From contig CAXXIA010000002.1 in assembly GCA_963666985.2 (NCBI GenBank), positions 2,048,001-2,112,000 on the forward strand: a stretch of DNA of 64,000 nucleotides, read 5' to 3'. The notes beneath the pieces were generated by a model. The model did not search any database. It had not been told where the DNA came from and saw nothing but the letters and a program-made list of their open reading frames with translations. This document shows, one piece after another, positions 1 through 64,000 of the stretch; within the stretch, counting starts at the first letter, position 1; each line of letters begins with the position of its first letter. This DNA is from Spirochaetia bacterium. Its GTDB lineage: Bacteria; Spirochaetota; Spirochaetia; DSM-2461. The position numbers and the translations under genes were made by a program.

Positions 1-511
1 TTTCAGTAATACAGATTCCTTCATTTCGTATTATCTGCACATTAGGATTTCCAAAAAAGAAGCGGGAGACGTCTTTACAACTAGCATCGAAGTATGGCCG
101 CAAATGAACAAGACGCCTTAAATACTCTTCAACTGTTTGCTTCTCTGTAATTTCGCAATCTAGATCGAAGAACACATGAAACCTTTCTCGTGGCTCTTCA
201 CCATCATGCTTTACTTTCCCATGATTCCGAGATGTCGCTATCCAGAATCGATAGGCAGCAAATTCCTGCATGAATTGCTCGATAGTAATGATATCTTTCT
301 CTTCGATACGACTATCATTATCGATATCTGCATAGAGCCATGATGTGGATTGAAAATTCTCTTTGCATCTCTCACCATCTGCCATCTTGCATAGCATATG
401 GTCTTTGGTTACAGCTTCACGGAAGGATTCAACTTCATCGATTTTAACAGGAATCTGATAGACCTTGTTTTTTGGGTCTCCGACTGTATCACTTCTGTAA
501 ATTATCGCCAT
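1..511 (-). CDS. Primase-polymerase (AEP-like N-terminal domain of phage/plasmid primase), partial; runs off the left edge
   Basis: Absent from the ORF track. Manual translation from ATG at 511 (RBS AGGAG upstream) gives MAIIYRSDTVGDPKNKVYQ...WLYADIDND...IATSRNHGKVKHDGEEPRERFHVFF...FDASCKDVSRFFFGN, open to position 2. DxDND, SRNH, RFHV and D..RFFFG motifs are typical of mobile-element primases. Confidence 0.75.
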   Translation of the reverse strand, partial: MAIIYRSDTVGDPKNKVYQIPVKIDEVESFREAVTKDHMLCKMADGERCKENFQSTSWLYADIDNDSRIEEKDIITIEQFMQEFAAYRFWIATSRNHGKVKHDGEEPRERFHVFFDLDCEITEKQTVEEYLRRLVHLRPYFDASCKDVSRFFFGNPNVQIIRNEGICITE

Positions 512-695
512 GCTGCTTACACTCCTGTGTACTTTCCAATTGTTTCATTGTTTCATCGATGAGTCCCCGTACGATATGTGATAACGGGCAACGTTTTGAT
601 TCTGCGAGTCTCTTCAAAAACTCGATTTGATACCAATCTATGACCAATTTTAGGTAATCAGGATCATAAACTTGACTGCTTGGATGAATTACCAT
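489..695 (-). CDS. Small putative ribbon-helix-helix DNA-binding protein
   Basis: 68 aa; LKRLAESKRCPLSHIVRGLID resembles CopG/RHH; RBS AGGAG; overlaps the primase start. Confidence 0.5.
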   Translation of the reverse strand: MVIHPSSQVYDPDYLKLVIDWYQIEFLKRLAESKRCPLSHIVRGLIDETMKQLESTQECKQHGDNLQK

Positions 696-870
696 TTTCT
701 ACTCCTTTGATCTGTTTAGTTCGAAGTGATTGAAGAAGAGCGATACCGATATATTCGCTTCGGTTCATCTTCAACTCGGATCGTCTCAACTCGATTTTTC
801 GAGCAAGAGACGGGTCTAGGGTGAAACTGAAAAGTCGTTTCTTCCGCTTTATGGAATTGCCCATAGACAC
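664..870 (-). CDS. Small putative ribbon-helix-helix (CopG-like) protein
   Basis: 68 aa; FSFTLDPSLARKIE...KMNRSEYI is an RHH pattern; RBS AAGGAG before GTG. Confidence 0.55.
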   Translation of the reverse strand: MSMGNSIKRKKRLFSFTLDPSLARKIELRRSELKMNRSEYIGIALLQSLRTKQIKGVENGNSSKQSSL

Positions 871-1310
871 TCCTTTAGTGGTCCTCAGAAACGAGGATTG
901 AGATGATATAGCTCGCCTACAGCGAACTTTTTTAATGGGGGGGGCAGAATTGCTTGGAATAGCTGTATTACAGCCTATGAAAATAAAAACTCGCGGAGAT
1001 CTCCACGAGTTGTGTGTATTATACCCTACTCGCGGTGTTAACCCAAAACTTAGTGTTGAAAAGGGTCAAAGTTGTTATAGATAAGCAAAAAAATCTTGCG
1101 ACTAAGACGGCGGTATTACAGACCTGACTTTGTGTTTTTCCCCAATGGGGCGGGTCTCTTGCTATAATGATTGTTACTGAAATTGTTACTTGAGTGTTAC
1201 GTTTACTTTCAAAATACTTTGATAATCGGTTATTATGCTGTTTGCTTTATTTCTTTTATCCGTATATAATTAAAGAAAAAGAGCGTAATCGAAAAACAGT
1301 AGAAATTCGA

Positions 1311-1586
<276 letters not shown>

Positions 1587-1606
1587 GTTCTTCGGAAGAA
1601 TCAGGC

Positions 1607-2209
1607 TTATTTTTTGTCGCCGTTCGGACAGCGAAGGAGGCTTTTCGCCAGCAGCCGAATATACTCCTTACGGGTTTCTTCGTTGTGTAAATCCACGGAG
1701 GCAAATTGATCATAGAGCCTCGGAGCGAAGATAAGCGGAAGAAGCGTGGCCGAGATTATCTGGATGATGGCGAGCTGAAGCGTTTTTTTATCGAGTTCCA
1801 CCCCCCTGCCGGTTAAATCTTCTTCAAGATTCTTTAAGAAAAGACTGAAGGCATCCATGGACGGTCCGCTGTAATCTCCGTTGAATACCCCTGAGAAGTG
1901 GGCACGGGTAATTCCGGGAAAGTTAACAACACCTTCCATTAAGTGATTCAGGATGACGGTAAGTCTGTCGATCGGTTCGGATTCGTCCGATTCCCGGAAA
2001 TCGGACCAGTCAAAGGCATTCTTGAGTGTAATGTCGATAACTTTCTTCACAAGGTTGTCTTTACTTCGGAAGTAGTAATTGATGGCCGCGCTGTTTACAC
2101 CCGCTCTCTCAGCGACTTTCCGGATGGTCATCGCTTCGAGTCCTTCTTCATTGATGCAGTCGATTGCCGCCAGGATTATTTTTTCTTCCGCGGAAGTTTC
2201 GGAATTCAT
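1607..2209 (-). CDS. TetR/AcrR family regulator
   Basis: N-terminal HTH: AAIDCINEEGLEAMTIRKVAERAGVNSAAINYYFRSK. Confidence 0.92.
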   Translation of the reverse strand: MNSETSAEEKIILAAIDCINEEGLEAMTIRKVAERAGVNSAAINYYFRSKDNLVKKVIDITLKNAFDWSDFRESDESEPIDRLTVILNHLMEGVVNFPGITRAHFSGVFNGDYSGPSMDAFSLFLKNLEEDLTGRGVELDKKTLQLAIIQIISATLLPLIFAPRLYDQFASVDLHNEETRKEYIRLLAKSLLRCPNGDKK

Positions 2210-2248
2210 GATTTCCCCATTTGATTGAAACGGCTGTTTGATTCGGAT

Positions 2249-3166
2249 TTATCCTACATTTCTCCGGGAATCTTTTTCAAGCGGAGCGAATATTTCCTTT
2301 TCTTGAATGCCGCACATCCTTTCGGAACGTTCCCAGAGTCTGCACGCCGCGTCCCGATTATAGGAAACACGGCCGGATCGGATCGGTTTTCCTTCCAGCC
2401 AGTATGTTCCGTTTCCAAGAGTCTTAATCGGTGCGGTAATCAAATGAACGATGGTTTTGGCAGCATGATCCGAACCGACACCATGCTTTCGCCGCTTCGA
2501 CCAGAACCAGGATTCGAATCCGAGAGTGTTTTTTTGGCCGAGCCCTGTGTTTACCAAACCCGGATCGGCGGCGAAGGCGCGAACGGAACCGTGTTTCCCC
2601 AAACGGCGGGCCAGTTCGTAGGTAAAAATTACATTGGCGAGCTTGGATTGGCGATAAGCCTTGAGAAGGTGGTATCCCTTTCTTAAGTGGAGATCGTCCC
2701 AGTGGATTCGACCGGAGCGGTGCGATCCGGAGCTTACCGTTACGATCCGTGCTTCGGGGGCGGATTGAAGGAGCGGCAGAAGAAGCCGTGTCAGCAGGAA
2801 GGGTGCCAGATGATTCACGGCGAATTGGAGTTCGTAGCCCTCCGCGGTTGTTGTGTACCAGCTTGCGACCGTTGCGGCGTTGTTGACCAATCCCGCAAGA
2901 CCCTCGCATCCTCGGGAGGCCGTGAGATTTTCTATTGAAGCGGCCAATTCCCGAATATTCCTCTGCACCGAGAGATCCGCCGTAAGATATTCCACGGCGG
3001 AATTCGGGGATTCGGTTTGAATCAATGTTTTCGCGATTCGGCATTTCTCTTCCGACCGCCCGACTCCGACGACAAAGAAATTCGATGCGGCCAGGTTTCT
3101 CGCCGCCGCCAGTCCGATTCCGGAAGTCGCGCCCGTTATAACGACGGCTTTTTTCTCCGATTTCAT
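2249..3166 (-). CDS. SDR oxidoreductase (retinol dehydrogenase/WWOX-like)
   Basis: TGATSGIG, NNAA, FAVNHLAPFLLT, YRQSK, DPGLVNT. Confidence 0.88.
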   Translation of the reverse strand: MKSEKKAVVITGATSGIGLAAARNLAASNFFVVGVGRSEEKCRIAKTLIQTESPNSAVEYLTADLSVQRNIRELAASIENLTASRGCEGLAGLVNNAATVASWYTTTAEGYELQFAVNHLAPFLLTRLLLPLLQSAPEARIVTVSSGSHRSGRIHWDDLHLRKGYHLLKAYRQSKLANVIFTYELARRLGKHGSVRAFAADPGLVNTGLGQKNTLGFESWFWSKRRKHGVGSDHAAKTIVHLITAPIKTLGNGTYWLEGKPIRSGRVSYNRDAACRLWERSERMCGIQEKEIFAPLEKDSRRNVG

Positions 3167-3313
3167 TCTTTCCTCCTCACAAGGTTTTTTTTGTTCGAAG
3201 TAACTTTATAATTAAAACGTACGATTAGTCCATATGATTAAAACACGTGTTTGACGTCTCGGGTAATAAGGCTTATCGTGAATCGATTATAAGGGGACCG
3301 GGAGGATTGAGGG

Positions 3314-4129
3314 ATGGAGAGTCGGGTTATGATTACGGGAGGCGCGGGTGCTCTGGGACGCGCGTTCGCCGCGGAATGCGCGGAACGGGGCTGGGATTTA
3401 ATTCTGACGGATATCGACGGGAACGCTTTGGCCGATACGGCCGCCGGATTATCCCGCGCATACGGAATCCGCGTGGATGTTTTTCCCTGCGATCTTATGA
3501 AGGAAGAGTCCAGGAATACTCTTTATTCCGATCTCGCGGATTCGGCATTGAAAATTCGGATGCTGATTAATGTGGCGGGTCTGGATTATGAAGGCGGGGT
3601 TTTGGAAAGGACACGGGAAGAGCTTCGAAAGATCGTTCGTCTGAATGTCGAGGCGACTTTGGAAACAACTCGCGCCGTATTGGAACTGAACGATTCGGAG
3701 CGGTCCTTTCGGCTCATTACCGTCTCGAGTCTTTCGGCCTATTACCCCATGCCGCTTAAAGCGACATACGCGGCGTCCAAGGCGTTTCTGCTGCAGTTTT
3801 CATTGGCCGTTCGAGAAGAACTTCGGAGTTCCGGGGGTTCGGCAACGGCGCTTTGTCCTTCGGGACTTCCTACACGGGAAGAAGCAATCGATGCCATCGA
3901 CGCTCAGGGCTTTATGGGACGGATAACGGCGATGAATATCGGAAAAGTGGCGGCTCTGACAATCGACGGAGCGCTTAAGGGACGGGCCGTTGTAATACCC
4001 GGTGCCGTTAATCGGGTTCTTCGGTTTCTCGGTTCGATCGTACCTCTTCCGATTCAAACCAGACTCCTTGCGGCCCGATGGGAAAAAGCGCGCGGCAGAT
4101 TCCGGCCGGAACCCGCCATTGGTGAATGA
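3314..4129 (+). CDS. SDR oxidoreductase
   Basis: TGGAGALG, INVAG, YAASK; RBS GGAGG. Confidence 0.88.
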   Translation: MESRVMITGGAGALGRAFAAECAERGWDLILTDIDGNALADTAAGLSRAYGIRVDVFPCDLMKEESRNTLYSDLADSALKIRMLINVAGLDYEGGVLERTREELRKIVRLNVEATLETTRAVLELNDSERSFRLITVSSLSAYYPMPLKATYAASKAFLLQFSLAVREELRSSGGSATALCPSGLPTREEAIDAIDAQGFMGRITAMNIGKVAALTIDGALKGRAVVIPGAVNRVLRFLGSIVPLPIQTRLLAARWEKARGRFRPEPAIGE

Positions 4130-4228
4130 ATAAATCTTTAACCGAAACCCCCTGTCGACGGATTGAGAAAATCGGGCCTGCGATGTAATACATATGAAGA
4201 GTGTTTTATCGCTACAGGAGGCCCCAAT

Positions 4229-5446
4229 TTGTCAAATATCCCGATTTTTGAAAAATGCCGGAATTTTGAAGCAGCACAGCAGGCTCGGGAAGGCGGGTAT
4301 TATCCGTACTTTCGCCCCATAGAAAGAGCTGAAGGAACAAAAGTCATTATCGAAGGCCGTGAGCTGCTGATGTTCGGTTCGAACAACTACCTCGGTCTGG
4401 CTCAGGATGAACGGGTTCAGGAAGCCGCCGTTAAAGCGATTCACGATTACGGAACCAGCTGTTCCGGTTCAAGGTTCATGAACGGGACTCTAGATCTTCA
4501 TGAGAAGCTGGAGAATAAACTGGCGGAATTTACCGGTCAGGAAGCCGCCCTTTGTCATACCACCGGATATCAAACCAATCTCGGTGCCATCAGTGCGCTG
4601 GTCGGACGGAAGGATCACGTGATATCGGACAAATTTAACCATGCTTCCATCATGGACGGTATCTTTCTGGCCCGCGGTTTTTCGGGCGGGGTGAATCTTC
4701 ATCGCTACAAGCATAACGATATGGACGACCTCGAATCGGTATTGAAAAAGATACCTGCGGACGAGGGAAAAATTGTGGTGACCGACGGCGTGTTCTCCAT
4801 GGAAGGAGACATCGTAAAGCTGCCGGAGCTGAAGCTGCTTTGCGAGAAGTACAATGCCGCGGTTTATTTGGATGAAGCTCATGCCGTCGGCGTTGTAGGG
4901 GCCACGGGAAGGGGAACTTCGGAACATTTCGGTTCTCCGGATTTGGTGGATTTGGTGATGTGCACCTTCAGCAAGTCTTTCGGTTCCATCGGAGGATTTG
5001 TCGCCGGACCGGCGAAGGTTATCGATTATGTCAAACATTTTTCCCGGCCGCTGATATTCAGTGCGTCCATGCCTCCGGCCAATGTGGCCAGCGTTCTCAA
5101 AACTCTGGAAATTATCATGGAAGAACCTCAAAGGGTGCGCCGGCTGCAGGAAATCGCCGATTATATGCTCAAAGGATTTGCCTCACGGGGTTTTGATATC
5201 GGCCGCGCGGAAACGCCGATTATTCCCATTATTACCGGTTCTCAGGAGAAAACCATCGCTTACTGGACGGCTCTCTTTAATCGGGGGATTTACGTTAATC
5301 CGGTTCTGCCTCCGGCGGTTCCCCCGAACCGCTGTTTGATTCGCACCAGCTATATGGCGATTCATCAGCAGGCCGATTTGGATTATTTCCTTGATGCGGC
5401 CACCGAAGAAGCGGACAAACTTGATATTCCCCGAGCGGCGGCCTGA
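4229..5446 (+). CDS. spt: Serine palmitoyltransferase-like alpha-oxoamine synthase (PLP-dependent)
   Basis: YYPYFRPIE..GTKVIIEGRELLMFGSNNYLGL, GSRFMNGT, NHASIMDG, DGVFSMEGD, DEAH, TFSKS (PLP lysine), IFSAS; resembles Bacteroidetes SPT more than BioF/Kbl. Start placed at TTG 4229 behind AGGAGG. Confidence 0.7.
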   Translation: MSNIPIFEKCRNFEAAQQAREGGYYPYFRPIERAEGTKVIIEGRELLMFGSNNYLGLAQDERVQEAAVKAIHDYGTSCSGSRFMNGTLDLHEKLENKLAEFTGQEAALCHTTGYQTNLGAISALVGRKDHVISDKFNHASIMDGIFLARGFSGGVNLHRYKHNDMDDLESVLKKIPADEGKIVVTDGVFSMEGDIVKLPELKLLCEKYNAAVYLDEAHAVGVVGATGRGTSEHFGSPDLVDLVMCTFSKSFGSIGGFVAGPAKVIDYVKHFSRPLIFSASMPPANVASVLKTLEIIMEEPQRVRRLQEIADYMLKGFASRGFDIGRAETPIIPIITGSQEKTIAYWTALFNRGIYVNPVLPPAVPPNRCLIRTSYMAIHQQADLDYFLDAATEEADKLDIPRAAA

Positions 5447-6267
5447 TGACGAAGAGACCTTCTTTTCGATTGGCGATTCTGACAGGCGGTTCCAGCGGCA
5501 TCGGACTGGCCGTTGCCGAACGTCTTGTCGGTGAAGGCACCTCGGTGGTTCTGATGGCAAGACGCCCGGAGCTTCTCATGCAGGCCGCCGAAAGATTGGA
5601 GTTTAAAAAACGGGACAAAGCTGAAATCCACACCGTTTCTCTGGACGTTTCGGATGCTTCCGCGGTGCGCCAGGGGGTCACCCAAATTCTTCAAAACATC
5701 GGAACGCCCGATTTGGTTTATTGCGGGGCGGGAATGACTCATACCAACCATTTCGCCGAGATTACGCGGGAACAGTTTCAGGCGATTCTGACAACGAATG
5801 TCGGAGGTATTTGGAACGTGCTGTCGTCGGTTCTTCCGAGTATGAGGGAGAGGGGAGAGGGGACCGTCGTGACGGTTTCTTCCGTATCGGGCTTGGTGGG
5901 AACCTACGGGTATTCCGCCTATGCCGCTTCGAAGTTCGGCGTTATGGGTTTGTCTCAGGTTTTGAGAAACGAGCTCAAACCCGACGGGATTCGGGTGAAG
6001 GTGCTCTGTCCGCCGGATACCAACACCCCGCAGCTGGAGGAAGAGCGGCTCACGATGCCGGAAGAAACCCGGAAAATCAACGGGATGGCCGGATGCAAGG
6101 AGCCCGAGGAGATCGCCGAGGCGCTGATGAAAGGCTTACGAAAGCGACGGTTCGTTATCCTTCCGGGATTTATGAGCAAGGTTACCTGGTATCTCTACCG
6201 GTGGTTTCCCGGATTTGTTCATCTGATTATCGATTCGGATGTCCGGAGGGCGCGAAAGGCGAAGTGA
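5446..6267 (+). CDS. SDR, 3-ketodihydrosphingosine reductase (KDSR/Tsc10)-like
   Basis: TGGSSGIG, GYSAYAASKF, CPPDTNTPQLEEERLTMPEETRKI matching the KDSR-type PPDTDTP..EEN.TKP.ET..I pattern; start overlaps the spt stop (TGATG). Confidence 0.72.
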   Translation: MTKRPSFRLAILTGGSSGIGLAVAERLVGEGTSVVLMARRPELLMQAAERLEFKKRDKAEIHTVSLDVSDASAVRQGVTQILQNIGTPDLVYCGAGMTHTNHFAEITREQFQAILTTNVGGIWNVLSSVLPSMRERGEGTVVTVSSVSGLVGTYGYSAYAASKFGVMGLSQVLRNELKPDGIRVKVLCPPDTNTPQLEEERLTMPEETRKINGMAGCKEPEEIAEALMKGLRKRRFVILPGFMSKVTWYLYRWFPGFVHLIIDSDVRRARKAK

Positions 6268-6354
6268 GTGCTTTGGCTCCCAGGGAGCCGAAGCATCAGG
6301 AAGTGGTGCATTATATTGCGCTGAACAGGTGCGATACCGCGATAATATCGCCGA

Positions 6355-7170
6355 CTATTGCTTGAATTCCAGCCGAACCAGCCTGACCATGCTGAAAAGA
6401 TCGGAGAAGCGCATTCTGAATTTCGTATCGGAAGTCCATTCTTTATTTATGGCGATTCGTCTGTAGAACGGATAATCGGCGGCCACATGGATTTTCGGGG
6501 AGACTTTGGAAAAGAACTTGCGGGTGTTCCTTAAGGCGAAATACATTTCGGCGCCTTTATTTCCGGTTTTCTTGACGTAGTTGTTTGAAATCTTCAGTCC
6601 GACTTTCCCCACGGTATCGAAGACCATGGAAGAGTCGGGAAAGCTTTCGGCGATTTTTTTGATGAATTCGCCGACAACCTCTTCTTCAAAGTAGTAGAGA
6701 ACTCCCCCGACAATGAAGAGACATCCCTTTTGAGGGGTATAATCGATTCGGTTAATCCAGGAGTAATCGAAGCAGGACTGGGCTATGGATTGGCTCCGTT
6801 CCCGAGGGGCAATGTATTGATTTCTCAGCTCGATGATTTCCGGCAAATCCAGGTCGAACCATCGCACGGATCCGTTATCGATTCTTGAAAATGTGGTATC
6901 CAGACCTGAGCCTATGCTGATGATGACCGCTTCGGGATGCACGGAAAGATATTCCTTGATTTCCCTATCGAAATTGGCGGCCCTGACTGCGCTGGCCAGG
7001 CAATAGTACTCCTTGGATGAATCAATATGGCTGAAATCGTAGCCGACTTCATCGGCAATTCGGGTGGATTCGGCATCGTTGAGCAGGGACGGCCACTTCT
7101 TCGTTGCATAGGCCCGTCCCCACAAGGGTACAAAGAGTGTTTCCTGGATATTGCCGGCAGGTAATGTCAT
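6355..7170 (-). CDS. Class I SAM-dependent methyltransferase (TcmP/LCM family)
   Basis: IQETLFVPLWGRA, IGSGLDT, WFDLDLPEIIELR, GVLYYF. Confidence 0.85.
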   Translation of the reverse strand: MTLPAGNIQETLFVPLWGRAYATKKWPSLLNDAESTRIADEVGYDFSHIDSSKEYYCLASAVRAANFDREIKEYLSVHPEAVIISIGSGLDTTFSRIDNGSVRWFDLDLPEIIELRNQYIAPRERSQSIAQSCFDYSWINRIDYTPQKGCLFIVGGVLYYFEEEVVGEFIKKIAESFPDSSMVFDTVGKVGLKISNNYVKKTGNKGAEMYFALRNTRKFFSKVSPKIHVAADYPFYRRIAINKEWTSDTKFRMRFSDLFSMVRLVRLEFKQ

Positions 7171-7200
7171 TTAATTTTGAGAGTTCCTTCGGCCGCCGGT

Positions 7201-8835
7201 CTAATATCCGTCCGAGGCGGCTCTGTTCATATCCTTTTTGTAGAGTTCGTTATAAACAAATCCCCGGTTTCTAAGAGTGTCTTTCACCGGCTGAGTGAAG
7301 GGCATTTGCCTCCAGAAAATACCTCGGACTTCCTTGTCCAGTTTCTGGACGCCGTCCACTTCTTTGGTTATCCAGAGGACATAATCCTCAAGGAATCGCA
7401 GGCGGACGTCTCCGCGGAGTTTTTTGGAGCTGAACCATTGATAGTAGTGGCCGGTCAGGCCTTCTTCCATCCAATAGTGGGCCGCTTTTTCCTTGGCGAC
7501 GTTCCAGCGTAAATCGCCGAGAGCATAAATCACGGCCAGCTTGAGGTTCTTCGGGAACATGGGAATGGCGATACGGCCGCGGCTGGTTCCTCTGTTGAAT
7601 CGTTCGAAGGGTTCCCAGCAGACTCCCTTATCTCCGTAGCAGGGAATAATAATGGTATGCGGAACGATACGATTCGTTTTCTGGCGGAAACTCCTGCGGA
7701 AGACTTCCGGATCGATTTGTTCGATTTGATCCATAAACCGGATGATGTTTTCGCGCGTTCCGATCAGATCGAGATTCGGGAAAAAGAAGTTTTTCATCAG
7801 GAAGGGAAGGTGATTCCCCTGCCTGCCGACGCACATTTTAGCCATTTGGCGGATGCCGTCGAGTTCCGCTTCGAGAACGCTTCGATCGGCTTTGCTCAAT
7901 CCGCCCATACTTTCGATTTTGTTTCCCAGTTTGCCGAGTTCGGCGTTTGCGTCTTTAAATTTTCCGATATTGTTCGAAATATCGCGGTCCATCTTGCTGA
8001 GTTTCCGCAGAACATCGTTGATTCTGCTCAACGACGCTTTCTGATCCGGTGAAAAAGCTTTTTGAATACCGGGAATGGTCGGATGGGGATCGTGCCGGGA
8101 AATGGCGGCGGCGAGGGATGAAAGTTCGTTTTCAAGTCCGCTTCTGCTTGTCATGAGTTTCTGCAGGAACGACAGATTGGCTTCCATGGATCCTTGAGCT
8201 TTATCAAGCTGAGCTTTGGCTTTGGAAGCGGCGCTGAGCTTTGATATTTTCATCTCATCCGTAGCCAGAGGGTTCACTTGACCGGCGAGGACCAGATCCA
8301 TCCATTCGTCGATGTAATGAACCGGTTCGTCCAGTTCTTTTCCGGAGACGATTTTGGAGATCATCCGTCGCTGTTCCCCGGAAACAAGCGTGGGAAGGAT
8401 GTAACCGTAGCGCAGGGCCCATCGTTTTTCCATTACCGGTCCGTGGTAATGGGCCGATAAACTGCGGGCAAGATCCCAATAGGCCGGAATGAGTCTTTGG
8501 CGGTACACGCCTTTGTCTTTTGGATCTTCCGCTTTGAGGTATTTTTGAAGAAGTGTGTGGAATCTCTGGGCGGATTCGCCTTCTCCGGTAAGAATCTTGG
8601 AATAGTAATCCTTTTCAAAAAAGACGGGATCGGAATCTTGTTCCCATTTTGCAACGGAACTGAAATTCTGTTTGGAAATGTTTTCCGTTTGAATTGTTTG
8701 ATCGTCTTTGATTACGGGAGCCGGTTCGTCGAAGAGATCCGAAAAGTCCGGGACGGATGCAGGAGACGTGTCGTCACCCAGGAGATCAGCAATCTCCGGG
8801 TCGATGTCTCCTGCAGCCACAAAATTATCCGACAT
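7201..8835 (-). CDS. Hypothetical protein with a central coiled coil
   Basis: Long ORF; real start likely ATG 8835 (MSDNF), because the ORF-track start lies inside tRNA-Ala. Confidence 0.8.
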   Translation of the reverse strand: MSDNFVAAGDIDPEIADLLGDDTSPASVPDFSDLFDEPAPVIKDDQTIQTENISKQNFSSVAKWEQDSDPVFFEKDYYSKILTGEGESAQRFHTLLQKYLKAEDPKDKGVYRQRLIPAYWDLARSLSAHYHGPVMEKRWALRYGYILPTLVSGEQRRMISKIVSGKELDEPVHYIDEWMDLVLAGQVNPLATDEMKISKLSAASKAKAQLDKAQGSMEANLSFLQKLMTSRSGLENELSSLAAAISRHDPHPTIPGIQKAFSPDQKASLSRINDVLRKLSKMDRDISNNIGKFKDANAELGKLGNKIESMGGLSKADRSVLEAELDGIRQMAKMCVGRQGNHLPFLMKNFFFPNLDLIGTRENIIRFMDQIEQIDPEVFRRSFRQKTNRIVPHTIIIPCYGDKGVCWEPFERFNRGTSRGRIAIPMFPKNLKLAVIYALGDLRWNVAKEKAAHYWMEEGLTGHYYQWFSSKKLRGDVRLRFLEDYVLWITKEVDGVQKLDKEVRGIFWRQMPFTQPVKDTLRNRGFVYNELYKKDMNRAASDGY

Positions 8836-8843
8836 ATCCGATT

Positions 8844-8917
8844 TGGAGGTGAAGGGAGTCGAACCCATGACCTCGTGAATGCCATTCACGCGCTCTAGCC
8901 AACTGAGCTACACCCCC
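8844..8917 (-). tRNA. tRNA-Ala(GGC)
   Basis: GGGGGTGTAGCTCAGTTGGCTAGAGCGCGTGAATGGCATTCACGAGGTCATGGGTTCGACTCCCTTCACCTCCA; full cloverleaf with G3:U70. Confidence 0.97.
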
Positions 8918-8930
8918 GGATGCGAAGGCT

Positions 8931-8959
8931 ATCGTATCGACGGCCTTATGATGTGTCAA
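8931..8959 (-). promoter_or_regulatory. Sigma70 promoter of tRNA-Ala
   Basis: TTGACA-17 bp-TACGAT on the minus strand. Confidence 0.7.
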
Positions 8960-9097
8960 CATGAAACGCCTAAAAAACGGATAAAAAACCGTTTTTAGGT
9001 TCCCGCCGAACCATGATTCAAAGACAATGGTTCTTCTTTTTATTTTGAAGAAAGTTCCAAGGGACGGTCAAGTCCGATTTCGATTATACTCCACATC

Positions 9098-10042
9098 ATG
9101 ACGGAACAACACGGCTCCGATCCTCTTATCAAGGATCTTTTGGAAGGATTTTCCCTGGTTATGAGGGGGAAAGCATCACTGATGGAGAAGGTTACCGCGG
9201 CCTTTCTCTCAGGGGGGCATGTTCTTTTGGAGGATTTGCCCGGTACGGGCAAGACGACCGTGGGACGAACTTTGGCCCATCTGGTGAAAGGGGCCGTGTT
9301 CAAGAGAATACAGTTCACGCCGGATCTTCTTCCCTACGATATTACCGGCGTGGATGTTTGGGACGAGGAGAAAAAGGATTTCGTTTTCAGACCGGGTCCT
9401 ATTTTCGCCAATATCGTTCTGGCGGACGAGATCAACAGAACCACACCCAAGGTTCAATCCGCTCTTTTGGAGGCCATGGCCGAGTTTCAGGTAACCATCG
9501 GCAACAATACGCGGCTTCTGGCGGATCCTTTTATGGTGATCGCAACGCAGAATCCCATTGAAACCGAGGGAACCTATCCTCTTCCGGAGGCACAGAAAGA
9601 CCGGTTTATGCTGCTGCTTCGGCCCGGTTATCCCGACAGGGAGTCCGAGTATTCCATCGTGCGCGACGATCCGGGCAGAACCGCGCTCCCCGGTTTGAAA
9701 TCGGTTTGTTCTTTAAAGGACTTGCGGGCGCTGAAGGAGAAGGTTCGCGAGGTGTACGTGGACGACAGGCTTCTTCGCTGTACCGTTGATCTGGCCGCCG
9801 TGCTGCGGGATCATCCCGATACTGTTTTGGGAGTTTCCACACGGGGGGCGCTGATGCTGGTTTCGGCCATGCGGTCTTTGGCGCTGATTCGCGGACGGGA
9901 TTATGTTATCGATCAGGACTTGTCCGATTTGGCCGCGGATGTTTATGCGCACCGTATCCGGCTTAGGGGCGGGAGCGCCGACGCCGTTTCTTTCGTTTCC
10001 GACATGGCCTCCAAGGAGATCCGCCGTATCCGCCATGGGTAA
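9098..10042 (+). CDS. moxR: MoxR family AAA+ ATPase
   Basis: HVLLEDLPGTGKT, RIQFTPDLLP, DEINR, ATQNPIE, YPLPEAQKDRF. Confidence 0.95.
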   Translation: MTEQHGSDPLIKDLLEGFSLVMRGKASLMEKVTAAFLSGGHVLLEDLPGTGKTTVGRTLAHLVKGAVFKRIQFTPDLLPYDITGVDVWDEEKKDFVFRPGPIFANIVLADEINRTTPKVQSALLEAMAEFQVTIGNNTRLLADPFMVIATQNPIETEGTYPLPEAQKDRFMLLLRPGYPDRESEYSIVRDDPGRTALPGLKSVCSLKDLRALKEKVREVYVDDRLLRCTVDLAAVLRDHPDTVLGVSTRGALMLVSAMRSLALIRGRDYVIDQDLSDLAADVYAHRIRLRGGSADAVSFVSDMASKEIRRIRHG

Positions 10043-12024
10043 GAGTTTTGGGCCGGGAAAGCCGCAGCCGATGGAGCCGCGGGCCGGATGGCGCGGGATT
10101 TCTCTTATCGGCCGAATCGCGGTTCGTTTGACGATGAGAAGACCGGAGAGATCCGGAGCCCGGCGGCTGATTCCGCACGATATTCGGCGGGGGGGGCGGG
10201 GGCTGATTTCACGGCGGTTTCCACAGATGTTTCGGCGGGAGTTTCAGCGGCGGGATTTGGCTCATTCCGGGCACAGCAATCCGCGACTCCGAGAGTGGAA
10301 TCCCCGCCGAAAAAGCCCGAAGAAGCCGAGAATCCGGATTCGTGTTGCGCCGCAGGCAATCGCGGCACTTTTTCTACCTCCTTTGCTGGTTTTCAGCGGA
10401 CCTGCGCGCCATGTGGCACCGGTCTTTATTCTCGGAGTGGGGCTTCCGGCTCTTGTTGTTTTATCTTTCCTGTTTTTGGTTTTATGCTTGCCGGCGTTGA
10501 TTCGTTCTTCGCGGTGTATTGATGATAACGGCGACGGCGATACCGGAGAGAGGCCGTATTGGAGTAGTCCTGAAGACGAGAACGTCTCCGATGGTTCCCC
10601 GTTTACTTCCGGGGGTGAGGCTTCAGATAGCCTGGAATCTTCGGTTTGGTCCTTTCCGGCGGGTGTTTCTCGCTCCGCTTTCAGAGCTTGGCTATTCGCA
10701 TCGGAGCGGCCGGAGTTTGAGCGGCAAAGTAGCCCGCACAGGTAAAGTGCGCGGAGGCTGGAGTGTAAGCGGATCCTCCGGCGGTGTGAGGGAAGGAGCG
10801 GCGGTTTTTCGGATTAATCGCAGAGGACTTTGGCAGGGAAGAGTCCTTCTTCGGGCTGTCGATCCGTTCGGTTTTTTTCGCGTGGATTTTCCTTTGGCCG
10901 GATCTCCCCGAATTGCTGTTCCTCCGTTTCTCACTGAGCCTCCGAATCTGCTGCCGACGGGCAGGCTTTCCGCCGATGAAAAAAGCGCGCCCAGAATCAG
11001 GGAAGACTCCGACGAGCGTCTGGAAAGACGCGGATACATCCCCGGTGACGATCCCCGGCGTATCGATTGGAAACAGTACGCCCGAACCGGCGATCTGCTT
11101 GTTCGCGTGGGGGAGGAGGCCGTGCCCGTGAGGGGGAGGGTCTGGATTTCCGTGGCTGTTTCTACCGGCCATTATTCCCGGCGTTCCGGGTATAACCGTT
11201 TGGACGGATGTCTGGAAGCGGCCTCCGCGCTGGTCCGCGGATCGCTGGAGAACGACAGGGATGTTCGGCTTCATCTGCCCGACGGCAGCACCTGGCTGGA
11301 TGCCTCCGGCAGTGACTGGGAAGCGGCCATGGCCGCCTCGGAACCTTCTCGATCGGCTCCGGTCCTCCGGCGGGGGAGGGCGCTTTTTGCCCGGAGACGA
11401 GTTTCAACAACGGTATCGGCTCCAACTGCGTGGAACACTGATGAGTCTTCCCCATCCTCCGGCAGGTGGGCACGGTCCGCCGGTTTCGAAGAACTCGGCG
11501 AACTCGAAGGGCGCAGCCAAATCGCCGCGGGAGAGTTCCCGCCTCAAGGTGAAACGCTTCTTCTCGTTATTCATCCTTCGGATTCGGCGGGCCTTGATTA
11601 TGCCGAGGCCGCCCGCTCGGCCGGGTGCCGCGTTTCACTTTTTTTTCCGGATTTTTCCTTTGCCGAAACTTCCGGCCGGAGAATGTCGGCGATCCGGGCG
11701 ACTCAGGGGAAAAAGGAGTTCCGGGAAGGCTTCTTTCGCCGGCGGGAAGGTCGGCCGAACGATCATCTTGAGTTTCGACGGAAAGCTCGGGGTGAAGGGC
11801 GGCAAAGCGGCCATCGTGAAGCTCAAGGAGAAGTCCCGGCCGGCGGATATCATCAAGACCGCCGCGGCGCTCGGTTGGCAAAGCTGCGCGATACCGGGCG
11901 TGAACCTCGATTAACTCCCCGCGCATCCCTCTCCGGCCGCCTGCAAAACGCGCTTTATCGCCGCCGAATCGAAACAGCCGTCAACACGGCACGCGGAAAA
12001 GGATTCAATGTCCATGTTCTCTAG
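10035..12024 (+). CDS. DUF58 domain protein, apparently frameshifted near 10500
   Basis: RGYIPGDDPRRIDWKQYAR is a DUF58 motif in ORF 10519-12024. The hydrophobic N-terminal part (from ATG 10035, overlapping the moxR end) is in the preceding frame; removing one base near 10500 fuses them. Confidence 0.75.
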
Positions 12025-14377
12025 CCGCATCGCCGCAGATCGGCTTACCGGAAAGCCTCCGGCCGGTGTGGTTTTCGCCCGCCGAGGCATGGCCGAACGG
12101 ATTCTGTTTCATGCCCTGGGCTGGACCCTGCTCTGCCTGTCGCTCCGGGAAGCCGTCCCGGCTGCCTGGGCCTGGACGGCCCTGCCCATCGCGGTGATTT
12201 TCGGAGTTGCGGCCGATCTGAGCGGCTTGCGCACGCTGACGGCCGCCCTGGCGCTCATCGCCGCGCCTTTGCTGATCCGCTTAGCCATCCTTGCAATCTC
12301 GGCGGCGGCCGGCTCGGACTTCATCGTGGCGCTGGATAACGGATGGGTGTTAACCGCGCCGTATTGGTATTTCACCGCGGCGGCCATGCTCTTCGTGCGC
12401 CGCCGGCCCGCGCTCGGATATGCCGAGGCCGCCGTTCTGGCCCTTTTCTGCGGCATTGTGCTGGCCCGGGACGATGATTGGAGAGCGGCCTTCTCGGCTC
12501 CGGCGACAGCCGCGATCAAGCTGGTTTGTGCCGCAGCCGTTCTTGTGCTGACCGCGCTGTGTTTTGCCGCATCGCGCCGGGGATCGGCGGCGCAAAAGGC
12601 CGGCATGGGACCGCCCCCGTTTCGCAGGCCGGATAGTTCGGATATAGCGCATTACATCATCCTGGCGGCGGCTCTGGCGCTTCTGTTTTTCGCGGGGAAT
12701 AAAATGCGCCGGGAGAGTTCCCTCAGCAGCGGCGGCGGAGTTCTCGCCAGCGATCTTTTTCATTTCGACTTCAACGACGTTCTTTCTCTGGAACCGGAGA
12801 TCAGCATGAACGGAGAGCTCACCATGCTGTACCGGGAAGACGGCCCGGCCGTTCAGCGCTATCTTCGCCGCTACACGCTTTCCGGCTGGAATCCCCAGAG
12901 AGGTTTCTTCCGGGACGGAGAGCGGGAAAAGGATTTCCCGGAGCGGGACGCCATGCCGGTGAGTCTGCCGAAGGGACCGATGGAGTGGCCTCACGCCGGT
13001 TTCGAAACCCGTGAGCAGGTCCATCAGGAATACTACCTTGTGGCTCTGGACCCCAATTCCTTCTTTGCTCTTGATTATCCGGTTTCCGTGGAGCCGTGGG
13101 TTATCTGGGACGATGCCTCGTTCGTTCGCGCGTACGCGGTGGAGTCCCGTGTTTCGATTGCGGATTTATGGGATCTCTACGGCGCGCGGACAAGCGGCAT
13201 GGCGGAGCCGGATCGGTCGTATTATCTGGAAGGAGGGGATGATCCCTACTTTATCTCTCTGGCCGAAAAGGTTGTCGGGGAGAACAAGACTCCCTGGTCC
13301 AAGGCCGCGGCGATTGAGAAATGGTTTCACAAAGAGTTCTACTATTCCCTGAAGCCGGGCCTGGCGGCCGACGGCGATCAGCTTTCCCTCTTCCTGAAGG
13401 AAACCCACCGCGGATACTGCTCTTATTTCGCGTTCGCCATGACCCGGCTCTGCCGAGCCGCGGGCATTCCCGCCCGGGTCGCCGTGGGCTTTGTGACCGA
13501 CCCGAGCGTTTCAACGCTCGGCTTTGTTCCGGTTCGGGCCGACCAGGCTCACGCCTGGGTGGAAGTCTGGCTCGACGATCATGGCTGGATAACTTTCGAT
13601 CCGACGACCGACACCATGGCTCCCGGCGAGGAATATCCCATTCAGTTCATCTCGCCGGATGAATGGCTTCCGCTGATTGAAGAAGCCCTCACTCGGCGGG
13701 GCGAAGTTTCCGTGGCCCTTGATGAAGAGGATGATACGGAGGAGAACGGCGGCTTCTGGAACAGCGTGGTTCGGCTGGTGCGGCATCGGCCCGTCCTGGC
13801 CTGGATTATCGTTATTCTGATTCCCGCGGCCCTTTATGCTCCCGGGCGAATCGTACCGGGGTTGATTTATGCCGTCGCCGCCCATTCCCGCAATTCCCGG
13901 AAACGAGTCAAAGCCCGATGGAAGATGTTTGCCCGGCGTTTGATTCGGAGCGGGAATGCACCGTTCGCCTCGGAAACCCCGGCGGATTGGGCCGCCCGTG
14001 TGTGGACTTCATTTGCTTCGGCGGGCGCGGCGAATCCGCGCACCGAAAACTCCGCCCGGGCGGCGGCGGAACTTGTGCCGGATACGAAGACGTCGACAGT
14101 TCCGAACGCCGGTCCGCACGCCGGTCCGAACGCCGATCCGCACGCCCCCGATCAAGTTCCTTCCGCCTCGCCCGGAGGCAGCGCCGGCCTGTCCGGATTC
14201 GAAGACTGGACCGCCCTGTATTTGAAGGCGGTCTTTTCCCCGGTTTTTTCAAAGCAGGATTCCGAGGTCGCCGATTCGGCCGCTGAGACCGTCCGTGCAT
14301 CCTGGAAAAAACAGCCGCGATCGGTGCGGCTTCGTTCCGCTCTCGGACTCGGATGGCTGGGAGGTCTGCCGTGGTAG
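12008..14377 (+). CDS. Membrane-anchored transglutaminase-like protein (TgpA-type)
   Basis: Multiple N-terminal TM segments; GYCSYFA, GIPARVAVGF, AHAWVEVW, WITFDPT (Cys-His-Asp triad). Confidence 0.9.
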   Translation: MSMFSSRIAADRLTGKPPAGVVFARRGMAERILFHALGWTLLCLSLREAVPAAWAWTALPIAVIFGVAADLSGLRTLTAALALIAAPLLIRLAILAISAAAGSDFIVALDNGWVLTAPYWYFTAAAMLFVRRRPALGYAEAAVLALFCGIVLARDDDWRAAFSAPATAAIKLVCAAAVLVLTALCFAASRRGSAAQKAGMGPPPFRRPDSSDIAHYIILAAALALLFFAGNKMRRESSLSSGGGVLASDLFHFDFNDVLSLEPEISMNGELTMLYREDGPAVQRYLRRYTLSGWNPQRGFFRDGEREKDFPERDAMPVSLPKGPMEWPHAGFETREQVHQEYYLVALDPNSFFALDYPVSVEPWVIWDDASFVRAYAVESRVSIADLWDLYGARTSGMAEPDRSYYLEGGDDPYFISLAEKVVGENKTPWSKAAAIEKWFHKEFYYSLKPGLAADGDQLSLFLKETHRGYCSYFAFAMTRLCRAAGIPARVAVGFVTDPSVSTLGFVPVRADQAHAWVEVWLDDHGWITFDPTTDTMAPGEEYPIQFISPDEWLPLIEEALTRRGEVSVALDEEDDTEENGGFWNSVVRLVRHRPVLAWIIVILIPAALYAPGRIVPGLIYAVAAHSRNSRKRVKARWKMFARRLIRSGNAPFASETPADWAARVWTSFASAGAANPRTENSARAAAELVPDTKTSTVPNAGPHAGPNADPHAPDQVPSASPGGSAGLSGFEDWTALYLKAVFSPVFSKQDSEVADSAAETVRASWKKQPRSVRLRSALGLGWLGGLPW
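14102..14149 (+). repeat. 4 x 12-bp intragenic tandem repeat (PNAG/PHAG/PNAD/PHAP)
   Basis: ccgaacgccggt ccgcacgccggt ccgaacgccgat ccgcacgccccc. Confidence 0.85.
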
Positions 14378-14379
14378 GG

Positions 14380-16332
14380 ATGCGATTTCGCCAAACTGCC
14401 AACCGGCCGAATAACCGATGCCATGCAGCCGGTCGGCCGGCAATACGCGCAGCAGCAATCTCCTTCTTCCATCGCTCGTCCATATTCCTTTCGACACGGC
14501 GCGCAGCATCAGCAGCCCTTTTCCTCGCGATCTTCCTCGTCATCTCCCCCCAGCCGTGCCACCCGGAAAATGCCGAAACTCCGGATGAACTCCTGGCGCA
14601 AGTGGACGCGGCCGTTGACGAGGAAAGTTACACCCGCGCCATCGCCCTTCTTGAACAGGGAAAAGAACTCTGGCCGGGAGATTTCAGAATCCCGATGCGC
14701 GCCGGAGATCTTTACAAAAGAAGGGAACTTTACAGACTCGCCCTCGCCGAATTCCAGGCGGCCGAATCCCTCTCCCCCGGCGATACCGAAATCCTCTACG
14801 AAATCGCCGAAACACACGGATATCTCGGCAATAACACCATTGCGGTGGAAACGCTGGAACAAATTCTCGACACCGCCGTGGGCGAGAATTTCAGGATTCA
14901 GATTATTTCGGACTTGAGCTGGATGTATTTCAAAACCTACCGGATGCAGGAAGGAATCGACCTGCTCGAATCCACCTTGTCCGAAGGCTTCGACAGAAAT
15001 CTTGCCCACACACTCGGAACACTGTATTCGGGCGTTTACAATCGGGAAAAATCCCGGGAATGGTATGAACTCTCCATCGAAGACGCCCTCTCTTACGGCG
15101 ATGACTACTTTGCCTCGGTGGCCTATTACAACCTGGCCCTGTTGGAATTCGCATCGTACCGGTTCGACCGGGCGCGCGCGGAAGCCCTGAACTCTCTGGA
15201 TCTCCGTTCCCGCGCCGGAGGAAACATGGTTATCGGGGAACTCGACATGATGGCCTGGCACCTTTCCGATGCTTTGGAATCCTATAAAACCGCCGAGTCT
15301 CTGGACCACACGCCGCTCACCCGCGTGGACATGGCCGTGTTCTATCAGCGCATCGGCCGACTGGATGAAGCCCTAAGGATTGTTCAAAAAATCATCGACA
15401 ACCCGGATGCGAGCTGGATGTATCACTTCGGCGTCGACAAAGTGCGCTTCGGCATGGACATCTCGGAAATTCTTGCCGACTGCTGGGCCGGCAAAGCGGA
15501 AACGGAAAAGCTGACACCCCGCGCCGGATTCATCAATCGATGCAAAAGTCTGCGCAGCAGAATCGTCTGGAGGGCAAAGGCCCGTTATCACGAGAGAACA
15601 TACAAAAAACTGGGCAAAGAGTACGCCGAAGATCTGGAACGCAAAGGCAACCATCTGGATGCCTCCTGGAATTCCTATCAGGCCGCCGAAGGCTACCCGA
15701 GAATCGCCCTGGTTCGCCTGGAAAAAGCTCGCGAGCTTGAAACCGCCATCATGGAAGCCGCCGTTCCCTGGTACGATCTGGAAGACGGATGGACATCCAA
15801 AGATCCCCAGTCTCTTCTGAAAGCCATCGACGCCTTTGGAGCTGATGAACAAAATCCCCGGGAAAGAGCTCTGCGAGGTTTATCCGGGGGCATAGGACGA
15901 GTGACCCCCGAAGCCATTCGGGATGAATCCCTCTCCGTTCTCTACCAAATGAATCCCGGCGGCCTGAGGCAGTACGGCCTTTCCCTTCCCATTGAACTCA
16001 CCGTTACCGGTCCCGGCCGCTCCTCCCTCCGGCGGAAAACAAGGATTCTGCTTCACCGCTCAAACCATTCCGTACACCGGCCGGGAGAGGGCGGCCCCGC
16101 GGCAGCGGCGCTGACCGTCTCCTCCGCGGACGATGGTGAGTGCACCTGGTACATCGCCGGCCCGGACGGACGAACCAGAACCACCGCGAAGAGCGGCAAT
16201 ACCGTCCGCAGGAAAGAAACCGCATCCATTCTTACCGAGCTGTTGAACGGCCTTTATCTTACCCCCGTGGTTCTCACCGGCGGCGGGGATAGCCGTGAAA
16301 GCGGCGCGGCTTCCGCAGGAACCGAGCCGTGA
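14380..16332 (+). CDS. Exported tetratricopeptide-repeat protein (start uncertain)
   Basis: Hydrophobic segment followed by TPR-like helices (ALAEFQAAESLSPGD, AYYNLALLEF, ALESYKTAESLD). Confidence 0.75.
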   Translation: MRFRQTANRPNNRCHAAGRPAIRAAAISFFHRSSIFLSTRRAASAALFLAIFLVISPQPCHPENAETPDELLAQVDAAVDEESYTRAIALLEQGKELWPGDFRIPMRAGDLYKRRELYRLALAEFQAAESLSPGDTEILYEIAETHGYLGNNTIAVETLEQILDTAVGENFRIQIISDLSWMYFKTYRMQEGIDLLESTLSEGFDRNLAHTLGTLYSGVYNREKSREWYELSIEDALSYGDDYFASVAYYNLALLEFASYRFDRARAEALNSLDLRSRAGGNMVIGELDMMAWHLSDALESYKTAESLDHTPLTRVDMAVFYQRIGRLDEALRIVQKIIDNPDASWMYHFGVDKVRFGMDISEILADCWAGKAETEKLTPRAGFINRCKSLRSRIVWRAKARYHERTYKKLGKEYAEDLERKGNHLDASWNSYQAAEGYPRIALVRLEKARELETAIMEAAVPWYDLEDGWTSKDPQSLLKAIDAFGADEQNPRERALRGLSGGIGRVTPEAIRDESLSVLYQMNPGGLRQYGLSLPIELTVTGPGRSSLRRKTRILLHRSNHSVHRPGEGGPAAAALTVSSADDGECTWYIAGPDGRTRTTAKSGNTVRRKETASILTELLNGLYLTPVVLTGGGDSRESGAASAGTEP

Positions 16333-17049
16333 GATTCCTCTCGGATCTGCGCACGGCGGATCCTGTCGACTGCCCCTACCTGCCGAATCGTTCGTTCATC
16401 CAGGAATACTTCTTTGCCGATTCTCTCTCGCATCGGGAATTCTCAAGGCTGCTCGCGGCCGGATGGCGCCGATTCGGAAATTTCTTTTTCCGCCCGAATT
16501 GCCCCGGATGCGTGCGGTGCATTCCCATCAGGGTCGATGTCCGCTCATTGAGTCCCACGCGAAGCCAGCGCCGCATCATCACCAGAGGCCGGGATGTCCG
16601 CATGGAGGCGGTTGAACCGCGGCCCTCGGACGAAGCCTGGCTGGTCTATTCGGAACATTCTTTGAGTCAGTTCGGCAAGGGCACCGACAGGGAAGACTTT
16701 GAACGCACCTTCTTCGATAAAGCCGTTCCCGCTTTTCAGACCGAGTACCGCCTGGATGGAAATTTGATCGCATTGGGATTTCTGGATGCCGGGGATGAGG
16801 GCATGAGCAGCGCCTACTTTTCCTTCAGAGCCGGAATGGTCGAAACTCTCGCTCGGTTCACTCAGCGTGTTCCGGGAGTCGGCCTTTGTTCTGGAGAACG
16901 GCGGACAATGGTACTATTTGGGTTATTGGGTTCCCGGATGTCCGTCCATGGAATACAAAGCCCGCTTTGGCCCCCATCAGCTGCTGGATTACGGAACGGG
17001 AGAGTGGATTCCTCCGGAGGATTATTTCATCGAATCGCTTGAGAACTAA
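16329..17049 (+). CDS. Bpt/ATE-family aminoacyl-tRNA--protein transferase, frameshifted near 16827
   Basis: CPYLP, LAAGWRRFG, FRPNCPGCVRCIPIR, SQRR, SSAYF; C-terminal YYLGYWVPGCPSMEYK lies in the +1 frame. Confidence 0.85.
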
Positions 17050-17137
17050 TCCCTGTTTCGGGGGAACAAGATGCCGAAAGAGGAGAGGACTATACTGAAC
17101 AAGGAAACCCGCAGCCGGTTTTCCCCGGGAGATTCAT

Positions 17138-17839
17138 ATGAGCATCAAATCATACCGCTATAAAGCATTCATCGTTTTAGGACTTTTCATTAGTATCGCA
17201 GGTTCCGCCGGAGGATACGAATTGTCCTCTTATGATCTTATCAGCACGGCGGCGGAGGAAATCTGGAACGATATTGATAATTCCGACGAGTTTCCGCTTC
17301 TTCCCACGATAGACGAATTGAAGGAATCACGGCTCTTTTCCGAAGGACGGCTGAAGAGTCTCACCACCCAGGAACTCTGGTCCGAAGCGCATGCCATGGC
17401 GGGCTTCCAAAGTGCTTACCTTGAGCGATTGAACGACTACCCGAGTGAATTCGTTTTTTCTTCCGTATCGCTGTGGGATGCCAGAACACAGGTTCTTGAT
17501 ATTGAAATCGAGCGTCAGGTGGGATTCGAGGAAGGATGGATCTGGGAATTGATTGGTCAAATCAATAATGAGCTTGTCGGTATCGCCGGGTTCTATGGCG
17601 GCATGATCGATATCCTCTCAACGGAGGATCGGGTTCTGCTGGCGGAAGGCTTTACGCAAACCGCCCTGCATTTCTCCGAGTACCTTTCTCCTGAGGCCCT
17701 GCTGCTGTTTCCTTATTTTCTGACCGGAGCGGCCGAGAATGAGCCGGAAGAATATCTCCAATACCTTCTGAAAGACTTTCTTGCCGAGCTGGAAGATGCC
17801 GCCGCCGAACAGTCCGAATCGGAGCAAACTGCGGGCTGA
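17138..17839 (+). CDS. Hypothetical exported acidic protein
   Basis: Signal-peptide-like N-terminus; 233 aa. Confidence 0.65.
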   Translation: MSIKSYRYKAFIVLGLFISIAGSAGGYELSSYDLISTAAEEIWNDIDNSDEFPLLPTIDELKESRLFSEGRLKSLTTQELWSEAHAMAGFQSAYLERLNDYPSEFVFSSVSLWDARTQVLDIEIERQVGFEEGWIWELIGQINNELVGIAGFYGGMIDILSTEDRVLLAEGFTQTALHFSEYLSPEALLLFPYFLTGAAENEPEEYLQYLLKDFLAELEDAAAEQSESEQTAG

Positions 17840-18114
17840 TAAGAAAAAAACTTCAAATCCGGGTTTTTTCGATAATCCTGATTCTCTCTCGGTATCCGCG
17901 TTTCTGTTCACATTCTGCGGCAACACGGGAAGCGGCGCTGATGAGGATATCGGCGATTGAACTGCTGGGAATGGAACGAAAATGGATTATATGTTTATCG
18001 ATGCCCAAGTATTCAATCAATACTTGGGCGGCTGGGATGCCGGCGGCAATCCCCGTTTAGCGAGAAATCCCAGTATTGATGATTTTCAAAAGACTCAATA
18101 TCGACCAAATCAAT

Positions 18115-19384
18115 TTACGGTCTGTTTGCCAGCCATTGAAAAAAGTCACTTGTCCAAAGCGTCAAGGCGCCGACCTGACAATGTTCGCCGCCGCCGTTAT
18201 CGGATGGGTAGAGTATCGCCGTTACATCGTTGGTACCCGTAAAAACATCAATAGAATCTTCCATGAGGCGTACGGGAACAAAGTGATCGTTTTCACCGGC
18301 CAAGAGTAAAACAGGACATTTCACAAGAGGTGCTGCCGATTCAATTTCATAATCCTTATAGGCTTTGTAAAACGCCTATGTAATCTTCTTGTTTCCCGAA
18401 AATCCAGGCGCCGTGGCGTAAAGCCCAATCCGTTTCCGAAGAAAAACGCATCGATATATTTAATAGCCGAGCGGTGGATTGCGAGGGGTTTCCGTCTTCG
18501 AAAACACGTTTTCGAAATGATTCAGGCATATTCTCACCTACGGCTTCTGAGAAATCGTGAAATATGTCGTAATGCACAAGGGCTTCAATTCGAGGATCTG
18601 ATGCCGCCGCCTTTGTCGCCAAAATACTGCCGAGGCTGTAGCCTACAAGGACAATTCGATTATACTCGGAATAATCGGACAAGAATGAATCCAGGACGGC
18701 CTTGTTCACCGGTGCCCAATCGGCGATCATCGGTATTCCGTCGCATCGAATGGCGGCTCCCTGACCCGGTCCGTCATAAGATGGAAACGCATAGCCTCGT
18801 TTTAAAGCTTCCGCTCCCAAGGTGAAGTAAGTTTCTTCCTTTATCGAATCATATCCATTAACCATGCAAATCAAGGTACGGGAAAACGAACCCTCCATTT
18901 GTGGAAAATACAGGGTTTCCAGAGATTTCTCAGCGTAAGAAATACGATTCAAACGATATTCAATTCCCAGAGCATCAAGACCTGAATAGAATGTATCCCG
19001 GCATTTCATGTAGGTTGATTTCTTTCTTGGATCCTCAGGGGAAAGCAGGAACTCGGCGGTTCGGTAGTAATTCGAGGCACGAAGCAGCGCCCTTCCGGAT
19101 GATGTGAAATCATTCGGATACATCTTTGCTTGAGATTTGGAGAGAGCTGCGAGCTTGGACCATTCCGTATACCAGGATTCCGAATCACCCTGTCGAATCC
19201 CGGAAACCGTTTGGAAGATCTCGTTGATATCGGCTCCTCCGACGGCCGTGTATCCTAAAGTACGAAGAGCCTCGTAGCTATACGTCTGATTATTGGGAAA
19301 CAAAACGCCGTATCCGTTTTTATTACAGCCGCTGAAACCCAGAACAAAAAGAATCAATAATGCAATTTTCATTTTGATCGACAT
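18115..19384 (-). CDS. Alpha/beta hydrolase lipoprotein (FrsA/DHPON-hydrolase-like), frameshifted near 18365
   Basis: Lipobox FSGC; RASNYYRTAEF, NGYDS, DGPGQG, GYSLG. The C-terminal CPVLLLAGENDHF...EHCQVG is in the next frame. Confidence 0.82.
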
Positions 19385-19480
19385 CGTAATGATCTCCTGC
19401 TTTTTTGAAGGAGAAGCTAATGCGAATTGTGAATGGTGTGTATCGAGAAAAAGGTTGATTTTAGCTTTATACCGGTTGAT

Positions 19481-20338
19481 TCAACCATCAATCTGACGAA
19501 TGAGTTCAACTTTATTTGAGCTTTCGGTCTTTTTATACGGTCTGTCCATGTGTGTCTTCACCGTCGGCAAAGAAATCTTCAGGAGTCGGGCAATTTCTTT
19601 ATAGGTGTACCCTTTGGCGGCCAGATCGTAAACTTCTGTTTCTCGGGGGGAAATCGAGAATCTTTTAAAGGACTCGGCCCGAACAACTTCGCTTTTTCCC
19701 AATTTACGGAGAAGCCGTGAAAGAAGGTATGCCGAAAATCTAACCTGCAGCAGGAAATAGAAAGAAAGATAGAAAATCCGATTCCACCGCTCCATGCCAA
19801 GAATACTTCCCCTGAAAAAAGTCGGAACAATAAGAATGATGGCAAATAGTAAAGATAGGCTCCCTGCCGTTCTGTAGGTTCGCGGTGGAATTCGCTCAAC
19901 GTCCACCCTCCCTCCATGGCGAATCAATGGAAAGACCGCCAGCAGGATAACAGCGGAAACCAGGTAACGGACAAAGACTGAAAAGAGATAGGCATGATCT
20001 TTTTCATGGAACAGAAAAAGGATAACGGGTGCCGTGACCGTAATTACCAGCATTATTTTCCATGGAATCTTGAGCCATCCGGTCCCGCTGAGAGATTCCG
20101 AATATGCCATAAGCGCCGTGCACATGAAGAATACGAGTGTCAAGGAAAAAGGGCTGTTAACATTCGTTTCCCAGGTGGATACCATCAATCCGACCGATAT
20201 TGTGTAGAGCAGAAACGATCCAAGAAAAATTACAAAGCGGCGATCAGCCTGAACCTTGGAATTATAAGCCGTTAGAGCCGCAATCGTAATTGTTACCGTA
20301 CCCCCGCAAAAGGCAAGGATTCCTAAAATATCCGGCAT
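19481..20338 (-). CDS. LuxR-type regulator with N-terminal multi-TM sensor
   Basis: About 7 hydrophobic segments; ISPRETEV..LAAKGYTYKEIARLLKISLPTVKTH. Confidence 0.88.
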   Translation of the reverse strand: MPDILGILAFCGGTVTITIAALTAYNSKVQADRRFVIFLGSFLLYTISVGLMVSTWETNVNSPFSLTLVFFMCTALMAYSESLSGTGWLKIPWKIMLVITVTAPVILFLFHEKDHAYLFSVFVRYLVSAVILLAVFPLIRHGGRVDVERIPPRTYRTAGSLSLLFAIILIVPTFFRGSILGMERWNRIFYLSFYFLLQVRFSAYLLSRLLRKLGKSEVVRAESFKRFSISPRETEVYDLAAKGYTYKEIARLLKISLPTVKTHMDRPYKKTESSNKVELIRQIDG

Positions 20339-20551
20339 ATCAGCGTACGAACTTTAATGAACTTCATTTTATCATTCTATACCGTTATGAGAATCAATAT
20401 AATAATCCAATCGGACATTGGAATTCTTCTTTAAACGGATGCTGATTGATGTTCTGTGGTGAAAGAATTTCAATGAACCGGATTCAGTCGATGAAAATGA
20501 TTTACTTGCTGTTGTAGTTGATAAAGCAAATGATGAGATTCAATTCTGTGT

Positions 20552-21217
20552 CTATTTTAATTCGGGGCTGTTTGGTTCGATTTTTAAGGAATTCTTTCGT
20601 TGCCGCAAAGTTTTTCCGAAACGAAGAATTCCATAGACAATGAGAAGAAATCCCACACCCAAGTTCAGTATCCGAACAGCGGCTTCAGGTATGTGTTTAT
20701 GAAATATCGATACCAATGACATGGAACAGACAAGAAATAATGGCGTTGCGGATCCGGCTCCAAGGCCGAATAGAGCAAGTGCGCCTCGTGAGTAATTGCG
20801 ATCAATCGCCTTTGCCGTAAAGACACTGCTCCAGAAAACAATCGTCAGCGGACTTGAAACGGTTAATAGTATTCCGGCAAAAAAACAAGTCCATTTGCTG
20901 TCGGTCAGTATTGAAGATTTCGGAGCGGCCGTTTCCGTAAACATTCCGGAGTAAACCATCACAATGCCGAAAAGAATTAAGACAATTGAACTGATAATCC
21001 CCAGAAGAAAGCGGGCCGATTTCTTTTCCAGCAGTTTCCCGATGCCAAGGAAAGAGAGTGAGATATAGACAAAATCTATGAGTGTTACCCCTAAGGTTGC
21101 TGCGACTCCATTTAAAAGTCCGGTATTCAGAGTGATATTCAGAATCAGAAAGAAAACCGGTCCAAGAGCCAGTTGAAGAAAGAAACCTGTAGAGAGTCCG
21201 TCAATAAATGTTTTCAT
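20552..21217 (-). CDS. LysE family translocator
   Basis: LQLALGPVFF, LLTVSSPLTIVFW; hydrophobic. Confidence 0.85.
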   Translation of the reverse strand: MKTFIDGLSTGFFLQLALGPVFFLILNITLNTGLLNGVAATLGVTLIDFVYISLSFLGIGKLLEKKSARFLLGIISSIVLILFGIVMVYSGMFTETAAPKSSILTDSKWTCFFAGILLTVSSPLTIVFWSSVFTAKAIDRNYSRGALALFGLGAGSATPLFLVCSMSLVSIFHKHIPEAAVRILNLGVGFLLIVYGILRFGKTLRQRKNSLKIEPNSPELK

Positions 21218-21381
21218 TAATATCTCCCGAAATCAGGAACTCATTTCTTGGGATTCCAGCGTTTTGGTTTAGAGATCACCGGCGTGTGATGGTTTTGCAA
21301 GGTACCCATAAGATCCAAGTGTTATAATCGAAGGTTCCTTTAAGAACTTTTCGCTTGCTTCTCTAAAAACAATTTCGCCCG

Positions 21382-21846
21382 TTACTTCCGCCGGCAGTTC
21401 AAGATCCGCTCCGCGGCAGGTATATTCACTTCCCAGACGAAAAATTGATCTCCGCCGTACATGCTTTCTTTTGGAGGGACATCGCCTCCGGCAATGAACT
21501 TCATCGTAACTCGTTGAATCGGGCCCTCCGCCGCCTCAAGATGTCCTACCACAGTTCTGCCTTCTGCCTCCGAATGTAATTTTAACGACTCGGGAGAGAC
21601 ACGATAGCATAAGCTTTGAGGATAGCGGTTCCGCATATACCGTGCCCCAATATCGCTGTTCACATAAACGGTAACCGGCTTTGCCGTATCCTTGTTATGA
21701 ATAATAATAAAGCAATCAAAGGAGCCGTACGCCGGCGAATGGATTCGAGCCCACTCATAGAATCCGGGGATATGCGCAAAAGGGCAGTAAAATTCATATA
21801 TGTCATGCATTTGTTGGAGATTAAGATAAAACAAAAGTACTGTCAC
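21382..21846 (-). CDS. Hypothetical protein, possibly degraded or frameshifted
   Basis: 154 aa ORF; a second frame continues from ~21430 to a stop at 21269, and an in-frame stop lies just upstream of the GTG. Confidence 0.4.
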   Translation of the reverse strand: MTVLLFYLNLQQMHDIYEFYCPFAHIPGFYEWARIHSPAYGSFDCFIIIHNKDTAKPVTVYVNSDIGARYMRNRYPQSLCYRVSPESLKLHSEAEGRTVVGHLEAAEGPIQRVTMKFIAGGDVPPKESMYGGDQFFVWEVNIPAAERILNCRRK

Positions 21847-21996
21847 CTGTAAATAGCGGTTGCGTTACCGGGAGTACATTTTGCGTGACATAATCTACCT
21901 AAACAGCCGCTGACGTGATTGCGGCGGAGTCGGGAAAAAAACGAGAGCATGCTCGGAGGATGGGTATCTTTCCGTCGGCCGCCGGAACGGCCCTTG

Positions 21997-23037
21997 CTAA
22001 ACCAGCACGTACTGTATCGTGACATACGCCGCGTAGAGGCTCAGCAGCCAAGCGCCCTGCCAGCGCCGGAAACGGCCGTTTTTGTCCATGCCGATGAAGA
22101 TGCGGAAGGAAAGAATGATCAGCAGCATCGCCGGGAAGTGAAACCGGAAGAAAGTCGGCGGAACGGCCAGGGGAACCGCCGTGGAGGCCGCTCCGATAAC
22201 GAAGAGAGCGTTAAGAACATCCGCGCCGACGATGTTGCCTACGGTTATTTCAGGATGACCTTTCTTGATGGCCATAATCGCCGTTGTGAGTTCCGGAAGC
22301 GACGTGCCGAGGGCGACCATTGTCGCGGCGATGACGTCTTCGGGAACCCCCAGCCGACGGGCCGTTTCACTGGCCGCCGGTATCAGCAGACGGGAAGCGA
22401 TGATGACCAGGAGCAGTCCTCCGAAAAGCATCAGAAATGTGACGATGAGGGAAATCTCCCGGCCGGAATCTTCGCTTTCCGCTTTCGCATCGGGATTGCC
22501 TTCGGAGCGCGCCCACCGGTAGGTCATGACAAGATAAACACCCAGAAGGAGAACCAGGACAATACCCATCTCTCGGGAGATAATCGGTTTCCCGGGATGG
22601 ATGAGCACGGCCAGTCCGGCCAGCGCCACCAGAAATACCGCCGAACCGAGCTGCCACCAGCCGGTCCTGTTCAGAATCCATTTATTAATGGGCGGCGCCG
22701 CGATGAGGGCCGTCAGGCCGAAAATCAGACCCGTATCGGCAATGATGGATCCCACGCCGTTTCCCAAAGCCAAACCCGGATTTCCCATGAACGCCGCCAT
22801 GACCGAAACAAAAGCTTCGGGCGCCGTGGTGCCGATACTGAGGATGGTGGCTCCGATGACGATTTTCGGAAGACCGGTTCGAAGCGCAATGTTCACGGCT
22901 CCGTCGATCATCCAGTCCGCGCCTTTGGAAAGAAGAAAAACGGTGAAGACTATGGCCAGAAGCAGGCCCCAAAGCGGGAAGGAGGCAAACACTTCGGCCA
23001 AGGCGTGTTCATCGACGACATAGGTCCATATGTTCAT
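21997..23037 (-). CDS. Calcium/sodium antiporter (YrbG/CaCA family)
   Basis: Two alpha repeats, IGTTAPE..VS and LGTSLPELTT, plus GNGVGS and GNIVGAD; start reset to ATG 23037 because the track ORF extends into the tRNA. Confidence 0.9.
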   Translation of the reverse strand: MNIWTYVVDEHALAEVFASFPLWGLLLAIVFTVFLLSKGADWMIDGAVNIALRTGLPKIVIGATILSIGTTAPEAFVSVMAAFMGNPGLALGNGVGSIIADTGLIFGLTALIAAPPINKWILNRTGWWQLGSAVFLVALAGLAVLIHPGKPIISREMGIVLVLLLGVYLVMTYRWARSEGNPDAKAESEDSGREISLIVTFLMLFGGLLLVIIASRLLIPAASETARRLGVPEDVIAATMVALGTSLPELTTAIMAIKKGHPEITVGNIVGADVLNALFVIGAASTAVPLAVPPTFFRFHFPAMLLIILSFRIFIGMDKNGRFRRWQGAWLLSLYAAYVTIQYVLV

Positions 23038-23172
23038 GTAACGTATTATGGAAGTCCGGATGGTTTGCCACAAGGAGGTCTCTCTGCAAAAGAATATTCG
23101 GAAGTATGGAAAAGGTATGGAGTGACGATACGTTTCCGTACCGTGCGGATCGGAAGCCGAAGGCTGTGCAAT

Positions 23173-23200
23173 AAAAAAAAGAGCCGCTCGGAAGCGGCTC
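23173..23200 (-). terminator. Rho-independent terminator after tRNA-Gly
   Basis: GAGCCGCT-TCCG-AGCGGCTC followed by T8 on the minus strand. Confidence 0.85.
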
Positions 23201-23205
23201 CAAAG

Positions 23206-23277
23206 AGCGAAAGACGAGATTCGAACTCGCGACATCCACCTTGGCAAGGTGGAGCTCTACCACTGAGCTACTTTCGC
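23206..23277 (-). tRNA. tRNA-Gly(GCC)
   Basis: GCGAAAGTAGCTCAGTGGTAGAGCTCCACCTTGCCAAGGTGGATGTCGCGAGTTCGAATCTCGTCTTTCGCT; promoter TTGATA-17-TATAAC at 23320-23292. Confidence 0.97.
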
Positions 23278-23435
23278 ATCGGGTGAAAAGAGTTATACCG
23301 AATACGGGGGGAATTATCAAGACCTCCTGGGGCGTTTTTCTTATTGCGCCGGCATCGGACATACCGGTGCGGCCCGGTTGCTTTAAAAAACGGATTCTCG
23401 GAGAGGCTTCGGGGGGTCATGCTGCTTCCCATTCT

Positions 23436-23900
23436 TTAACCGGCTTCCCGGTTCTTCTCCATTTCAATGACCGCGCCGCGGACTCGTCCGATGTTCCTGT
23501 TGAACGCGACGAATCGGCATTGAAGGTAGAATGCGCCTCCGTAGAGCGGATAGGCCAAAAGAGCGGCGATTCTCTCATCCCAGTTCAGTCCGTCCATGAG
23601 TATGCGGAAGCAAAGAAGCTGGATGCCGTAGGAGACGGAGAATGAAAGGAGAAAAAGAAGAATTTCGATGGGCCGGAAGCTGCGCGAGCGGAAGGTCCAG
23701 AGTTTGTTCAGCGTGAAGTTGCAGATGAGTCCGCCGGTATAGGCAAAGCGGTTCGCCCAAATGGGATTGGTATGGAGAAGATCGTTGAAAAGAAAAAACA
23801 GGCTGAAAATAACGACGGTGTTCACCCCGCCGACCGACATGTACTTCACCAATTGATGGAGCGATGGGTAGCGCCGAAGATGAACAAAGAACCGCTTCAT
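23436..23900 (-). CDS. GtrA family membrane protein
   Basis: QLVKYMSVGGVNT...NFTLNKLWTF; start at MKRFF. Confidence 0.85.
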   Translation of the reverse strand: MKRFFVHLRRYPSLHQLVKYMSVGGVNTVVIFSLFFLFNDLLHTNPIWANRFAYTGGLICNFTLNKLWTFRSRSFRPIEILLFLLSFSVSYGIQLLCFRILMDGLNWDERIAALLAYPLYGGAFYLQCRFVAFNRNIGRVRGAVIEMEKNREAG

Positions 23901-24108
23901 GAGGGATATTATGGTGCAATAAGGTTGATTTTTCATCCTCCGGGAGACTTGCTGCGCCGTTCCGCGCTGTACAGCCGGATATGAAGCACGCGCGGTACCG
24001 AGCTGCACATCCGGTGCACCGAGGATAAACCTTGAGCTTTTATTGGCGGAGGCCGATGCCGAGGCCTACTGGAACTTCGGAAACGACCGGCTTTCGGCCT
24101 CCCGTAAT

Positions 24109-26037
24109 TCAGTCCAGACCGAAAAGCTCCTTCATGGCCGCGAGGTTCCGGGAGTTCTTTATATCGAGGTCCGCATACATGGCTTCAATGCGGTCGGCGT
24201 AAAACTCAACGACTTTGTACCGGACGAGCTTCATGGTTGAGTTCACCAGTTTGTCCTCTTCGCTGAAGGCTTTCGGAATAATCTCGAAGACGGTAGGTCT
24301 CCACGCCGGCGGGATGGTTTTTTCTCCTTCATCCGCTTTTCGATAAGACTCGAATTCCTCCATGAGGACGTCCAAAGCGGTCGAGGCGTTCTTCGCTCCC
24401 CTGGTTTTGAACAGATCCTTACAGCGGGGAACGTCCAGAGTCACCAGGGCCGTGGTGTATTTTTTCTGGTCGTTGTAAACCATGATCTGATTGAAAACGT
24501 CGGTTTTGGCCGTGAGGACTTCCTCGATTTCCTCGGGCGGATATTTTTCTCCGTCCGAGGCGATGAGCAGGGCCTTCTCCCGGCCCACGACCATAAGAAA
24601 TCCGTCTTCCTCATAGTAGCCCAAATCTCCCGTCCAGAGCCATCCGTCCCGGAGCGCCTTTGCCGTGGCTTCGGGATTCTTGAAATAGCCCTTCATGACG
24701 TTATCGCCTTTTATAACGATTTGTCCCTTTTCGCCGGGCGCGGCTTCTTCGGTATCGGATTTCATAATCCGGCATTTGATGCCGGGCATTACCATGCCCG
24801 AAGTACCGAATTTGTGGCATGCGGGTGAATTCGCCGAGATAATGGGAGAGGCTTCGGTCAGGCCGTATCCCTGATAAACCGGCAGTCCCATGGCCGCATA
24901 GAATTCCTGCTGCTTCACTTCGAGAATGGCCCCGCCGCCGACGCAGTAGCGAAGCTTATCGCCGAATATTTTTTTTGTTTTGGAGAACACAAGGGTTTTG
25001 GCAAGCCAGTGGTTGAAACCGTAGCGGAGCTTCGTTCCCAGGCTCGGTTTATTATAACCATCTCCGATAAGCGCGATTCCCGCGCGAAGGCCGCGCTGAA
25101 AAATCCCGTAGATAAAATTGCCTTTCGCTTTCACCCCTTCGGTAATTTTTTTCATGAAGTTTCCGGTAAGGGAGGGGACGGTAAGGATGAAATCCGGATT
25201 CCGTTCTTTGAGGTTAATGGGGATATTGGGAATCATTTTTGCCGCGCCCTTGTGGGCATCGATAAACGAGAGTGTCATGGCTCGGGCCAACCCGGTATAG
25301 GAGGCAACTGTATGAGCGAAACTGTGGTCCAGCGGCAGAATTATCAGGTTTTCGACTCCCATGGGGAGTCCGAAGTGATCGACGGCCGTCCAGGCGTTGG
25401 AATAGTAATTCAGATGCGTAAGCATGATTCCCTTGGGATTGCCGGTGGTGCCCGAGGTGTAGCAGATGTTCACCGTATCATCTTCCTGCGCGGCGGCCTT
25501 TGAGGAGCGGACCGGCTGCGGGTCCGCGGCGTAAGCCTCGGCGCCCTCGGCGGTCATGGACGGCCAGTCGATCCAGTCGTTACCCTGCTGCAAACCGATT
25601 TCCGAAAACTTATTTTTTTCATCTTCGGTCGGAGCGTCCAGGAACACGATAAAGGGCTTTTGATCAATTTTATCCCAAACTTGAATAAGCTTGGGCAGGG
25701 TGATTCGGCTTACCGCCACGCCGACGGCTTCCGAATGATTCAAGCGGAAGGGGAATTCCTCCGCCTGAAGCTTCAACGACATCGGTACGGAAATTAATCC
25801 GGCTTTGAGCATGGCCATTTCACCGATAATCCATTCGGGCCGGCCTTCGGCGATCAAACCGATGCGTGAGGCGCGTTCAAATCCTTTTTTCAGGTACCAG
25901 GCCGCTATTTCGTCGGAGATTTTTTCGGTTTCTTCGAAACTGACGTTCTTCCAGCCTTCTTCCGTTTTGCCGCTGAGGTAGGTTCTATCGGTATATTTTT
26001 CCGCGGCTTCCGCGAGCATTTGTATAACCGTACGCAT
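24109..26037 (-). CDS. fadD: Long-chain acyl-CoA synthetase (AMP-binding)
   Basis: YTSGTTGNPKG, QGYGLTE, GDNVMKGY, WTGDLG. Confidence 0.9.
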   Translation of the reverse strand: MRTVIQMLAEAAEKYTDRTYLSGKTEEGWKNVSFEETEKISDEIAAWYLKKGFERASRIGLIAEGRPEWIIGEMAMLKAGLISVPMSLKLQAEEFPFRLNHSEAVGVAVSRITLPKLIQVWDKIDQKPFIVFLDAPTEDEKNKFSEIGLQQGNDWIDWPSMTAEGAEAYAADPQPVRSSKAAAQEDDTVNICYTSGTTGNPKGIMLTHLNYYSNAWTAVDHFGLPMGVENLIILPLDHSFAHTVASYTGLARAMTLSFIDAHKGAAKMIPNIPINLKERNPDFILTVPSLTGNFMKKITEGVKAKGNFIYGIFQRGLRAGIALIGDGYNKPSLGTKLRYGFNHWLAKTLVFSKTKKIFGDKLRYCVGGGAILEVKQQEFYAAMGLPVYQGYGLTEASPIISANSPACHKFGTSGMVMPGIKCRIMKSDTEEAAPGEKGQIVIKGDNVMKGYFKNPEATAKALRDGWLWTGDLGYYEEDGFLMVVGREKALLIASDGEKYPPEEIEEVLTAKTDVFNQIMVYNDQKKYTTALVTLDVPRCKDLFKTRGAKNASTALDVLMEEFESYRKADEGEKTIPPAWRPTVFEIIPKAFSEEDKLVNSTMKLVRYKVVEFYADRIEAMYADLDIKNSRNLAAMKELFGLD

Positions 26038-26172
26038 GGTGTGATTCTCCTATTCGTGAACATCTTAAAATGCTTGGAGGTGTTTGTACATTAAATAAAT
26101 AATCTCAATTAAGTCTTGTGGCGGGATTTTCGGAAGAGTTGGAGCATCGGTTAACCGCACGAAAAAAGAATC

Positions 26173-26239
26173 GAATCACCTCTCATTTTTTCCTTGACAA
26201 CCGTCTTTGCCATGTTACTCTGGTGAGAAGTGATTCACC
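26173..26239 (+). promoter_or_regulatory. Promoter of the liv-fabH operon with flanking inverted operator-like boxes
   Basis: TTGACA (26194) - 16 bp - TACTCT with extended TG; GAATCACCTCTCA (26173) is a 12/13 inverted match to TGAGAAGTGATTC (26224). Confidence 0.6.
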
Positions 26240-26259
26240 TATTACAAAGGAGGTTATTT

Positions 26260-27480
26260 ATGAAACGGTTCCTTATCGCAATTCTTTTCATCACAGCCGC
26301 CGTTATGGCGATGGCCAACGGTTCCGATGAAGAAACCGCGAAGCCCATCAAGCTCGGCGGTGTATGGCCTTTGGCCGACATTACCGGTGAACAGGCAAGC
26401 AAGGCCGCGCAGCAGGCCGTTGAGGAAATCAACGCCGCCGGAGGAGTTCTGGGACGTCCGCTGGAACTGATTGTCATCGACAGCGAATTCAAGCCCGATA
26501 AGGGAGCGGCCGCTCTGGAACGGTTGGCCACGGTCGATAAGGTCGACGTGTTTATCGGCGGTATGGCTTCCAGTGTTCATCTCGGACAAATCCCTACGCT
26601 GAAAAAATACAAAAAGCTTACGGTTTGGACGGGAGCCGCCAGTCATCTGGCCGAAGAAGCCATCGGTCCCGACGCCGATTGGTATTTCCATCTGCATCCC
26701 TGGGATTATAATCAGGGTGAAGGTTATGTTATCGGCTGGAATGCCATCTCGGAGAAATACCCGCAGATAGCCACCGAAAGATGGTTCATGGCGTATGAAG
26801 AAGGTGCTTTCGGATCCCCGTCTTTCGATGCATCGGTAGCCATGTTCTCCGATATGGGAACCATCGACGGAGATTCTTTTACCAGTGCCGCCGCAGGCGG
26901 CGGTGATTATACCGCGGTTCTGGAAACGGCCAAGGCGTACAAGCCGGATATCTTCCTTTGGGCCGGATACGCCGCCGATGCTCTGCCCCTTATGGAACAG
27001 TCCAAAGCCATGGGATTCGCTCCTCCTCTGTATGTCGGAGCGCCTCCGGGATGGCCCGCGGACTTCGGCGCTTCGGAGCTTGCTGAAAATGTAACACTTT
27101 ATGGCATGTGGGCTCCGTCCATCAGCGACATCAGTGCCGTCGGCAAGAAGTTTACGGACGGCTATACCGAGAAATACGGAGCTCTTCCCGCCACTTATTT
27201 CGCGCCTCTGGGATATACCGTGGTTTACGTTGTCGCCGAAGCGATTGAGCGCGCGGGAACCCTGGATACCGAAGCCCTCATCAAGGCCATGGAAGAAACC
27301 GCGTATGATTCTCCCCTGGGAGAAACCATCACCTTTACTCCTTCCAACATCATCAAGCATCAGGGCCTTCGCAATCAAAAGATCCTGCAGTGGCAGAACG
27401 GCCGACAGGAAGTTATCTGGCCCTTTGAGTACCAGACAGCCGAACCTGTGTATCCCTTCCCCGGTTGGGATAATCGCTAA
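26260..27480 (+). CDS. LIV-family ABC transporter substrate-binding protein
   Basis: Signal peptide; AVEEINAAGGVLGRPLELIVIDSE; AEAIERAGT. Confidence 0.92.
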   Translation: MKRFLIAILFITAAVMAMANGSDEETAKPIKLGGVWPLADITGEQASKAAQQAVEEINAAGGVLGRPLELIVIDSEFKPDKGAAALERLATVDKVDVFIGGMASSVHLGQIPTLKKYKKLTVWTGAASHLAEEAIGPDADWYFHLHPWDYNQGEGYVIGWNAISEKYPQIATERWFMAYEEGAFGSPSFDASVAMFSDMGTIDGDSFTSAAAGGGDYTAVLETAKAYKPDIFLWAGYAADALPLMEQSKAMGFAPPLYVGAPPGWPADFGASELAENVTLYGMWAPSISDISAVGKKFTDGYTEKYGALPATYFAPLGYTVVYVVAEAIERAGTLDTEALIKAMEETAYDSPLGETITFTPSNIIKHQGLRNQKILQWQNGRQEVIWPFEYQTAEPVYPFPGWDNR

Positions 27481-27503
27481 AGCGTCATCATTCATATAAC
27501 GGT

Positions 27504-27521
27504 GCGGGCCTTCGGGCCCGC
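27504..27521 (+). other. cUUCGg stem-loop after the SBP gene (mRNA stabiliser-like)
   Basis: GCGGGCC-TTCG-GGCCCGC. Confidence 0.55.
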
Positions 27522-27549
27522 CCGATTCGAATATTTCGGAGAATAACAA

Positions 27550-28467
27550 ATGAAAAAGCGGTTGATAATCACCGGAGGGGCCGTCGCGCTTGTTCTGCTG
27601 ATCTTATTATTTCTTTGGAAGCCCACCGTGGTTATCTATGGAGTACAGAGGGCGGGGCTCTACTCAGCCATCGCCATTCCCATGGGACTCGTGCTCGGTA
27701 TCGTTCACATCGTGAACCTGGCCCATGGTGAACTGATGATGGTTTCCGCCTACTTAACGTATTTCCTGGCCACCAAGCTCGGAATGGACCCCCTGTTGGC
27801 CCTGATTCCCGCAGCCGTGGTTCTTTTTGGATTCGGGATTCTGATTTATCGGCTGACAATCAGTCATACACTGAAGGCGCCTGAGCTGAACCAGCTCATT
27901 CTTACCTTCGGCATTGCCATAGTGCTTGTTCAAGCGGTGAATCTTATCGCCACCAGTCAGCCCCGCAAACTCAGCGTGGACTACGTAACGGCTTCGGCGA
28001 AGATGGGCGAAGTCCATTTCGGAATCTACGACTTTGTGTTCGTGGCCCTGGCCGTTGCCATCCTTTTGGGACTCCAATGGTTTTTGAAAAAGACAAAAAC
28101 CGGCAGAGCCGCTTTGGCTGTGGGGCAGAATCCAAAGGGCGCCCAGCTTGTCGGCATTAATGTTGATCGGACTTACATGCTCGTATTCGGCATTGCCACG
28201 GCTCTTGTCGGTGTTGTGGGAGGATTCTTCCTGACCAAGCAGTCTCTCTTCCCGGCCGTCGGCGGTCCCTTCACCATGAAGAGTTTCGCTCTGGTCGCCA
28301 TGGCGGGAATCGGAAATCTTCCGGCCATTTTCTTTGCGGCCCTGGGACTGGGCGTGGCCGAGGCGTTCATTTCATCGTTTCAAGGTTATGGCGGATGGGC
28401 GCACATTGTTTTCTTCGCCCTCATCATCGCGGTCATTCTGATCCGCTCCTTCAGGGGAGGCAAATAA
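27550..28467 (+). CDS. livH: LIV ABC permease (LivH-like)
   Basis: VNLAHGELMM, TKTGRAALAVGQN. Confidence 0.88.
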   Translation: MKKRLIITGGAVALVLLILLFLWKPTVVIYGVQRAGLYSAIAIPMGLVLGIVHIVNLAHGELMMVSAYLTYFLATKLGMDPLLALIPAAVVLFGFGILIYRLTISHTLKAPELNQLILTFGIAIVLVQAVNLIATSQPRKLSVDYVTASAKMGEVHFGIYDFVFVALAVAILLGLQWFLKKTKTGRAALAVGQNPKGAQLVGINVDRTYMLVFGIATALVGVVGGFFLTKQSLFPAVGGPFTMKSFALVAMAGIGNLPAIFFAALGLGVAEAFISSFQGYGGWAHIVFFALIIAVILIRSFRGGK

Positions 28468-29444
28468 TGACCGGTAAAATAGTGAAATCCACCGTATTAA
28501 TCGTTCTGCTGATTCTGGCTCTGATTTTTCCGATGATCGCCGGACCGTATCCGCAGTCCATCATGAAGACGGTTTTTGTCTATATGGCCCTGGCGCTTGC
28601 CTGGGACATTCTGCTTCGGTCGGGACAGTTGTCGTTCGGCATCGCCGGGTTTTACGGACTGGGCGCTTATGCATCGGTTTTGGCGGTGACCCATCTCAAC
28701 CTCGGCGGTGTATCGGCGGTGCTTTTCGGCGGTATTTTCTCCGCCTTGGTTGCTCTGCTTCTGGGACTGATTATCTTAAGGCTTCGTGCCATGTATTTCG
28801 CCATTACCACCTTGGCTTTGGCTGAAATCTTCCGCGTTATCATCCGAAACTGGAAAGGTTTCGCGGGCGGCCCCGATGGACTTATTCTTCCGTCGGTTGT
28901 TTTCGACGGAGCTCCCGTTCCCTCTTATCTTCTTGTTCTGGGGGTTGTTCTGATTGTTATCGGAGCCTCCGAGTTTGTTGAAAAAGGCCGTTTCCGTTTT
29001 GCCCTTACGGCCATTCGGAATAATGAAATTGTCGCTAAAAGCCGGGGTGTGAATGTTTTTACAACTCTTTTAAAGGCTTTTGTTCTTACTTCCGGTCTGA
29101 TGGGCATGGCCGGAGCCGCTTTCTCTCAGCTCTATGGGTTTGTTACCCCGGAAAACACCTTTTCGGCGGATTTCACCTTGCTGCCTCTGGCCATGGCGCT
29201 TTTAGGCGGCATCTACGGAACATGGGGACCGGTTATCGGTTCTCTGGTGCTGGGAATTATCGCCGAATACCTGAAACTCTTCATGCCTTACGGGCATCTG
29301 ATCGTTTACGGAATCATCATAATTCTTGTGATTCTTTTCATGCCGCGAGGATTCGTGGGACTTATTCGTGATATCGATACTCGGAATCGTTCCGGCAAGG
29401 GTGAAGATACCAAGACCTCTTCAAGCAAGGAGGTTCCGGCATGA
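28467..29444 (+). CDS. livM: LIV ABC permease (LivM-like)
   Basis: SGQLSFG, YFAITTLALAE, AIRNNE; start ATG 28467. Confidence 0.88.
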   Translation: MTGKIVKSTVLIVLLILALIFPMIAGPYPQSIMKTVFVYMALALAWDILLRSGQLSFGIAGFYGLGAYASVLAVTHLNLGGVSAVLFGGIFSALVALLLGLIILRLRAMYFAITTLALAEIFRVIIRNWKGFAGGPDGLILPSVVFDGAPVPSYLLVLGVVLIVIGASEFVEKGRFRFALTAIRNNEIVAKSRGVNVFTTLLKAFVLTSGLMGMAGAAFSQLYGFVTPENTFSADFTLLPLAMALLGGIYGTWGPVIGSLVLGIIAEYLKLFMPYGHLIVYGIIIILVILFMPRGFVGLIRDIDTRNRSGKGEDTKTSSSKEVPA

Positions 29445-30160
29445 AAGGACTGAAAACAACAGGATTAACAAGGAAATTCGGCGGACTGGTTGCCGTTGAT
29501 TCGGTTGATTTTACCTTGGAACCTGGCCGGATTGTGGGAATCATCGGTCCCAACGGCGCCGGAAAAACCACCTTCATTCATCTGATTTCCGGCGTCTATC
29601 TGCCCACATCGGGAACCGTGGAACTGGACGGCAGGGATATCACGATGATGCCGACTCATGAACGCAGCCGTCTGGGACTGAGCCGAACCTTCCAGATTAT
29701 CCATCCTCTGGAGAACCTGAATCTCGTGGAGAACGTGATGATCGGTTATCTGTTCGCCAAGAATCTGAAAAAGAAGGAAGCCCGCGCAAAGGCTGAAAAT
29801 CTGTGCCTTGAACTGGGATTGGACCGTTTGGAGCGCTCCGTTGACCAGCTCACCGTTCTTGAGGTGAAGAAGATGGAAATCGCTCAGGCTCTGGCCACCG
29901 AACCGTCCATTCTTTTTTTGGACGAGGTGATGGCCGGACTGACCAGCGAAGAATCTTTCGCGCTTATCGACTTCATCAAGCGAATCGGCGCCGAGAAGAA
30001 CTTGGGTATCGGCGTTGTTGAACATGTTATGGGCGTTATTAAGGAACTCACTCACAGCGTCGTGGTTCTGGACTCAGGAGCCGTTATTGCCCAAGGCCCC
30101 TATGAAGAAGTGGCGAAGCAGAGCCGGGTAATCGACGCGTACTTGGGAGGAGGCGCCTGA
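29441..30160 (+). CDS. livG: LIV ABC ATPase (LivG-like)
   Basis: FGGLVAVD, GPNGAGKTT, RTFQ, LDEVMAGL, VIDAYLG. Confidence 0.9.
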   Translation: MKGLKTTGLTRKFGGLVAVDSVDFTLEPGRIVGIIGPNGAGKTTFIHLISGVYLPTSGTVELDGRDITMMPTHERSRLGLSRTFQIIHPLENLNLVENVMIGYLFAKNLKKKEARAKAENLCLELGLDRLERSVDQLTVLEVKKMEIAQALATEPSILFLDEVMAGLTSEESFALIDFIKRIGAEKNLGIGVVEHVMGVIKELTHSVVVLDSGAVIAQGPYEEVAKQSRVIDAYLGGGA

Positions 30161-30861
30161 TGTTGACGATAGAAAACCTGAGCTGCGGCTACGGCCGCAT
30201 CGAGGTGATTCGTAATATGAACCTGGAAGTGGGTGCCGAATCGGTGGGACTGTTCGGTCCCAACGGCGCGGGAAAAACCACTTTAATCAATGCCTTGATG
30301 GGTTTCGTGAAACCGTCGGCCGGGCGTATTACGTTCAACGGCCGGGATATTACCGGTCTGGAACCTCATAACGTGGCCCGGATGGGGATTGCTCTGGTAC
30401 CTCAGGAACGGGAGCTGTTTCCTCTCATGACGGTCCGGGACAACCTTGAATTGGGATGTCTCTATATTCCCGGGAAAGAGGCGGGACTTGAGGAGAGAAT
30501 TGAACGAGTCTTCGCCGTTTATCCCATTCTGAAAGAACGTCAGAAACAGCTCGCGGGAACCATGAGCGGCGGACAGCAGCGGCAGCTGGCCATCGGCCGC
30601 GCCATTATGGCCGATCCGAAGCTGCTTATTCTCGACGAGCCTTCACTGGGGCTTCAGCCCAACCTTGTTTCCGATCTTTATGGAAAACTCACCGAGATGA
30701 AAAGCCGGGTTTCCATTCTTGTAACCGAGCAGAATGTTCGGGAATCACTCAAAGCCGTGGATCGAGGTTATGTCATGGAGCATGGCGGAATCGCCATCAC
30801 CGGCTCCGCGGAAGAGCTCAAGAAGGATCCTCACGTGGTCCGGGTTTATCTGGGGCTGTAG
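30160..30861 (+). CDS. livF: LIV ABC ATPase (LivF-like)
   Basis: GPNGAGKTT, MSGGQQRQLAIGRA, LDEPSLGL. Confidence 0.9.
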   Translation: MLTIENLSCGYGRIEVIRNMNLEVGAESVGLFGPNGAGKTTLINALMGFVKPSAGRITFNGRDITGLEPHNVARMGIALVPQERELFPLMTVRDNLELGCLYIPGKEAGLEERIERVFAVYPILKERQKQLAGTMSGGQQRQLAIGRAIMADPKLLILDEPSLGLQPNLVSDLYGKLTEMKSRVSILVTEQNVRESLKAVDRGYVMEHGGIAITGSAEELKKDPHVVRVYLGL

Positions 30862-30864
30862 GTT

Positions 30865-31902
30865 ATGGGACTCACACATGGAAATACATCCCTCGGCCGT
30901 GAGGGCATCGGTATCGCCGGATGGGGCATTTACACTCCGAAGACCTTTGTTGAGGCCGCCGAAATCGCCGCGGCCACGGGGATTCCGGAGAATGTGATTC
31001 GGGAAAAATTCGGCGTTCTCCGCAAACCTGTTCCCGGGCCCGAAGACACAACGGCGTTTATGGGACTGGCGGCGGCGAAAGAGGCGGTTGCCAAGGCCGG
31101 AATCGATCCGGCCGAAATCGATGTGATTATCTGGAACGGTGCCCAGCACAAGGATTTTCCCTGCTGGCTTGCCGGATTGGATATCGCCGAACAGCTCGGA
31201 GCCGTGAATGCCTGGTCTTTCGATATGGAGGCCATGTGCGGCTCCATGATGGCGGGCATGGAAACCGCCCGTTCTTTGATGGTGGCCAACGAACGCTACC
31301 GGAACGTTCTTCTGGTGAGCGGCTACCGCAACGGCGATTTGATTCATTACGGCGTACCCGAAACAAGCTTTATGTTCGATTTGGGCGCGGGGGGAGCCGC
31401 TCTGCTGCTGAAGAAAGGACTCGGAAAAAATCTTCTGCTGGGGGCTTCTTTCAAGGGCGACGGTTCGTTCAGCAGGATGTGCACCGTAAAAACCGGCGGT
31501 ACGGCCAAGTGGCCCATGGAGCCGGACGACGTTGAAAAGCTCCATTTCACCATTGATGATCCGGATGCCTTCAAGAAGAACCTCGGCGAAAAAACTCTTC
31601 CGAATTTTTTCGCCGTTATCGACGAGAGCCTGGAACTCAGCGGGCTGAACCGGAAGGATATCGGCTATCTGGCCATTCTTCATTTTAAGCGGTCTTCTCA
31701 CGATTTGGTTCTCAAGGAATTGGGAGTTCCCGAAGAGAAGACGACGTATCTGAACGCGTACGGGCACATCGGTCAGAACGATCAGGTGATTTCCATCGCG
31801 GAAGGTTTGGCCGCGGGGAAAATCAAGGACGGCGACAACATCGTGATGGTGGGCGCCGGCCTGGGTTTCGTCTGGGCGTCGGCGGTGGTTCGCTGGGGCT
31901 AA
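30865..31902 (+). CDS. FabH/KAS III-like enzyme (Cys-His-His variant)
   Basis: AMCGS, ILHFK, YGHIGQND, GAGLGFVW. Confidence 0.85.
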   Translation: MGLTHGNTSLGREGIGIAGWGIYTPKTFVEAAEIAAATGIPENVIREKFGVLRKPVPGPEDTTAFMGLAAAKEAVAKAGIDPAEIDVIIWNGAQHKDFPCWLAGLDIAEQLGAVNAWSFDMEAMCGSMMAGMETARSLMVANERYRNVLLVSGYRNGDLIHYGVPETSFMFDLGAGGAALLLKKGLGKNLLLGASFKGDGSFSRMCTVKTGGTAKWPMEPDDVEKLHFTIDDPDAFKKNLGEKTLPNFFAVIDESLELSGLNRKDIGYLAILHFKRSSHDLVLKELGVPEEKTTYLNAYGHIGQNDQVISIAEGLAAGKIKDGDNIVMVGAGLGFVWASAVVRWG

Positions 31903-31975
31903 GGCCTCGATTACGCTACCGGCGGTGTAATGCCCGCCGGAATTTGGAAAGTATCGGATAAGGAAGGAATTGATT

Positions 31976-32695
31976 ATGAAAGGGAAAATTTGTGTTGTAA
32001 CCGGCGGAGCCCGGGGAATCGGTTGGGACATCGTGACGAAATTCGTCGAGGCCGGGGCGGCCAAAGTTTACGCTTGCGATGTGAACACGGACGGAGTGGA
32101 AGCCTCCGAGGTTGTGGTACCGTATGTCTTGAACGTGACCGATCCGGAAGGAATCGCGAAATTCACCGAGAAGGTTCTGGCCGATGAGGGCCGCATCGAT
32201 GTTCTGGTGAACAATGCCGGCATTACCCGCGATGGACTTCTTGCCAACACATCCGACGAGGACTGGGATTTGGTGGTTTCGGTGAACCTGAAGGGTGTGT
32301 TCAACATGACCCGCGCCATCGGTCCGAAAATGACCTCCGCCGGATCCGGCTGCATTATCAACATGGCCTCGGTTGTGGGGATGGACGGCAATGTCGGGCA
32401 GACCAATTATTCGGCCACCAAGGCCGGTGTTATCGGCATGACAAAAACCTGGGCCAAGGAACTGGCCCGAAAAGGCGCCCAAGTGCGGGTGAACGCGGTT
32501 GCTCCGGGATTCATCAGAACGCCGATGACCGATAAAGTTCCTCAGAAGGTTTTGGACTTGATGGTTTCCAATACGGTTTTGGGCCGAATGGGAGAATCGG
32601 ACGACGTGGCCAAGGCCGTGCGGTTTTTGGCTTCCGAGGATGCTTCGTTCATTACGGGGCAAACTCTGCGCGTGGACGGCTGTCTGAAGCTGTAA
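31976..32695 (+). CDS. fabG: 3-oxoacyl reductase (FabG/PhaB-like)
   Basis: TGGARGIG, NNAGITRD, GNVGQTNYSATK, VNAVAPGFIRTPMT. Confidence 0.88.
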   Translation: MKGKICVVTGGARGIGWDIVTKFVEAGAAKVYACDVNTDGVEASEVVVPYVLNVTDPEGIAKFTEKVLADEGRIDVLVNNAGITRDGLLANTSDEDWDLVVSVNLKGVFNMTRAIGPKMTSAGSGCIINMASVVGMDGNVGQTNYSATKAGVIGMTKTWAKELARKGAQVRVNAVAPGFIRTPMTDKVPQKVLDLMVSNTVLGRMGESDDVAKAVRFLASEDASFITGQTLRVDGCLKL

Positions 32696-32925
32696 GGACC
32701 GATGCGCCGCACCGGAGCACCGGAGCGCTTTTTCGGTGCGGCGGCCGGGACTCAATGCCGTGGCGCGGTAAGGCCGCCATATGCCTGCCGGATGGGAAGC
32801 CCCGGCGGGGATAAAAGTGATTTCCGGAATGGGCCGCCTGAATCGGATTGACCGGCCCGAGACGATGCCGGAGAAGGTATGGGCCGCGCGGCTTCGGGGG
32901 TCGTTTGAAGATAAGGAGAAGAATT

Positions 32926-34245
32926 GTGAAGTGGGAAGCCGAATACAAAAAGAAACTTCTTTCCATGGACGAGGCTGTGGCAAGGATGCCGAAGAAGGGC
33001 GTTGTTGTGATGGGCATGGCGTCCATGGAAACGCAAGGGTTCATGAGCCGGATTCACGAGTACGCCGACCATTTCGAGTTTCTGCGCATTATCAGCTGTT
33101 TGAATCTGTCCAATTATCCTTTCTGCGAGGAAAAACGGTACGAGGGCACGTTCTATAACGAGAATTGGTTTTACGGTCCTTCGAATCGGGCGGCGGCGAA
33201 GAACGGTTATGATTTGGTTACCTTCATTCCCAATAATCTGCATCAGGCCGGGACGAACAGGCTCAAGGCGCTGAAAGACGAAGGGGTGCATATTACCTAT
33301 TGGGGCCCTTCGACGCCGATGCAGGGGAAGACGGGTTTCTTTAATCTCGGTCTTTCCAATGTGTATGAGATGGAGGTGCTCGAAGCGGCCGACATGGTGG
33401 TGATGGAGGCCAATCCGAAGATTCCGTGGATTCACGGAGATACCCAGATTCATATCGACCAGGTGGATTTCATCGTTGAATACGATAAGGCTCCGCCGAC
33501 TCTTCCCCTGGTGGAGCCGGGGCCGGTGGAAACGCAAATCGCCGAGCATATCGCCGAACTTGTGCCCGACGGCGCCACGCTGCAGATCGGTATCGGAGGC
33601 ATTCCCAACGCCGTGGCTTCGCTTTTGAAGGGCAAGAAGGATTTGGGCGTGCATACCGAGATGTTCACCGAGAGCATGATCGATCTTTTTGAAGGCGGTA
33701 CAATAACCAATCGGAAGAAGAGTCTGTGGCCCGGAAAATTCGTCTGTACGTTCGCCTTGGGTTCGCAGAGGATGTACGATTGGCTGGACAACAATCCGGG
33801 TGTGTTCATCCTTAGGGGCAATTACGTGAATAAACCCGAGGTGCTCGGTCAAAACAGTCTGATGACTTCGATCAATACCGCCATGTCCGTGGATTTGACC
33901 GGTCAGGTGGCGTCCGAATCCATCGGTCCGGTTCAGTATTCGGGCACCGGGGGACAGCTGGATACGCACAGGGGCGCGCAGATGGCCGAGGGCGGCAAGG
34001 GAATCATCGCCCTGAAATCCACGGCGAAGAAGGGGAGTCTTTCCACGATCGTACCCTTGCTGCCGCAAGGTTCGATGATTACCGTGCCCCGGCAGGATTT
34101 GGATTGGGTAACGACCGAATACGGTGCGGTGCAGCTTCGCGGCCGGACCGTGGCCGAGCGGGCGCGGAAGATGATTTCCATCGCCCATCCCGATTTCCGT
34201 GCGTCTTTGGAAGAGGAGGCGAGGAAGATCGGGTTTCTGTGCTGA
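32926..34245 (+). CDS. 4-hydroxybutyrate CoA-transferase / acetyl-CoA hydrolase family
   Basis: DGATLQIGIGGIPNAV, DLGVHTEM, SGTGGQLD, VTTEYG; GTG start behind AAGGAG. Confidence 0.9.
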   Translation: MKWEAEYKKKLLSMDEAVARMPKKGVVVMGMASMETQGFMSRIHEYADHFEFLRIISCLNLSNYPFCEEKRYEGTFYNENWFYGPSNRAAAKNGYDLVTFIPNNLHQAGTNRLKALKDEGVHITYWGPSTPMQGKTGFFNLGLSNVYEMEVLEAADMVVMEANPKIPWIHGDTQIHIDQVDFIVEYDKAPPTLPLVEPGPVETQIAEHIAELVPDGATLQIGIGGIPNAVASLLKGKKDLGVHTEMFTESMIDLFEGGTITNRKKSLWPGKFVCTFALGSQRMYDWLDNNPGVFILRGNYVNKPEVLGQNSLMTSINTAMSVDLTGQVASESIGPVQYSGTGGQLDTHRGAQMAEGGKGIIALKSTAKKGSLSTIVPLLPQGSMITVPRQDLDWVTTEYGAVQLRGRTVAERARKMISIAHPDFRASLEEEARKIGFLC

Positions 34246-34279
34246 TTCGGAGGGTACATCCCGGTTTCCTTAGGAGTGA

Positions 34280-35056
34280 ATGATGGAAGAGCTGGCTGTC
34301 CTTATTCTCGGTCTTTCCATGAGGTATTTCGCCGCGGGGAATCCCGGCGATCCGGTAGTGCTGTACATTCACGGAAATCTCGGATCGGGAATCTGGTACG
34401 AGAACGTCATGGACGTTCGCGGCTTCCGGACGGTTGCGCCGGATATGCCCAACTTTGGATTCTCGGATGCGTCCGGGGACTATTCCATGGCTTCTTACGC
34501 ACGGTATATCGCGGGATTTATTGATGAGGTTCTGGGCGGAGAGGCCTGCACGGTTGTCGGACACAGTCTCGGCGGTGTGGTGGCGATGGAGTTGGCCGCG
34601 ACTCGTCCGGAGCTGATCGAGAGACTGCTTTTGGTTTCTCCCGGACCCATTGACGGGCTGCATACGCCAACGTCCCATTATCCGGCGATCGAACGCTACA
34701 AAACGGATCGGGATTTTCTCAAAGCGGGTTTGAAGATGGTTACTCCGTTTCTGAAAGATGAAGATTTTTTGGAGAGGATAACGGATATGGCCTTTAGGAT
34801 GGATCAGGGAGCGTTTCTGGGGAATCCGAAGGCTTTGGAAATTGATTTGCGTGATCGGCTGGGAAAACTTCCTTTTCCGGCTTTGCTGATTCGCGGTGAT
34901 GCGGACATCATTATCACGCAAGATATGGCCCGGCGAACGGCGGAGCATCTGGGCGCCGATTTCAAGCCCATACCCAATTGCGGTCATTCGCCCATGGCGG
35001 AACGTCCCGAGGTATTCCTTAGAATTCTCAAATCGTTTTTAAGAAGGGAGTCTTAG
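34280..35056 (+). CDS. Alpha/beta hydrolase
   Basis: HGN, APDMPNFGFS, GHSLGG, GDAD, GHSP. Confidence 0.88.
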   Translation: MMEELAVLILGLSMRYFAAGNPGDPVVLYIHGNLGSGIWYENVMDVRGFRTVAPDMPNFGFSDASGDYSMASYARYIAGFIDEVLGGEACTVVGHSLGGVVAMELAATRPELIERLLLVSPGPIDGLHTPTSHYPAIERYKTDRDFLKAGLKMVTPFLKDEDFLERITDMAFRMDQGAFLGNPKALEIDLRDRLGKLPFPALLIRGDADIIITQDMARRTAEHLGADFKPIPNCGHSPMAERPEVFLRILKSFLRRES

Positions 35057-35064
35057 ATCGGCTC

Positions 35065-36198
35065 ATGGCAAAGGATACCCGTCGAAAGTTGATTTCCTCC
35101 GCTCTTTTCCTTTTCAGCGAGCAGTGGTATGAAACCGTCTCCATTGCGGAGATTTGCCGGAACGCGGGACTGTCCAACGGAGTTTTCTACAGGTATTTCA
35201 AAGACAAGAAAGCGCTGTTTCTTGAAATCGTCTTCGAATTCATTGAGAAGTTTGAAGCGGATCTTTCCATTGTCGGGCGAAAAGGTTCCATTCGCGCGAA
35301 TCTCGTGGAGTTCCTGATAATAACAGTGGGAGTGGCCAGGCGCTACGGACGGGAAGTTTCGGTTTTCCGGGAGGGCCAGTATCGGTTCCTCGATTTGGAG
35401 AAGCGTCTTCGGGACATGTACATGAGTGCCCTGCGCCGTGTTTTTAATCGAACCTTAAGCGAAGCCGAATATCTTTACGCCATGGGCGGAGTACGGTTCC
35501 TGGCAACCCGAAACATCTATGATGCCGTTGATGTGGATGAGGAATTTCTCGCGGACATCATTCTGAAAGGAGTTTTCAACGGAGGCGGTCTGCCGGATGC
35601 ACCCGATCCGGGGGTTTTGGAGGCGGCTTTGGATTTCGGAGATGCGTCGCCAACGCACGTCAAGCTTGCCGAGGCGGGTATGGCCCTGTTCGGTGAGAGG
35701 GGTTATTACGATGTGGGCGTATCCGAAATATGCCTGACGGCGGGTCTTTCGGTCGGTACGTTTTATCAGCATTTCGCAACCAAGGATGAGTTTCTCGATT
35801 ATCTGGTTAGGGTGATCGGCCACTCGGTTCGCTATTTCCTTTCTAAGGTGGATTTATCCGGAGACCGGCTGCATCGCGAGGTAATGGGTATGGCGTATTT
35901 CGTCAGATATTTCGCCGCTCGGCCGGGATTTTATTCCATCGTCCGACAGGCCGAGTTCGTGACCGAAAGCTGGGTTCGGGATTACTACAATCGCTTTGAA
36001 TCCGGGTACCGAAGGAACTTGAATATTACCGATGAGAAAAAAGCGTGTACGACGGCTAATTTTCTGATGGGTCTTTCGCACTATTTGGGAATCGAAGTGA
36101 TTTTTTCGGATCGGGTTGCCGATTTGAACAAGATCCTCGCGACCTTGGGAAGATTCCTGCGGAACGGAATTTGTCCCGGGGACGGCGGAGGAACATAA
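35065..36198 (+). CDS. Regulator with two tandem TetR domains
   Basis: Two HTHs: SIAEICRNAGLSNGVFYRYF and GVSEICLTAGLSVGTFYQHF. Confidence 0.88.
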   Translation: MAKDTRRKLISSALFLFSEQWYETVSIAEICRNAGLSNGVFYRYFKDKKALFLEIVFEFIEKFEADLSIVGRKGSIRANLVEFLIITVGVARRYGREVSVFREGQYRFLDLEKRLRDMYMSALRRVFNRTLSEAEYLYAMGGVRFLATRNIYDAVDVDEEFLADIILKGVFNGGGLPDAPDPGVLEAALDFGDASPTHVKLAEAGMALFGERGYYDVGVSEICLTAGLSVGTFYQHFATKDEFLDYLVRVIGHSVRYFLSKVDLSGDRLHREVMGMAYFVRYFAARPGFYSIVRQAEFVTESWVRDYYNRFESGYRRNLNITDEKKACTTANFLMGLSHYLGIEVIFSDRVADLNKILATLGRFLRNGICPGDGGGT

Positions 36199-36249
36199 GG
36201 CCGGAAACCGACTGCCGGCATTGAATAAACGGGAAAGAGGTTTAAGTCT

Positions 36250-37245
36250 ATGAAGATTCTCGGAACCGGCGTGTATGCGCCCGGCCCCCCATTAAGCCAT
36301 CGTGATGTTATGGATAAAACCGGTGTTGAGTTCGACGCCGAGAAAGTAACGGCGAAGCTCGGTATTGAAGCGCGGCATATCGCGCATTTGTCGGGAGTAA
36401 AAGAGACCACAGCCGATTTCGCCGAGAAGGCCGGTCGGGCCGCCCTTGAAGACGCCGGTGTATCGGCCGAAGATGTGGGGCTTTTCGTTGTTGGAACCGA
36501 TACGCCCGAGTTTATTTCGCCGGCTACGGCCATCGTGGTGCAGGGGCGGCTTCAAGGCGGCCAGAGGTTTTCCGGATCGTACGATGTGGGCGCCAGCTGT
36601 TCCAGTTTCGTCACTGCTCTCAAATGCGCTTCGGATGCGTTAACGGCGGATCCGTCCATCGGATATGCCCTTGTAATCGGCGTGTACAACATGCCCGCGT
36701 ATTTTCGCCCGGACGATGCGTTCGGATATTCCATTTTCGCCGACGGAGCGGGTGCGTGGCTGATTGGTCCCGATGAGGGAGAGAGCAGGATGCTCGCCGC
36801 GCAGATGCTCAGCGACGGAACCCAATGGGATTATGTGGGCGTGTATTCGGGCGGAACGAAACAGCCGGTAACGCCGGAGAGAATCGCTGAAGGAAAATAC
36901 GGTCTTGAGCTGCTGCAGCGTCTGCCGGGCGATAGGAACGTGAAGCTCTGGCCGGAAGTTTTGGATGCGCTGATGAAGAAAGCGGGAATGGCGAGGGACG
37001 GGGCGGATCATTATCTTTTTACGCAGATAAACCGCGCCGTTATCGAGGAAGTGATGGGCATTATCGGACTGCCCATGGAGCGCACCACTTGCGTTATGGA
37101 CCGATACGGCTACACCGGTTCGGGCTGTATTCCCATGGCGTTTCACCATGCCGTAAAAGAGGGCCGGGTGAATCGAGGCGATTCGGTGATGATGATGGCT
37201 TCCGGTGCCGGTTTGGCCGTTAGTTCGGCGCTGTTCCGTTATTAG
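36250..37245 (+). CDS. FabH/KAS III-like enzyme lacking the canonical His and Asn
   Basis: ASCSS, FADGAGA, FTQIN (canonical HQAN), YGYTGS (canonical YGNTS), ASGAG. Confidence 0.85.
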   Translation: MKILGTGVYAPGPPLSHRDVMDKTGVEFDAEKVTAKLGIEARHIAHLSGVKETTADFAEKAGRAALEDAGVSAEDVGLFVVGTDTPEFISPATAIVVQGRLQGGQRFSGSYDVGASCSSFVTALKCASDALTADPSIGYALVIGVYNMPAYFRPDDAFGYSIFADGAGAWLIGPDEGESRMLAAQMLSDGTQWDYVGVYSGGTKQPVTPERIAEGKYGLELLQRLPGDRNVKLWPEVLDALMKKAGMARDGADHYLFTQINRAVIEEVMGIIGLPMERTTCVMDRYGYTGSGCIPMAFHHAVKEGRVNRGDSVMMMASGAGLAVSSALFRY

Positions 37246-37814
37246 CCGAGGATTATATCTTCCAGTCGCCGTTTCGGAACGTGATGAACATTCTCTTCAT
37301 CCCGGTAGTAGCGGATATCTCCTCCGTCTTCGATTTCCTCAATAACGACTTTTTCCTTTGGTTTTCCGAGGGCAATCACATAGATTAGTTCGTACCGTTC
37401 GGAAATGGAGAGTACCGAGGCGAGAGCTTTCCTTTTTATGGAACCGAATATACAGCCGCCGAGTCCCCGCTCGACGGCACCGAGAAGGATGGTCTGCATC
37501 GCGATGCCGGCGTCCACTTCCTGCATGCCGTGAATCTCGGTATCGTTCAGCACGATGATGTAGGCCGAAGGGCGTTCACCTTCCTCCGGTCCGTCCCAGT
37601 CTTTCAGATACCCGGCCCAGACCAGGGTATCGAAGACTTCTGCGTTTTTTTTAGGTTCGTTCGACAGTATGTAGCGAAGGGGCTGAACGTTTTTTCCCGA
37701 CGGGACATTCACGGCGAGACCCAAGAGCTCCTTCAGCGTTTCCTCGGTAATGGTGTAATCCTGATGGAAACGCCGGTATGATCTGTTCTTTCTGATGATT
37801 TCTTCGATATCCAC
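37242..37814 (-). CDS. Nitroreductase family protein
   Basis: NRSYRRF, PSGKNVQP, DAGIAMQTILLGAVERGLGGC. Confidence 0.9.
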   Translation of the reverse strand: MDIEEIIRKNRSYRRFHQDYTITEETLKELLGLAVNVPSGKNVQPLRYILSNEPKKNAEVFDTLVWAGYLKDWDGPEEGERPSAYIIVLNDTEIHGMQEVDAGIAMQTILLGAVERGLGGCIFGSIKRKALASVLSISERYELIYVIALGKPKEKVVIEEIEDGGDIRYYRDEENVHHVPKRRLEDIILG

Positions 37815-37886
37815 TCTTAAGCTCCTTCCGCGGAATGCGGCCCGCTTGAACCATTGTACGGGAAAAGGTGCTCCGTGCGGAAATTA

Positions 37887-39755
37887 TCAGACTTCGGTCG
37901 ATTCAACGGTAAAACGGCCGACTTCGGACCGCAGCAGTTCGGAACTTGTTTCCATGGTTTTGATTTGCAGCCGAACGTCTTTCAATAAAGAGCTGACTTG
38001 ATTTTGCTTTTCCTTAAGGTCCGCCGCGGACGATGAAGTTTCGGCGGCATCGCTGCGGATGGCGCTGATTCCCCGGGAAAGATTGGCGGTTTCTTTCTTA
38101 ATATCTCCGGATCCCTCCCTTACCCGAGTGGATGAATCGCTGAGTGTCGACATGGCTTCCAGAATCTGCGTTCCGCCGACCTGAAGTTCGGACATATTCA
38201 CAACGATTTCTTCAAACGCCTTGTTGACGTCTTCTATCGTTTTGTAGATTTTCTCATAGCTTTGGCTGGTCGTGGTGCTGATTTCTACGGCGGATCCGAT
38301 ATCACCGATGATTTTACTCAGCATGTCTCCGATTTCCATGGACTGCCCGGCTGTTGTTTCGGCCAATTTCCTGATTTCATCGGCCACGACGGCGAATCCC
38401 CGGCCGGCGTCTCCGGCGTGAGCCGCTTCGATGGCGGCATTCATGGCCAAGAGATTCGTCTGGCTGGCAATTCCCTTTATGATGTCGGTCATTTCCCTAA
38501 TAGCGTCCACTTGAGTGCTGATTCGCTGAACCGCTTCGGTTGAAGAGAGCAGCTGATCGCGGCTTTCGGCCGCCGAATGGAGCAGGGTGCGTGAAGCCTC
38601 GCCTTTATCGCGGCTGACTCTGGTAACATTGTCGATGGAGCTGATCATCTCCTGTACCGCGGCTGTTGATTCTTCCACCATGGCCACCTGTTCCTGGACC
38701 TGCATGTCGAATCCCGTCGATTTGGAATCGATGGCCTCCACGGAGTTCTGGAAGTTCTTCACTTCTTCTTCAAGAGCCCCGGAGAGTTCATCCAGCCGGG
38801 ATGCGACGGATTCGATCATGCTCATGGCGTCTCCGGAAGCTTGAACCGAATCGGAAACGGAGTTTTTTATCCCCAACAGAGTCCCGGTTTCTTTCTGAAT
38901 CTTTCCGATGATGCCGGAGAGCGAACCTGTGAAGTCGTTAAACGCCCCGGCGACCCTGGAGACTTCGTCTCCCTTGGCGGAATCCAGCTTTTTCGTCAGG
39001 TCGCCATCGCCTTCCGCTATATCGACAAGGGCGTCCCTAAGGTTTTTCAAGGGTCTGACGATGGCTCTCGAAAGGATGACGGCCGTGCCGATAAGTCCGA
39101 GAATCATCAGGATAACGGCGCAGGTTGCGATAAAGAAAATTTCCTCTCTGTGCTTATGGGCGGCGCTTACGCTTGAAGCGGCTTTCGCTTCCGTCCATTC
39201 GGTGAGGTTGTTCAGAGAATCCCTCATTATGGTAAAGGAAAGGCTGTAATTATAACCGTTGTAGATCTCCTTGGCTTGGGAAATGCTTTCGGGATCTTTT
39301 TTTTCCAAGAGGTTGGCCAATTGTTCGGTCAGCTCCGACCACTCGGTAAAGTTTATCGAGAAAACATTCAAATTGGAGAGGAAATTATTATCCTTCTGTT
39401 CTTCCGGAAAGAGTTCTTCGAATTGGACGATTCGCTGCTGAATTTGGAGACTGTTTTCTCGGATTTCGGCGATGAGCCTCTTAAGTTTCTCACTGTCCGG
39501 CGTTCCGTCAAGGATCGTCCAGCCTTTATTGATTACTTCCCTGTGGGTGTCCAAGGCTTGAGCGACGGCCAGATTCGATTGGAACACATCCCGATCGGCA
39601 TTCAGAATCAAAGCGATTCCCGGAAGATCCCTATCGCCGATTTCGTTCGCATCCGCCATGATTTGCGTGGCTCTGTTGAAGGTGAAGAGCAAACTTCCCA
39701 TTCCTATGATGAAAATCAGTATCAGACCTGTAATGAGTTTTCCGCGTATCGACAT
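37887..39755 (-). CDS. Methyl-accepting chemotaxis protein
   Basis: Two TMs, HAMP (GDGDLT), [38 protein letters not shown]. Confidence 0.95.
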
Positions 39756-39914
39756 CTTCTTGAATTCCTTTGGGGTAGAGATTCTTCTTCAATGATACCG
39801 CATTTGTAGTTAATGCGTATAACCTCCCCGGGATAATTTATCTTTCGGGGTACGGAGGTGCTGCTGAAAGCCTTTTTCGGCAGGGAGCTGATTTAATTCA
39901 GTTCTTCAGAGTCT

Positions 39915-40899
39915 TCATGATTCTTCCAGAATACATTCCACCAAAGCTGCCGCGCCGATTAATCCGGAATCCTGGGAGAAGGCCGCCGGAACGATCCTCA
40001 TCGGTTTAACAATCATGTTTTTTACCCTTGCGGTATAATGCTTTTGGATAAGGTTCATATAGGAATCCCCTAAATTCATCAGTCCGCCCCCAAGAATGAC
40101 CATCTCCGGATTGAAAATCTGAAACATGTTGTAAACGAGTAATCCGACGTAAAAAGCCGAATGTTCCATGACAGCCCCGGCAACGGGGTCTCCATTATTG
40201 ATCAGTTCCTCCAGCAAGCGGCCGTCCAACTGCCTGCCTGCGGTGCGGTCGGGGAATTCTTCTGAAAAACGAACGGATAAAAGGTGACGCTGCTCATCAT
40301 ATTGCCGATTCATGCAGACTGTGGCCGCTTCACTCATAACGCATCCGTAGTTGCCGCAAGTGCATTGAATCCGAGAGTGTGGATTTACGATTGTGTGCCC
40401 AACCTCTCCCGCTGTTCCTGAATCGCCATGAACCAGTTTGCCGCCGATAATGATACCGGCACCGATTCCTGTGCTTACGGTAATGAAGAGCATATCGGAG
40501 ACTCCCTTGCCTGCTCCGAAGCGATGTTCTCCGCAGGCCTGGGCATTGGCGTCGTTATCGACGTAAACAGGAATGTTGAAGTGTTTTTGAAGTTCTTCTC
40601 GAATTGAAAACCCCTCGTAGCATTGAAAATTACTGGTAGTGATACAAGTGCCTTCGGGATAACGGAGATGGCCGGCAAATCCGACGCCCAAACCAATAAT
40701 ATCCGTTTCCGATATGTTGTTTTTTTTGCCAGAGTTTTTTGGTGGTTGACGCAATAAGTTCGATGGTTTCTTCCTCGCAGCAGCCGACATGTTCATAGAG
40801 AACTATTTTGTCGAGGAGATTTCCGTCTTGTGGATGTATCAGTCCGAGAGCAAGTTTTGTACCCCCGATATCAACGGCTGCCAACAGCTTTTTATCCAT
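39915..40899 (-). CDS. ROK family sugar kinase, frameshifted in an A8 run at 40720-40727
   Basis: VDIGGTK in ORF 40630-40899; DNDANA, STGIGAG, GEVGH, CTCGNYGC in ORF 39915-40796; an A7 run would fuse them. Confidence 0.88.
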
Positions 40900-40909
40900 A
40901 GTTAGAATC

Positions 40910-43312
40910 CTAAACCGATAGATTCAATTCCGTTCTGGCTATTATATCATCCTGGGTATCCGGCGACAAATTGGTAAAAAATGCCGAGTATCCGGCAACC
41001 CGTACGATGAGATCCCGATGGGATTCCGGATCCGATTGAGCGGCCAACAGAGTTTCCCTGTCAACGATGTTGTACTGGATATGCCATCCCTTTAAACCGT
41101 CAAAGAACGTATGGAGCAGTGATGCCAGAAGTTGGCGCTGATGAGGATTCTGAAGCATCTGGGGCGACATCTTCTGATTCAGCAACACACCTCCGGTGAT
41201 GTCTTCGGTAGGCAGTTTTGAGATGGATTTCATAACCGCCGTGGGGCCCAGTTTATCGGCCCCGCCGCTTGGGGAAGCGCCTTCGGCAAGGGGTTTACCG
41301 GATTTTCTTCCGTCGGGAGTCGCCGGCACCACGGCGCCGGCCGGAACATTGCCTGAAATACTTGACGTACCGGCGAAGTATCGGCAGCCGACGGCACCGC
41401 TTCCTTCCCTGATGGTTCGATAGTTCTTAATCTCTTCTATATAAGGAGCGTAAGCCCGAACAATCAGCTTATCGACATAGTCGTCATCGTTGCCGTATTT
41501 GGGCGCATGATTCATCAGCATCTGCCTTACCTTCTCTCCCTGTGGAGTGGAAAAGTCGGATTCAAGAGCTTCCAGCAACTGATCAACAGATATTCGTTGT
41601 TCCTCAAAAATGAGTTTCTTAATAGCCGCCAGAGAATCCGCAAGGTTGGCGATGCCCACCTGAAGACCTGAAACGAAATCATATTTACAGCCGCCTTCAT
41701 GAATCGTCATGCCCCGCTCCAGACAGTTATCGGTAAAGGCCGAGCAGAGAATATCCGGAGCTTCATCCCTCAGGACTATATCGATAGCCGAATCAATGGC
41801 AATTCCCGCCCCGGCATAAAAGCGTACTTGTTCATCCCAAGCTTCCATCAATTCATCAAAGGAACAGAAGTTCCGCAAATTCTTTTTGCTCGGATGAAAC
41901 GTTTTGCCGCTGGGTTTGTCCTCACCTCCGTAAAGGACGGCCATAAAGACTCTCATGAAGTTGAGAAAGTGTTTTCCCGTACAGCGGTAACCCCAAAGTC
42001 CGGGAATGGCAACTTCTATGCATCCGATGGCCGAATAGTCCCAGGCATCATCGGGATCAATTCCAAGTTTTCCCAGAGCCGGAAGAACCACCGAATCATT
42101 ATTAAACGCGGGCATTCCGAATCCCAGTCTGATAACTTCGATGCATTCGGAGAGAAACTCTTTGTTGATTCCGGGATGAAACCGCACGGAAAGATTGGGC
42201 TGGGTGAGCCGAGCGGCTCCTACCGATCTCAGGATAAGGAAGCTCATATCATTCACGCCGTCTTTATAATCCCGGGTTTGTCCGCCGATTGTAACATTCT
42301 GATAAAGAGGTCCGCCGGCGGAGAATCGTGTGTGAGACCAAGAACGGATTTTCTTAATGGAAACCATTTTTAGCCACATATTGGTGAGTGCTTCCATGGC
42401 CCAATTCTCGTCAAAAGTCCCTTTACTGCGGTCGGCTTCCAGAAAAGGCTGTAGGTATTGATCCAATCGTCCCATCGACAGGGAGTGTCCGTTGCTTTCT
42501 ATTTGAAGAACAACCTGGACGAACCAGCAAAGCTGCAGCGCCTGTTTGAAATTGACCGGTGGTTGTGTAATTAGGTGACGGCAGTTTGAGGTAATGGACC
42601 GCAGTTCTTCACGGCGTTTTTCGTCCGTGCATAAGTCGGCTTGAATCTGCGCCAAGTCGGCGAATCGGTTAATATAAATTTGAAAAGCTTCAATACCGAG
42701 AGCAATGGCTCTGTAGAAATGATACTTTTTTATTTCCGCTTCGTTAGTCATTCTCTTGCATTCTTCCTGCCGACCCAGAGTTTCATCCAGATAACTTTGC
42801 AATCCCCTGTTCAGCAGCTTGCGGAAATGAATGGCGATATGAGCGTCTCCTGAAGTGAGATTTCCTTCAGCCCTGATTATCTGAGCGCTGTGGATTTCCC
42901 GGAGTCTGTCGCTCATCATGGAACGGCCCTTATCAAGAGTCGTTTTTCCGTTCCACCATGTGCAGAGTTCCAGTAATTCTTTCTTGGTCTTATCATCCGG
43001 AAAGTAAGCATCTCCCGGGCGTTTTTCGAATTCATCAATTTCTTTTACAATCCATTCGGTCGCGTATTCCGGGAAAATGGGAGCGGCATAGATTGCGCTG
43101 GAATGATTTCCGACGATGATGTCTTCCGGCTCAATAACGAGAGTCATGTTCGTCAGTGTTTCTTTTAAGGCCAGGGCTCGTTTTACCACTATGGGCAGAC
43201 TGGGATTTGTCCTATAGATTTCAGTATAGTATCTGGCACGTTCGAGACAGATTGTCGGCTTTGTGGAAAGGATTCGGTTCCGATAGTCGTTCATTCTTTG
43301 TGACAGTTTCAT
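40910..43312 (-). CDS. ybiW: Glycyl radical enzyme, YbiW (PflF)-like
   Basis: TSGDAH, ESNGHS, SHTRFSAGGPLYQNVTIGGQ, IGCIE...WGYRCTG, TSSIS, RVAGYSAFF; start MKLSQ at 43312. Confidence 0.85.
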   Translation of the reverse strand: MKLSQRMNDYRNRILSTKPTICLERARYYTEIYRTNPSLPIVVKRALALKETLTNMTLVIEPEDIIVGNHSSAIYAAPIFPEYATEWIVKEIDEFEKRPGDAYFPDDKTKKELLELCTWWNGKTTLDKGRSMMSDRLREIHSAQIIRAEGNLTSGDAHIAIHFRKLLNRGLQSYLDETLGRQEECKRMTNEAEIKKYHFYRAIALGIEAFQIYINRFADLAQIQADLCTDEKRREELRSITSNCRHLITQPPVNFKQALQLCWFVQVVLQIESNGHSLSMGRLDQYLQPFLEADRSKGTFDENWAMEALTNMWLKMVSIKKIRSWSHTRFSAGGPLYQNVTIGGQTRDYKDGVNDMSFLILRSVGAARLTQPNLSVRFHPGINKEFLSECIEVIRLGFGMPAFNNDSVVLPALGKLGIDPDDAWDYSAIGCIEVAIPGLWGYRCTGKHFLNFMRVFMAVLYGGEDKPSGKTFHPSKKNLRNFCSFDELMEAWDEQVRFYAGAGIAIDSAIDIVLRDEAPDILCSAFTDNCLERGMTIHEGGCKYDFVSGLQVGIANLADSLAAIKKLIFEEQRISVDQLLEALESDFSTPQGEKVRQMLMNHAPKYGNDDDYVDKLIVRAYAPYIEEIKNYRTIREGSGAVGCRYFAGTSSISGNVPAGAVVPATPDGRKSGKPLAEGASPSGGADKLGPTAVMKSISKLPTEDITGGVLLNQKMSPQMLQNPHQRQLLASLLHTFFDGLKGWHIQYNIVDRETLLAAQSDPESHRDLIVRVAGYSAFFTNLSPDTQDDIIARTELNLSV

Positions 43313-43314
43313 GT

Positions 43315-44208
43315 TCAGCCTCCTATGCTTGCTGTGATTCCTTGTTCTTCCGCATATTCTCGGTATGGAATCAGAATCTCCGGATTCATCATGGTCAGAG
43401 GGAGGTTGTACTCCCGCCCAAGCATGGTGCTTTTTGATGCGCCCAGTGAGTGATAAGGCAGAAGATCTATTCGGGTAATACCCCATTCGGCCGCTCTTCG
43501 AATAATGGACTTAAGGCTTTTGTCGTCATTATTAAACCCATATATCACCGGAATCCGGGCTCGCAGCGGAACTTTTGACTTAAGGATTTTTAGAAAATTA
43601 CTTTCAACCAGCGACAAATCGCCTCCTGTGTACCGGCGGAATATTTCGGGATCGGTGTGTTTGAGATCACAAAGAAATTCATCAATAACGGGCAGAACGG
43701 TTTCAAGGTTGGTTTGCTGTACATGGAGGCAGGATTCAACCGCACACCGAATCCCTTCGTTTCTGAGGATCTGAGCTGTTTCGGCCAGAAAGTCCGCCTG
43801 CAGCAGCGGTTCTCCGCCGGAGAATGTAACACCGCCGCCCGAGGGGCCATAAAATACGGCATCCTTTCTGACAACAGCGGCGATTTCCGATGGAGAGTAG
43901 AAATGCCCTTTAATGTTTAAGGCTTTTGTTGGACAAAAAAACGCCCTTTCATCACATAATACCTCTCGTGAAGAGAATACAAGCTCTCCGGAAACCTCGG
44001 ACATCGGACCATTTTCAATCGAAAGACAGTCCCGACAGCCTATACAGCGTGATTTCTGATAGAGAAATTCCGGTTTCCGGAGCATCCCTTCCGGATTGGC
44101 GCACCACGGACAGAAAAGTGGACAGCCTTTTAAGAACACGACAGTTCTCAGGCCCTCTCCGTCATGTATGGAAAATCTTTGGATATCAAATACTAATCCG
44201 GTAGTCAT
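43315..44208 (-). CDS. Glycyl-radical activating enzyme (radical SAM)
   Basis: FDIQRFSIHDGEG, GCPLFCPWCANPE, ferredoxin-like CIGCRDC, GGVTFSGGEP; start MTTGL at 44208. Confidence 0.92.
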   Translation of the reverse strand: MTTGLVFDIQRFSIHDGEGLRTVVFLKGCPLFCPWCANPEGMLRKPEFLYQKSRCIGCRDCLSIENGPMSEVSGELVFSSREVLCDERAFFCPTKALNIKGHFYSPSEIAAVVRKDAVFYGPSGGGVTFSGGEPLLQADFLAETAQILRNEGIRCAVESCLHVQQTNLETVLPVIDEFLCDLKHTDPEIFRRYTGGDLSLVESNFLKILKSKVPLRARIPVIYGFNNDDKSLKSIIRRAAEWGITRIDLLPYHSLGASKSTMLGREYNLPLTMMNPEILIPYREYAEEQGITASIGG

Positions 44209-44221
44209 GACGGTATGAATA

Positions 44222-44303
44222 TATACTTTCCAACGAAAGTATACCAGCTTTCTATCGAAGGTTATAAGAGTTTCATTGACAACAAACAACAGTCCATTAT
44301 GAT
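44222..44303. promoter_or_regulatory. Divergent promoter region with phased CTTTC-N4-GAAAG boxes
   Basis: Perfect IR TATACTTTC-CAAC-GAAAGTATA; further half/degenerate boxes at +22 and +44 bp; TTGACA (44276)-16-TATGAT for deoR. Confidence 0.65.
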
Positions 44304-44314
44304 GGAACTGCAAA

Positions 44315-45070
44315 ATGACCAACTTCAATCAGCGTCAAAACGACATCATCAAGATTTTAGGCAGTCGGAAGCAGGTTTCCGTGAAGGAATTGTCGGAGGA
44401 ATTCACAGTTTCTTCGGTTACTATTCGTACGGATCTGGGGATTTTGGAAGAACAGGGACTGGTTATCAGAACTCATGGAGGCGTGGAACTGCCGTCATCC
44501 GATAATCTTTCACGCCGTTTGGCCCAAAATTATGCCCAGAAAAGTTCCATTGCCGAAGCGGCCTTGCGGTTTGTCAGTTCCGGAGACTCAATTCTTTTGG
44601 AATCCGGCTCCTGTGTAGCGCTTATGGCTCGGCTTCTCGGTGGAAAGAGGCGACTGACCATTACAACCAACAATGCTTTCGTTGCCCGGCAGATACCGAA
44701 ATCCCAAGACCTGAAGGTTGTTCTCATAGGCGGTGTTTTTCAACAGGAAAGTGAAACAATGGTGGGCGGGATGGTTAAGGAATACCTAAATTATTTTAAC
44801 TTTGATAAGGTTTTCATGGGAGTGGATGGAATCGTGCCTGAATACGGTGTTATGTGCCGTGATATAGAACGGGCGGAAGTCATGGCCGAATTTGTCGATC
44901 GGGCCGGAGAAGTGATTCTGCTTACCGATTCAACCAAATTCGGCCGAATGGGCCTTAAAACATTCAGCCCCCTGGAAAAAATCAGTCGGATTGTTACCGA
45001 CAGCGGTATTTCCGATGAGGCAAAGGAAACAATCACGAAAGCAGGAGTGGAATTGCTTATCGCAGGCTGA
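44315..45070 (+). CDS. DeoR/GlpR family regulator
   Basis: VSSVTIRTDLGILEEQGLVIRTHGG, DSTKFG. Confidence 0.93.
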   Translation: MTNFNQRQNDIIKILGSRKQVSVKELSEEFTVSSVTIRTDLGILEEQGLVIRTHGGVELPSSDNLSRRLAQNYAQKSSIAEAALRFVSSGDSILLESGSCVALMARLLGGKRRLTITTNNAFVARQIPKSQDLKVVLIGGVFQQESETMVGGMVKEYLNYFNFDKVFMGVDGIVPEYGVMCRDIERAEVMAEFVDRAGEVILLTDSTKFGRMGLKTFSPLEKISRIVTDSGISDEAKETITKAGVELLIAG

Positions 45071-45090
45071 GGTCCGCGAAATCTTATATG

Positions 45091-46062
45091 CTATACGGCT
45101 TCCCGTTTTCTTTTTCTACTGTAACTGTCAAGGCAGAGAATCGTTACAACGACGACTCCCCGTATAACTTCCTGAGCATAGGGACTTACTCCCAGCATGT
45201 TCATGGAGTTCTCCATGACTCCAAAAACAAGGTATCCAACCAGGGCCAGGGGTGCACCGCCAACCCCGCCCGCCAGAGATGTGCCGCCGACAACGACCGC
45301 ACTAATAACGACAAGAGGAATCCTATCACCGTATATTGAGGATCCGGTATTCAATGTAGAGGACAGCAGGACTCCGGAAAACGCCGCCATCGCTCCGCAT
45401 ATGACATAGGTGGCAGCCTGAATCTTGCGGACGCTGATTCCGGAATATTCTGCAACCTCATAATCGCCGCCGATTGCATAAATATTTCGACCGAACTGTG
45501 TGTAGCGCAGCAGAATATGCACCAAAGCAAAGATGATAAGCATGATGACAATCAGATTGGGAATAACTCCGAAAAGCATACCATTGCCGATCATCATGAA
45601 TTTTACATTGCTCGGTGAAACAGGATGAGCATCGGTCAGCTGCTGGGCAACCCCTGTTAATACCAGCCCCATTCCAAGCGTTATAATGAAGGGAGCACAT
45701 TTCTGATAAACCACCAGAAAGCCGTTAATCAATCCGATAAAAGCTCCGACAAGAACCGCACAGATAATTGAAAGCCATATCGGCAGTCCGGCATTCATAC
45801 ACATGATGGCGATAATACCGCCGAGACAGAGTGTTCCTCCAATGGAGAGATCGATTCCTTCGCCGATTATAACCAGAGTTATACCGAAGGCAAGAACAAT
45901 GTAAATTGAAGCGGAGTTCAGCAAATCAAGAAGGTTGTAACTGGTAAAGAAATTTGTCGGGAAAAAAATCATAAAGAATAGAATGGCGATTATTGCCAGT
46001 ACTGCTTTTTGCTTTGTTATGAGCTTTATGATATTTCCGCTTTTTGCCTGATTGTTCATCAC
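45091..46062 (-). CDS. Sugar ABC permease (RbsC-like)
   Basis: GIDLSIG, TQFGRNIYAIGG, AVVVGGTSLAGG. Confidence 0.92.
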   Translation of the reverse strand: MMNNQAKSGNIIKLITKQKAVLAIIAILFFMIFFPTNFFTSYNLLDLLNSASIYIVLAFGITLVIIGEGIDLSIGGTLCLGGIIAIMCMNAGLPIWLSIICAVLVGAFIGLINGFLVVYQKCAPFIITLGMGLVLTGVAQQLTDAHPVSPSNVKFMMIGNGMLFGVIPNLIVIMLIIFALVHILLRYTQFGRNIYAIGGDYEVAEYSGISVRKIQAATYVICGAMAAFSGVLLSSTLNTGSSIYGDRIPLVVISAVVVGGTSLAGGVGGAPLALVGYLVFGVMENSMNMLGVSPYAQEVIRGVVVVTILCLDSYSRKRKREAV

Positions 46063-46073
46063 TGTTACCTTTT

Positions 46074-47081
46074 TTAGCGTTGTCTTTTTGCGTCTAACCA
46101 GATTGCAGAGACCAGAATTAGTCCTCTCATAATATTTTGCATAAAAACATCAATTCCAAGCATGTTCATGCAGTTGCCGAGGAGGATAACCAGCAACGTC
46201 CCGATAACCGTTCGAATAACGCTGCCCTTGCCGCCAAGCAATGATGTACCGCCTACAACAACCGCCAGAATTGCTTGTGTTTCGTATCCTTTACCCAGTG
46301 TCGGTGATGCTTGAGTTACTCGTGAAAACAGAATTATACCGCTGAGTCCGGCCATAAAACCGTTTATGGTAAACATACAGATAATGCCTTTAGTTATTGA
46401 GATACCGGAAAGTCTTGCTGCGGTTTTATTTCCGCCTATAAGGTTTATTGTACGTCCCAGATAGGTTTGGCTCTGAAATATATAAAGGATGGTTACGATA
46501 AAAAGGAAGATTAGAAACGATACGGAGAAAATGCCGACAGTTCCCGAACCGATAACCGTAAACAGGGAGTAATCCGCTTCCATATAAGTCAGGTAATGAG
46601 TGACTCCGCCGGTATAAAGCATCGCCAGACCACCGAAAACAACCATTGTCCCATAGGTAATAAAAAGAGCTTCCGCCTGAGTCGTTGCTCCGCTTCCCAA
46701 TATGAGCAGGCTGTTGATAAATCCGCAAAGTGCTCCGGCAATTAATCCCGCAATAAGCGCCGTAACCATGCCATAAGGTTCGATCATTGAATGGGTTATA
46801 ACAACAACCAGAGGAATGGTCCCTGAAACCGAAAGATCGATAAAACCTCCGATGATGACAAAGGTCATTCCGAGGCAAACCATAATGAGCGGTCCGAATT
46901 GCCGCATGATATTCGTCAGATTTGCAATGGTGGCAAATTTCGGTTCAATTATTATGGTGATGATCGAGAGGATGGCAATAGCGAACAAAACCATATATTC
47001 CTTGGAAAATTCAACGATTGCACTTCGATCAATTTTAATTCGTTTTAAGAGAGGCTCTTTCAATGACAATTGCTCGGACAT
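46074..47081 (-). CDS. Sugar ABC permease (RbsC-like)
   Basis: FIDLSV, IGGNKTAARLSGI, AVVVGGTSLLGG. Confidence 0.92.
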   Translation of the reverse strand: MSEQLSLKEPLLKRIKIDRSAIVEFSKEYMVLFAIAILSIITIIIEPKFATIANLTNIMRQFGPLIMVCLGMTFVIIGGFIDLSVSGTIPLVVVITHSMIEPYGMVTALIAGLIAGALCGFINSLLILGSGATTQAEALFITYGTMVVFGGLAMLYTGGVTHYLTYMEADYSLFTVIGSGTVGIFSVSFLIFLFIVTILYIFQSQTYLGRTINLIGGNKTAARLSGISITKGIICMFTINGFMAGLSGIILFSRVTQASPTLGKGYETQAILAVVVGGTSLLGGKGSVIRTVIGTLLVILLGNCMNMLGIDVFMQNIMRGLILVSAIWLDAKRQR

Positions 47082-47095
47082 GCCTCAACTCCTTG

Positions 47096-48583
47096 TTAAA
47101 TGCACTTTTCCATTATTTCCTGAGAGGTCGCTTTCTCAGGATCGAATTCTCCTGTAATTTCACCATCACAAATGGTGAGAACTCTGTTGCTCATATGAAG
47201 AACTTCCGGAAGCTCGGAAGAAATCATAATTATTGAACCCCCATTTTCGACGATTTCCTTCATTAACAGATAAATTTCATATTTTGCACCAACGTCAATT
47301 CCGCGTGTGGGTTCGTCCAGGATTAGAATTTTGGGCTTCAGTTCCATCCAGCGGCCGACGACGCACTTTTGCTGATTTCCGCCGGACAAATTGACAACTC
47401 TGGTTTTTGTCGAAGGTGTCTTAATGCCAAGGCTTTTAATTTGCCTTTCGGCCATGATTCTTTCTTCGGTTTTTTTGAGAAATCCGGCTTTGTTTTTCAG
47501 TCTGTCGAGGCTGGCCATAGATATATTTGATTCCACGGAAAAGGGTAGAATTAATCCCTGCAGCTTTCTGTCTTCCGGTACAAAACTAATACCGGCCGCT
47601 TTTGCATCTATGGGATTTTTTATTTTCACGGGGCTGTTGTTGATGAGGATTTCATGATCATAAGTTTTGTCGGCGCCGTATACGGCACGGACAATCTCGG
47701 TTCTTCCCGCTCCAACCAAGCCGACAAGTCCCAGTATTTCACCTTTTTTCAGTTTGAAGGATATATTTTTCAGTTTCTTGGTATTTATAGAACGTACTTC
47801 AAGCAATGTATCACCGGTACATCTCGGACGTTCGGGAAATTCATTCTCAATTGATCGTCCAACCATTTTGGTGATCATTTCACTTCTGGTTATTTCCGAA
47901 ATCGGTTTTGTATCAATAACTTTTCCGTCCCTCATTACGGTGACGATGTCACAGAAATCGAATATTTCATCGAGTTTATGACTGATATAAATTATAGAAA
48001 TACCTCGTTCTTTCAGCTGATGAATAATTTTTGCCAGATGCTGCATTTCCTCTTCGGTGAGGCTGCTGCTCGGTTCATCCATTATGATCAGTTTGGAATC
48101 AAAGGATAATGACTTTGCGATTTCAACCATTTGTTTTTCGGAAACGCTTAAGTCTCCAACCAAGGTATTTGTATCAATTGTGGAGCCGATGCTGTCGAGC
48201 AGGATTCTTGCCTTGGCATGTGTTCCGCGCATACCTCCAAGTTCTCGAAATCGGCCAAGAAAGACATTCTCTCCAACCGTCATCGTATTGATAATGTTCA
48301 GTTCCTGATAAATGATGCTAAGTCCCATTTCCATGGACTTATGCGGAGTTGTACTTTGAATTTCCTTACCATCAAAAGTAATAACACCGGAATCTTTTGT
48401 ATAAACTCCGGAGAGGATTTTCATTAGTGTTGATTTACCCGCTCCGTTTTCACCGACAATTCCATGAACGACTCCCCGGCCGACTTCGATTGAAACCTCA
48501 TCCAGAGCTTTTACTCCCGGAAAAGATTTACTTACTTTTTCTACGGTAAGAATGGCTCTCGGCATATTGTTATCCAAAGTCAT
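47096..48583 (-). CDS. Sugar ABC ATPase (RbsA-like, two NBDs)
   Basis: GENGAGKST, VPEDRK, LSGGNQQK, DEPTRGIDVGAK. Confidence 0.95.
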   Translation of the reverse strand: MTLDNNMPRAILTVEKVSKSFPGVKALDEVSIEVGRGVVHGIVGENGAGKSTLMKILSGVYTKDSGVITFDGKEIQSTTPHKSMEMGLSIIYQELNIINTMTVGENVFLGRFRELGGMRGTHAKARILLDSIGSTIDTNTLVGDLSVSEKQMVEIAKSLSFDSKLIIMDEPSSSLTEEEMQHLAKIIHQLKERGISIIYISHKLDEIFDFCDIVTVMRDGKVIDTKPISEITRSEMITKMVGRSIENEFPERPRCTGDTLLEVRSINTKKLKNISFKLKKGEILGLVGLVGAGRTEIVRAVYGADKTYDHEILINNSPVKIKNPIDAKAAGISFVPEDRKLQGLILPFSVESNISMASLDRLKNKAGFLKKTEERIMAERQIKSLGIKTPSTKTRVVNLSGGNQQKCVVGRWMELKPKILILDEPTRGIDVGAKYEIYLLMKEIVENGGSIIMISSELPEVLHMSNRVLTICDGEITGEFDPEKATSQEIMEKCI

Positions 48584-48649
48584 TACCTCCTCAATTACTA
48601 TACACGAATTCTGTATTGGCAGACTTTCTAAAAAAATCGTCAGTTTTAA

Positions 48650-48683
48650 AGCTGGGATGTTTCATTGTTGAAACATCCCAGCT
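48650..48683 (-). terminator. Perfect 15-bp stem-loop between the SBP and ATPase genes
   Basis: AGCTGGGATGTTTCA-TTGT-TGAAACATCCCAGCT. Confidence 0.6.
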
Positions 48684-48803
48684 CGATCATATTGAATTTT
48701 GTGTCAATGCCGACTGTTCGCTTGAATAGAACTCATGTCGGAAAGCCTGCTTAAGGCAAACCGGGGAATAATCTTCCATACCTTAATTTATAGAAGACTT
48801 TTT

Positions 48804-49763
48804 CTACCACTCAGGAGGAGTGAAATTATCAATATTGGATAAATCAACAATATCAAGTGGAACAAAATTGACGACTTTTTCGATTTGTTCGCCGTTAAGA
48901 ATTTTCTTTGCTGTATCAAGAGTAATTTGTGCCATCTTTTCGAAATTCTGCATGATCGTTACGCTCTGTTTCCCGCTTCTGACTTGATCAAAGCCTGCTT
49001 TGTTGCCGTCAACACCAACCATGAAAATCCCTGTCATATTTGCGGTTTCAAGGGCATTCAGAATACCTGTGGCTCCGCCGTCCCAATGACAGAAGACGCC
49101 TTCTATTTCATTACCATGCTTAACGATCATGTCTTCCATAATCATCATTGCCTGATTGGTATCCCATTGCTGGCAGGCTTTATAATCGATGACTTCAAGG
49201 TTGCTTCCGGCGATTTTCTTATTGAAGCCGTCATGCCTTTTAATTTGAGCGTCATGCCCGGACTGACCGCCGATTTCAACAATTTTTGCGCCATTCGGGA
49301 AATGATTCAGAAAAGCCTGACCTGCGGCTTCGCCGGCCATCAGGTCGTTAACACCGACGAAAAAGGATCTGGCGGTATCGGCGTATTCGGGAGGGACATC
49401 GGAAGAGAACATTCCGACAACAACGCCGGCGGCCTTTGCTTTTACCAGTGCCGGTACAATGGCATTAATATCATTCGGATTGAGAAAAATAGCATCAAGC
49501 TTCTGGGCAACCGCATTATTGACCAGTTGTGATTGTACCTGTGCATCACCTTTCCCGTCCAGGATTACGACTTCCAGGCCATAATCCGGAGCGTACTTCT
49601 GAAACATTTTAGCGGCAAAGGCTTGGGAAGGATTAGCCATTTCTCCCGGAATGAATGCAACTTTTGGCATACCGGAAGCGGATGAGTCATTTTGGCCGTT
49701 CGCAAACGCCATTGTAGCAACCATCAGTACGGCACAAATCAGTGCAATAACCTTGTTTTTCAT
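48804..49763 (-). CDS. Sugar ABC substrate-binding protein (RbsB-like)
   Basis: Signal peptide (..AFANGQ); RHDGF, WDTNQA, GVDG, TIMQ. Confidence 0.9.
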   Translation of the reverse strand: MKNKVIALICAVLMVATMAFANGQNDSSASGMPKVAFIPGEMANPSQAFAAKMFQKYAPDYGLEVVILDGKGDAQVQSQLVNNAVAQKLDAIFLNPNDINAIVPALVKAKAAGVVVGMFSSDVPPEYADTARSFFVGVNDLMAGEAAGQAFLNHFPNGAKIVEIGGQSGHDAQIKRHDGFNKKIAGSNLEVIDYKACQQWDTNQAMMIMEDMIVKHGNEIEGVFCHWDGGATGILNALETANMTGIFMVGVDGNKAGFDQVRSGKQSVTIMQNFEKMAQITLDTAKKILNGEQIEKVVNFVPLDIVDLSNIDNFTPPEW

Positions 49764-49796
49764 AGTTACCTCCATTTTGATACTATGATGTGTATC

Positions 49797-50285
49797 TCAA
49801 GCCGATTTCTCAGCTTTTTCCCGTTTTATAAACTCTCTTACGATTGAAACCACAAGATTGTGGTCTTCTTCGTCCGGCAAGCCGCTGACGGTAATAGTAC
49901 CGACAGGGCCTACGTTTCTAATCAGTATTGGAAAAGCACCGCCGAAAGCGGAATATTTCATACTGTCCAAAAAGAACATGTTTTCCATAGTTGATTCATT
50001 TTTTTCCAGGAGCGCCTTGATATAGGAAGAACTTTTTCCAAAATGATTAACAATGCGATTTTTCCGTTCTATCCACCGGTCGTTGTCCCGAGATGTTCCT
50101 TCGCACGCGTAGTGGAATATTTTCTGTGAGTTTTTTTCGATATCAATGGTTATCGGATATTTTTTTTCTTCTGCAACGGCCGCAATTCGCAGACCAACCT
50201 CCAGAGCGAGGCTGTTGGAAAAAGAATAGAACTGTAATTCATCATGTTCACATTCCTTCTTTGCCAAAAGATTATTTTGAGCCAC
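49797..50285 (-). CDS. GlcG/HbpS-like (UPF0303) putative heme-binding protein
   Basis: GTSRDNDRWIERKNRIV...GGAFPI...GTITVSGLPDEEDH. Confidence 0.8.
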   Translation of the reverse strand: MAQNNLLAKKECEHDELQFYSFSNSLALEVGLRIAAVAEEKKYPITIDIEKNSQKIFHYACEGTSRDNDRWIERKNRIVNHFGKSSSYIKALLEKNESTMENMFFLDSMKYSAFGGAFPILIRNVGPVGTITVSGLPDEEDHNLVVSIVREFIKREKAEKSA

Positions 50286-50303
50286 AATATGCCCCGCTGA
50301 TAA

Positions 50304-50367
50304 TTTTCATTCGATAATAACAAACTTTCATTTGAGGTATGATACTTTGACATATGGCTGTTGTCAA
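50304..50367 (-). promoter_or_regulatory. Promoter of the ABC operon with two degenerate TTTC-N4-GA boxes
   Basis: Minus-strand TTGACA (50367-50362)-17-TATCAT; boxes at 50304 and 50325. Confidence 0.55.
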
Positions 50368-50769
50368 TTTTTAATTTCAGAGATTTTTTTACTGTCTTTG
50401 AACCGGCGCAATTTTCTTTAGCAGAAGGAAATAAATCATTGCTTATTCAGCAATGTGAAATGAAAGCTGTTTGAGAAGAGGGGTATCCCGTGCTTTAAGA
50501 GGTGATGATTTGTGATTTTGGCTACTTCAGAAAGGAGGTAGGCATATACACTTCTTCTAATTAAGCATGAGAAAGTCTTCTGATGAGGTAAAAAATAACC
50601 GGGAAAGGAATTAAACAAACATTTCGAAGAGCTAAGCATTCTTTCTGAGAGCTATTAAGTCATCATACCGGCTTTTGGATAAAGTCCGGAGAATCATAGT
50701 TTTCTGAAAAGAACTCCTTCCCGAAGGACTTTTTGCGGAAAAAGGGGTTTTGAGTAACAAATCTTATTC

Positions 50770-50832
50770 TTGACAACTCTATTAGGGGCTTATAGTATTC
50801 GCAATTGACAAATATAAACTTTCATATGAAAG
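50770..50832 (+). promoter_or_regulatory. Promoter and palindromic operator upstream of the aroE-like gene
   Basis: TTGACA (50770)-17-TAGTAT; perfect palindrome CTTTCATATGAAAG at 50819-50832. Confidence 0.6.
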
Positions 50833-50885
50833 CCTTGGGTCGTGCTTTTTTTTGACTTAATTTTTACAAATTGAAGGACTGAATA

Positions 50886-51749
50886 ATGAAAGAGCAGAAT
50901 TATCTTGATAATCTGGTAGGCGTTTTCGGGCATCCTGCCGCAGAAAATCCCGGTGTTGTTATACAAGAAGCGGCATTCAAGGACTTGGGTCTCGAACGAT
51001 GGCGATTTTTAACCATAGATGTCGATCCGGGGAATTTGCCTGACGCCCTGGCCGGTCTCAAGGCCATGAAAATGAGAGGCATAAACTGCACCCTTCCTCA
51101 TAAACTTGATGTTTTGAATTATCTTGATGAGATATCGCCCTCGGCAAAACTCATCGGTGCGGTAAATATGATTGTTAATAACGGCGGCAGACTGTTCGGT
51201 GAGAATACCGACGGAAAAGGATTCATGGAATCTCTTAAAAGCAGGGAGATTTCTCCTGAAAAGAAAAACGTCGTAATCCTCGGTGCGGGCGGGGCAGGCC
51301 GGGCCATTTCCATAGAAATGGCATTAGCCGGTGCGGAACATATAACAATCGTGAATATTCCTCAAGATGAGAAACTGGCTTATTCATTAATGGAAGTTCT
51401 TGAGAAACAAACGAAAGCAACAGCCGAATATGTCCCTTGGACCGATCAATTTAAAGTGCCGCCGGATGCGGAAATTCTGATCAATGCCACACCGATCGGT
51501 CTTTATCCCGATATAAACCAAAAGCCGAATATCGACTATAACACCATTCGCCCCGAATTGTTCGTTCAGGATGTCATACCTAATCCGGCTTTTACGGCAT
51601 TTCTTGCCGAAGCGGAAAAAAGAGGAGCCTCATGGAATACAGGTATGGGAATGCTGATAAATCAGGCCGCCATTAATATTGAAATGTGGACAGGGAAAAA
51701 ACCGAATAAAGAAGTCATGATAAAAGCCTATCAGGACGTAATCGGATAG
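50886..51749 (+). CDS. Shikimate/quinate dehydrogenase-family protein (atypical)
   Basis: GINCTLPHK, GAVN, NTDG, GAGGAG, NATPIG; lacks the HSxSP motif. Confidence 0.85.
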   Translation: MKEQNYLDNLVGVFGHPAAENPGVVIQEAAFKDLGLERWRFLTIDVDPGNLPDALAGLKAMKMRGINCTLPHKLDVLNYLDEISPSAKLIGAVNMIVNNGGRLFGENTDGKGFMESLKSREISPEKKNVVILGAGGAGRAISIEMALAGAEHITIVNIPQDEKLAYSLMEVLEKQTKATAEYVPWTDQFKVPPDAEILINATPIGLYPDINQKPNIDYNTIRPELFVQDVIPNPAFTAFLAEAEKRGASWNTGMGMLINQAAINIEMWTGKKPNKEVMIKAYQDVIG

Positions 51750-51757
51750 AACGGCCG

Positions 51758-52630
51758 ATGGAGAAAATACTGGTTACAGGCGGTACCGGTTTCATCGGCA
51801 GCCGAATTTATCATACGTATCACGGCCAATACGACATATTGGCGCTTTCATCCAAGGATATGAATATTCTGGATAAATCCGCTGTGGATGAAACGATTTC
51901 CACCTTTAATCCGGACTATGTTATTCACTGCGCAGCCGTTGCCGTTACCGAGTATTGCAATAAAAATCCCGAACACTGCCAAGCGGTCAATGTTGAAGGT
52001 ACGGTTAATATTGCCGAGTCCTGTTTGCATAATAAATGCCGTCTTGTTTTTTTGAGTACCGAACAGGTTTTTAACGGAAATACGAATCCCGGACCATATT
52101 CCGAAACCGACGAACCGCATCCCGATACGGTCTACGGACAAAACAAGCTTGATGCTGAAAACAAAATACAGGAGATTTGCGGCGACAGTCTGATTTTAAG
52201 ATTAACTTGGTTCTTTGGTGTACCGCAAAAATTTCAGCCGGCAAAGGGGACCATTCTCTGGGATACGATAGAAAAAATACTTTCCGGAAAACCGTTCAAT
52301 GTTGCTGTGAATGAATTTCGCGGCCTGAGTTATGTCGATGAATTAATGGAACTAATTCCTACTTTACTGGATCTTCCTCCGGGAATTTACCATACCGGCT
52401 CCCGGAATCCCATGAACCGATATGAATCGGTCTGCCATATATTCAAAGAGCTGGGATTGGAACAGAGAATAGAGGACCTGGTTCGTGCCGATTACAACAA
52501 GTATTCACAGAGTCCCCGGGATATTAGGCTCAATACGGGTAAGCTGCGGGATGCGGGAATCGTGTTTTCCGAAAGTCCTGACGCCATCAGCCGGTGTATC
52601 AGGGAATACGGTATCAGCTGTTCGGGATGA
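51758..52630 (+). CDS. RmlD-like extended SDR
   Basis: TGGTGFIG, HCAA, STEQVF, YGQNK. Confidence 0.82.
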   Translation: MEKILVTGGTGFIGSRIYHTYHGQYDILALSSKDMNILDKSAVDETISTFNPDYVIHCAAVAVTEYCNKNPEHCQAVNVEGTVNIAESCLHNKCRLVFLSTEQVFNGNTNPGPYSETDEPHPDTVYGQNKLDAENKIQEICGDSLILRLTWFFGVPQKFQPAKGTILWDTIEKILSGKPFNVAVNEFRGLSYVDELMELIPTLLDLPPGIYHTGSRNPMNRYESVCHIFKELGLEQRIEDLVRADYNKYSQSPRDIRLNTGKLRDAGIVFSESPDAISRCIREYGISCSG

Positions 52631-53369
52631 CGACTTCAATATTGCGGCTTGTGAAGTAATTATAATATTCTTCAGGGATGTTCCTGTCCGTTATCAGATA
52701 CTGGATATCCTCACCGCTGCAGTATTTAGACAAGTTGATTTTCCCGAATTTTGAGGAATCCGTCAGGATATATGTTTGCGGACTTCTCTGAATAATTGTC
52801 GAATTGATATCGGCCCTCATCATGTTTTTTCCGGTGAAGCCTGTTTCTACGGTAAAACCGTCTACACCGATAAAGGCCTTACTGAAATTGAGAAAATTCA
52901 GGCATTCTTTCACCAAATTACCAACCAGGCATTCACTTTCATGCTGATAGATACCGCCAAGAAGAATGACTCGTCCTTCTGCGTTCTTGCCGATCTGTCT
53001 TGCAATAAAGGCATTTGATGTAATAATCGTCGTGGATTTACGTTCTTTCACAACTTCGAGAGCAAAAAGAGCATTTATCGAACCCGATTCAACATAAATG
53101 GTCTCGCCTTCATTCACAAATTGAATTGCCGCTCTGGCGATCAGCAGTTTCTCTTCATAATTAATTCCCATTCGATGGGAGATATCATCGGTTTCATCCA
53201 GGATGGCTCCTCCATGAACCCTTCTGAGGAATCCGTTCTTCTCGAGAGCCGTCAAATCTTGTCTTATCGTTGCTTGTGAAACAGTGAGTTTTTCAGCAAG
53301 CTCGTTTACCGCAACTTGTTTTCCATTGGACAGTATATTCAGAATCTGTCTGTGTCTTTTATTCATCAT
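52614..53369 (-). CDS. DeoR/GlpR family regulator
   Basis: VSQATIRQDLTALEKNGFLRRVHGGA, DSSKFG. Confidence 0.93.
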   Translation of the reverse strand: MMNKRHRQILNILSNGKQVAVNELAEKLTVSQATIRQDLTALEKNGFLRRVHGGAILDETDDISHRMGINYEEKLLIARAAIQFVNEGETIYVESGSINALFALEVVKERKSTTIITSNAFIARQIGKNAEGRVILLGGIYQHESECLVGNLVKECLNFLNFSKAFIGVDGFTVETGFTGKNMMRADINSTIIQRSPQTYILTDSSKFGKINLSKYCSGEDIQYLITDRNIPEEYYNYFTSRNIEVVIPNS

Positions 53370-53671
53370 CGTTCCAGATTTTTGCCCGTAATTTCCGACA
53401 CAATGGCATTTCTATTGAGGTCAGTACCGAAAATCATATCATCATCATTCGTGAGTGTAAAATGCATCATGAGAAATATAATGACTTTCTTCCGATGTAA
53501 AAAAAACTTCGAATAGTCCCCGTAAAAAACTTTTTTGGATGTTCAGCGCCACTTTCATTGGTTCAGAATCCTCCACCTCTTGGTCTGGAATTTCGGTTTC
53601 GCCGACCTTGTTGCGGTTCTAAACTGTTACTCGTCGGATGTACCTGAGGATGAAGGTACCGGGAGATAACC

Positions 53672-56044
53672 ATGCGTGATTACGCCGAACAGATTGCCGC
53701 ACTGGATCGCTTTCATAGAATTGAAAGGCTTAAAAAGGACATGCTGGGAGAAACCCGCTATGTTTCAATGGATCAAGCCCGAATTATCACCCGCATTTAC
53801 AAGGAAACCGAGGGTGAACCGACGAATATACGCCGAGCACGGTCATTGGCGGCCGCTCTGGAGGAGATCCCGATCAGAATCGATTCCGGTGAGCTTATTG
53901 TCGGAAACCGAACCCCAGGAATCCGCAATGGAGTCGTTTTTCCCGAGGGAGGGCTTTCCTGGGTGGATAAGGAGTTGGAAACCCTCAGTACCCGCCCTCA
54001 GGATCGATTTGAGGTTCACCCTGAAGACATTCCCTATTTTCGGGAGGAACTCTATCCATATTGGAAAGGAAAAACCCTTGAAGACGTGGTGAATGCGGAA
54101 CTCGGAGAAGATGTCAAATCCATGGCTCGGGTGGTGAAGATCAACCAAAAAGACCATGCCCAGGGACATATTTGTCCGGATACGCCGAAATGGCTGCGCC
54201 TCGGTCCCAAAGGTTTGATCGAAGAAGCCCAAAAGGCTTCCGGAAGAACCGGTGATTCGAACAGATTTCTGGAAGGAGTCATCATCTCCCTGGAAGGCGC
54301 CCGAACTTTTATGCTTCGGTATGCCGATCTGGCCGAAGATCTGGCCGCCGCCGCCGTTCCGGTTCAAGCTTCCGAATTGAGCGAAATCGCACGAATCTGC
54401 CGTAAGCTGAAGGATTTCCCGCCGTCATCCTTTCATGAAGCGCTTCAGTCTCTATGGTTCCTCTATGTCATTCTGCATATGGAATCCAACGCATCTTCTT
54501 TTTCTCCCGGAAGGATGGATCAGTATTTGATGCCTTTCCTTCGGCAAGATCTGGGTTCCGGTCTGCTGGATATGGCGGGAGCCCTGGAGCTGGTGGAAGC
54601 CCTTTGGCTGAAGTTCAACCAGATTGTTTATCTTCGGAATTCCACAGGAGCAAAATACTTCGCCGGATTTCCCATCGGTTTCAATGTGGCTCTTGGAGGT
54701 CAGGATGAAGCGGGTAATGATGCCTCCAATGAGTTATCTTTTCTGTTTTTAAAAGCCCAGGAACATTTGGGCCTTCCCCAACCGAACCTGTCGGCCCGGA
54801 TTTATAAAGGCAGTCCCGAAGATTTGCTGGATACCTGTTCCCGGGTTATCGGCCTTGGAAGCGGCATGCCTCAGATATTTAACGATGAAGCGGTCATCCC
54901 CGCTCTTCGGGGAGTGGGAATCTCCGAAAAGGATTCCAGAAATTACGCCGTTGTCGGCTGTGTTGAGCTTACCACCCAAGGGAACAATTTGGGCTGGAGC
55001 GACGCGGCGATGTTCAACTTGGTGAAAGTCCTGGAACTGACGCTGAACGACGGCGTGGATCTTCTCGACGGAGCCGGGAGCGGTTTGAATCTGGGTACTC
55101 TGGAAGATTTCGACACTTTTGAAAAACTTGAAAAAGCATATGAAACGCAGGTGGATTATTTTATCGACCGAATGATTCCCGCCTGTCATATCGTGGATCG
55201 CATTCATGGTGAAATTGTTCCGTCTCCTTTCCTCTCGTCGGTTATCAACAACTGTATTGCGAAAGGCATCGATGTTACCGACGGAGGTGCCCACTATAAT
55301 CTGTCGGGAATACAGGCTATTCAGCCGGCCAATATCGCCGATAGCCTGGCGGCGCTGAAAACCCTGGTATACGACCAAAAAACAGTTTCCAGGTCCGAAC
55401 TTCTTCAAGCCCTCCGTTCCAATTTTGAGAACAGCGAGATTCTCCGTCAGCGGCTTCTGAACAAAGCACCCAAGTACGGTAACGATATCGAATGGGTTGA
55501 TGAATTGGGCCACAAGTGGATAAAGCACTTCGCGGATCGGTTAAAGGAATTCACCAATCGCCGGGGCGGTCCGTATCACACCGGGCTCTATACCGTTTCC
55601 GCCCATGTTCCCATGGGGCAGAATGTCGGTGCTACCCCAGACGGGCGAAAATCCCGGGAGCCGCTGGCAGACGGAGGGATGTCCGCTGTTTACGGCCGGG
55701 ATACCGCCGGCCCCACCGCGCTGCTTAAATCGGTTTCCAGGGTGGATTCCTCCCTAGGCTCCAACGGAACCCTGCTGAATATGAAGTTTTCTCCGCAGCT
55801 CTTCGGAACCGAAGAAGGGATCAAGAAATTTTCGGCCATGCTGCGGACCTTCGTCAGACTGAAGATCAGCCATGTTCAGTTTAATGTGCTTACCGAACAG
55901 GATCTTCGGGCGGCCATAGAGAATCCCGAGAAATTCCGCAGTCTGACAGTTCGAGTCGCCGGTTATACGGCCTATTTTACCGAGCTTGCCGGTGATCTTC
56001 AGGAAGAGATTATCGCCAGGACTTCGTACCTTGATGCCCTATGA
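53672..56044 (+). CDS. pflD: Glycyl radical enzyme, PflD-like
   Basis: INQKDHAQGH, ESNASSFS, YFAGFPIG, VVGCVEL, AMFNL, YTVSAHVP, RVAGY. Confidence 0.8.
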   Translation: MRDYAEQIAALDRFHRIERLKKDMLGETRYVSMDQARIITRIYKETEGEPTNIRRARSLAAALEEIPIRIDSGELIVGNRTPGIRNGVVFPEGGLSWVDKELETLSTRPQDRFEVHPEDIPYFREELYPYWKGKTLEDVVNAELGEDVKSMARVVKINQKDHAQGHICPDTPKWLRLGPKGLIEEAQKASGRTGDSNRFLEGVIISLEGARTFMLRYADLAEDLAAAAVPVQASELSEIARICRKLKDFPPSSFHEALQSLWFLYVILHMESNASSFSPGRMDQYLMPFLRQDLGSGLLDMAGALELVEALWLKFNQIVYLRNSTGAKYFAGFPIGFNVALGGQDEAGNDASNELSFLFLKAQEHLGLPQPNLSARIYKGSPEDLLDTCSRVIGLGSGMPQIFNDEAVIPALRGVGISEKDSRNYAVVGCVELTTQGNNLGWSDAAMFNLVKVLELTLNDGVDLLDGAGSGLNLGTLEDFDTFEKLEKAYETQVDYFIDRMIPACHIVDRIHGEIVPSPFLSSVINNCIAKGIDVTDGGAHYNLSGIQAIQPANIADSLAALKTLVYDQKTVSRSELLQALRSNFENSEILRQRLLNKAPKYGNDIEWVDELGHKWIKHFADRLKEFTNRRGGPYHTGLYTVSAHVPMGQNVGATPDGRKSREPLADGGMSAVYGRDTAGPTALLKSVSRVDSSLGSNGTLLNMKFSPQLFGTEEGIKKFSAMLRTFVRLKISHVQFNVLTEQDLRAAIENPEKFRSLTVRVAGYTAYFTELAGDLQEEIIARTSYLDAL

Positions 56045-56949
56045 TTTTCGGCACCATCTTCGACCTGAAGCGTTTCGCCCTTCATGACGGATCGGGTTTG
56101 CGTTCCACGCTGTTTCTGAAAGGATGTCCTCTTACCTGTCCGTGGTGTCAGAATCCTGAAGGGGTAAGTCCCCGGATTCATCTGCGGTGGATCGCGTCAA
56201 AATGCATTCGGTGCGGGCTCTGTGTCGACTCTTGTAACGACGGGACGCTTTCCAGGGCTGAAAACGGCGATATTCATATTCATCATTCCGTGAGCGGCGA
56301 TTTGAAAAAATATGTGGATATTTGCCCTACCGGAGCCCTTTGCTTCGACGGCCGCAGAGTTTCCGCCGACGAGATAGCCGGAGAACTTCTCTCCGATCGT
56401 GTTTTCTTCGAATCTTCCGGCGGCGGTATCACTCTCAGCGGCGGTGAACCGCTCGCGCAGCCGGCGTTCTCCGCGGAGGTTTTGCGGCTTTGTCGGGAAG
56501 CCGGTATCTCAACGGCCCTGGAAACCACTCTCGGCGTCCCTATGAACGCCGTAAAGACTGTTTCGCCTTATACCGACCGCTTCCTGGCGGATATGAAGAT
56601 AGCCGATCCTGAGGACCATCAACGAATTCTGAATGCTGATGTTACGACCGTACGGGCTAATCTGGAATTTTTATTGAAACACGGGGCTCATGTTCTGGTT
56701 CGCATAGCCCTTATTCCGGGTTATACGGCCCGGGAAGAAAACCTAAGGGGTTTAGGGAAGTATATCTCAACCCTCCGTCCCCAGCCGCCGGTGGAACTGC
56801 TGAACTTCAACCCTTTGGCGGAAAACAAGTACAGGCTGCTGGGTCGGCACTGGCCCATTCCTAAAGAGACGCCCCGATTTTCTCCGAAAGAGCTGAATCA
56901 TTTTGCCGATGTGCTTTCGAGTGTCGGCGTGAAAAGGATGGAATCATGA
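56041..56949 (+). CDS. Glycyl-radical activating enzyme (radical SAM)
   Basis: HDGSG, GCPLTCPWCQNPE, CIRCGLC...ICPT, GGITLSGGEP; ATGA overlap with the GRE. Confidence 0.92.
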   Translation: MIFGTIFDLKRFALHDGSGLRSTLFLKGCPLTCPWCQNPEGVSPRIHLRWIASKCIRCGLCVDSCNDGTLSRAENGDIHIHHSVSGDLKKYVDICPTGALCFDGRRVSADEIAGELLSDRVFFESSGGGITLSGGEPLAQPAFSAEVLRLCREAGISTALETTLGVPMNAVKTVSPYTDRFLADMKIADPEDHQRILNADVTTVRANLEFLLKHGAHVLVRIALIPGYTAREENLRGLGKYISTLRPQPPVELLNFNPLAENKYRLLGRHWPIPKETPRFSPKELNHFADVLSSVGVKRMES

Positions 56950-58841
56950 AAAACGACATCTCCGCCGGTGCCGCTCTCGATGATATGATCGCCGAGGCGG
57001 AACTGGGACATTCGGTGTATATCACCAGGGTACACAATCTTTTCGAGAACAATCCCCATGGCATAGATTTAAAGCTTGTCTTGGATTTTGCCGGAGGGAT
57101 GGCATCCAGAAGTTTTCCGGTTCGTCTCCCTCTTCCTTCCGAGCTCTCACACAATCAGGCCGAACTGGTTCATGAATATCTGTGTGCCGTGATATACAAC
57201 CTGATTTCCACCTACGGCGGAAGCACGCTGACCTTTTTCAGACCCCTTGGGATATCGGGTCTTGATGAACTCCTCGATTCGGCTGCCGCCGAGTTTTATT
57301 CCGAGAAATCCAAAAAAGAGAGACAGGGTTACGGCCGCTGCCTTAATGTCGCCGAACGAACCGCCGATGCCCTTGACGGTTTGGCGCCGGGTACTGTGCG
57401 ATTTGTTTTTCAGAAGAAAGACGCCGACGGAATATCGAATTCACATCTGATTCAGATGGCCGTTGATACTCCGGAGACGGCCGGAGATGCCGGTTCGGTT
57501 ATCGACAGACTGAAGGATCTGCCGGAGCGTTTGTCGGGAAAAACGATTCTGGGATTGGACATCGGCGGAAGCGATATCAAAGCGGTTCTCGCCATGGACG
57601 GCCGAATTATCGCGTATAAAGAATATGATTGGTTTCCCGCGCGGTTCACCGTCAGCAGGCAATTGGCGGATCCCGTATTGCTTATTGCCCGATGGGCCCG
57701 AATCCGGGCCGCCGTTGAGAAAACCGGCCTGCTTCAGGCGAATGAATTCATTGAATTAAGAGATCTTCTGGATGAAGTTTCATCGGCAGAGGTTTCGGAT
57801 GAAAAGCTGGAAATGGCGGTTCTTGAAGCCGAAAAAAGATTTTGCGAATCCGCGAACGCACCCTTGCCGGGTCTGGATGCCGTCGGCCTCTGTTTTCCCG
57901 ATGTTGTCGTGAAAAATAAAATCGTCGGCGGCGAGGTTTATAAGACTCGGGGAATCCGAAATAATCCAGCCATCGAATACGAAAAGGATTTTCGTACCTT
58001 AACCGATTTGGATCTGCGTCTTGCCGAATTCTGTATAAAAACTCCTGACGGCGCCGTGGTTCGAAATACCAATGACGGCCCCATGGCGTCATTCACTTCC
58101 GCCGTAGAGAGAGCCTTTTCCGGCGAACAGGAGGTCAATAAGGGTGTTTTCGCCCATACTTTGGGCACGGAGCTTGGAACCGGCTGGCTGACTGCGGCGG
58201 CCGAGCTGCCGACAATTCCTCTTGAGGTTTATAATTACGTTATTGATCTGGGTTCAAGAAAAGAACGGCGATATCAATCCGACGATCCCCGAAGCCTCAA
58301 TAATTTCAACACGGGAATACCGGGAACTCTCCAGAAATACACCAGCCAGAGCGGCGTCTTCCGACTGGCCGTGAAATATTTTCCGGAACAGCGTCCCGAT
58401 TTGTATGCCGAACTCTACAATAAAGGATTTATTGAAAATAAAGACAACGGTGAAATCCTGATTTGTCAGAACCCCCGGGACATGCGGAAACCCCTGCTTG
58501 AGCATCTTATGGCGCTTCCTGAGAGAGAAGGGGAAGATGGTGTCTGCGGCGAAATATTTCGGGAAATCGGTGAATATTTGGCCGTAACCTGGGATGAAAC
58601 CAGACGCATTCTCGCTCCCTTGGCCGCTGATCGGGTTCTTTTCGGCCGGCTGGTGAAGAACCCCGTTTGTTTCCGTCTGATGCAGGAAGGGGCGAAGCGT
58701 ATCGCCGGAGATTTGCAGCTGGTTGTTGCCGATGACGAATCGGCCTGGACGCCTTTAATGAGGCAGCTTCGGGATGATGGACGCTATACGGTGGCCCAGT
58801 TCGCTCAGGCGGTGGGAGCGGTTTACTACGCTTTATTGTAA
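56946..58841 (+). CDS. Large atypical ROK/ASKHA-fold protein, putative sugar kinase
   Basis: LGLDIGGSDIK, VGLCFPD, NTNDG, TLGTELGTG, C-terminal AQAVGA; ~195 aa N-terminal extension. Confidence 0.65.
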   Translation: MKNDISAGAALDDMIAEAELGHSVYITRVHNLFENNPHGIDLKLVLDFAGGMASRSFPVRLPLPSELSHNQAELVHEYLCAVIYNLISTYGGSTLTFFRPLGISGLDELLDSAAAEFYSEKSKKERQGYGRCLNVAERTADALDGLAPGTVRFVFQKKDADGISNSHLIQMAVDTPETAGDAGSVIDRLKDLPERLSGKTILGLDIGGSDIKAVLAMDGRIIAYKEYDWFPARFTVSRQLADPVLLIARWARIRAAVEKTGLLQANEFIELRDLLDEVSSAEVSDEKLEMAVLEAEKRFCESANAPLPGLDAVGLCFPDVVVKNKIVGGEVYKTRGIRNNPAIEYEKDFRTLTDLDLRLAEFCIKTPDGAVVRNTNDGPMASFTSAVERAFSGEQEVNKGVFAHTLGTELGTGWLTAAAELPTIPLEVYNYVIDLGSRKERRYQSDDPRSLNNFNTGIPGTLQKYTSQSGVFRLAVKYFPEQRPDLYAELYNKGFIENKDNGEILICQNPRDMRKPLLEHLMALPEREGEDGVCGEIFREIGEYLAVTWDETRRILAPLAADRVLFGRLVKNPVCFRLMQEGAKRIAGDLQLVVADDESAWTPLMRQLRDDGRYTVAQFAQAVGAVYYALL

Positions 58842-58855
58842 TACCTACCGTTTCA

Positions 58856-59659
58856 TTACGGTTTTTTGTATTTGCTCGGGGGAACTCCGAATCGTGCGGT
58901 AAAGCGTCGCGAGAAGTATTTGGGATCGCTGTAACCGATAAAGGATATCACCTGGCCGATATCCATGTCGTGGCGTGCCAGAAGACAGCCGGCCGTTTCC
59001 AATCTTATCGCGTCCAGGTACTTGATCGGTGTTGATCCGGTCCGTTCCTTGAACCGTCTGTCCAGGTAGGAGGTGCTGCAGTTGGCCAGGCGGGCAAGCT
59101 CGTCCACCGTTATCCGGCGGGCAAGGTTTTCATGGAGATAGTGGATAACCCGGCTGATGGGATCTTCAATCTCCCGATGTGAATCCAAAGCCATTTTTAT
59201 ATAATGCAGCAGTGCCTTAACCAGAGAATCAAGGAGCGGATCTTTATGGGAATAACCGGATGCCGCGACGGCATGGATTTCTATAAAGAGCCAGCGAAGC
59301 CTGCTTTCCAGATCCGAAAGGCGATAGATCTGTTTCAACCCCGAAGGGCCGGGAAATTCAATCCCGAGACAGACGATTTCCTGATGCCGAGAAAGATTCA
59401 CCGTCTCCAGATGAAGGAAGTTTTCGGGGTACACGACAAAGTCGAACACCGAGAGAGTCAGGTCGTCCTGTTCTCCGTGAATCCGGGCCCCCCCCTCGAG
59501 GAAGTAGATCAGCTCCATATAGGGGTGCTGATGATGAGTGAGATTCCAAATATCGCTTTTCTCGGTAAATCGTTCGCAGAAAACAAGCTTGGTACCGTTG
59601 AACGATCCGTTTTGAAACGCAGGTACCGACTCTCCCACATTCATACCGGATGATATCAT
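58856..59659 (-). CDS. AraC family regulator with cupin domain
   Basis: HHQHPYMELIY; SYLDRRFK; GYSDPKYFSRRF...GVPPSKY. Confidence 0.92.
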   Translation of the reverse strand: MISSGMNVGESVPAFQNGSFNGTKLVFCERFTEKSDIWNLTHHQHPYMELIYFLEGGARIHGEQDDLTLSVFDFVVYPENFLHLETVNLSRHQEIVCLGIEFPGPSGLKQIYRLSDLESRLRWLFIEIHAVAASGYSHKDPLLDSLVKALLHYIKMALDSHREIEDPISRVIHYLHENLARRITVDELARLANCSTSYLDRRFKERTGSTPIKYLDAIRLETAGCLLARHDMDIGQVISFIGYSDPKYFSRRFTARFGVPPSKYKKP

Positions 59660-59770
59660 TCAACGGTTCCGATCGTCATTCTAAACCTTCGCAGGAGTAA
59701 TGAGTTTGCCCGGAAAGCCTTCTGCTGAAATTCGGAGCGGAAATTGCCGAAGAAAGCCGTCTCGGGCGGC

Positions 59771-61003
59771 CTATGTTCCGGCGAATTCCTTCACCAGCCG
59801 GGCGAGTTCCCGGCCGCGGTTGTAACCTTCCTCGAGATTCTCCTTGGACGGAGCTCCCTGCCATTCCACCGGATCAATAAAATCCCATTTCGCTTTGGCC
59901 GTCAGTTCTTCCAATTCCTTTTGGGCGCCTCCCGACCATCCGAACGAACCGAAGCGGAAAGCTTTTTTGTTGCCGACTTTCTTGCGAAGAAGATCGTCGA
60001 TGACATGGGCCATGGGAGGAAACATCCTGTACTCGTAGGTGGGCATGCCCAGCACCAGACCCGCGGATTTCCAGGCGTCCGCCAGAATGAATCCCATGCC
60101 GGCCTTTGGAACCCGGTGAATATGAACAGGGACTTTTTCGCTGCGGATGCCCCGGACCACGGAGTTCAGCATTTCCGCGGTATTGCCGTACATGGAGCCG
60201 TATACAACGGTTATTTCGGGTTCCGCGGGCCCATTCATGTATCCGGCGTAGCGCAGATAATCGCCGATGATTTTTTCGGGTTCTTCACGCCAGATGATGC
60301 CGTGGGACGGCGCGATCATTTTGATGTCCAATTTCGCTTCGGTGAGTTTCTTTATGGCTCGTTCCACGAACGTTGAGAAACTCGCCACGATGTTCGCGTA
60401 ATAGCGAAGGGCTTCCCGTTCGTAGAATTCCAGCTGTTCCTGGGAACATTGGTCGTCGAAAACCGCTTCTTCCACGGAACCGTAAGAACCGAATCCGTCA
60501 CAGGAAAAGAGAATCCCATCACCCCCCAGCCAGCTCATCATGGTTTCCGGCCAGTGCACATTGGGCGTTTCAAAAAACGTGAGAACCTTGCCCAAGCCCA
60601 AATCGAGAGTTTCGCCGTCTTTGATTGCGTGAACGTTCTCCGTTATGCCGCAAAATTGTTCGATAAGCGGTACCGACTTTTTCGTGCAGTAGATGGCCGC
60701 GTTCTTGTTGAGCTCATGATAATTGCGCAGCCATCCGGTATGATCCGGTTCCATGTGATTAACGATGATAAAGTCGATTTTCGCCGGATCGAAGCCGCCT
60801 CCTTCCATCTGGTCGATAAGCTGCTTCGGAAAGTCGGCGATATCTTGAGTCAGGTCGATGACGGCGGTCTTCTCGCCCTTAATAAGGTATGAATTAATGG
60901 ATGTTCCGTCAGGGATGGGCCAGATGCCCTCGAAAAGATAATCGGGCTCGGTGATATTAACGCCCAAACGATAGACGCCGTCGGTCATTTTAGTCGCTTT
61001 CAT
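59771..61003 (-). CDS. fprA: Flavodiiron protein (FprA)
   Basis: NHMEPDH, HWPET, SCDGFG, PSHG, SMYGNT, FGSFGWSGG. Confidence 0.93.
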   Translation of the reverse strand: MKATKMTDGVYRLGVNITEPDYLFEGIWPIPDGTSINSYLIKGEKTAVIDLTQDIADFPKQLIDQMEGGGFDPAKIDFIIVNHMEPDHTGWLRNYHELNKNAAIYCTKKSVPLIEQFCGITENVHAIKDGETLDLGLGKVLTFFETPNVHWPETMMSWLGGDGILFSCDGFGSYGSVEEAVFDDQCSQEQLEFYEREALRYYANIVASFSTFVERAIKKLTEAKLDIKMIAPSHGIIWREEPEKIIGDYLRYAGYMNGPAEPEITVVYGSMYGNTAEMLNSVVRGIRSEKVPVHIHRVPKAGMGFILADAWKSAGLVLGMPTYEYRMFPPMAHVIDDLLRKKVGNKKAFRFGSFGWSGGAQKELEELTAKAKWDFIDPVEWQGAPSKENLEEGYNRGRELARLVKEFAGT

Positions 61004-61285
61004 TTCGAATACCCCCCTGTAATATTACTTAATCTCTCGTCTATTTGGTAGGGAGGTCAAGAGCGGATACTCTTGAAATGAAACAACAAATTCGGCGGAA
61101 GTCGTTTTCTCGGACTTTTGCTTTATATTCAAAGGCAGAGGAATTATGACAAATCGGCGGCTTATAATGTTTGTAGGCTTAGATGTCCGAGCCCCGCATG
61201 GTAGGGTCTCTACCGGAGTCTTTCGGCGTTTTTTTAAGGTTGTAAAGCTCAAAATCACTCAATCCGAGATATAAAAGGAATCCGT

Positions 61286-63256
61286 ATGCGTTTATTGAAA
61301 ATTATTGTACCCGTCGCTTTATCGCTGTCTCTTGTTGTCGGCTGTGTTACAGACGGCAGCGGCGGCGGCCGGAAGAACATCGTTACAGTCGTCGAGGAAA
61401 CATGTTATGAAGTGGTTGTTCCGCGTGTCGAAGACGATCGGATTCAATACGAGAAGGATCTTCCCTGGGACAAAATCCCTTATCAGGTTCGCAACGATGA
61501 GTATTTGTCCATCGGAACGGCCTTCGCCGTCGCACCAGACCGTTTCATTACTGCGGCGCACGTATTGGCCCTTGAAGAGAATTCTCTTTTTTATCGGGAC
61601 TATTTCATACGGAACGCCCAAGGTGATGTTTATCCCATAACGGATCTGCTCCGTTTCCACTGCGAAAAGGATTTTGTTGAATTCACTGTCGGGGGATATA
61701 AGGCGGATTCTTACCTTGAATTCCGGGAAACTCCGTATATCGCCAATGAAACGGTTTATCAGGTGGGCAATATCTACGGACAGGGTCTTGTCGCCGTTCC
61801 CGGAACGATTCTCGGCGACATGGATGAAAATCGAAACGGTGAGTGGAAGTACATTAAGAGTTCTCCTCCCAACGACCGGGGATCCAGCGGCGGTCCCTTA
61901 ATTGATGCCGATATGAACGTGCTCGGAATCATCGATTTCAAAGACAATAATTTCTCCTACTCCCTGCCGGTAGGGGAAATCGAATCTTCTCCCGAAAAAA
62001 AGGGTTTCGTCGACAGCGAGCACGCCTATAAATTTTCCCTGCTGATCGGGGAAAAGAGCGACAAGGAAGCTTATTCCCGGGAACTTGATCTGCCTCTGGG
62101 GCTGCAGGAAGTGAAAGATTCCCTCAGCGGCGGATATATGGCGGACTATGAACGGAATATGACCGATTTCTTCTCCGCCGCCGGAGGCCTTTTTCCCGAA
62201 GGCCGAGGAAGCATGGAATCTCTTCAGAACGCCTCCACGTCCTCGGGAATTGAAGTTTTGTACCGGAATGAAGATGACCGCATTTGGTATTTCAGTTCGC
62301 TGGATAAAAATCACGGGCGTCTGGGTGACGACGGCTTAATCAGCTACAGCAATATCGACGGTATGGTGTATTTCGATATCGATCTTCCCAATAACGCATC
62401 GTACGAAGAATTCTACAGCTCCCCGAAATCCGTTATGGATACGCTGCTCGAAGGGATTTCCGTTACAAGAAATCTTGCCGGAGACGAGATACGGATAGAT
62501 TCTCTGGGCGATGCGTATCGTGAAGAGAATATTACGGACAAATACGGCCGGAAATGGCATATGGATACCTGGGGATTAACCTATTCGGATCAAGTCATCA
62601 TCATGATGTGGTCGGCGGTTCCCTACGGGGCTTCGGGTGTTCTCTGCTGTGTCCCCTCGTGTCAGCTGGATATGTGGTGCTACGACATGGGCGTTATCGC
62701 CGATCTTCTGTATGTCCCGTATTCGGCCACATTGGAAGAATGGTCCGGATATCTGAATCATCCCGAATCGTCCTACGGACCCTATGCCGACATGTCGCTG
62801 GATTATGTTCCCGACGGAGATTTCTCGGTAAAAAGCAAGGATTTTTCTCTTGAGTTTTCCTCCGATTTGCTGACGGTGGCCGACACGATGATGATGACCC
62901 TTACCAGGGATATCTACGAGGAAAACGGCGACTTCGTTTGGGGGCTGCGCAAGGTCAACATCAGCGAGTTCGATAAGTACAATTTCTTCGTTTCGTACCG
63001 ATACCTTAAGCCTTCTTCAAAACTTCCCGAGAGGTTCCAAAAGGAATGGAAGGATTTCATCACCGGCCGTCATCCGTATAATTCGTCCTCGTATGCTCTT
63101 GAAGGGCACACGAACATCGGAACGGTCAATCCTCAATTCGACAGTTCCGACGGCAGCGCCTTCTCTCTCTACCTGGGTTTGGAGGGAGATCACAGTCAGG
63201 AAGAAATGGAAGAGCGTTTGAACGTTCTTAAGAGCTCGCTGAATTTCCACTTTTAG
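61286..63256 (+). CDS. Trypsin-like serine protease lipoprotein
   Basis: Lipobox LVVGC; GTAF, TAAHV, DFV, GSSGGPL; long C-terminal region. Confidence 0.82.
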   Translation: MRLLKIIVPVALSLSLVVGCVTDGSGGGRKNIVTVVEETCYEVVVPRVEDDRIQYEKDLPWDKIPYQVRNDEYLSIGTAFAVAPDRFITAAHVLALEENSLFYRDYFIRNAQGDVYPITDLLRFHCEKDFVEFTVGGYKADSYLEFRETPYIANETVYQVGNIYGQGLVAVPGTILGDMDENRNGEWKYIKSSPPNDRGSSGGPLIDADMNVLGIIDFKDNNFSYSLPVGEIESSPEKKGFVDSEHAYKFSLLIGEKSDKEAYSRELDLPLGLQEVKDSLSGGYMADYERNMTDFFSAAGGLFPEGRGSMESLQNASTSSGIEVLYRNEDDRIWYFSSLDKNHGRLGDDGLISYSNIDGMVYFDIDLPNNASYEEFYSSPKSVMDTLLEGISVTRNLAGDEIRIDSLGDAYREENITDKYGRKWHMDTWGLTYSDQVIIMMWSAVPYGASGVLCCVPSCQLDMWCYDMGVIADLLYVPYSATLEEWSGYLNHPESSYGPYADMSLDYVPDGDFSVKSKDFSLEFSSDLLTVADTMMMTLTRDIYEENGDFVWGLRKVNISEFDKYNFFVSYRYLKPSSKLPERFQKEWKDFITGRHPYNSSSYALEGHTNIGTVNPQFDSSDGSAFSLYLGLEGDHSQEEMEERLNVLKSSLNFHF

Positions 63257-63443
63257 GGAATTGGCCGGTTTTTTGTTTTTGGGCACATTTTCCCCGCCGC
63301 TTGCAGCGGCGGGGATAACCGCGCTTTTCGGGGGTTCCGTCCGTCCGCTTCGCGGCCGAACCGCGTTGCCGCGCCCCTCCAATCGCTTGTGCGTTATCTG
63401 TCCGCCGGATTTCCTGAACGGCACTCACATCACCGTCCTTATT

Positions 63444-64000
63444 TTAGTAATTACAAAAAACCATCGTGCGGATCTCAACACTGCCTCCGGGTTCTCCCTC
63501 AATATCATAGGTTACAAGTTCACCGTTAAGGTCGATAAACTTGTGCTCATAAACAACCCAGTCGGAATTTTGCCATGTATCATTCCCGTCATAATCGTAG
63601 AGCACCGGCGCAATTCTAATGATGTCGTAGTTGGGAGGAGAAAAAATTATGTGAGTTGTTCTGCCGTTGGTGGAGAGTTCCTCCAGATCGTCATGGTCAT
63701 AAGTCGTACCGGAATAGCACGTGACGGGATCCGTGGTTTCACGGCGGCATGGATACGCCCAGGCGCTGTCTATGGCCCAGCAGGTGATAGTCCAGGAGAT
63801 TTCTCCGGGACGCTTCTCATACCAGACATCATCATCTCCATCCAGGGCAACGGTGAGGGAATCGACATAAATAAAGATTGGGTAATACGCCTCGATGGTA
63901 TCCGAAACCGTCGTGGAAACGTTTCCCACCGCGTCCCGATATTGGACGTTCACCGTCCGGATACCGGCGGTAAACGGCAGTTCGTGGCTTTGGGAATCGG
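63444..64000 (-). CDS. C-terminus of a probable surface/Ig-like protein, partial
   Basis: Frame is open to the right edge; GIRTVNVQYRDAVGNVS resembles Ig-like repeat strands. Confidence 0.55.
   Translation of the reverse strand, partial: DSQSHELPFTAGIRTVNVQYRDAVGNVSTTVSDTIEAYYPIFIYVDSLTVALDGDDDVWYEKRPGEISWTITCWAIDSAWAYPCRRETTDPVTCYSGTTYDHDDLEELSTNGRTTHIIFSPPNYDIIRIAPVLYDYDGNDTWQNSDWVVYEHKFIDLNGELVTYDIEGEPGGSVEIRTMVFCNY

Follow-up and report, generated by a model that had tools for sequence, protein, structure and literature searches.

The window analyzed here, a 64,000-nucleotide stretch of a Spirochaetia contig, contains two overlapping forward-strand genes: an SPT-like α-oxoamine synthase (AOS) of the Bacteroidota type (4229..5446, 405 aa) and a classical SDR of the KDSR/Tsc10 clade (5446..6267, 273 aa). 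The AOS gene begins with TTG and ends with TGA (5444-5446); the TTG at 4229 was preferred over that of a longer ORF starting at TTG 4163 because a Shine-Dalgarno sequence, AGGAGG, sits on the same strand at 4216..4221, with a spacing of 7 nt to TTG 4229. As first described, the stop of the AOS gene overlaps the start of the SDR gene: the sequence reads TGATG (5444..5448, forward strand), an overlap of 1 nt in which the last A of TGA doubles as the A of the SDR's ATG (5446-5448), and from which we infer that the two genes may be translationally coupled. The motifs named in the preliminary description are also in place, namely YPYFR in the AOS (residues 25-29), which carries FGSNNYLGL as well, and GYSAYAASKF (residues 155-164) and PPDTNTP...EEE..TMPEET (from residue 189) in the SDR, where the substrate-loop motif PPDTNTP occupies residues 189-195 (6010..6030, forward strand). 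A related strain sequenced in a second study has a contig that covers window positions 1521-6276 unbroken. A promoter and terminator scan gave 4 promoter-like sites (4.7 expected) and 13 terminator-like sites (8.8 ± 3.0 expected) and lent no support to operon limits.

Three further genes lie upstream and are given as context only: another SDR on the forward strand (3314..4129; best NCBIfam model mycolate_SDR at 128 bits, cut-off 380), 99 nt before the SPT start; a divergent retinol-dehydrogenase-like SDR on the reverse strand (2249..3166; PRK06197, 177 bits); and, behind the latter on the same strand, a TetR-family regulator (1607..2209) recognized by family-model search. The two neighboring SDRs had been suggested to modify the product of the pair. 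The upstream SDR falls outside the KDSR clade in the SDR tree and is closely matched in no more than 3 of 41 related genomes, the source genome included, with these matches located on different contigs or well away from the pair; neither SDR adjoins the AOS-SDR pair in the 39 scanned loci other than the window; as they are not conserved beside the pair, we dropped both as pathway partners. No PKS was found among the ORFs of window positions 1-21,000 and no acpR or aasR beside the AOS gene; the Pfam scan of the window covered positions 1-21,217. The window had further been described as devoid of a recognizable ACP, bCerS or CerR, which holds for bCerS and CerR, while the statement on ACP extends as far as a blastp search with E. 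coli AcpR, which had no match in the genome. The host, previously a probable spirochaete, is confirmed as one: the source genome (completeness 93%) encodes three FlaA proteins that pass the Pfam cut-off, compared with none in 14 control genomes, and named homologs are mostly from spirochaetes.

The best NCBIfam model for the AOS is SerpalmtaseCFB (NF047600) at 512.8 bits, below its curated cut-off of 640, which is passed by none of 251 Spirochaetia genomes and by 1 of 14 control genomes; the bioF, Kbl and HemA models score 379, 369 and 245 bits. Its best PDB match is the SPT of S. multivorum (8guh/3a2b; Sphingobacterium) at 410 bits, with the next entry at 250 and the CFAT structure 28eh at 218. 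In a tree built without HemA, the AOS forms a 100/100 clade with spirochaete SPTs situated in spt-cerS-cerR loci, inside a 16-row Spt-side clade (support 92/99) that also includes a CFAT row. Approximately unbiased (AU) tests reject the grouping of the AOS clade with BioF (p 0.00027) and with Kbl (p 0.001), on which ground we discarded either identity, but not that with CFAT (p 0.17). We nevertheless rejected CFAT for this gene based on the structure scores and on the presence of a separate CFAT in the genome, where the only other AOS is CFAT-like and lies with a cysteate synthase, in a cysteate cluster with its own SDR, 720 kb from the pair. The PLP lysine is K249, within CTFSKS, and H138, N52, S81, S190, D215, H218 and T246 are the counterparts of active-site residues of S. 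multivorum SPT; all eight of N52, S81, H138, S185, D210, H213, T241 and K244 of that enzyme are kept (PDB-search alignment, read against PMC10196870), most of them being common to all AOS enzymes. The serine-site residues N52, G80, S81 and H138 are conserved, and the differences from S. multivorum SPT include M271 to I276 and GTFSKS to CTFSKS. A homolog named as Sediminispirochaeta (P0324) is 68% identical to the AOS. Taken with the trees, the PDB match bears out the initial reading of an SPT-like synthase, yet one under the NF047600 cut-off.

The SDR has the glycine motif TGGSSGIG, a Ser-Tyr-Lys triad and a basic residue, R39, which from general SDR rules we take to indicate a preference for NADP(H); G14, S16, G18, G20, R39, S146, Y159 and K163 are invariant in a 108-row alignment. 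The motif PPD[TV]xT[PA] is found in 99 of 108 aligned homologs, and PPDxTP in a single one of the 27,634 six-frame ORFs of the genome, the KDSR-clade SDR. The PPDT motif had been put forward as a hallmark of eukaryotic KDSRs, and six eukaryote-type KDSRs do carry PPDT[ED]TPG or PPDTNTPG, but Cryptococcus TSC10 has PCGISGP. In the SDR tree, 21 bacterial members group with these six sequences in a single clade (99/95) that excludes 17 other SDRs, in an analysis with a small outgroup and with eukaryote-type sequences gathered by the SDR family's own profile, among which P0410 alone bears the KDSR name. For all six, the best match in the source genome is the KDSR-clade SDR, and for P0411 the first PDB match is 8jat. 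Comparison with structures depends on the query: a profile of the C-terminal part of the family (136 positions) finds 8jat TSC10 first (81.6 bits; next single-domain match 51.6), the full-length profile places TSC10 only 7th, the C-terminal half as a single sequence finds 8jat 11th, and the whole SDR as a single sequence finds generic FabG-like SDRs first, with TSC10 outside the best 60 PDB matches. The AlphaFold model (pLDDT 95.6), compared using Foldseek and VIA-align, gave near-tied SDRs such as HSD17B13 at the top, and 8JAT was not among the matches listed. The JGI name 3-dehydrosphinganine reductase is attached to 8 of 120 homologs. The eukaryote-type proteins are longer (353-449 aa), and no N-terminal membrane anchor is seen in the SDR by hydropathy, its peak 19-residue value being 1.26 versus 2.3-2.8 in four eukaryote-type KDSRs. 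Based on the clade and the C-terminal profile, the original call of a eukaryote-type KDSR-like SDR stands; the SDR is likely a KDSR/Tsc10-clade member, with a likely role as a 3-ketosphinganine reductase.

Among 251 Spirochaetia genomes, 70 contain the SDR, and an SPT-like gene adjoins it in 44 of these. SPT-like genes are present in 53 of the 70 KDSR-bearing genomes versus 25 of the 181 others, and an AOS lies beside the SDR in 9 of 19 KDSR-family-type loci versus 1 of 61 generic-SDR loci; adjacency is thus beyond chance. Chloroflexota and Deltaproteobacteria also have the pair, and one protein (P0159) is an AOS-KDSR fusion. Members of the SDR family also occur beside PKS-fed AOSs and a third AOS type, so that the family marks α-aminoketone reduction and not specificity for serine or C16; SDRs promiscuously reduce such ketones in E. 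coli assays (PMC11211663). No CerR ortholog was found in the source genome, where the best score over all 27,634 ORFs is 138 bits, versus 250-487 for likely orthologs. With CerR counted at 250 bits or more, it occurs in 1 of the 53 genomes with both SPT and KDSR and in 10 of the 25 with SPT only. KDSR and CerR are therefore nearly mutually exclusive in Spirochaetia, an observation that is new here. The two are swapped inside two genera, and a KDSR-family SDR occupies the place of CerR in sister loci that keep the sister SPT and CerS genes. In Spirochaetia, the KDSR-clade reductase seems to act in place of CerR.

An N-acyltransferase had implicitly been taken as absent. Genome search located a single bCerS/YghO-family gene (C2:1967199-1968437; 258 bits to the family alignment) approximately 80 kb before the window, whose product is 28-38% identical to five cluster-encoded CerS-like proteins. 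The family, assigned by gene context and not by alignment to Caulobacter bCerS, is encoded in the spt/cerR clusters of E. coli, Streptomyces, Rubrobacter and Pedobacter and in a Caulobacter-like cluster of Roseomonas, the E. coli cluster being aasR-cerR-acp-spt and carried by some strains; the family is named by no Pfam or NCBIfam model, and its PDB relatives are limited to short GNAT matches. A search for a TLC/LAG1 ceramide synthase gave no match in the genome, its positive control being equally silent. In relatives, the bCerS-family gene frequently comes third in the operon, and seven have CerS-KDSR-SPT gene runs in which the KDSR gene lies between cerS and spt. The family is present in 45 of the 53 SPT+KDSR genomes, with no match in the other 8, and also in 47 of 156 Spirochaetia genomes with neither SPT nor KDSR. 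The source genome's own acyltransferase is unlinked to the pair and long-branched in the tree, and may serve the sulfonolipid cluster instead. The presence of the gene and its place as third operon gene in relatives make it more likely that dihydroceramide, and not free sphinganine, is the end product.

We consider it likely, as far as sequences can tell, that the pair converts serine and an acyl-CoA to 3-ketosphinganine (3-KDS) and then to sphinganine, which would probably be N-acylated afterwards. In the proposed mechanism, the soluble SPT-like enzyme would form 3-ketosphinganine from serine, or a similar small amino acid, and a long acyl-CoA or acyl-ACP; the KDSR-clade SDR would reduce the 3-ketosphinganine in the cytoplasm with NADPH; and the bCerS/YghO-family acyltransferase would then probably add the N-acyl chain to yield dihydroceramide. 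What is inferred here is which substrates and cofactor are used, in what order the steps run, whether the distant acyltransferase takes part, and which lipid results. The sphinganine-first order of the preliminary description is thus retained as the best reading.

The same three enzymes could instead work in the bacterial order, with bCerS acylating 3-ketosphinganine and the SDR reducing the oxidized ceramide as a cytoplasmic stand-in for CerR. This would agree with the substitution of the KDSR-family SDR for CerR in loci where sister SPT and CerS genes are retained, with the position of the KDSR gene between cerS and spt in seven relatives, and with Caulobacter bCerS, which acylates 3-KDS ahead of reduction (PMC11087976), but we judge it unlikely: the SDR clade includes the eukaryotic KDSRs, which work on the free base in the established pathway (PMC9278070), the pair persists in the 8 genomes without a bCerS-family match, and KDSR-family genes also come after PKS-fed AOSs, which make bases with a single chain. 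Quite unlikely, in our estimation, is that the pair makes a different, though related, amino-alcohol: alanine or glycine as substrate would give a 1-deoxy base, the base could be branched or of short chain length, or a long-chain base could stay free without ever being N-acylated. S. multivorum SPT does take Ala, Gly, Thr and homoserine (PMC10196870), 1-deoxyceramides are reported from anoxic waters (PMC11334938), the AOS scores under the curated SPT cut-off, its grouping with CFAT was not rejected, and the acyltransferase is unlinked in the source genome; against this, SPTs that are near sisters of the AOS sit in canonical spt-cerS-cerR loci, a distinct CFAT is encoded in the genome along with its own SDR and a cysteate synthase, and the serine-site residues are conserved. 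A housekeeping role for the AOS as BioF or Kbl, next to an unrelated SDR, is very improbable, given the AU tests, model scores 130-140 bits under that of the SPT model, the lack of a BioB over the cut-off in the genome, the recurrent adjacency and the fusion protein, although by blastp the genome has no separate Kbl or BioF and, counted by eye, about 16 of the 120 closest AOS homologs are automatically named 8-amino-7-oxononanoate synthase or similar.

The sphinganine-first reading can be extended, as a possibility that we hold tentatively and on balance doubt, to about a fifth of Spirochaetia (53 of 251 genomes) and to Chloroflexota and Deltaproteobacteria, which would make ceramide through Spt, a true KDSR ortholog and bCerS in the eukaryotic order; KDSR would have displaced CerR in place more than once, the eukaryotic KDSR would descend from inside the bacterial family, and in the source genome, which lacks LpxA, the supply of outer-membrane lipids would rest on sphingolipids and sulfonolipids jointly. 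The eukaryote-type KDSRs are nested in the bacterial SDR family at 96/96, with bacterial monophyly borderline (AU p 0.054). If this nesting is true, the second step of eukaryotic sphingolipid synthesis would be bacterial in origin and not convergent; the prevailing view is that bacteria and eukaryotes arrived at their ceramide routes by convergence, and whether bacteria reduce or acylate first is disputed (PMC11087976). Swaps of KDSR and CerR between close relatives with the same Spt and CerS provide natural enzyme pairs with which to test both convergence and step order, and an anchor-free KDSR lends itself better to structural and kinetic work than the ER enzyme. Many of the Spt-like genes from anoxic waters and sediments lack a neighboring cerR (PMC11334938), for which an Spt-coupled KDSR offers an answer. 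Spirochaetes would, if the reading is true, join the sphingolipid makers, which bears on the interpretation of sedimentary sphingolipids, reported at approximately 20% of the lipidome (PMC12619533).

A literature search that covered few subscription papers found no report of de novo sphingolipid synthesis in spirochaetes or of an Spt-KDSR pair; a Black Sea paper counts 38 phyla with Spt-like genes, and Spirochaetota may be among them in its Fig. 3B or tables, the main text being without the string 'Spirochaet'. A bacterial KDSR homolog beside an AOS has already been proposed, in the PKS cluster SgaA-SgaB-SgaC of Pseudomonas fluorescens MYb115 (PMC12134224), where, in the available part of that report, the reductase activity of SgaC is proposed rather than assayed and an iterative PKS provides the acyl chain. 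In our tree, the PKS-cluster AOS is of another lineage than the window AOS, and PKS-AOS-SDR clusters of Shinella and Pararhizobium hold KDSR-family SDRs, the best match of the Shinella SDR in the source genome being the KDSR-clade SDR. Bacteroides thetaiotaomicron likewise combines a CFB-type SPT with an SDR that reduces 3-KDS, BT_0972 (KdsR), which is not clustered with spt and is termed only a partial homolog of Tsc10 (PMC9278070). The SDR scores 102 bits on the Bacteroides KdsR model NF049977 (cut-off 400; the genome's best, at 182 bits, is another SDR), so that it belongs to a different family, and we rejected membership. The sulfonolipid (capnine) route of cysteate synthase, CFAT and 3-ketocapnine reductase follows like chemistry with cysteate replacing serine, and is encoded separately in the source genome. 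With the Spt-bCerS-CerR systems of Caulobacter, Pedobacter and Streptomyces, the spirochaete shares an Spt-like gene and a bCerS/YghO-family gene, but it differs in having a coupled KDSR-clade SDR, no CerR ortholog found and no acpR or aasR beside the AOS. The eukaryotic route from SPT to KDSR/Tsc10 (PDB ID: 8JAT) likewise places a KDSR-clade SDR after an AOS, and the Nelumbo KDSR P0410 is 34% identical to the SDR over 243 residues, with GYxAYxASKF and PPDTxTP common to both; the spirochaete system differs in its SPT of the soluble homodimer type, its anchor-free reductase and its candidate acyltransferase of the bacterial GNAT type.

The AOS-SDR pair is real and conserved, and is best read as a candidate Spt-KDSR(-bCerS) pathway by which spirochaetes would make sphinganine and dihydroceramide. 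The SPT-like α-oxoamine synthase (AOS; 405 aa) runs on the forward strand from a TTG at 4229, with AGGAGG 7 nt before it, to a TGA at 5446; the SDR (273 aa), as read from the sequence, begins on the same strand at an ATG overlapping that stop by one base and ends at 6267. Every motif quoted in the preliminary description was found in these two ORFs, and a single contig that a second study obtained from a related strain covers positions 1521–6276 without a break. The genome (G000; 4.86 Mb, 93% complete) encodes three FlaA genes, compared with none in 14 control genomes, which upholds the proposed spirochaete host. For both proteins, most of the close homologues that carry a name come from spirochaetes, including the Olavius algarvensis spirochaete endosymbiont (55%). 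A leucine-carboxyl-methyltransferase-like gene (6355–7170, − strand) converges on the SDR. Strain X3 has a 2.2-kb insertion immediately upstream of this gene, and there the gap 6276–6370 is replaced. Further along, a MoxR ATPase, DUF58, transglutaminase-like, TPR and arginyl-transferase-like (ATE_N) run (9098–17042, + strand) is ordinary except for the ATE-like gene.

Of 41 relatives, 13 have a match to the SDR, and in seven of these an SPT-like gene lies no more than 1.5 kb away. Among 251 genomes of the class, a KDSR-family SDR occurs in 70, an SPT-like gene (at least 430 bits, a threshold placed at a score gap after the scores were seen) in 78, and both in 53. In 44 genomes the two genes lie less than 500 bp apart on the same strand (one of the 44 has a cut 348-bit match), 42 in the order KDSR-SPT and two in the order SPT-KDSR seen in the window. 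Across 80 named loci, an AOS adjoins 9 of 19 family-type SDRs (from Spirochaetota, Chloroflexota, Deltaproteobacteria and Pararhizobium) versus 1 of 61 generic SDRs. One 744-aa AOS-SDR fusion protein is a singleton whose AOS half comes from another lineage. The two neighbouring SDRs (3314–4129, + strand; 2249–3166, − strand), for which a modifying role had been proposed, do not travel with the pair. In one deltaproteobacterial locus, KDSR-SPT is accompanied by a divergent lipid-A-type acyltransferase, a VTT-domain gene, a CDP-alcohol phosphotransferase and a CerS-like gene, possibly a phosphosphingolipid cluster.

As a single sequence the window SDR matches generic SDRs, and fold searches with it did not separate the subfamilies. 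A profile from 108 of the 120 listed homologues ranked Cryptococcus TSC10 (PDB 8jat) seventh, and a profile of 136 C-terminal positions from 23 loci ranked it first (81.6 bits vs 51.6 for the next single-domain match); 8jat and the latter profile share GYxxxSxxKxA and ExxTKPxxTxxI, and PPDT is not shared. Searching longer proteins with the SDR family gave 17 matches, six with N-terminal anchors and PPDTxTPG: one is a named Nelumbo 3-dehydrosphinganine reductase, one, from EukProt, matches 8jat first, and the remaining four are unnamed and presumably eukaryotic. The window SDR, which has no membrane anchor, is the best match in G000 for all six. In a 44-row tree, whose rows were gathered by similarity so that the clade is partly selected, the six eukaryote-type and 21 bacterial members formed one clade (99/95) apart from 17 other SDRs; the eukaryote-type rows nest next to three bacterial rows (96/96), one of them SgaC-like and from Pararhizobium, rather than next to the window SDR, and bacterial monophyly within the clade was not rejected (AU p = 0.054). 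Identity with Bacteroides KdsR was discarded (102 bits against a cut-off of 400). KDSR-like domains occur in fusions (P0159, P0210, P0258, P0262, P0196) with AOS, extended-SDR (CerR-like), acyl-AMP ligase, FAD-linked oxidase or MFS transporter partners; these are mostly singletons and may be read-through artefacts.

When the neighbours of 39 loci were clustered, a single family of lipid relevance recurred: a tandem GNAT of 380 aa, present in nine loci. In plasmid records its E. coli relative is yghO, beside aasR-cerR-acp-spt, and in Roseomonas it is a 'dATP pyrophosphohydrolase' within a Caulobacter-like sphingolipid cluster; Caulobacter bCerS carries the same annotation. In Streptomyces, Rubrobacter and Pedobacter it is the middle gene of spt-X-cerR, the position of bCerS in the available part of PMC11324152. 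The single member in G000 (contig C2, 1967199–1968437; L116:9200–10438) sits on a long branch, 80 kb before the window; its neighbours include a YhhN-family gene, an acyltransferase-3, an acyl-CoA thioesterase, a FakA/DegV fatty-acid kinase fusion and a DUF1295 gene. The family is present in 45 of 53 SPT+KDSR genomes, 22 of 25 with SPT only and 47 of 156 with neither, and coordinates place unbroken CerS-KDSR-SPT runs in G054, G149, G168, G184, G197, G215 and G235, as well as in named loci L017 and L028. A 430-aa gene converges on the SPT gene in two loci (L017:6926–8218; L099:9447–10754); it has a weak WS/DGAT-like match (E = 2e-4) and two homologues (31–32%) in G000, and is possibly, by that match, another acyltransferase. 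Relatives also hold a second cluster type with a third AOS type (L176–L180, in G009, G008, G192, G178 and G012), ordered [KDSR], CerS-like, acyltransferase, ketosynthase, FabG, HMG-CoA-synthase-like, two enoyl-CoA hydratases, enoyl reductase and AOS, an arrangement that suggests an amino-lipid made from a β-branched acyl chain. In G008 the place that CerS takes in the others is occupied by KDSR and a gene resembling CAT/E2-fold acyltransferases.

In the proposed route, serine and acyl-CoA or acyl-ACP would give 3-ketosphinganine, NADPH reduction would yield sphinganine, and bCerS would act on sphinganine to form dihydroceramide; we consider this whole route, through the reduced base, probable. 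Acylation might instead come first, the order supported in Caulobacter in the portion available of PMC11087976, with the window SDR as a CerR stand-in. The best CerR profile score in G000 was 138 bits, using a profile of eight cluster-encoded proteins. At 250 bits or above, CerR occurs in 1 of 53 SPT+KDSR genomes versus 10 of 25 SPT-only genomes (three of the 10 contributed to the profile), and at 160 bits in 4 of 53 versus 15 of 25; kin in these counts are not independent, eight candidates were scored per genome and many genomes are incomplete. KDSR and CerR swap within genus g7 (CerS-KDSR-SPT in G215; CerR, CerS and SPT in G025 and G188) and genus g52 (G149, G168 and G235 vs G081); in trees, SPT genes from the swapping loci are sisters, as are their CerS genes. 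With the reductase grouping alongside eukaryote-type KDSR, we regard acylation first as rather unlikely.

Slightly less likely still is that the synthase uses a different amino acid or that the base is left unacylated. Joining the synthase clade to CFAT was not rejected in a 21-row tree (AU p = 0.17), most of the SPT residues compared (taken from the accessible text of PMC10196870) are common to the whole AOS family, and two departures from S. multivorum SPT were seen (M271 to Ile, GTFSKS to CTFSKS). In the PDB-match alignment, the synthase keeps all eight of N52, S81, H138, S185, D210, H213, T241 and K244, together with the acyl-site residues Y27 and F83; S. multivorum SPT is its best PDB match (410 bits; next 250; CFAT 218), and in the 21-row tree it groups, with 100/100 support, with spirochaete SPTs whose genes lie in spt-cerS-cerR loci. 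A 42-row tree recovered the same clade with a weak deep split; reference rows were picked by gene context (plasmid records and a Pedobacter locus), not as assayed enzymes. The top NCBIfam model for the synthase is CFB-type SPT, at 512.8 bits, below its cut-off of 640. A BioF or Kbl identity is very improbable, since the AU test rejects joining either (p = 0.00027 and 0.001), their models score 379 and 369 bits, and no BioB over cut-off was found in G000. Priestia plasmids (L149, from Priestia megaterium) carry an AOS of the SPT side that shares 47% identity with the window synthase, with no cerS or cerR nearby.

The one further AOS in G000 is CFAT-like (347 vs 209 bits; PDB 28eh the 347-bit match). 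It lies outside the window behind an SDR, CysD, CysN/C and a cysteate synthase that scores over cut-off; together these genes (C2:2828140–2834520; L015:2141–8521) are likely a sulfonolipid (capnine) cluster. No LpxA over cut-off was found in G000, so lipid A synthesis is not recognised there; this would fit an outer-membrane role for sphingolipids or sulfonolipids, the usual situation in cells that lack LPS.

Our literature search found no paper on the Spt-KDSR pair, and the available parts of PMC12619533 and bioRxiv 2026.04.12.717747 do not name spirochaetes as producers. As far as the accessible portions extend, Spt-like genes are reported in 38 phyla, often with cerS or cerR absent nearby (PMC11334938); 3-ketocapnine is reduced by several SDRs (PMC11211663); and eukaryotic sphingolipid metabolism as a whole is tied to Asgard archaea (PMC12872458), which counts against a bacterial origin of KDSR. 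BT_0972 was shown to reduce 3-KDS from a gene unlinked to spt (PMC9278070), and the KDSR step is called unusual among bacteria outside Bacteroides and Prevotella in the same source, which describes PfSgaC, encoded in a PKS-AOS cluster, as a proposed KDSR homologue (PMC12134224). Judged against these portions, a PfSgaC-type KDSR homologue beside an AOS has already been proposed, and the new element would be the candidate Spt-KDSR(-bCerS) variant in spirochaetes, with its predicted route.

What the first reader, a model, noticed from the sequence alone, without database searches (positions are those of the whole stretch)
39915..58841. Mirror-image dual glycyl-radical locus: YbiW-like and PflD-like enzymes fed by ABC uptake and ROK kinases instead of PTS
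Seen: [ROK, GRE1, activase on the minus strand] divergent from DeoR1; a central sugar ABC operon and two oxidoreductases; DeoR2 divergent from [GRE2, activase, ROK-like]. Both GREs keep GCxE and RVAGY; GRE1 has YbiW-type motifs (SGDAH, WGYRCTG, TSSIS) and GRE2 PflD-type motifs (QGH, FAGFP, YTVSAHVP). Known: E. coli YbiW and PflD are radical ring-opening isomerases of 1,5-anhydroglucitol-6-P and 1,5-anhydromannitol-6-P, encoded at separate loci with FsaA/FsaB aldolases and linked to PTS-type uptake. Here no PTS, Fsa/transaldolase or GldA is recognisable. Inference: a single PTS-independent locus processing two epimeric anhydro-sugars or related polyols, each with a dedicated kinase. GRE2 differs from E. 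coli PflD near the active site (KDHAQGH, NNLGWSD), so its substrate may be new.
Basis: partly seen in the sequence, partly recalled or inferred. Interest (0 to 1): 0.82.

Follow-up and report, generated by a model that had tools for sequence, protein, structure and literature searches.

The report
PTS-free anhydro-sugar radical breakdown cluster
This anaerobic spirochaete carries a real gene cluster that most likely imports ring-shaped 'anhydro' sugars, phosphorylates them with two kinases (one from a large unnamed family) and opens the ring with two oxygen-sensitive radical enzymes, a variant of a pathway found in E. coli in 2024 in which a ketofructose-reductase-like enzyme stands where E. 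coli has its aldolase.

Summary
The layout is real. GRE1 is a YbiW ortholog (53% to E. coli; inside its clade). GRE2 belongs to a PflD sister clade (44%). Its active-site differences are clade-wide, but its kinase, transporter and oxidoreductase also flank canonical PflD in other loci, so its substrate is probably still 1,5-anhydromannitol-6-P. The 631-aa 'ROK-like' protein has no Pfam hit, folds as a ROK kinase with an extra N-terminal domain, and has over 1,100 relatives. Both kinases lack the acid that grips the anomeric OH, which fits anhydro-sugars. The genome has no FSA/transaldolase or GldA hit. The 'shikimate dehydrogenase' is closest to 5-ketofructose reductase. It carries the same palindrome found between E. 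coli ybiY and fsaA, and in some relatives it sits in fsaA's position. It either oxidises 1-deoxyfructose-6-P (a new exit) or reduces 1,5-anhydrofructose (entry). Corrections: the ROK gene starts at 40899 and has a one-base homopolymer frameshift absent in a close strain; the mirror symmetry is not conserved; the genome has PTS elsewhere. The scan found similar islands before on other DNA. New variant of a known pathway; no activity shown.

The parts
39915..40899 (-). ROK-family kinase (putative 1,5-anhydroglucitol kinase); one-base frameshift in a homopolymer at 40720-40727, probably an assembly error
   Evidence: PF00480; two-frame match to intact ortholog; one base fewer in close strain; anomeric-OH acid replaced by Met/Ile in 12 of 12 cluster ROKs aligned
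40910..43312 (-). GRE1, YbiW ortholog (1,5-anhydroglucitol-6-P ring-opening isomerase)
   Evidence: 53% to E. coli YbiW; nested in YbiW clade, support 100; catalytic and pocket residues invariant in 14 of 14 aligned
43315..44208 (-). Activase 1 (YbiY-like radical SAM)
   Evidence: TIGR02494 over cut-off; 40% to YbiY
44226..44261 (.). Two copies (exact at 44226-44239, one mismatch at 44248-44261) of a 14-bp palindrome, putative YciT-type DeoR operator
   Evidence: same exact site between E. coli ybiY and fsaA
44315..45070 (+). DeoR1, YciT-like repressor
   Evidence: best NCBIfam match YciT, below its cut-off
45091..48583 (-). Two CUT2 permeases (45091-46062, 46074-47081) and ABC ATPase (47096-48583)
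   Evidence: orthologous ATPase in 28 of 80 loci of the 631-aa kinase
48650..48683 (.). Perfect 15-bp inverted repeat between binding-protein gene and ATPase gene (possible mRNA-stabilising hairpin)
   Evidence: function not tested
48804..49775 (-). Sugar-binding protein of the ABC transporter
   Evidence: PF13407; orthologs in 28 of 80 loci
49797..50285 (-). HbpS/GlcG-like small protein, role unknown
   Evidence: PF03928; recurs in 12 of 80 loci
50819..50832 (.). Exact copy of the 14-bp palindrome upstream of the SDH-like gene
50886..51749 (+). Shikimate-dehydrogenase-fold oxidoreductase of the 5-ketofructose reductase class
   Evidence: best PDB match 7COK/7COL, 247 bits against 192 for the next; 50 of 80 related loci show a GRE-module gene
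51758..52630 (+). RmlD-like SDR reductase, substrate unknown
   Evidence: PF04321; in 4 of 80 kinase loci and 3 of 80 SDH loci
52614..53369 (-). DeoR2, second YciT-like repressor (43% to DeoR1)
53672..56044 (+). GRE2, member of a PflD sister clade (probable 1,5-anhydromannitol-6-P ring-opening isomerase)
   Evidence: 44% to E. coli PflD; own clade support 99 inside PflD group support 96
56041..56949 (+). Activase 2
   Evidence: TIGR02494 over cut-off
56946..58841 (+). 631-aa unannotated ROK-fold kinase with about 195-aa extra N-terminal domain (putative 1,5-anhydromannitol kinase)
   Evidence: no Pfam/NCBIfam hit; 1154 relatives; model pLDDT 90.6 matches ROK kinases over residues 199-631, Z 20.6, rmsd 2.7, 282 aligned
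58856..59659 (-). Cupin-AraC regulator, probably of the GRE2 module
   Evidence: related AraC in 20 of 80 loci; weak match to E. coli YijO, 32% over 94 aa

Best explanation
A PTS-independent form of anhydroglycolysis. The ABC transporter imports 1,5-anhydrohexitols (or their precursor 1,5-anhydrofructose). The ROK kinase makes 1,5-anhydroglucitol-6-P for GRE1 (YbiW); the 631-aa kinase makes 1,5-anhydromannitol-6-P for GRE2. Each GRE, activated by its own activase, abstracts H from C2 and opens the ring to 1-deoxyfructose-6-P. YciT-like DeoR proteins repress the YbiW and oxidoreductase promoters through the palindrome. With no FSA in the genome, the product leaves by another route; the 5-ketofructose-reductase-like enzyme is a conserved part of the pathway and acts either on the product (C5 oxidation to 6-deoxy-5-ketofructose-1-P, then aldol cleavage to DHAP plus methylglyoxal or, after reduction, lactaldehyde) or on the entry side (anhydrofructose to anhydromannitol). 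Shown here: gene identities, folds, residues, co-occurrence, operator. Inferred: every substrate and reaction.
For: GRE1 in the YbiW clade with H165, H282, S283, R330, C441, E443, R453, T455 (E. coli numbers) invariant in 14 of 14. GRE2 in the PflD group. The 631-aa kinase and SDH-like enzyme flank canonical PflD in L016, L173, L178. A GRE-module gene lies near the kinase in 56 of 80 loci. Of 18 other Spirochaetia genomes with the kinase, 13 have GRE2, 13 have YbiW and 12 have both. The acid that binds the anomeric OH in ROK kinases (PMC10031466; PMC5458393) is Met/Ile in 12 of 12 cluster ROKs but Glu in 4 of 4 ROKs from GRE-less loci; the 631-aa kinase has invariant Q463 at the aligned place and keeps D205, N376, D377, E427. 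The palindrome is exact between E. coli ybiY and fsaA, where YciT binds (PMC8464067), and occurs 18 times in intergenic DNA of 18 DeoR-bearing loci (11 with a hit) against 0.8 in shuffles. All 8 genomes of 301 with the SDH ortholog also have the kinase, found in 19 of 301.
Against: No activity, ligand or expression data. GRE2 differs from PflD at H162, W442, S443 in 42 of 42, and I could not map these on the ligand-bound structure. Foldseek ranks glycerol dehydratase first and PflD second, with TM 0.92-0.94 for all. The 631-aa kinase also occurs without a GRE: 24 of 80 loci (some are short contigs) and 4 of 18 genomes. The palindrome is missing upstream of GRE2 in this window (best 3 mismatches), and window-wide the one-mismatch count (6 against 4.0 expected) is not significant. 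As assembled, the ROK gene is frameshifted. No exit enzyme for the product is identified with certainty.
Confidence: 0.7

Rival explanations
1. Sub-question, exit reading: the SDH-like enzyme replaces FsaA. It oxidises C5 of 1-deoxyfructose-6-P, giving 6-deoxy-5-ketofructose-1-P (DKFP), which a housekeeping fructose-bisphosphate aldolase cleaves to DHAP and methylglyoxal; the RmlD-like enzyme may reduce the methyl ketone first.
For: It carries the palindrome that lies before fsaA in E. coli. It lies within 1.5 kb of YbiW in 7 of 102 loci, on the opposite strand in 6; L143 and L144 repeat the E. coli ybiW-ybiY / fsaA arrangement with it in fsaA's place. In G122 and G144, where the two GRE clusters are about 150 kb apart, it sits by YbiW, while in 40 of 102 loci it directly follows the kinase: it serves both branches. 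The only FSA among 160 loci (L056; Q59, Y131) is in a cluster and genome without this ortholog. An archaeal aldolase forms DKFP from methylglyoxal and a DHAP fragment (PMC4162585). The genome has two class II aldolases.
Against: No anticorrelation with the TAL/FSA family across 49 genomes (12 of 16 without against 19 of 33 with; p = 0.35). Genomes G027, G037 and G069 have both; 5 of 14 GRE2-bearing Spirochaetia genomes have neither. Known 5-ketofructose reductases act on an unphosphorylated sugar, and C5 oxidation needs the open-chain form (inference).
Confidence: 0.35
2. Sub-question, entry reading: the SDH-like enzyme reduces 1,5-anhydrofructose to 1,5-anhydromannitol (or runs the reverse), and with the RmlD-like enzyme links the two epimers; the product then leaves by an unidentified housekeeping route.
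For: 1,5-Anhydrofructose is the pyranose form of 5-ketofructose minus its anomeric OH, and reduction with the stereochemistry that gives D-fructose (PMC7954740) would give the manno epimer (my inference). Rhizobia reduce anhydrofructose to anhydromannitol (PMC12441222). It follows the kinase directly in 40 of 102 loci and is often co-transcribed with the ABC genes. GMC and Gfo/Idh/MocA oxidoreductases recur in some loci.
Against: Does not explain why it sits by YbiW when the clusters are apart, nor the missing aldolase.
Confidence: 0.4
3. GRE2 and the 631-aa kinase act on a different sugar (another anhydro-hexitol or anhydro-pentitol phosphate).
For: Separate clade, 44% to PflD; three clade-wide changes near the pocket; distinct kinase family; AraC regulator and higher GC than the rest of the locus.
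Against: Same kinase and oxidoreductase accompany canonical PflD; Cys/Glu, R322, the two Phe of the third barrel strand, D444 and Y640-H645 match PflD.
Confidence: 0.22
4. The halves are unrelated modules that happen to lie together, or the left half is decaying.
For: GC 41-49% on the left and centre against 51-54% for the GRE2 module; nearest GRE2 is in L001 (77%) but nearest ABC and SDH are in L004, L008 and L126 (77-88%); ROK frameshift.
Against: YbiW lies within 10 kb of the kinase in 17 of 80 loci from several phyla; a close strain has the whole stretch in one contig with the ROK frame intact.
Confidence: 0.08

Closest known systems
E. coli ybiY-ybiW / fsaA locus (YbiW, 1,5-anhydroglucitol-6-P C-O lyase; Ma et al. 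2024 JACS, known to me only through PMC13450708 and PMC12441222)
   Same: Orthologous GRE and activase, YciT-like repressor, same palindrome
   Different: ABC transporter and ROK kinase in the locus; SDH-like and RmlD-like genes instead of fsaA; joined to the PflD-type branch
E. coli frwCB-pflDC-frwD / ptsA-fsaB-gldA / yijO locus (PflD, 1,5-anhydromannitol-6-P C-O lyase)
   Same: PflD-group GRE with activase and an AraC regulator behind it
   Different: GRE is a sister clade (44%); an unannotated ROK-fold kinase and ABC uptake replace the Frw PTS; no FsaB or GldA in the genome
5-Ketofructose reductase of the shikimate dehydrogenase family (PDB 7COK/7COL; Tatumella enzyme in PMC7954740)
   Same: Best solved relative; shares N21 and the Pro in place of the shikimate-binding Tyr (role of those AroE residues recalled)
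   Different: Distinct subgroup tied to GRE clusters of anaerobes; cofactor loop lacks the Arg in most members, which may mean NAD preference (inference)
ROK sugar kinases (NanK 2AA4, glucokinase 3VGK)
   Same: Fold over residues 199-631; phosphate-1 Asp, Asn-Asp and Glu sugar ligands
   Different: Under 20% identity, twice the length, extra N-terminal domain, no zinc-cysteine motif, His and anomeric Glu replaced by Asn and Gln

Membership tests
YbiW (AG6P isomerase) | Falls in the clade of E. coli YbiW | tested here: met
   support 100 (FastTree, SH-like)
YbiW (AG6P isomerase) | Cys441 and Glu443 of the Cys loop, glycyl loop | tested here: met
   residues named in PMC13450708; invariant
YbiW (AG6P isomerase) | Full set of AG6P-contact residues of 8ID7 | tested here: inconclusive
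   no coordinates or primary paper held; likely pocket positions (recalled by analogy) invariant in 14 of 14, a few neighbours vary
YbiW (AG6P isomerase) | Converts AG6P to 1-deoxyfructose-6-P | not testable with these tools
   needs anaerobic assay
PflD (AM6P isomerase) | Member of the E. coli PflD clade / NCBIfam PRK09983 over cut-off | tested here: not met
   785 bits against cut-off 1109; sister clade, not inside
PflD (AM6P isomerase) | Cys431/Glu433 equivalents and glycyl loop | tested here: met
   C430, E432, G764 invariant in 42 of 42
PflD (AM6P isomerase) | AM6P-contact residues of 8ID0 | tested here: inconclusive
   most nearby columns match PflD; H162, W442, S443 differ; contacts not available
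PflD (AM6P isomerase) | Converts AM6P to 1-deoxyfructose-6-P | not testable with these tools
   indirect support from shared partners with canonical PflD
E. coli-type anhydroglycolysis locus | PTS uptake in the locus | tested here: not met
   none in the window and no FrwB, FrwC or PtsA hit in 160 related loci
E. coli-type anhydroglycolysis locus | FsaA/FsaB aldolase and GldA | tested here: not met
   no PF00923 match and no tblastn hit in a 93%-complete genome
ROK kinase (631-aa protein) | Pfam PF00480 match | tested here: not met
   no family at E 0.01
ROK kinase (631-aa protein) | ROK fold with nucleotide-site Asp and catalytic Asp | tested here: met
   D205, D377 invariant in 50 of 50
ROK kinase (631-aa protein) | Glu-x-Gly-His and zinc-cysteine motif | tested here: not met
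   E427 kept, His is N430, no Cys cluster
5-Ketofructose reductase class of SDH | Closer to 7COK than to AroE/YdiB, with Asn21 | tested here: met
5-Ketofructose reductase class of SDH | Reduces 5-ketofructose with NADPH | not testable with these tools
   a 48%-similar Clostridium pasteurianum homolog was inactive on it (PMC7954740), so membership does not fix the substrate

The most novel reading that the evidence does not exclude
Anaerobes of at least six phyla run an aldolase-free, PTS-free anhydroglycolysis: a new, large family of two-domain ROK-fold kinases makes 1,5-anhydromannitol-6-P for an uncharacterised PflD sister clade, and a shikimate-dehydrogenase-fold enzyme oxidises the shared product 1-deoxyfructose-6-P to DKFP, a metabolite I know only from the archaeal aromatic amino acid route, which is then cleaved to DHAP and methylglyoxal or lactaldehyde.
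Probability: 0.28. Interest if true: 0.82.

Novelty: new variant of a known kind. Interest (0 to 1): 0.62.

Why it matters
It extends a pathway described in 2024 for PTS-using gut bacteria to spirochaetes, clostridia, planctomycetes, betaproteobacteria and others, and points to anhydro-sugars as a wider anaerobic carbon source. It gives directly testable functions for an unannotated kinase family of more than 1,100 members, for a PflD sister clade, for a misannotated 'shikimate dehydrogenase' subgroup, and a candidate operator for YciT-type regulators. A specific 1,5-anhydroglucitol kinase or binding protein could also be useful for sensing this clinical marker.

Tried and rejected
The primary paper (Ma et al. 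2024) is not held; its text and supplements may already mention ABC/kinase variants and list pocket residues. Literature searches listed no paper linking these GREs to ABC/ROK uptake or to a ketofructose-reductase-like enzyme; this covers open-access text only. Sequence search of the 631-aa protein against the PDB gave nothing. Its N-terminal domain was not folded alone, so its novelty is untested (warns of this). The GRE2 model (pLDDT 88.7) did not separate PflD from diol dehydratases by fold. A first maximum-likelihood tree did not finish; the tree cited is FastTree on 96 rows. SDH ortholog against TAL/FSA family: no anticorrelation. Promoter and terminator scans were at chance level overall (34 against 28.2; 23 against 23.4). 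No RNA holder was listed. Whether SDH-YbiW clusters exist with no GRE2 in the same record could not be checked. The atlas gave only generic RmlD names for the SDR. A planned motif-by-motif count was not run; conservation was read from alignments instead. 'True shikimate dehydrogenase' was rejected. Glycerol or propanediol dehydratase for GRE2 was rejected on sequence score, tree and context.
Full report
Observation. The window lies in a 4.86-Mb, 93%-complete assembly. The nearest named relative of its GRE2 and 631-aa protein is a spirochaete record (L001). Starts need correcting: ROK 40899, GRE1 43312, activase 1 44208. The ROK gene is split by one extra base in an eight-base run at 40720-40727. 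A strain with 857 differences over 19.2 kb has one base fewer there (runs X2 and X3, one sample); the contig of a near-identical strain ends inside the run. I read it as a probable assembly error.

GRE1 is YbiW. It is 53% identical to E. coli YbiW and scores 925 bits against YbiW structures, 573 against the next class. It nests with E. coli YbiW at support 100 in a FastTree tree of 96 rows, built from 74 of the top 79 cluster representatives plus locus and E. coli proteins. In an alignment of E. coli YbiW, the window protein and 12 of the 17 locus copies, H165, H282, S283, R330, C441, E443, R453, T455, S662, S663 and S665 are invariant. C441 and E443 are the catalytic pair named in PMC13450708 (passages); the role of the other positions is my recall by analogy.

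GRE2 is a sister of PflD. It is 44% identical to E. coli PflD, below the NCBIfam cut-off for that family. It forms its own clade (support 99) inside a group with E. coli PflD (support 96). I could not place them on the ligand-bound structure, and the fold search does not separate PflD from diol dehydratases. Context argues against a new substrate: canonical PflD (69-71% to E. coli, with E. coli-type residues at those places) is followed by the same kinase and SDH-like gene in L016, L173 and L178.

The 631-aa protein. It has no Pfam or NCBIfam match and no PDB sequence match, but 1154 relatives among 8000 candidates scored. A model from 50 sequences (pLDDT 90.6) matches ROK kinases over residues 199-631 (best Z 20.6, rmsd 2.7, 282 aligned, 14% identity); the atlas also points to ROK (0.93, family on 43% of members). 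D205, N376, D377 and E427 are invariant. Residues 1-195 were not tested alone. The records name Spirochaetota, Bacillota, Planctomycetota, betaproteobacteria, Anaeromyxobacter and Chloroflexi. Among relatives of this genome it is patchy: 5 of 60 and 19 of 301 in the class.

Both kinases look built for a sugar without an anomeric OH. In ROK kinases the acid two residues after the last zinc cysteine is a sugar ligand (PMC5458393, passages), and in NagK D187 engages the 1'-OH (PMC10031466, passages); that D187 is this position is my inference from the consensus. The position is Met or Ile in the window ROK and 11 of 13 cluster orthologs aligned (two cut by locus ends were left out), and Glu in 4 of 4 aligned ROKs (of 5) from GRE-less loci. 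Profile alignment puts invariant Q463 of the 631-aa protein there (probability 71%).

Regulation. Both DeoR proteins match YciT best, below cut-off. E. coli YciT binds upstream of ybiY, ybiV and fsaA (PMC8464067, passages; bioRxiv 10.1101/2025.05.13.653802, passages). The palindrome CTTTC-N4-GAAAG is exact at 44226 (before activase 1) and 50819 (before the SDH-like gene); the genome has 13 exact sites, 0.17 per 64 kb. It is exact between E. coli ybiY and fsaA and has one mismatch before ybiV. With up to one mismatch it occurs 18 times in intergenic DNA of the 18 DeoR-bearing loci (11 with a hit; shuffles 0.8, maximum 3 of 60) and 8 times in the other 62 (shuffles 2.4, maximum 7). Against: the window-wide one-mismatch count is at chance, no good site precedes GRE2 here, and I did not see the published YciT logo.

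The missing aldolase and the SDH-like gene. The genome has no TAL/FSA family match (control positive in 10 of 14 genomes) and no FsaA, FsaB or GldA hit. The SDH-like protein is closest to 5-ketofructose reductase (247 against 192 bits). Of its best 80 metagenome loci (of 385; some duplicate the genome set), 50 show a GRE-module gene, 34 of the 44 that are 8 kb or longer, and none shows FSA or GldA. All 8 of 301 class genomes with the ortholog have the kinase. It follows the kinase directly in 40 of 102 loci and lies by YbiW in 7, on the opposite strand in 6. The one FSA among 160 loci (L056, with Q59 and Y131; PMC13259622, passages) is in a cluster without it. But there is no genome-level anticorrelation in the 49 genomes of 50 loci tested (p = 0.35), three genomes have both, and 5 of 14 GRE2-bearing Spirochaetia genomes have neither. 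Two chemistries fit, both my inference. Oxidising C5 of 1-deoxyfructose-6-P gives DKFP, which an archaeal aldolase forms from methylglyoxal and DHAP (PMC4162585, passages). Or, since 1,5-anhydrofructose is cyclic 5-ketofructose without its anomeric OH, reduction with the known stereochemistry (PMC7954740, passages) gives 1,5-anhydromannitol. I put these at about 35% and 40%.

Architecture. The mirror image is incidental: relatives hold the same genes in other orders. GC is 41-49% on the left and centre and 51-54% in the GRE2 module, and the two parts have different nearest relatives, so this copy looks assembled from two sources. The pairing itself is common: 12 of 18 other Spirochaetia genomes with the kinase have both GREs.

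Comparison and novelty. It works like E. coli anhydroglycolysis (PMC13450708, PMC12441222; passages) but fails two of its locus features, PTS uptake and FSA/GldA. The primary paper was not available, so it may already note such variants. My searches of open text found no such description. Verdict: a new variant of a known pathway with a new kinase family and an open, testable question about the oxidoreductase; interest 0.62.

Noticed in passing
L004, L008, L015, L029 (around the YbiW gene): These spirochaete loci show YbiW with no matching activase next to it in the fetched stretch, only the activase of GRE2; one activase may serve both enzymes.
   Followed up: no
L012, L016, L047, L049, L151, L170-L173, L178: A YbiU (DUF1479/Gig2-like) gene, which follows ybiW-ybiV in E. 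coli, lies in these clusters of the 631-aa kinase (40-45% identity).
   Followed up: partly
L040, L041, L054, L059 (after the kinase gene): Planctomycete loci have zinc alcohol dehydrogenases after the kinase and no SDH ortholog: possible non-orthologous replacement.
   Followed up: partly
L009, L012, L016, L019, L043, L044, L047, L068, L178: A GMC flavin oxidoreductase recurs in these clusters, in L178 between activase and kinase.
   Followed up: no
L037, L045, L050, L053, L057: The 631-aa kinase family also sits, without a GRE, behind a URO-D-like gene and a canonical ROK kinase in clostridia: probably a second function.
   Followed up: partly
L022:3069-5369, L063:2554-4854, L027:2951-5329: Third GREs of other, uncharacterised types lie next to the GRE2 module; the L027 one groups with E. 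coli PflD but has Gln in place of the Cys-loop Glu.
   Followed up: partly
L047:17293-19755, L060:9232-11184: Acetoin/2-oxoacid dehydrogenase-type genes near two clusters; a thiamine enzyme could cleave the acyloin 1-deoxyfructose-6-P (speculation).
   Followed up: no
G000:C2:2521424-2523403, C2:1398326-1399861, C1:75836-77176: Three further GREs in the genome match no characterised class over cut-off; the first lies by a sugar ABC, FGGY kinase and LsrF-type gene. No classical pyruvate formate-lyase among the five.
   Followed up: partly
G000:C2:1217141-1217980: A second 5-ketofructose-reductase-class SDH paralog (46% identity).
   Followed up: partly
window:26254-37245: Branched-chain-type ABC transporter, two FabH-like genes, CoA-transferase, hydrolase and double-TetR regulator form a separate cluster.
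   Followed up: no
window:9098-17839: MoxR-type AAA ATPase, transglutaminase-like gene and arginyl-transferase-like gene in a high-GC stretch (57-62%).
   Followed up: no
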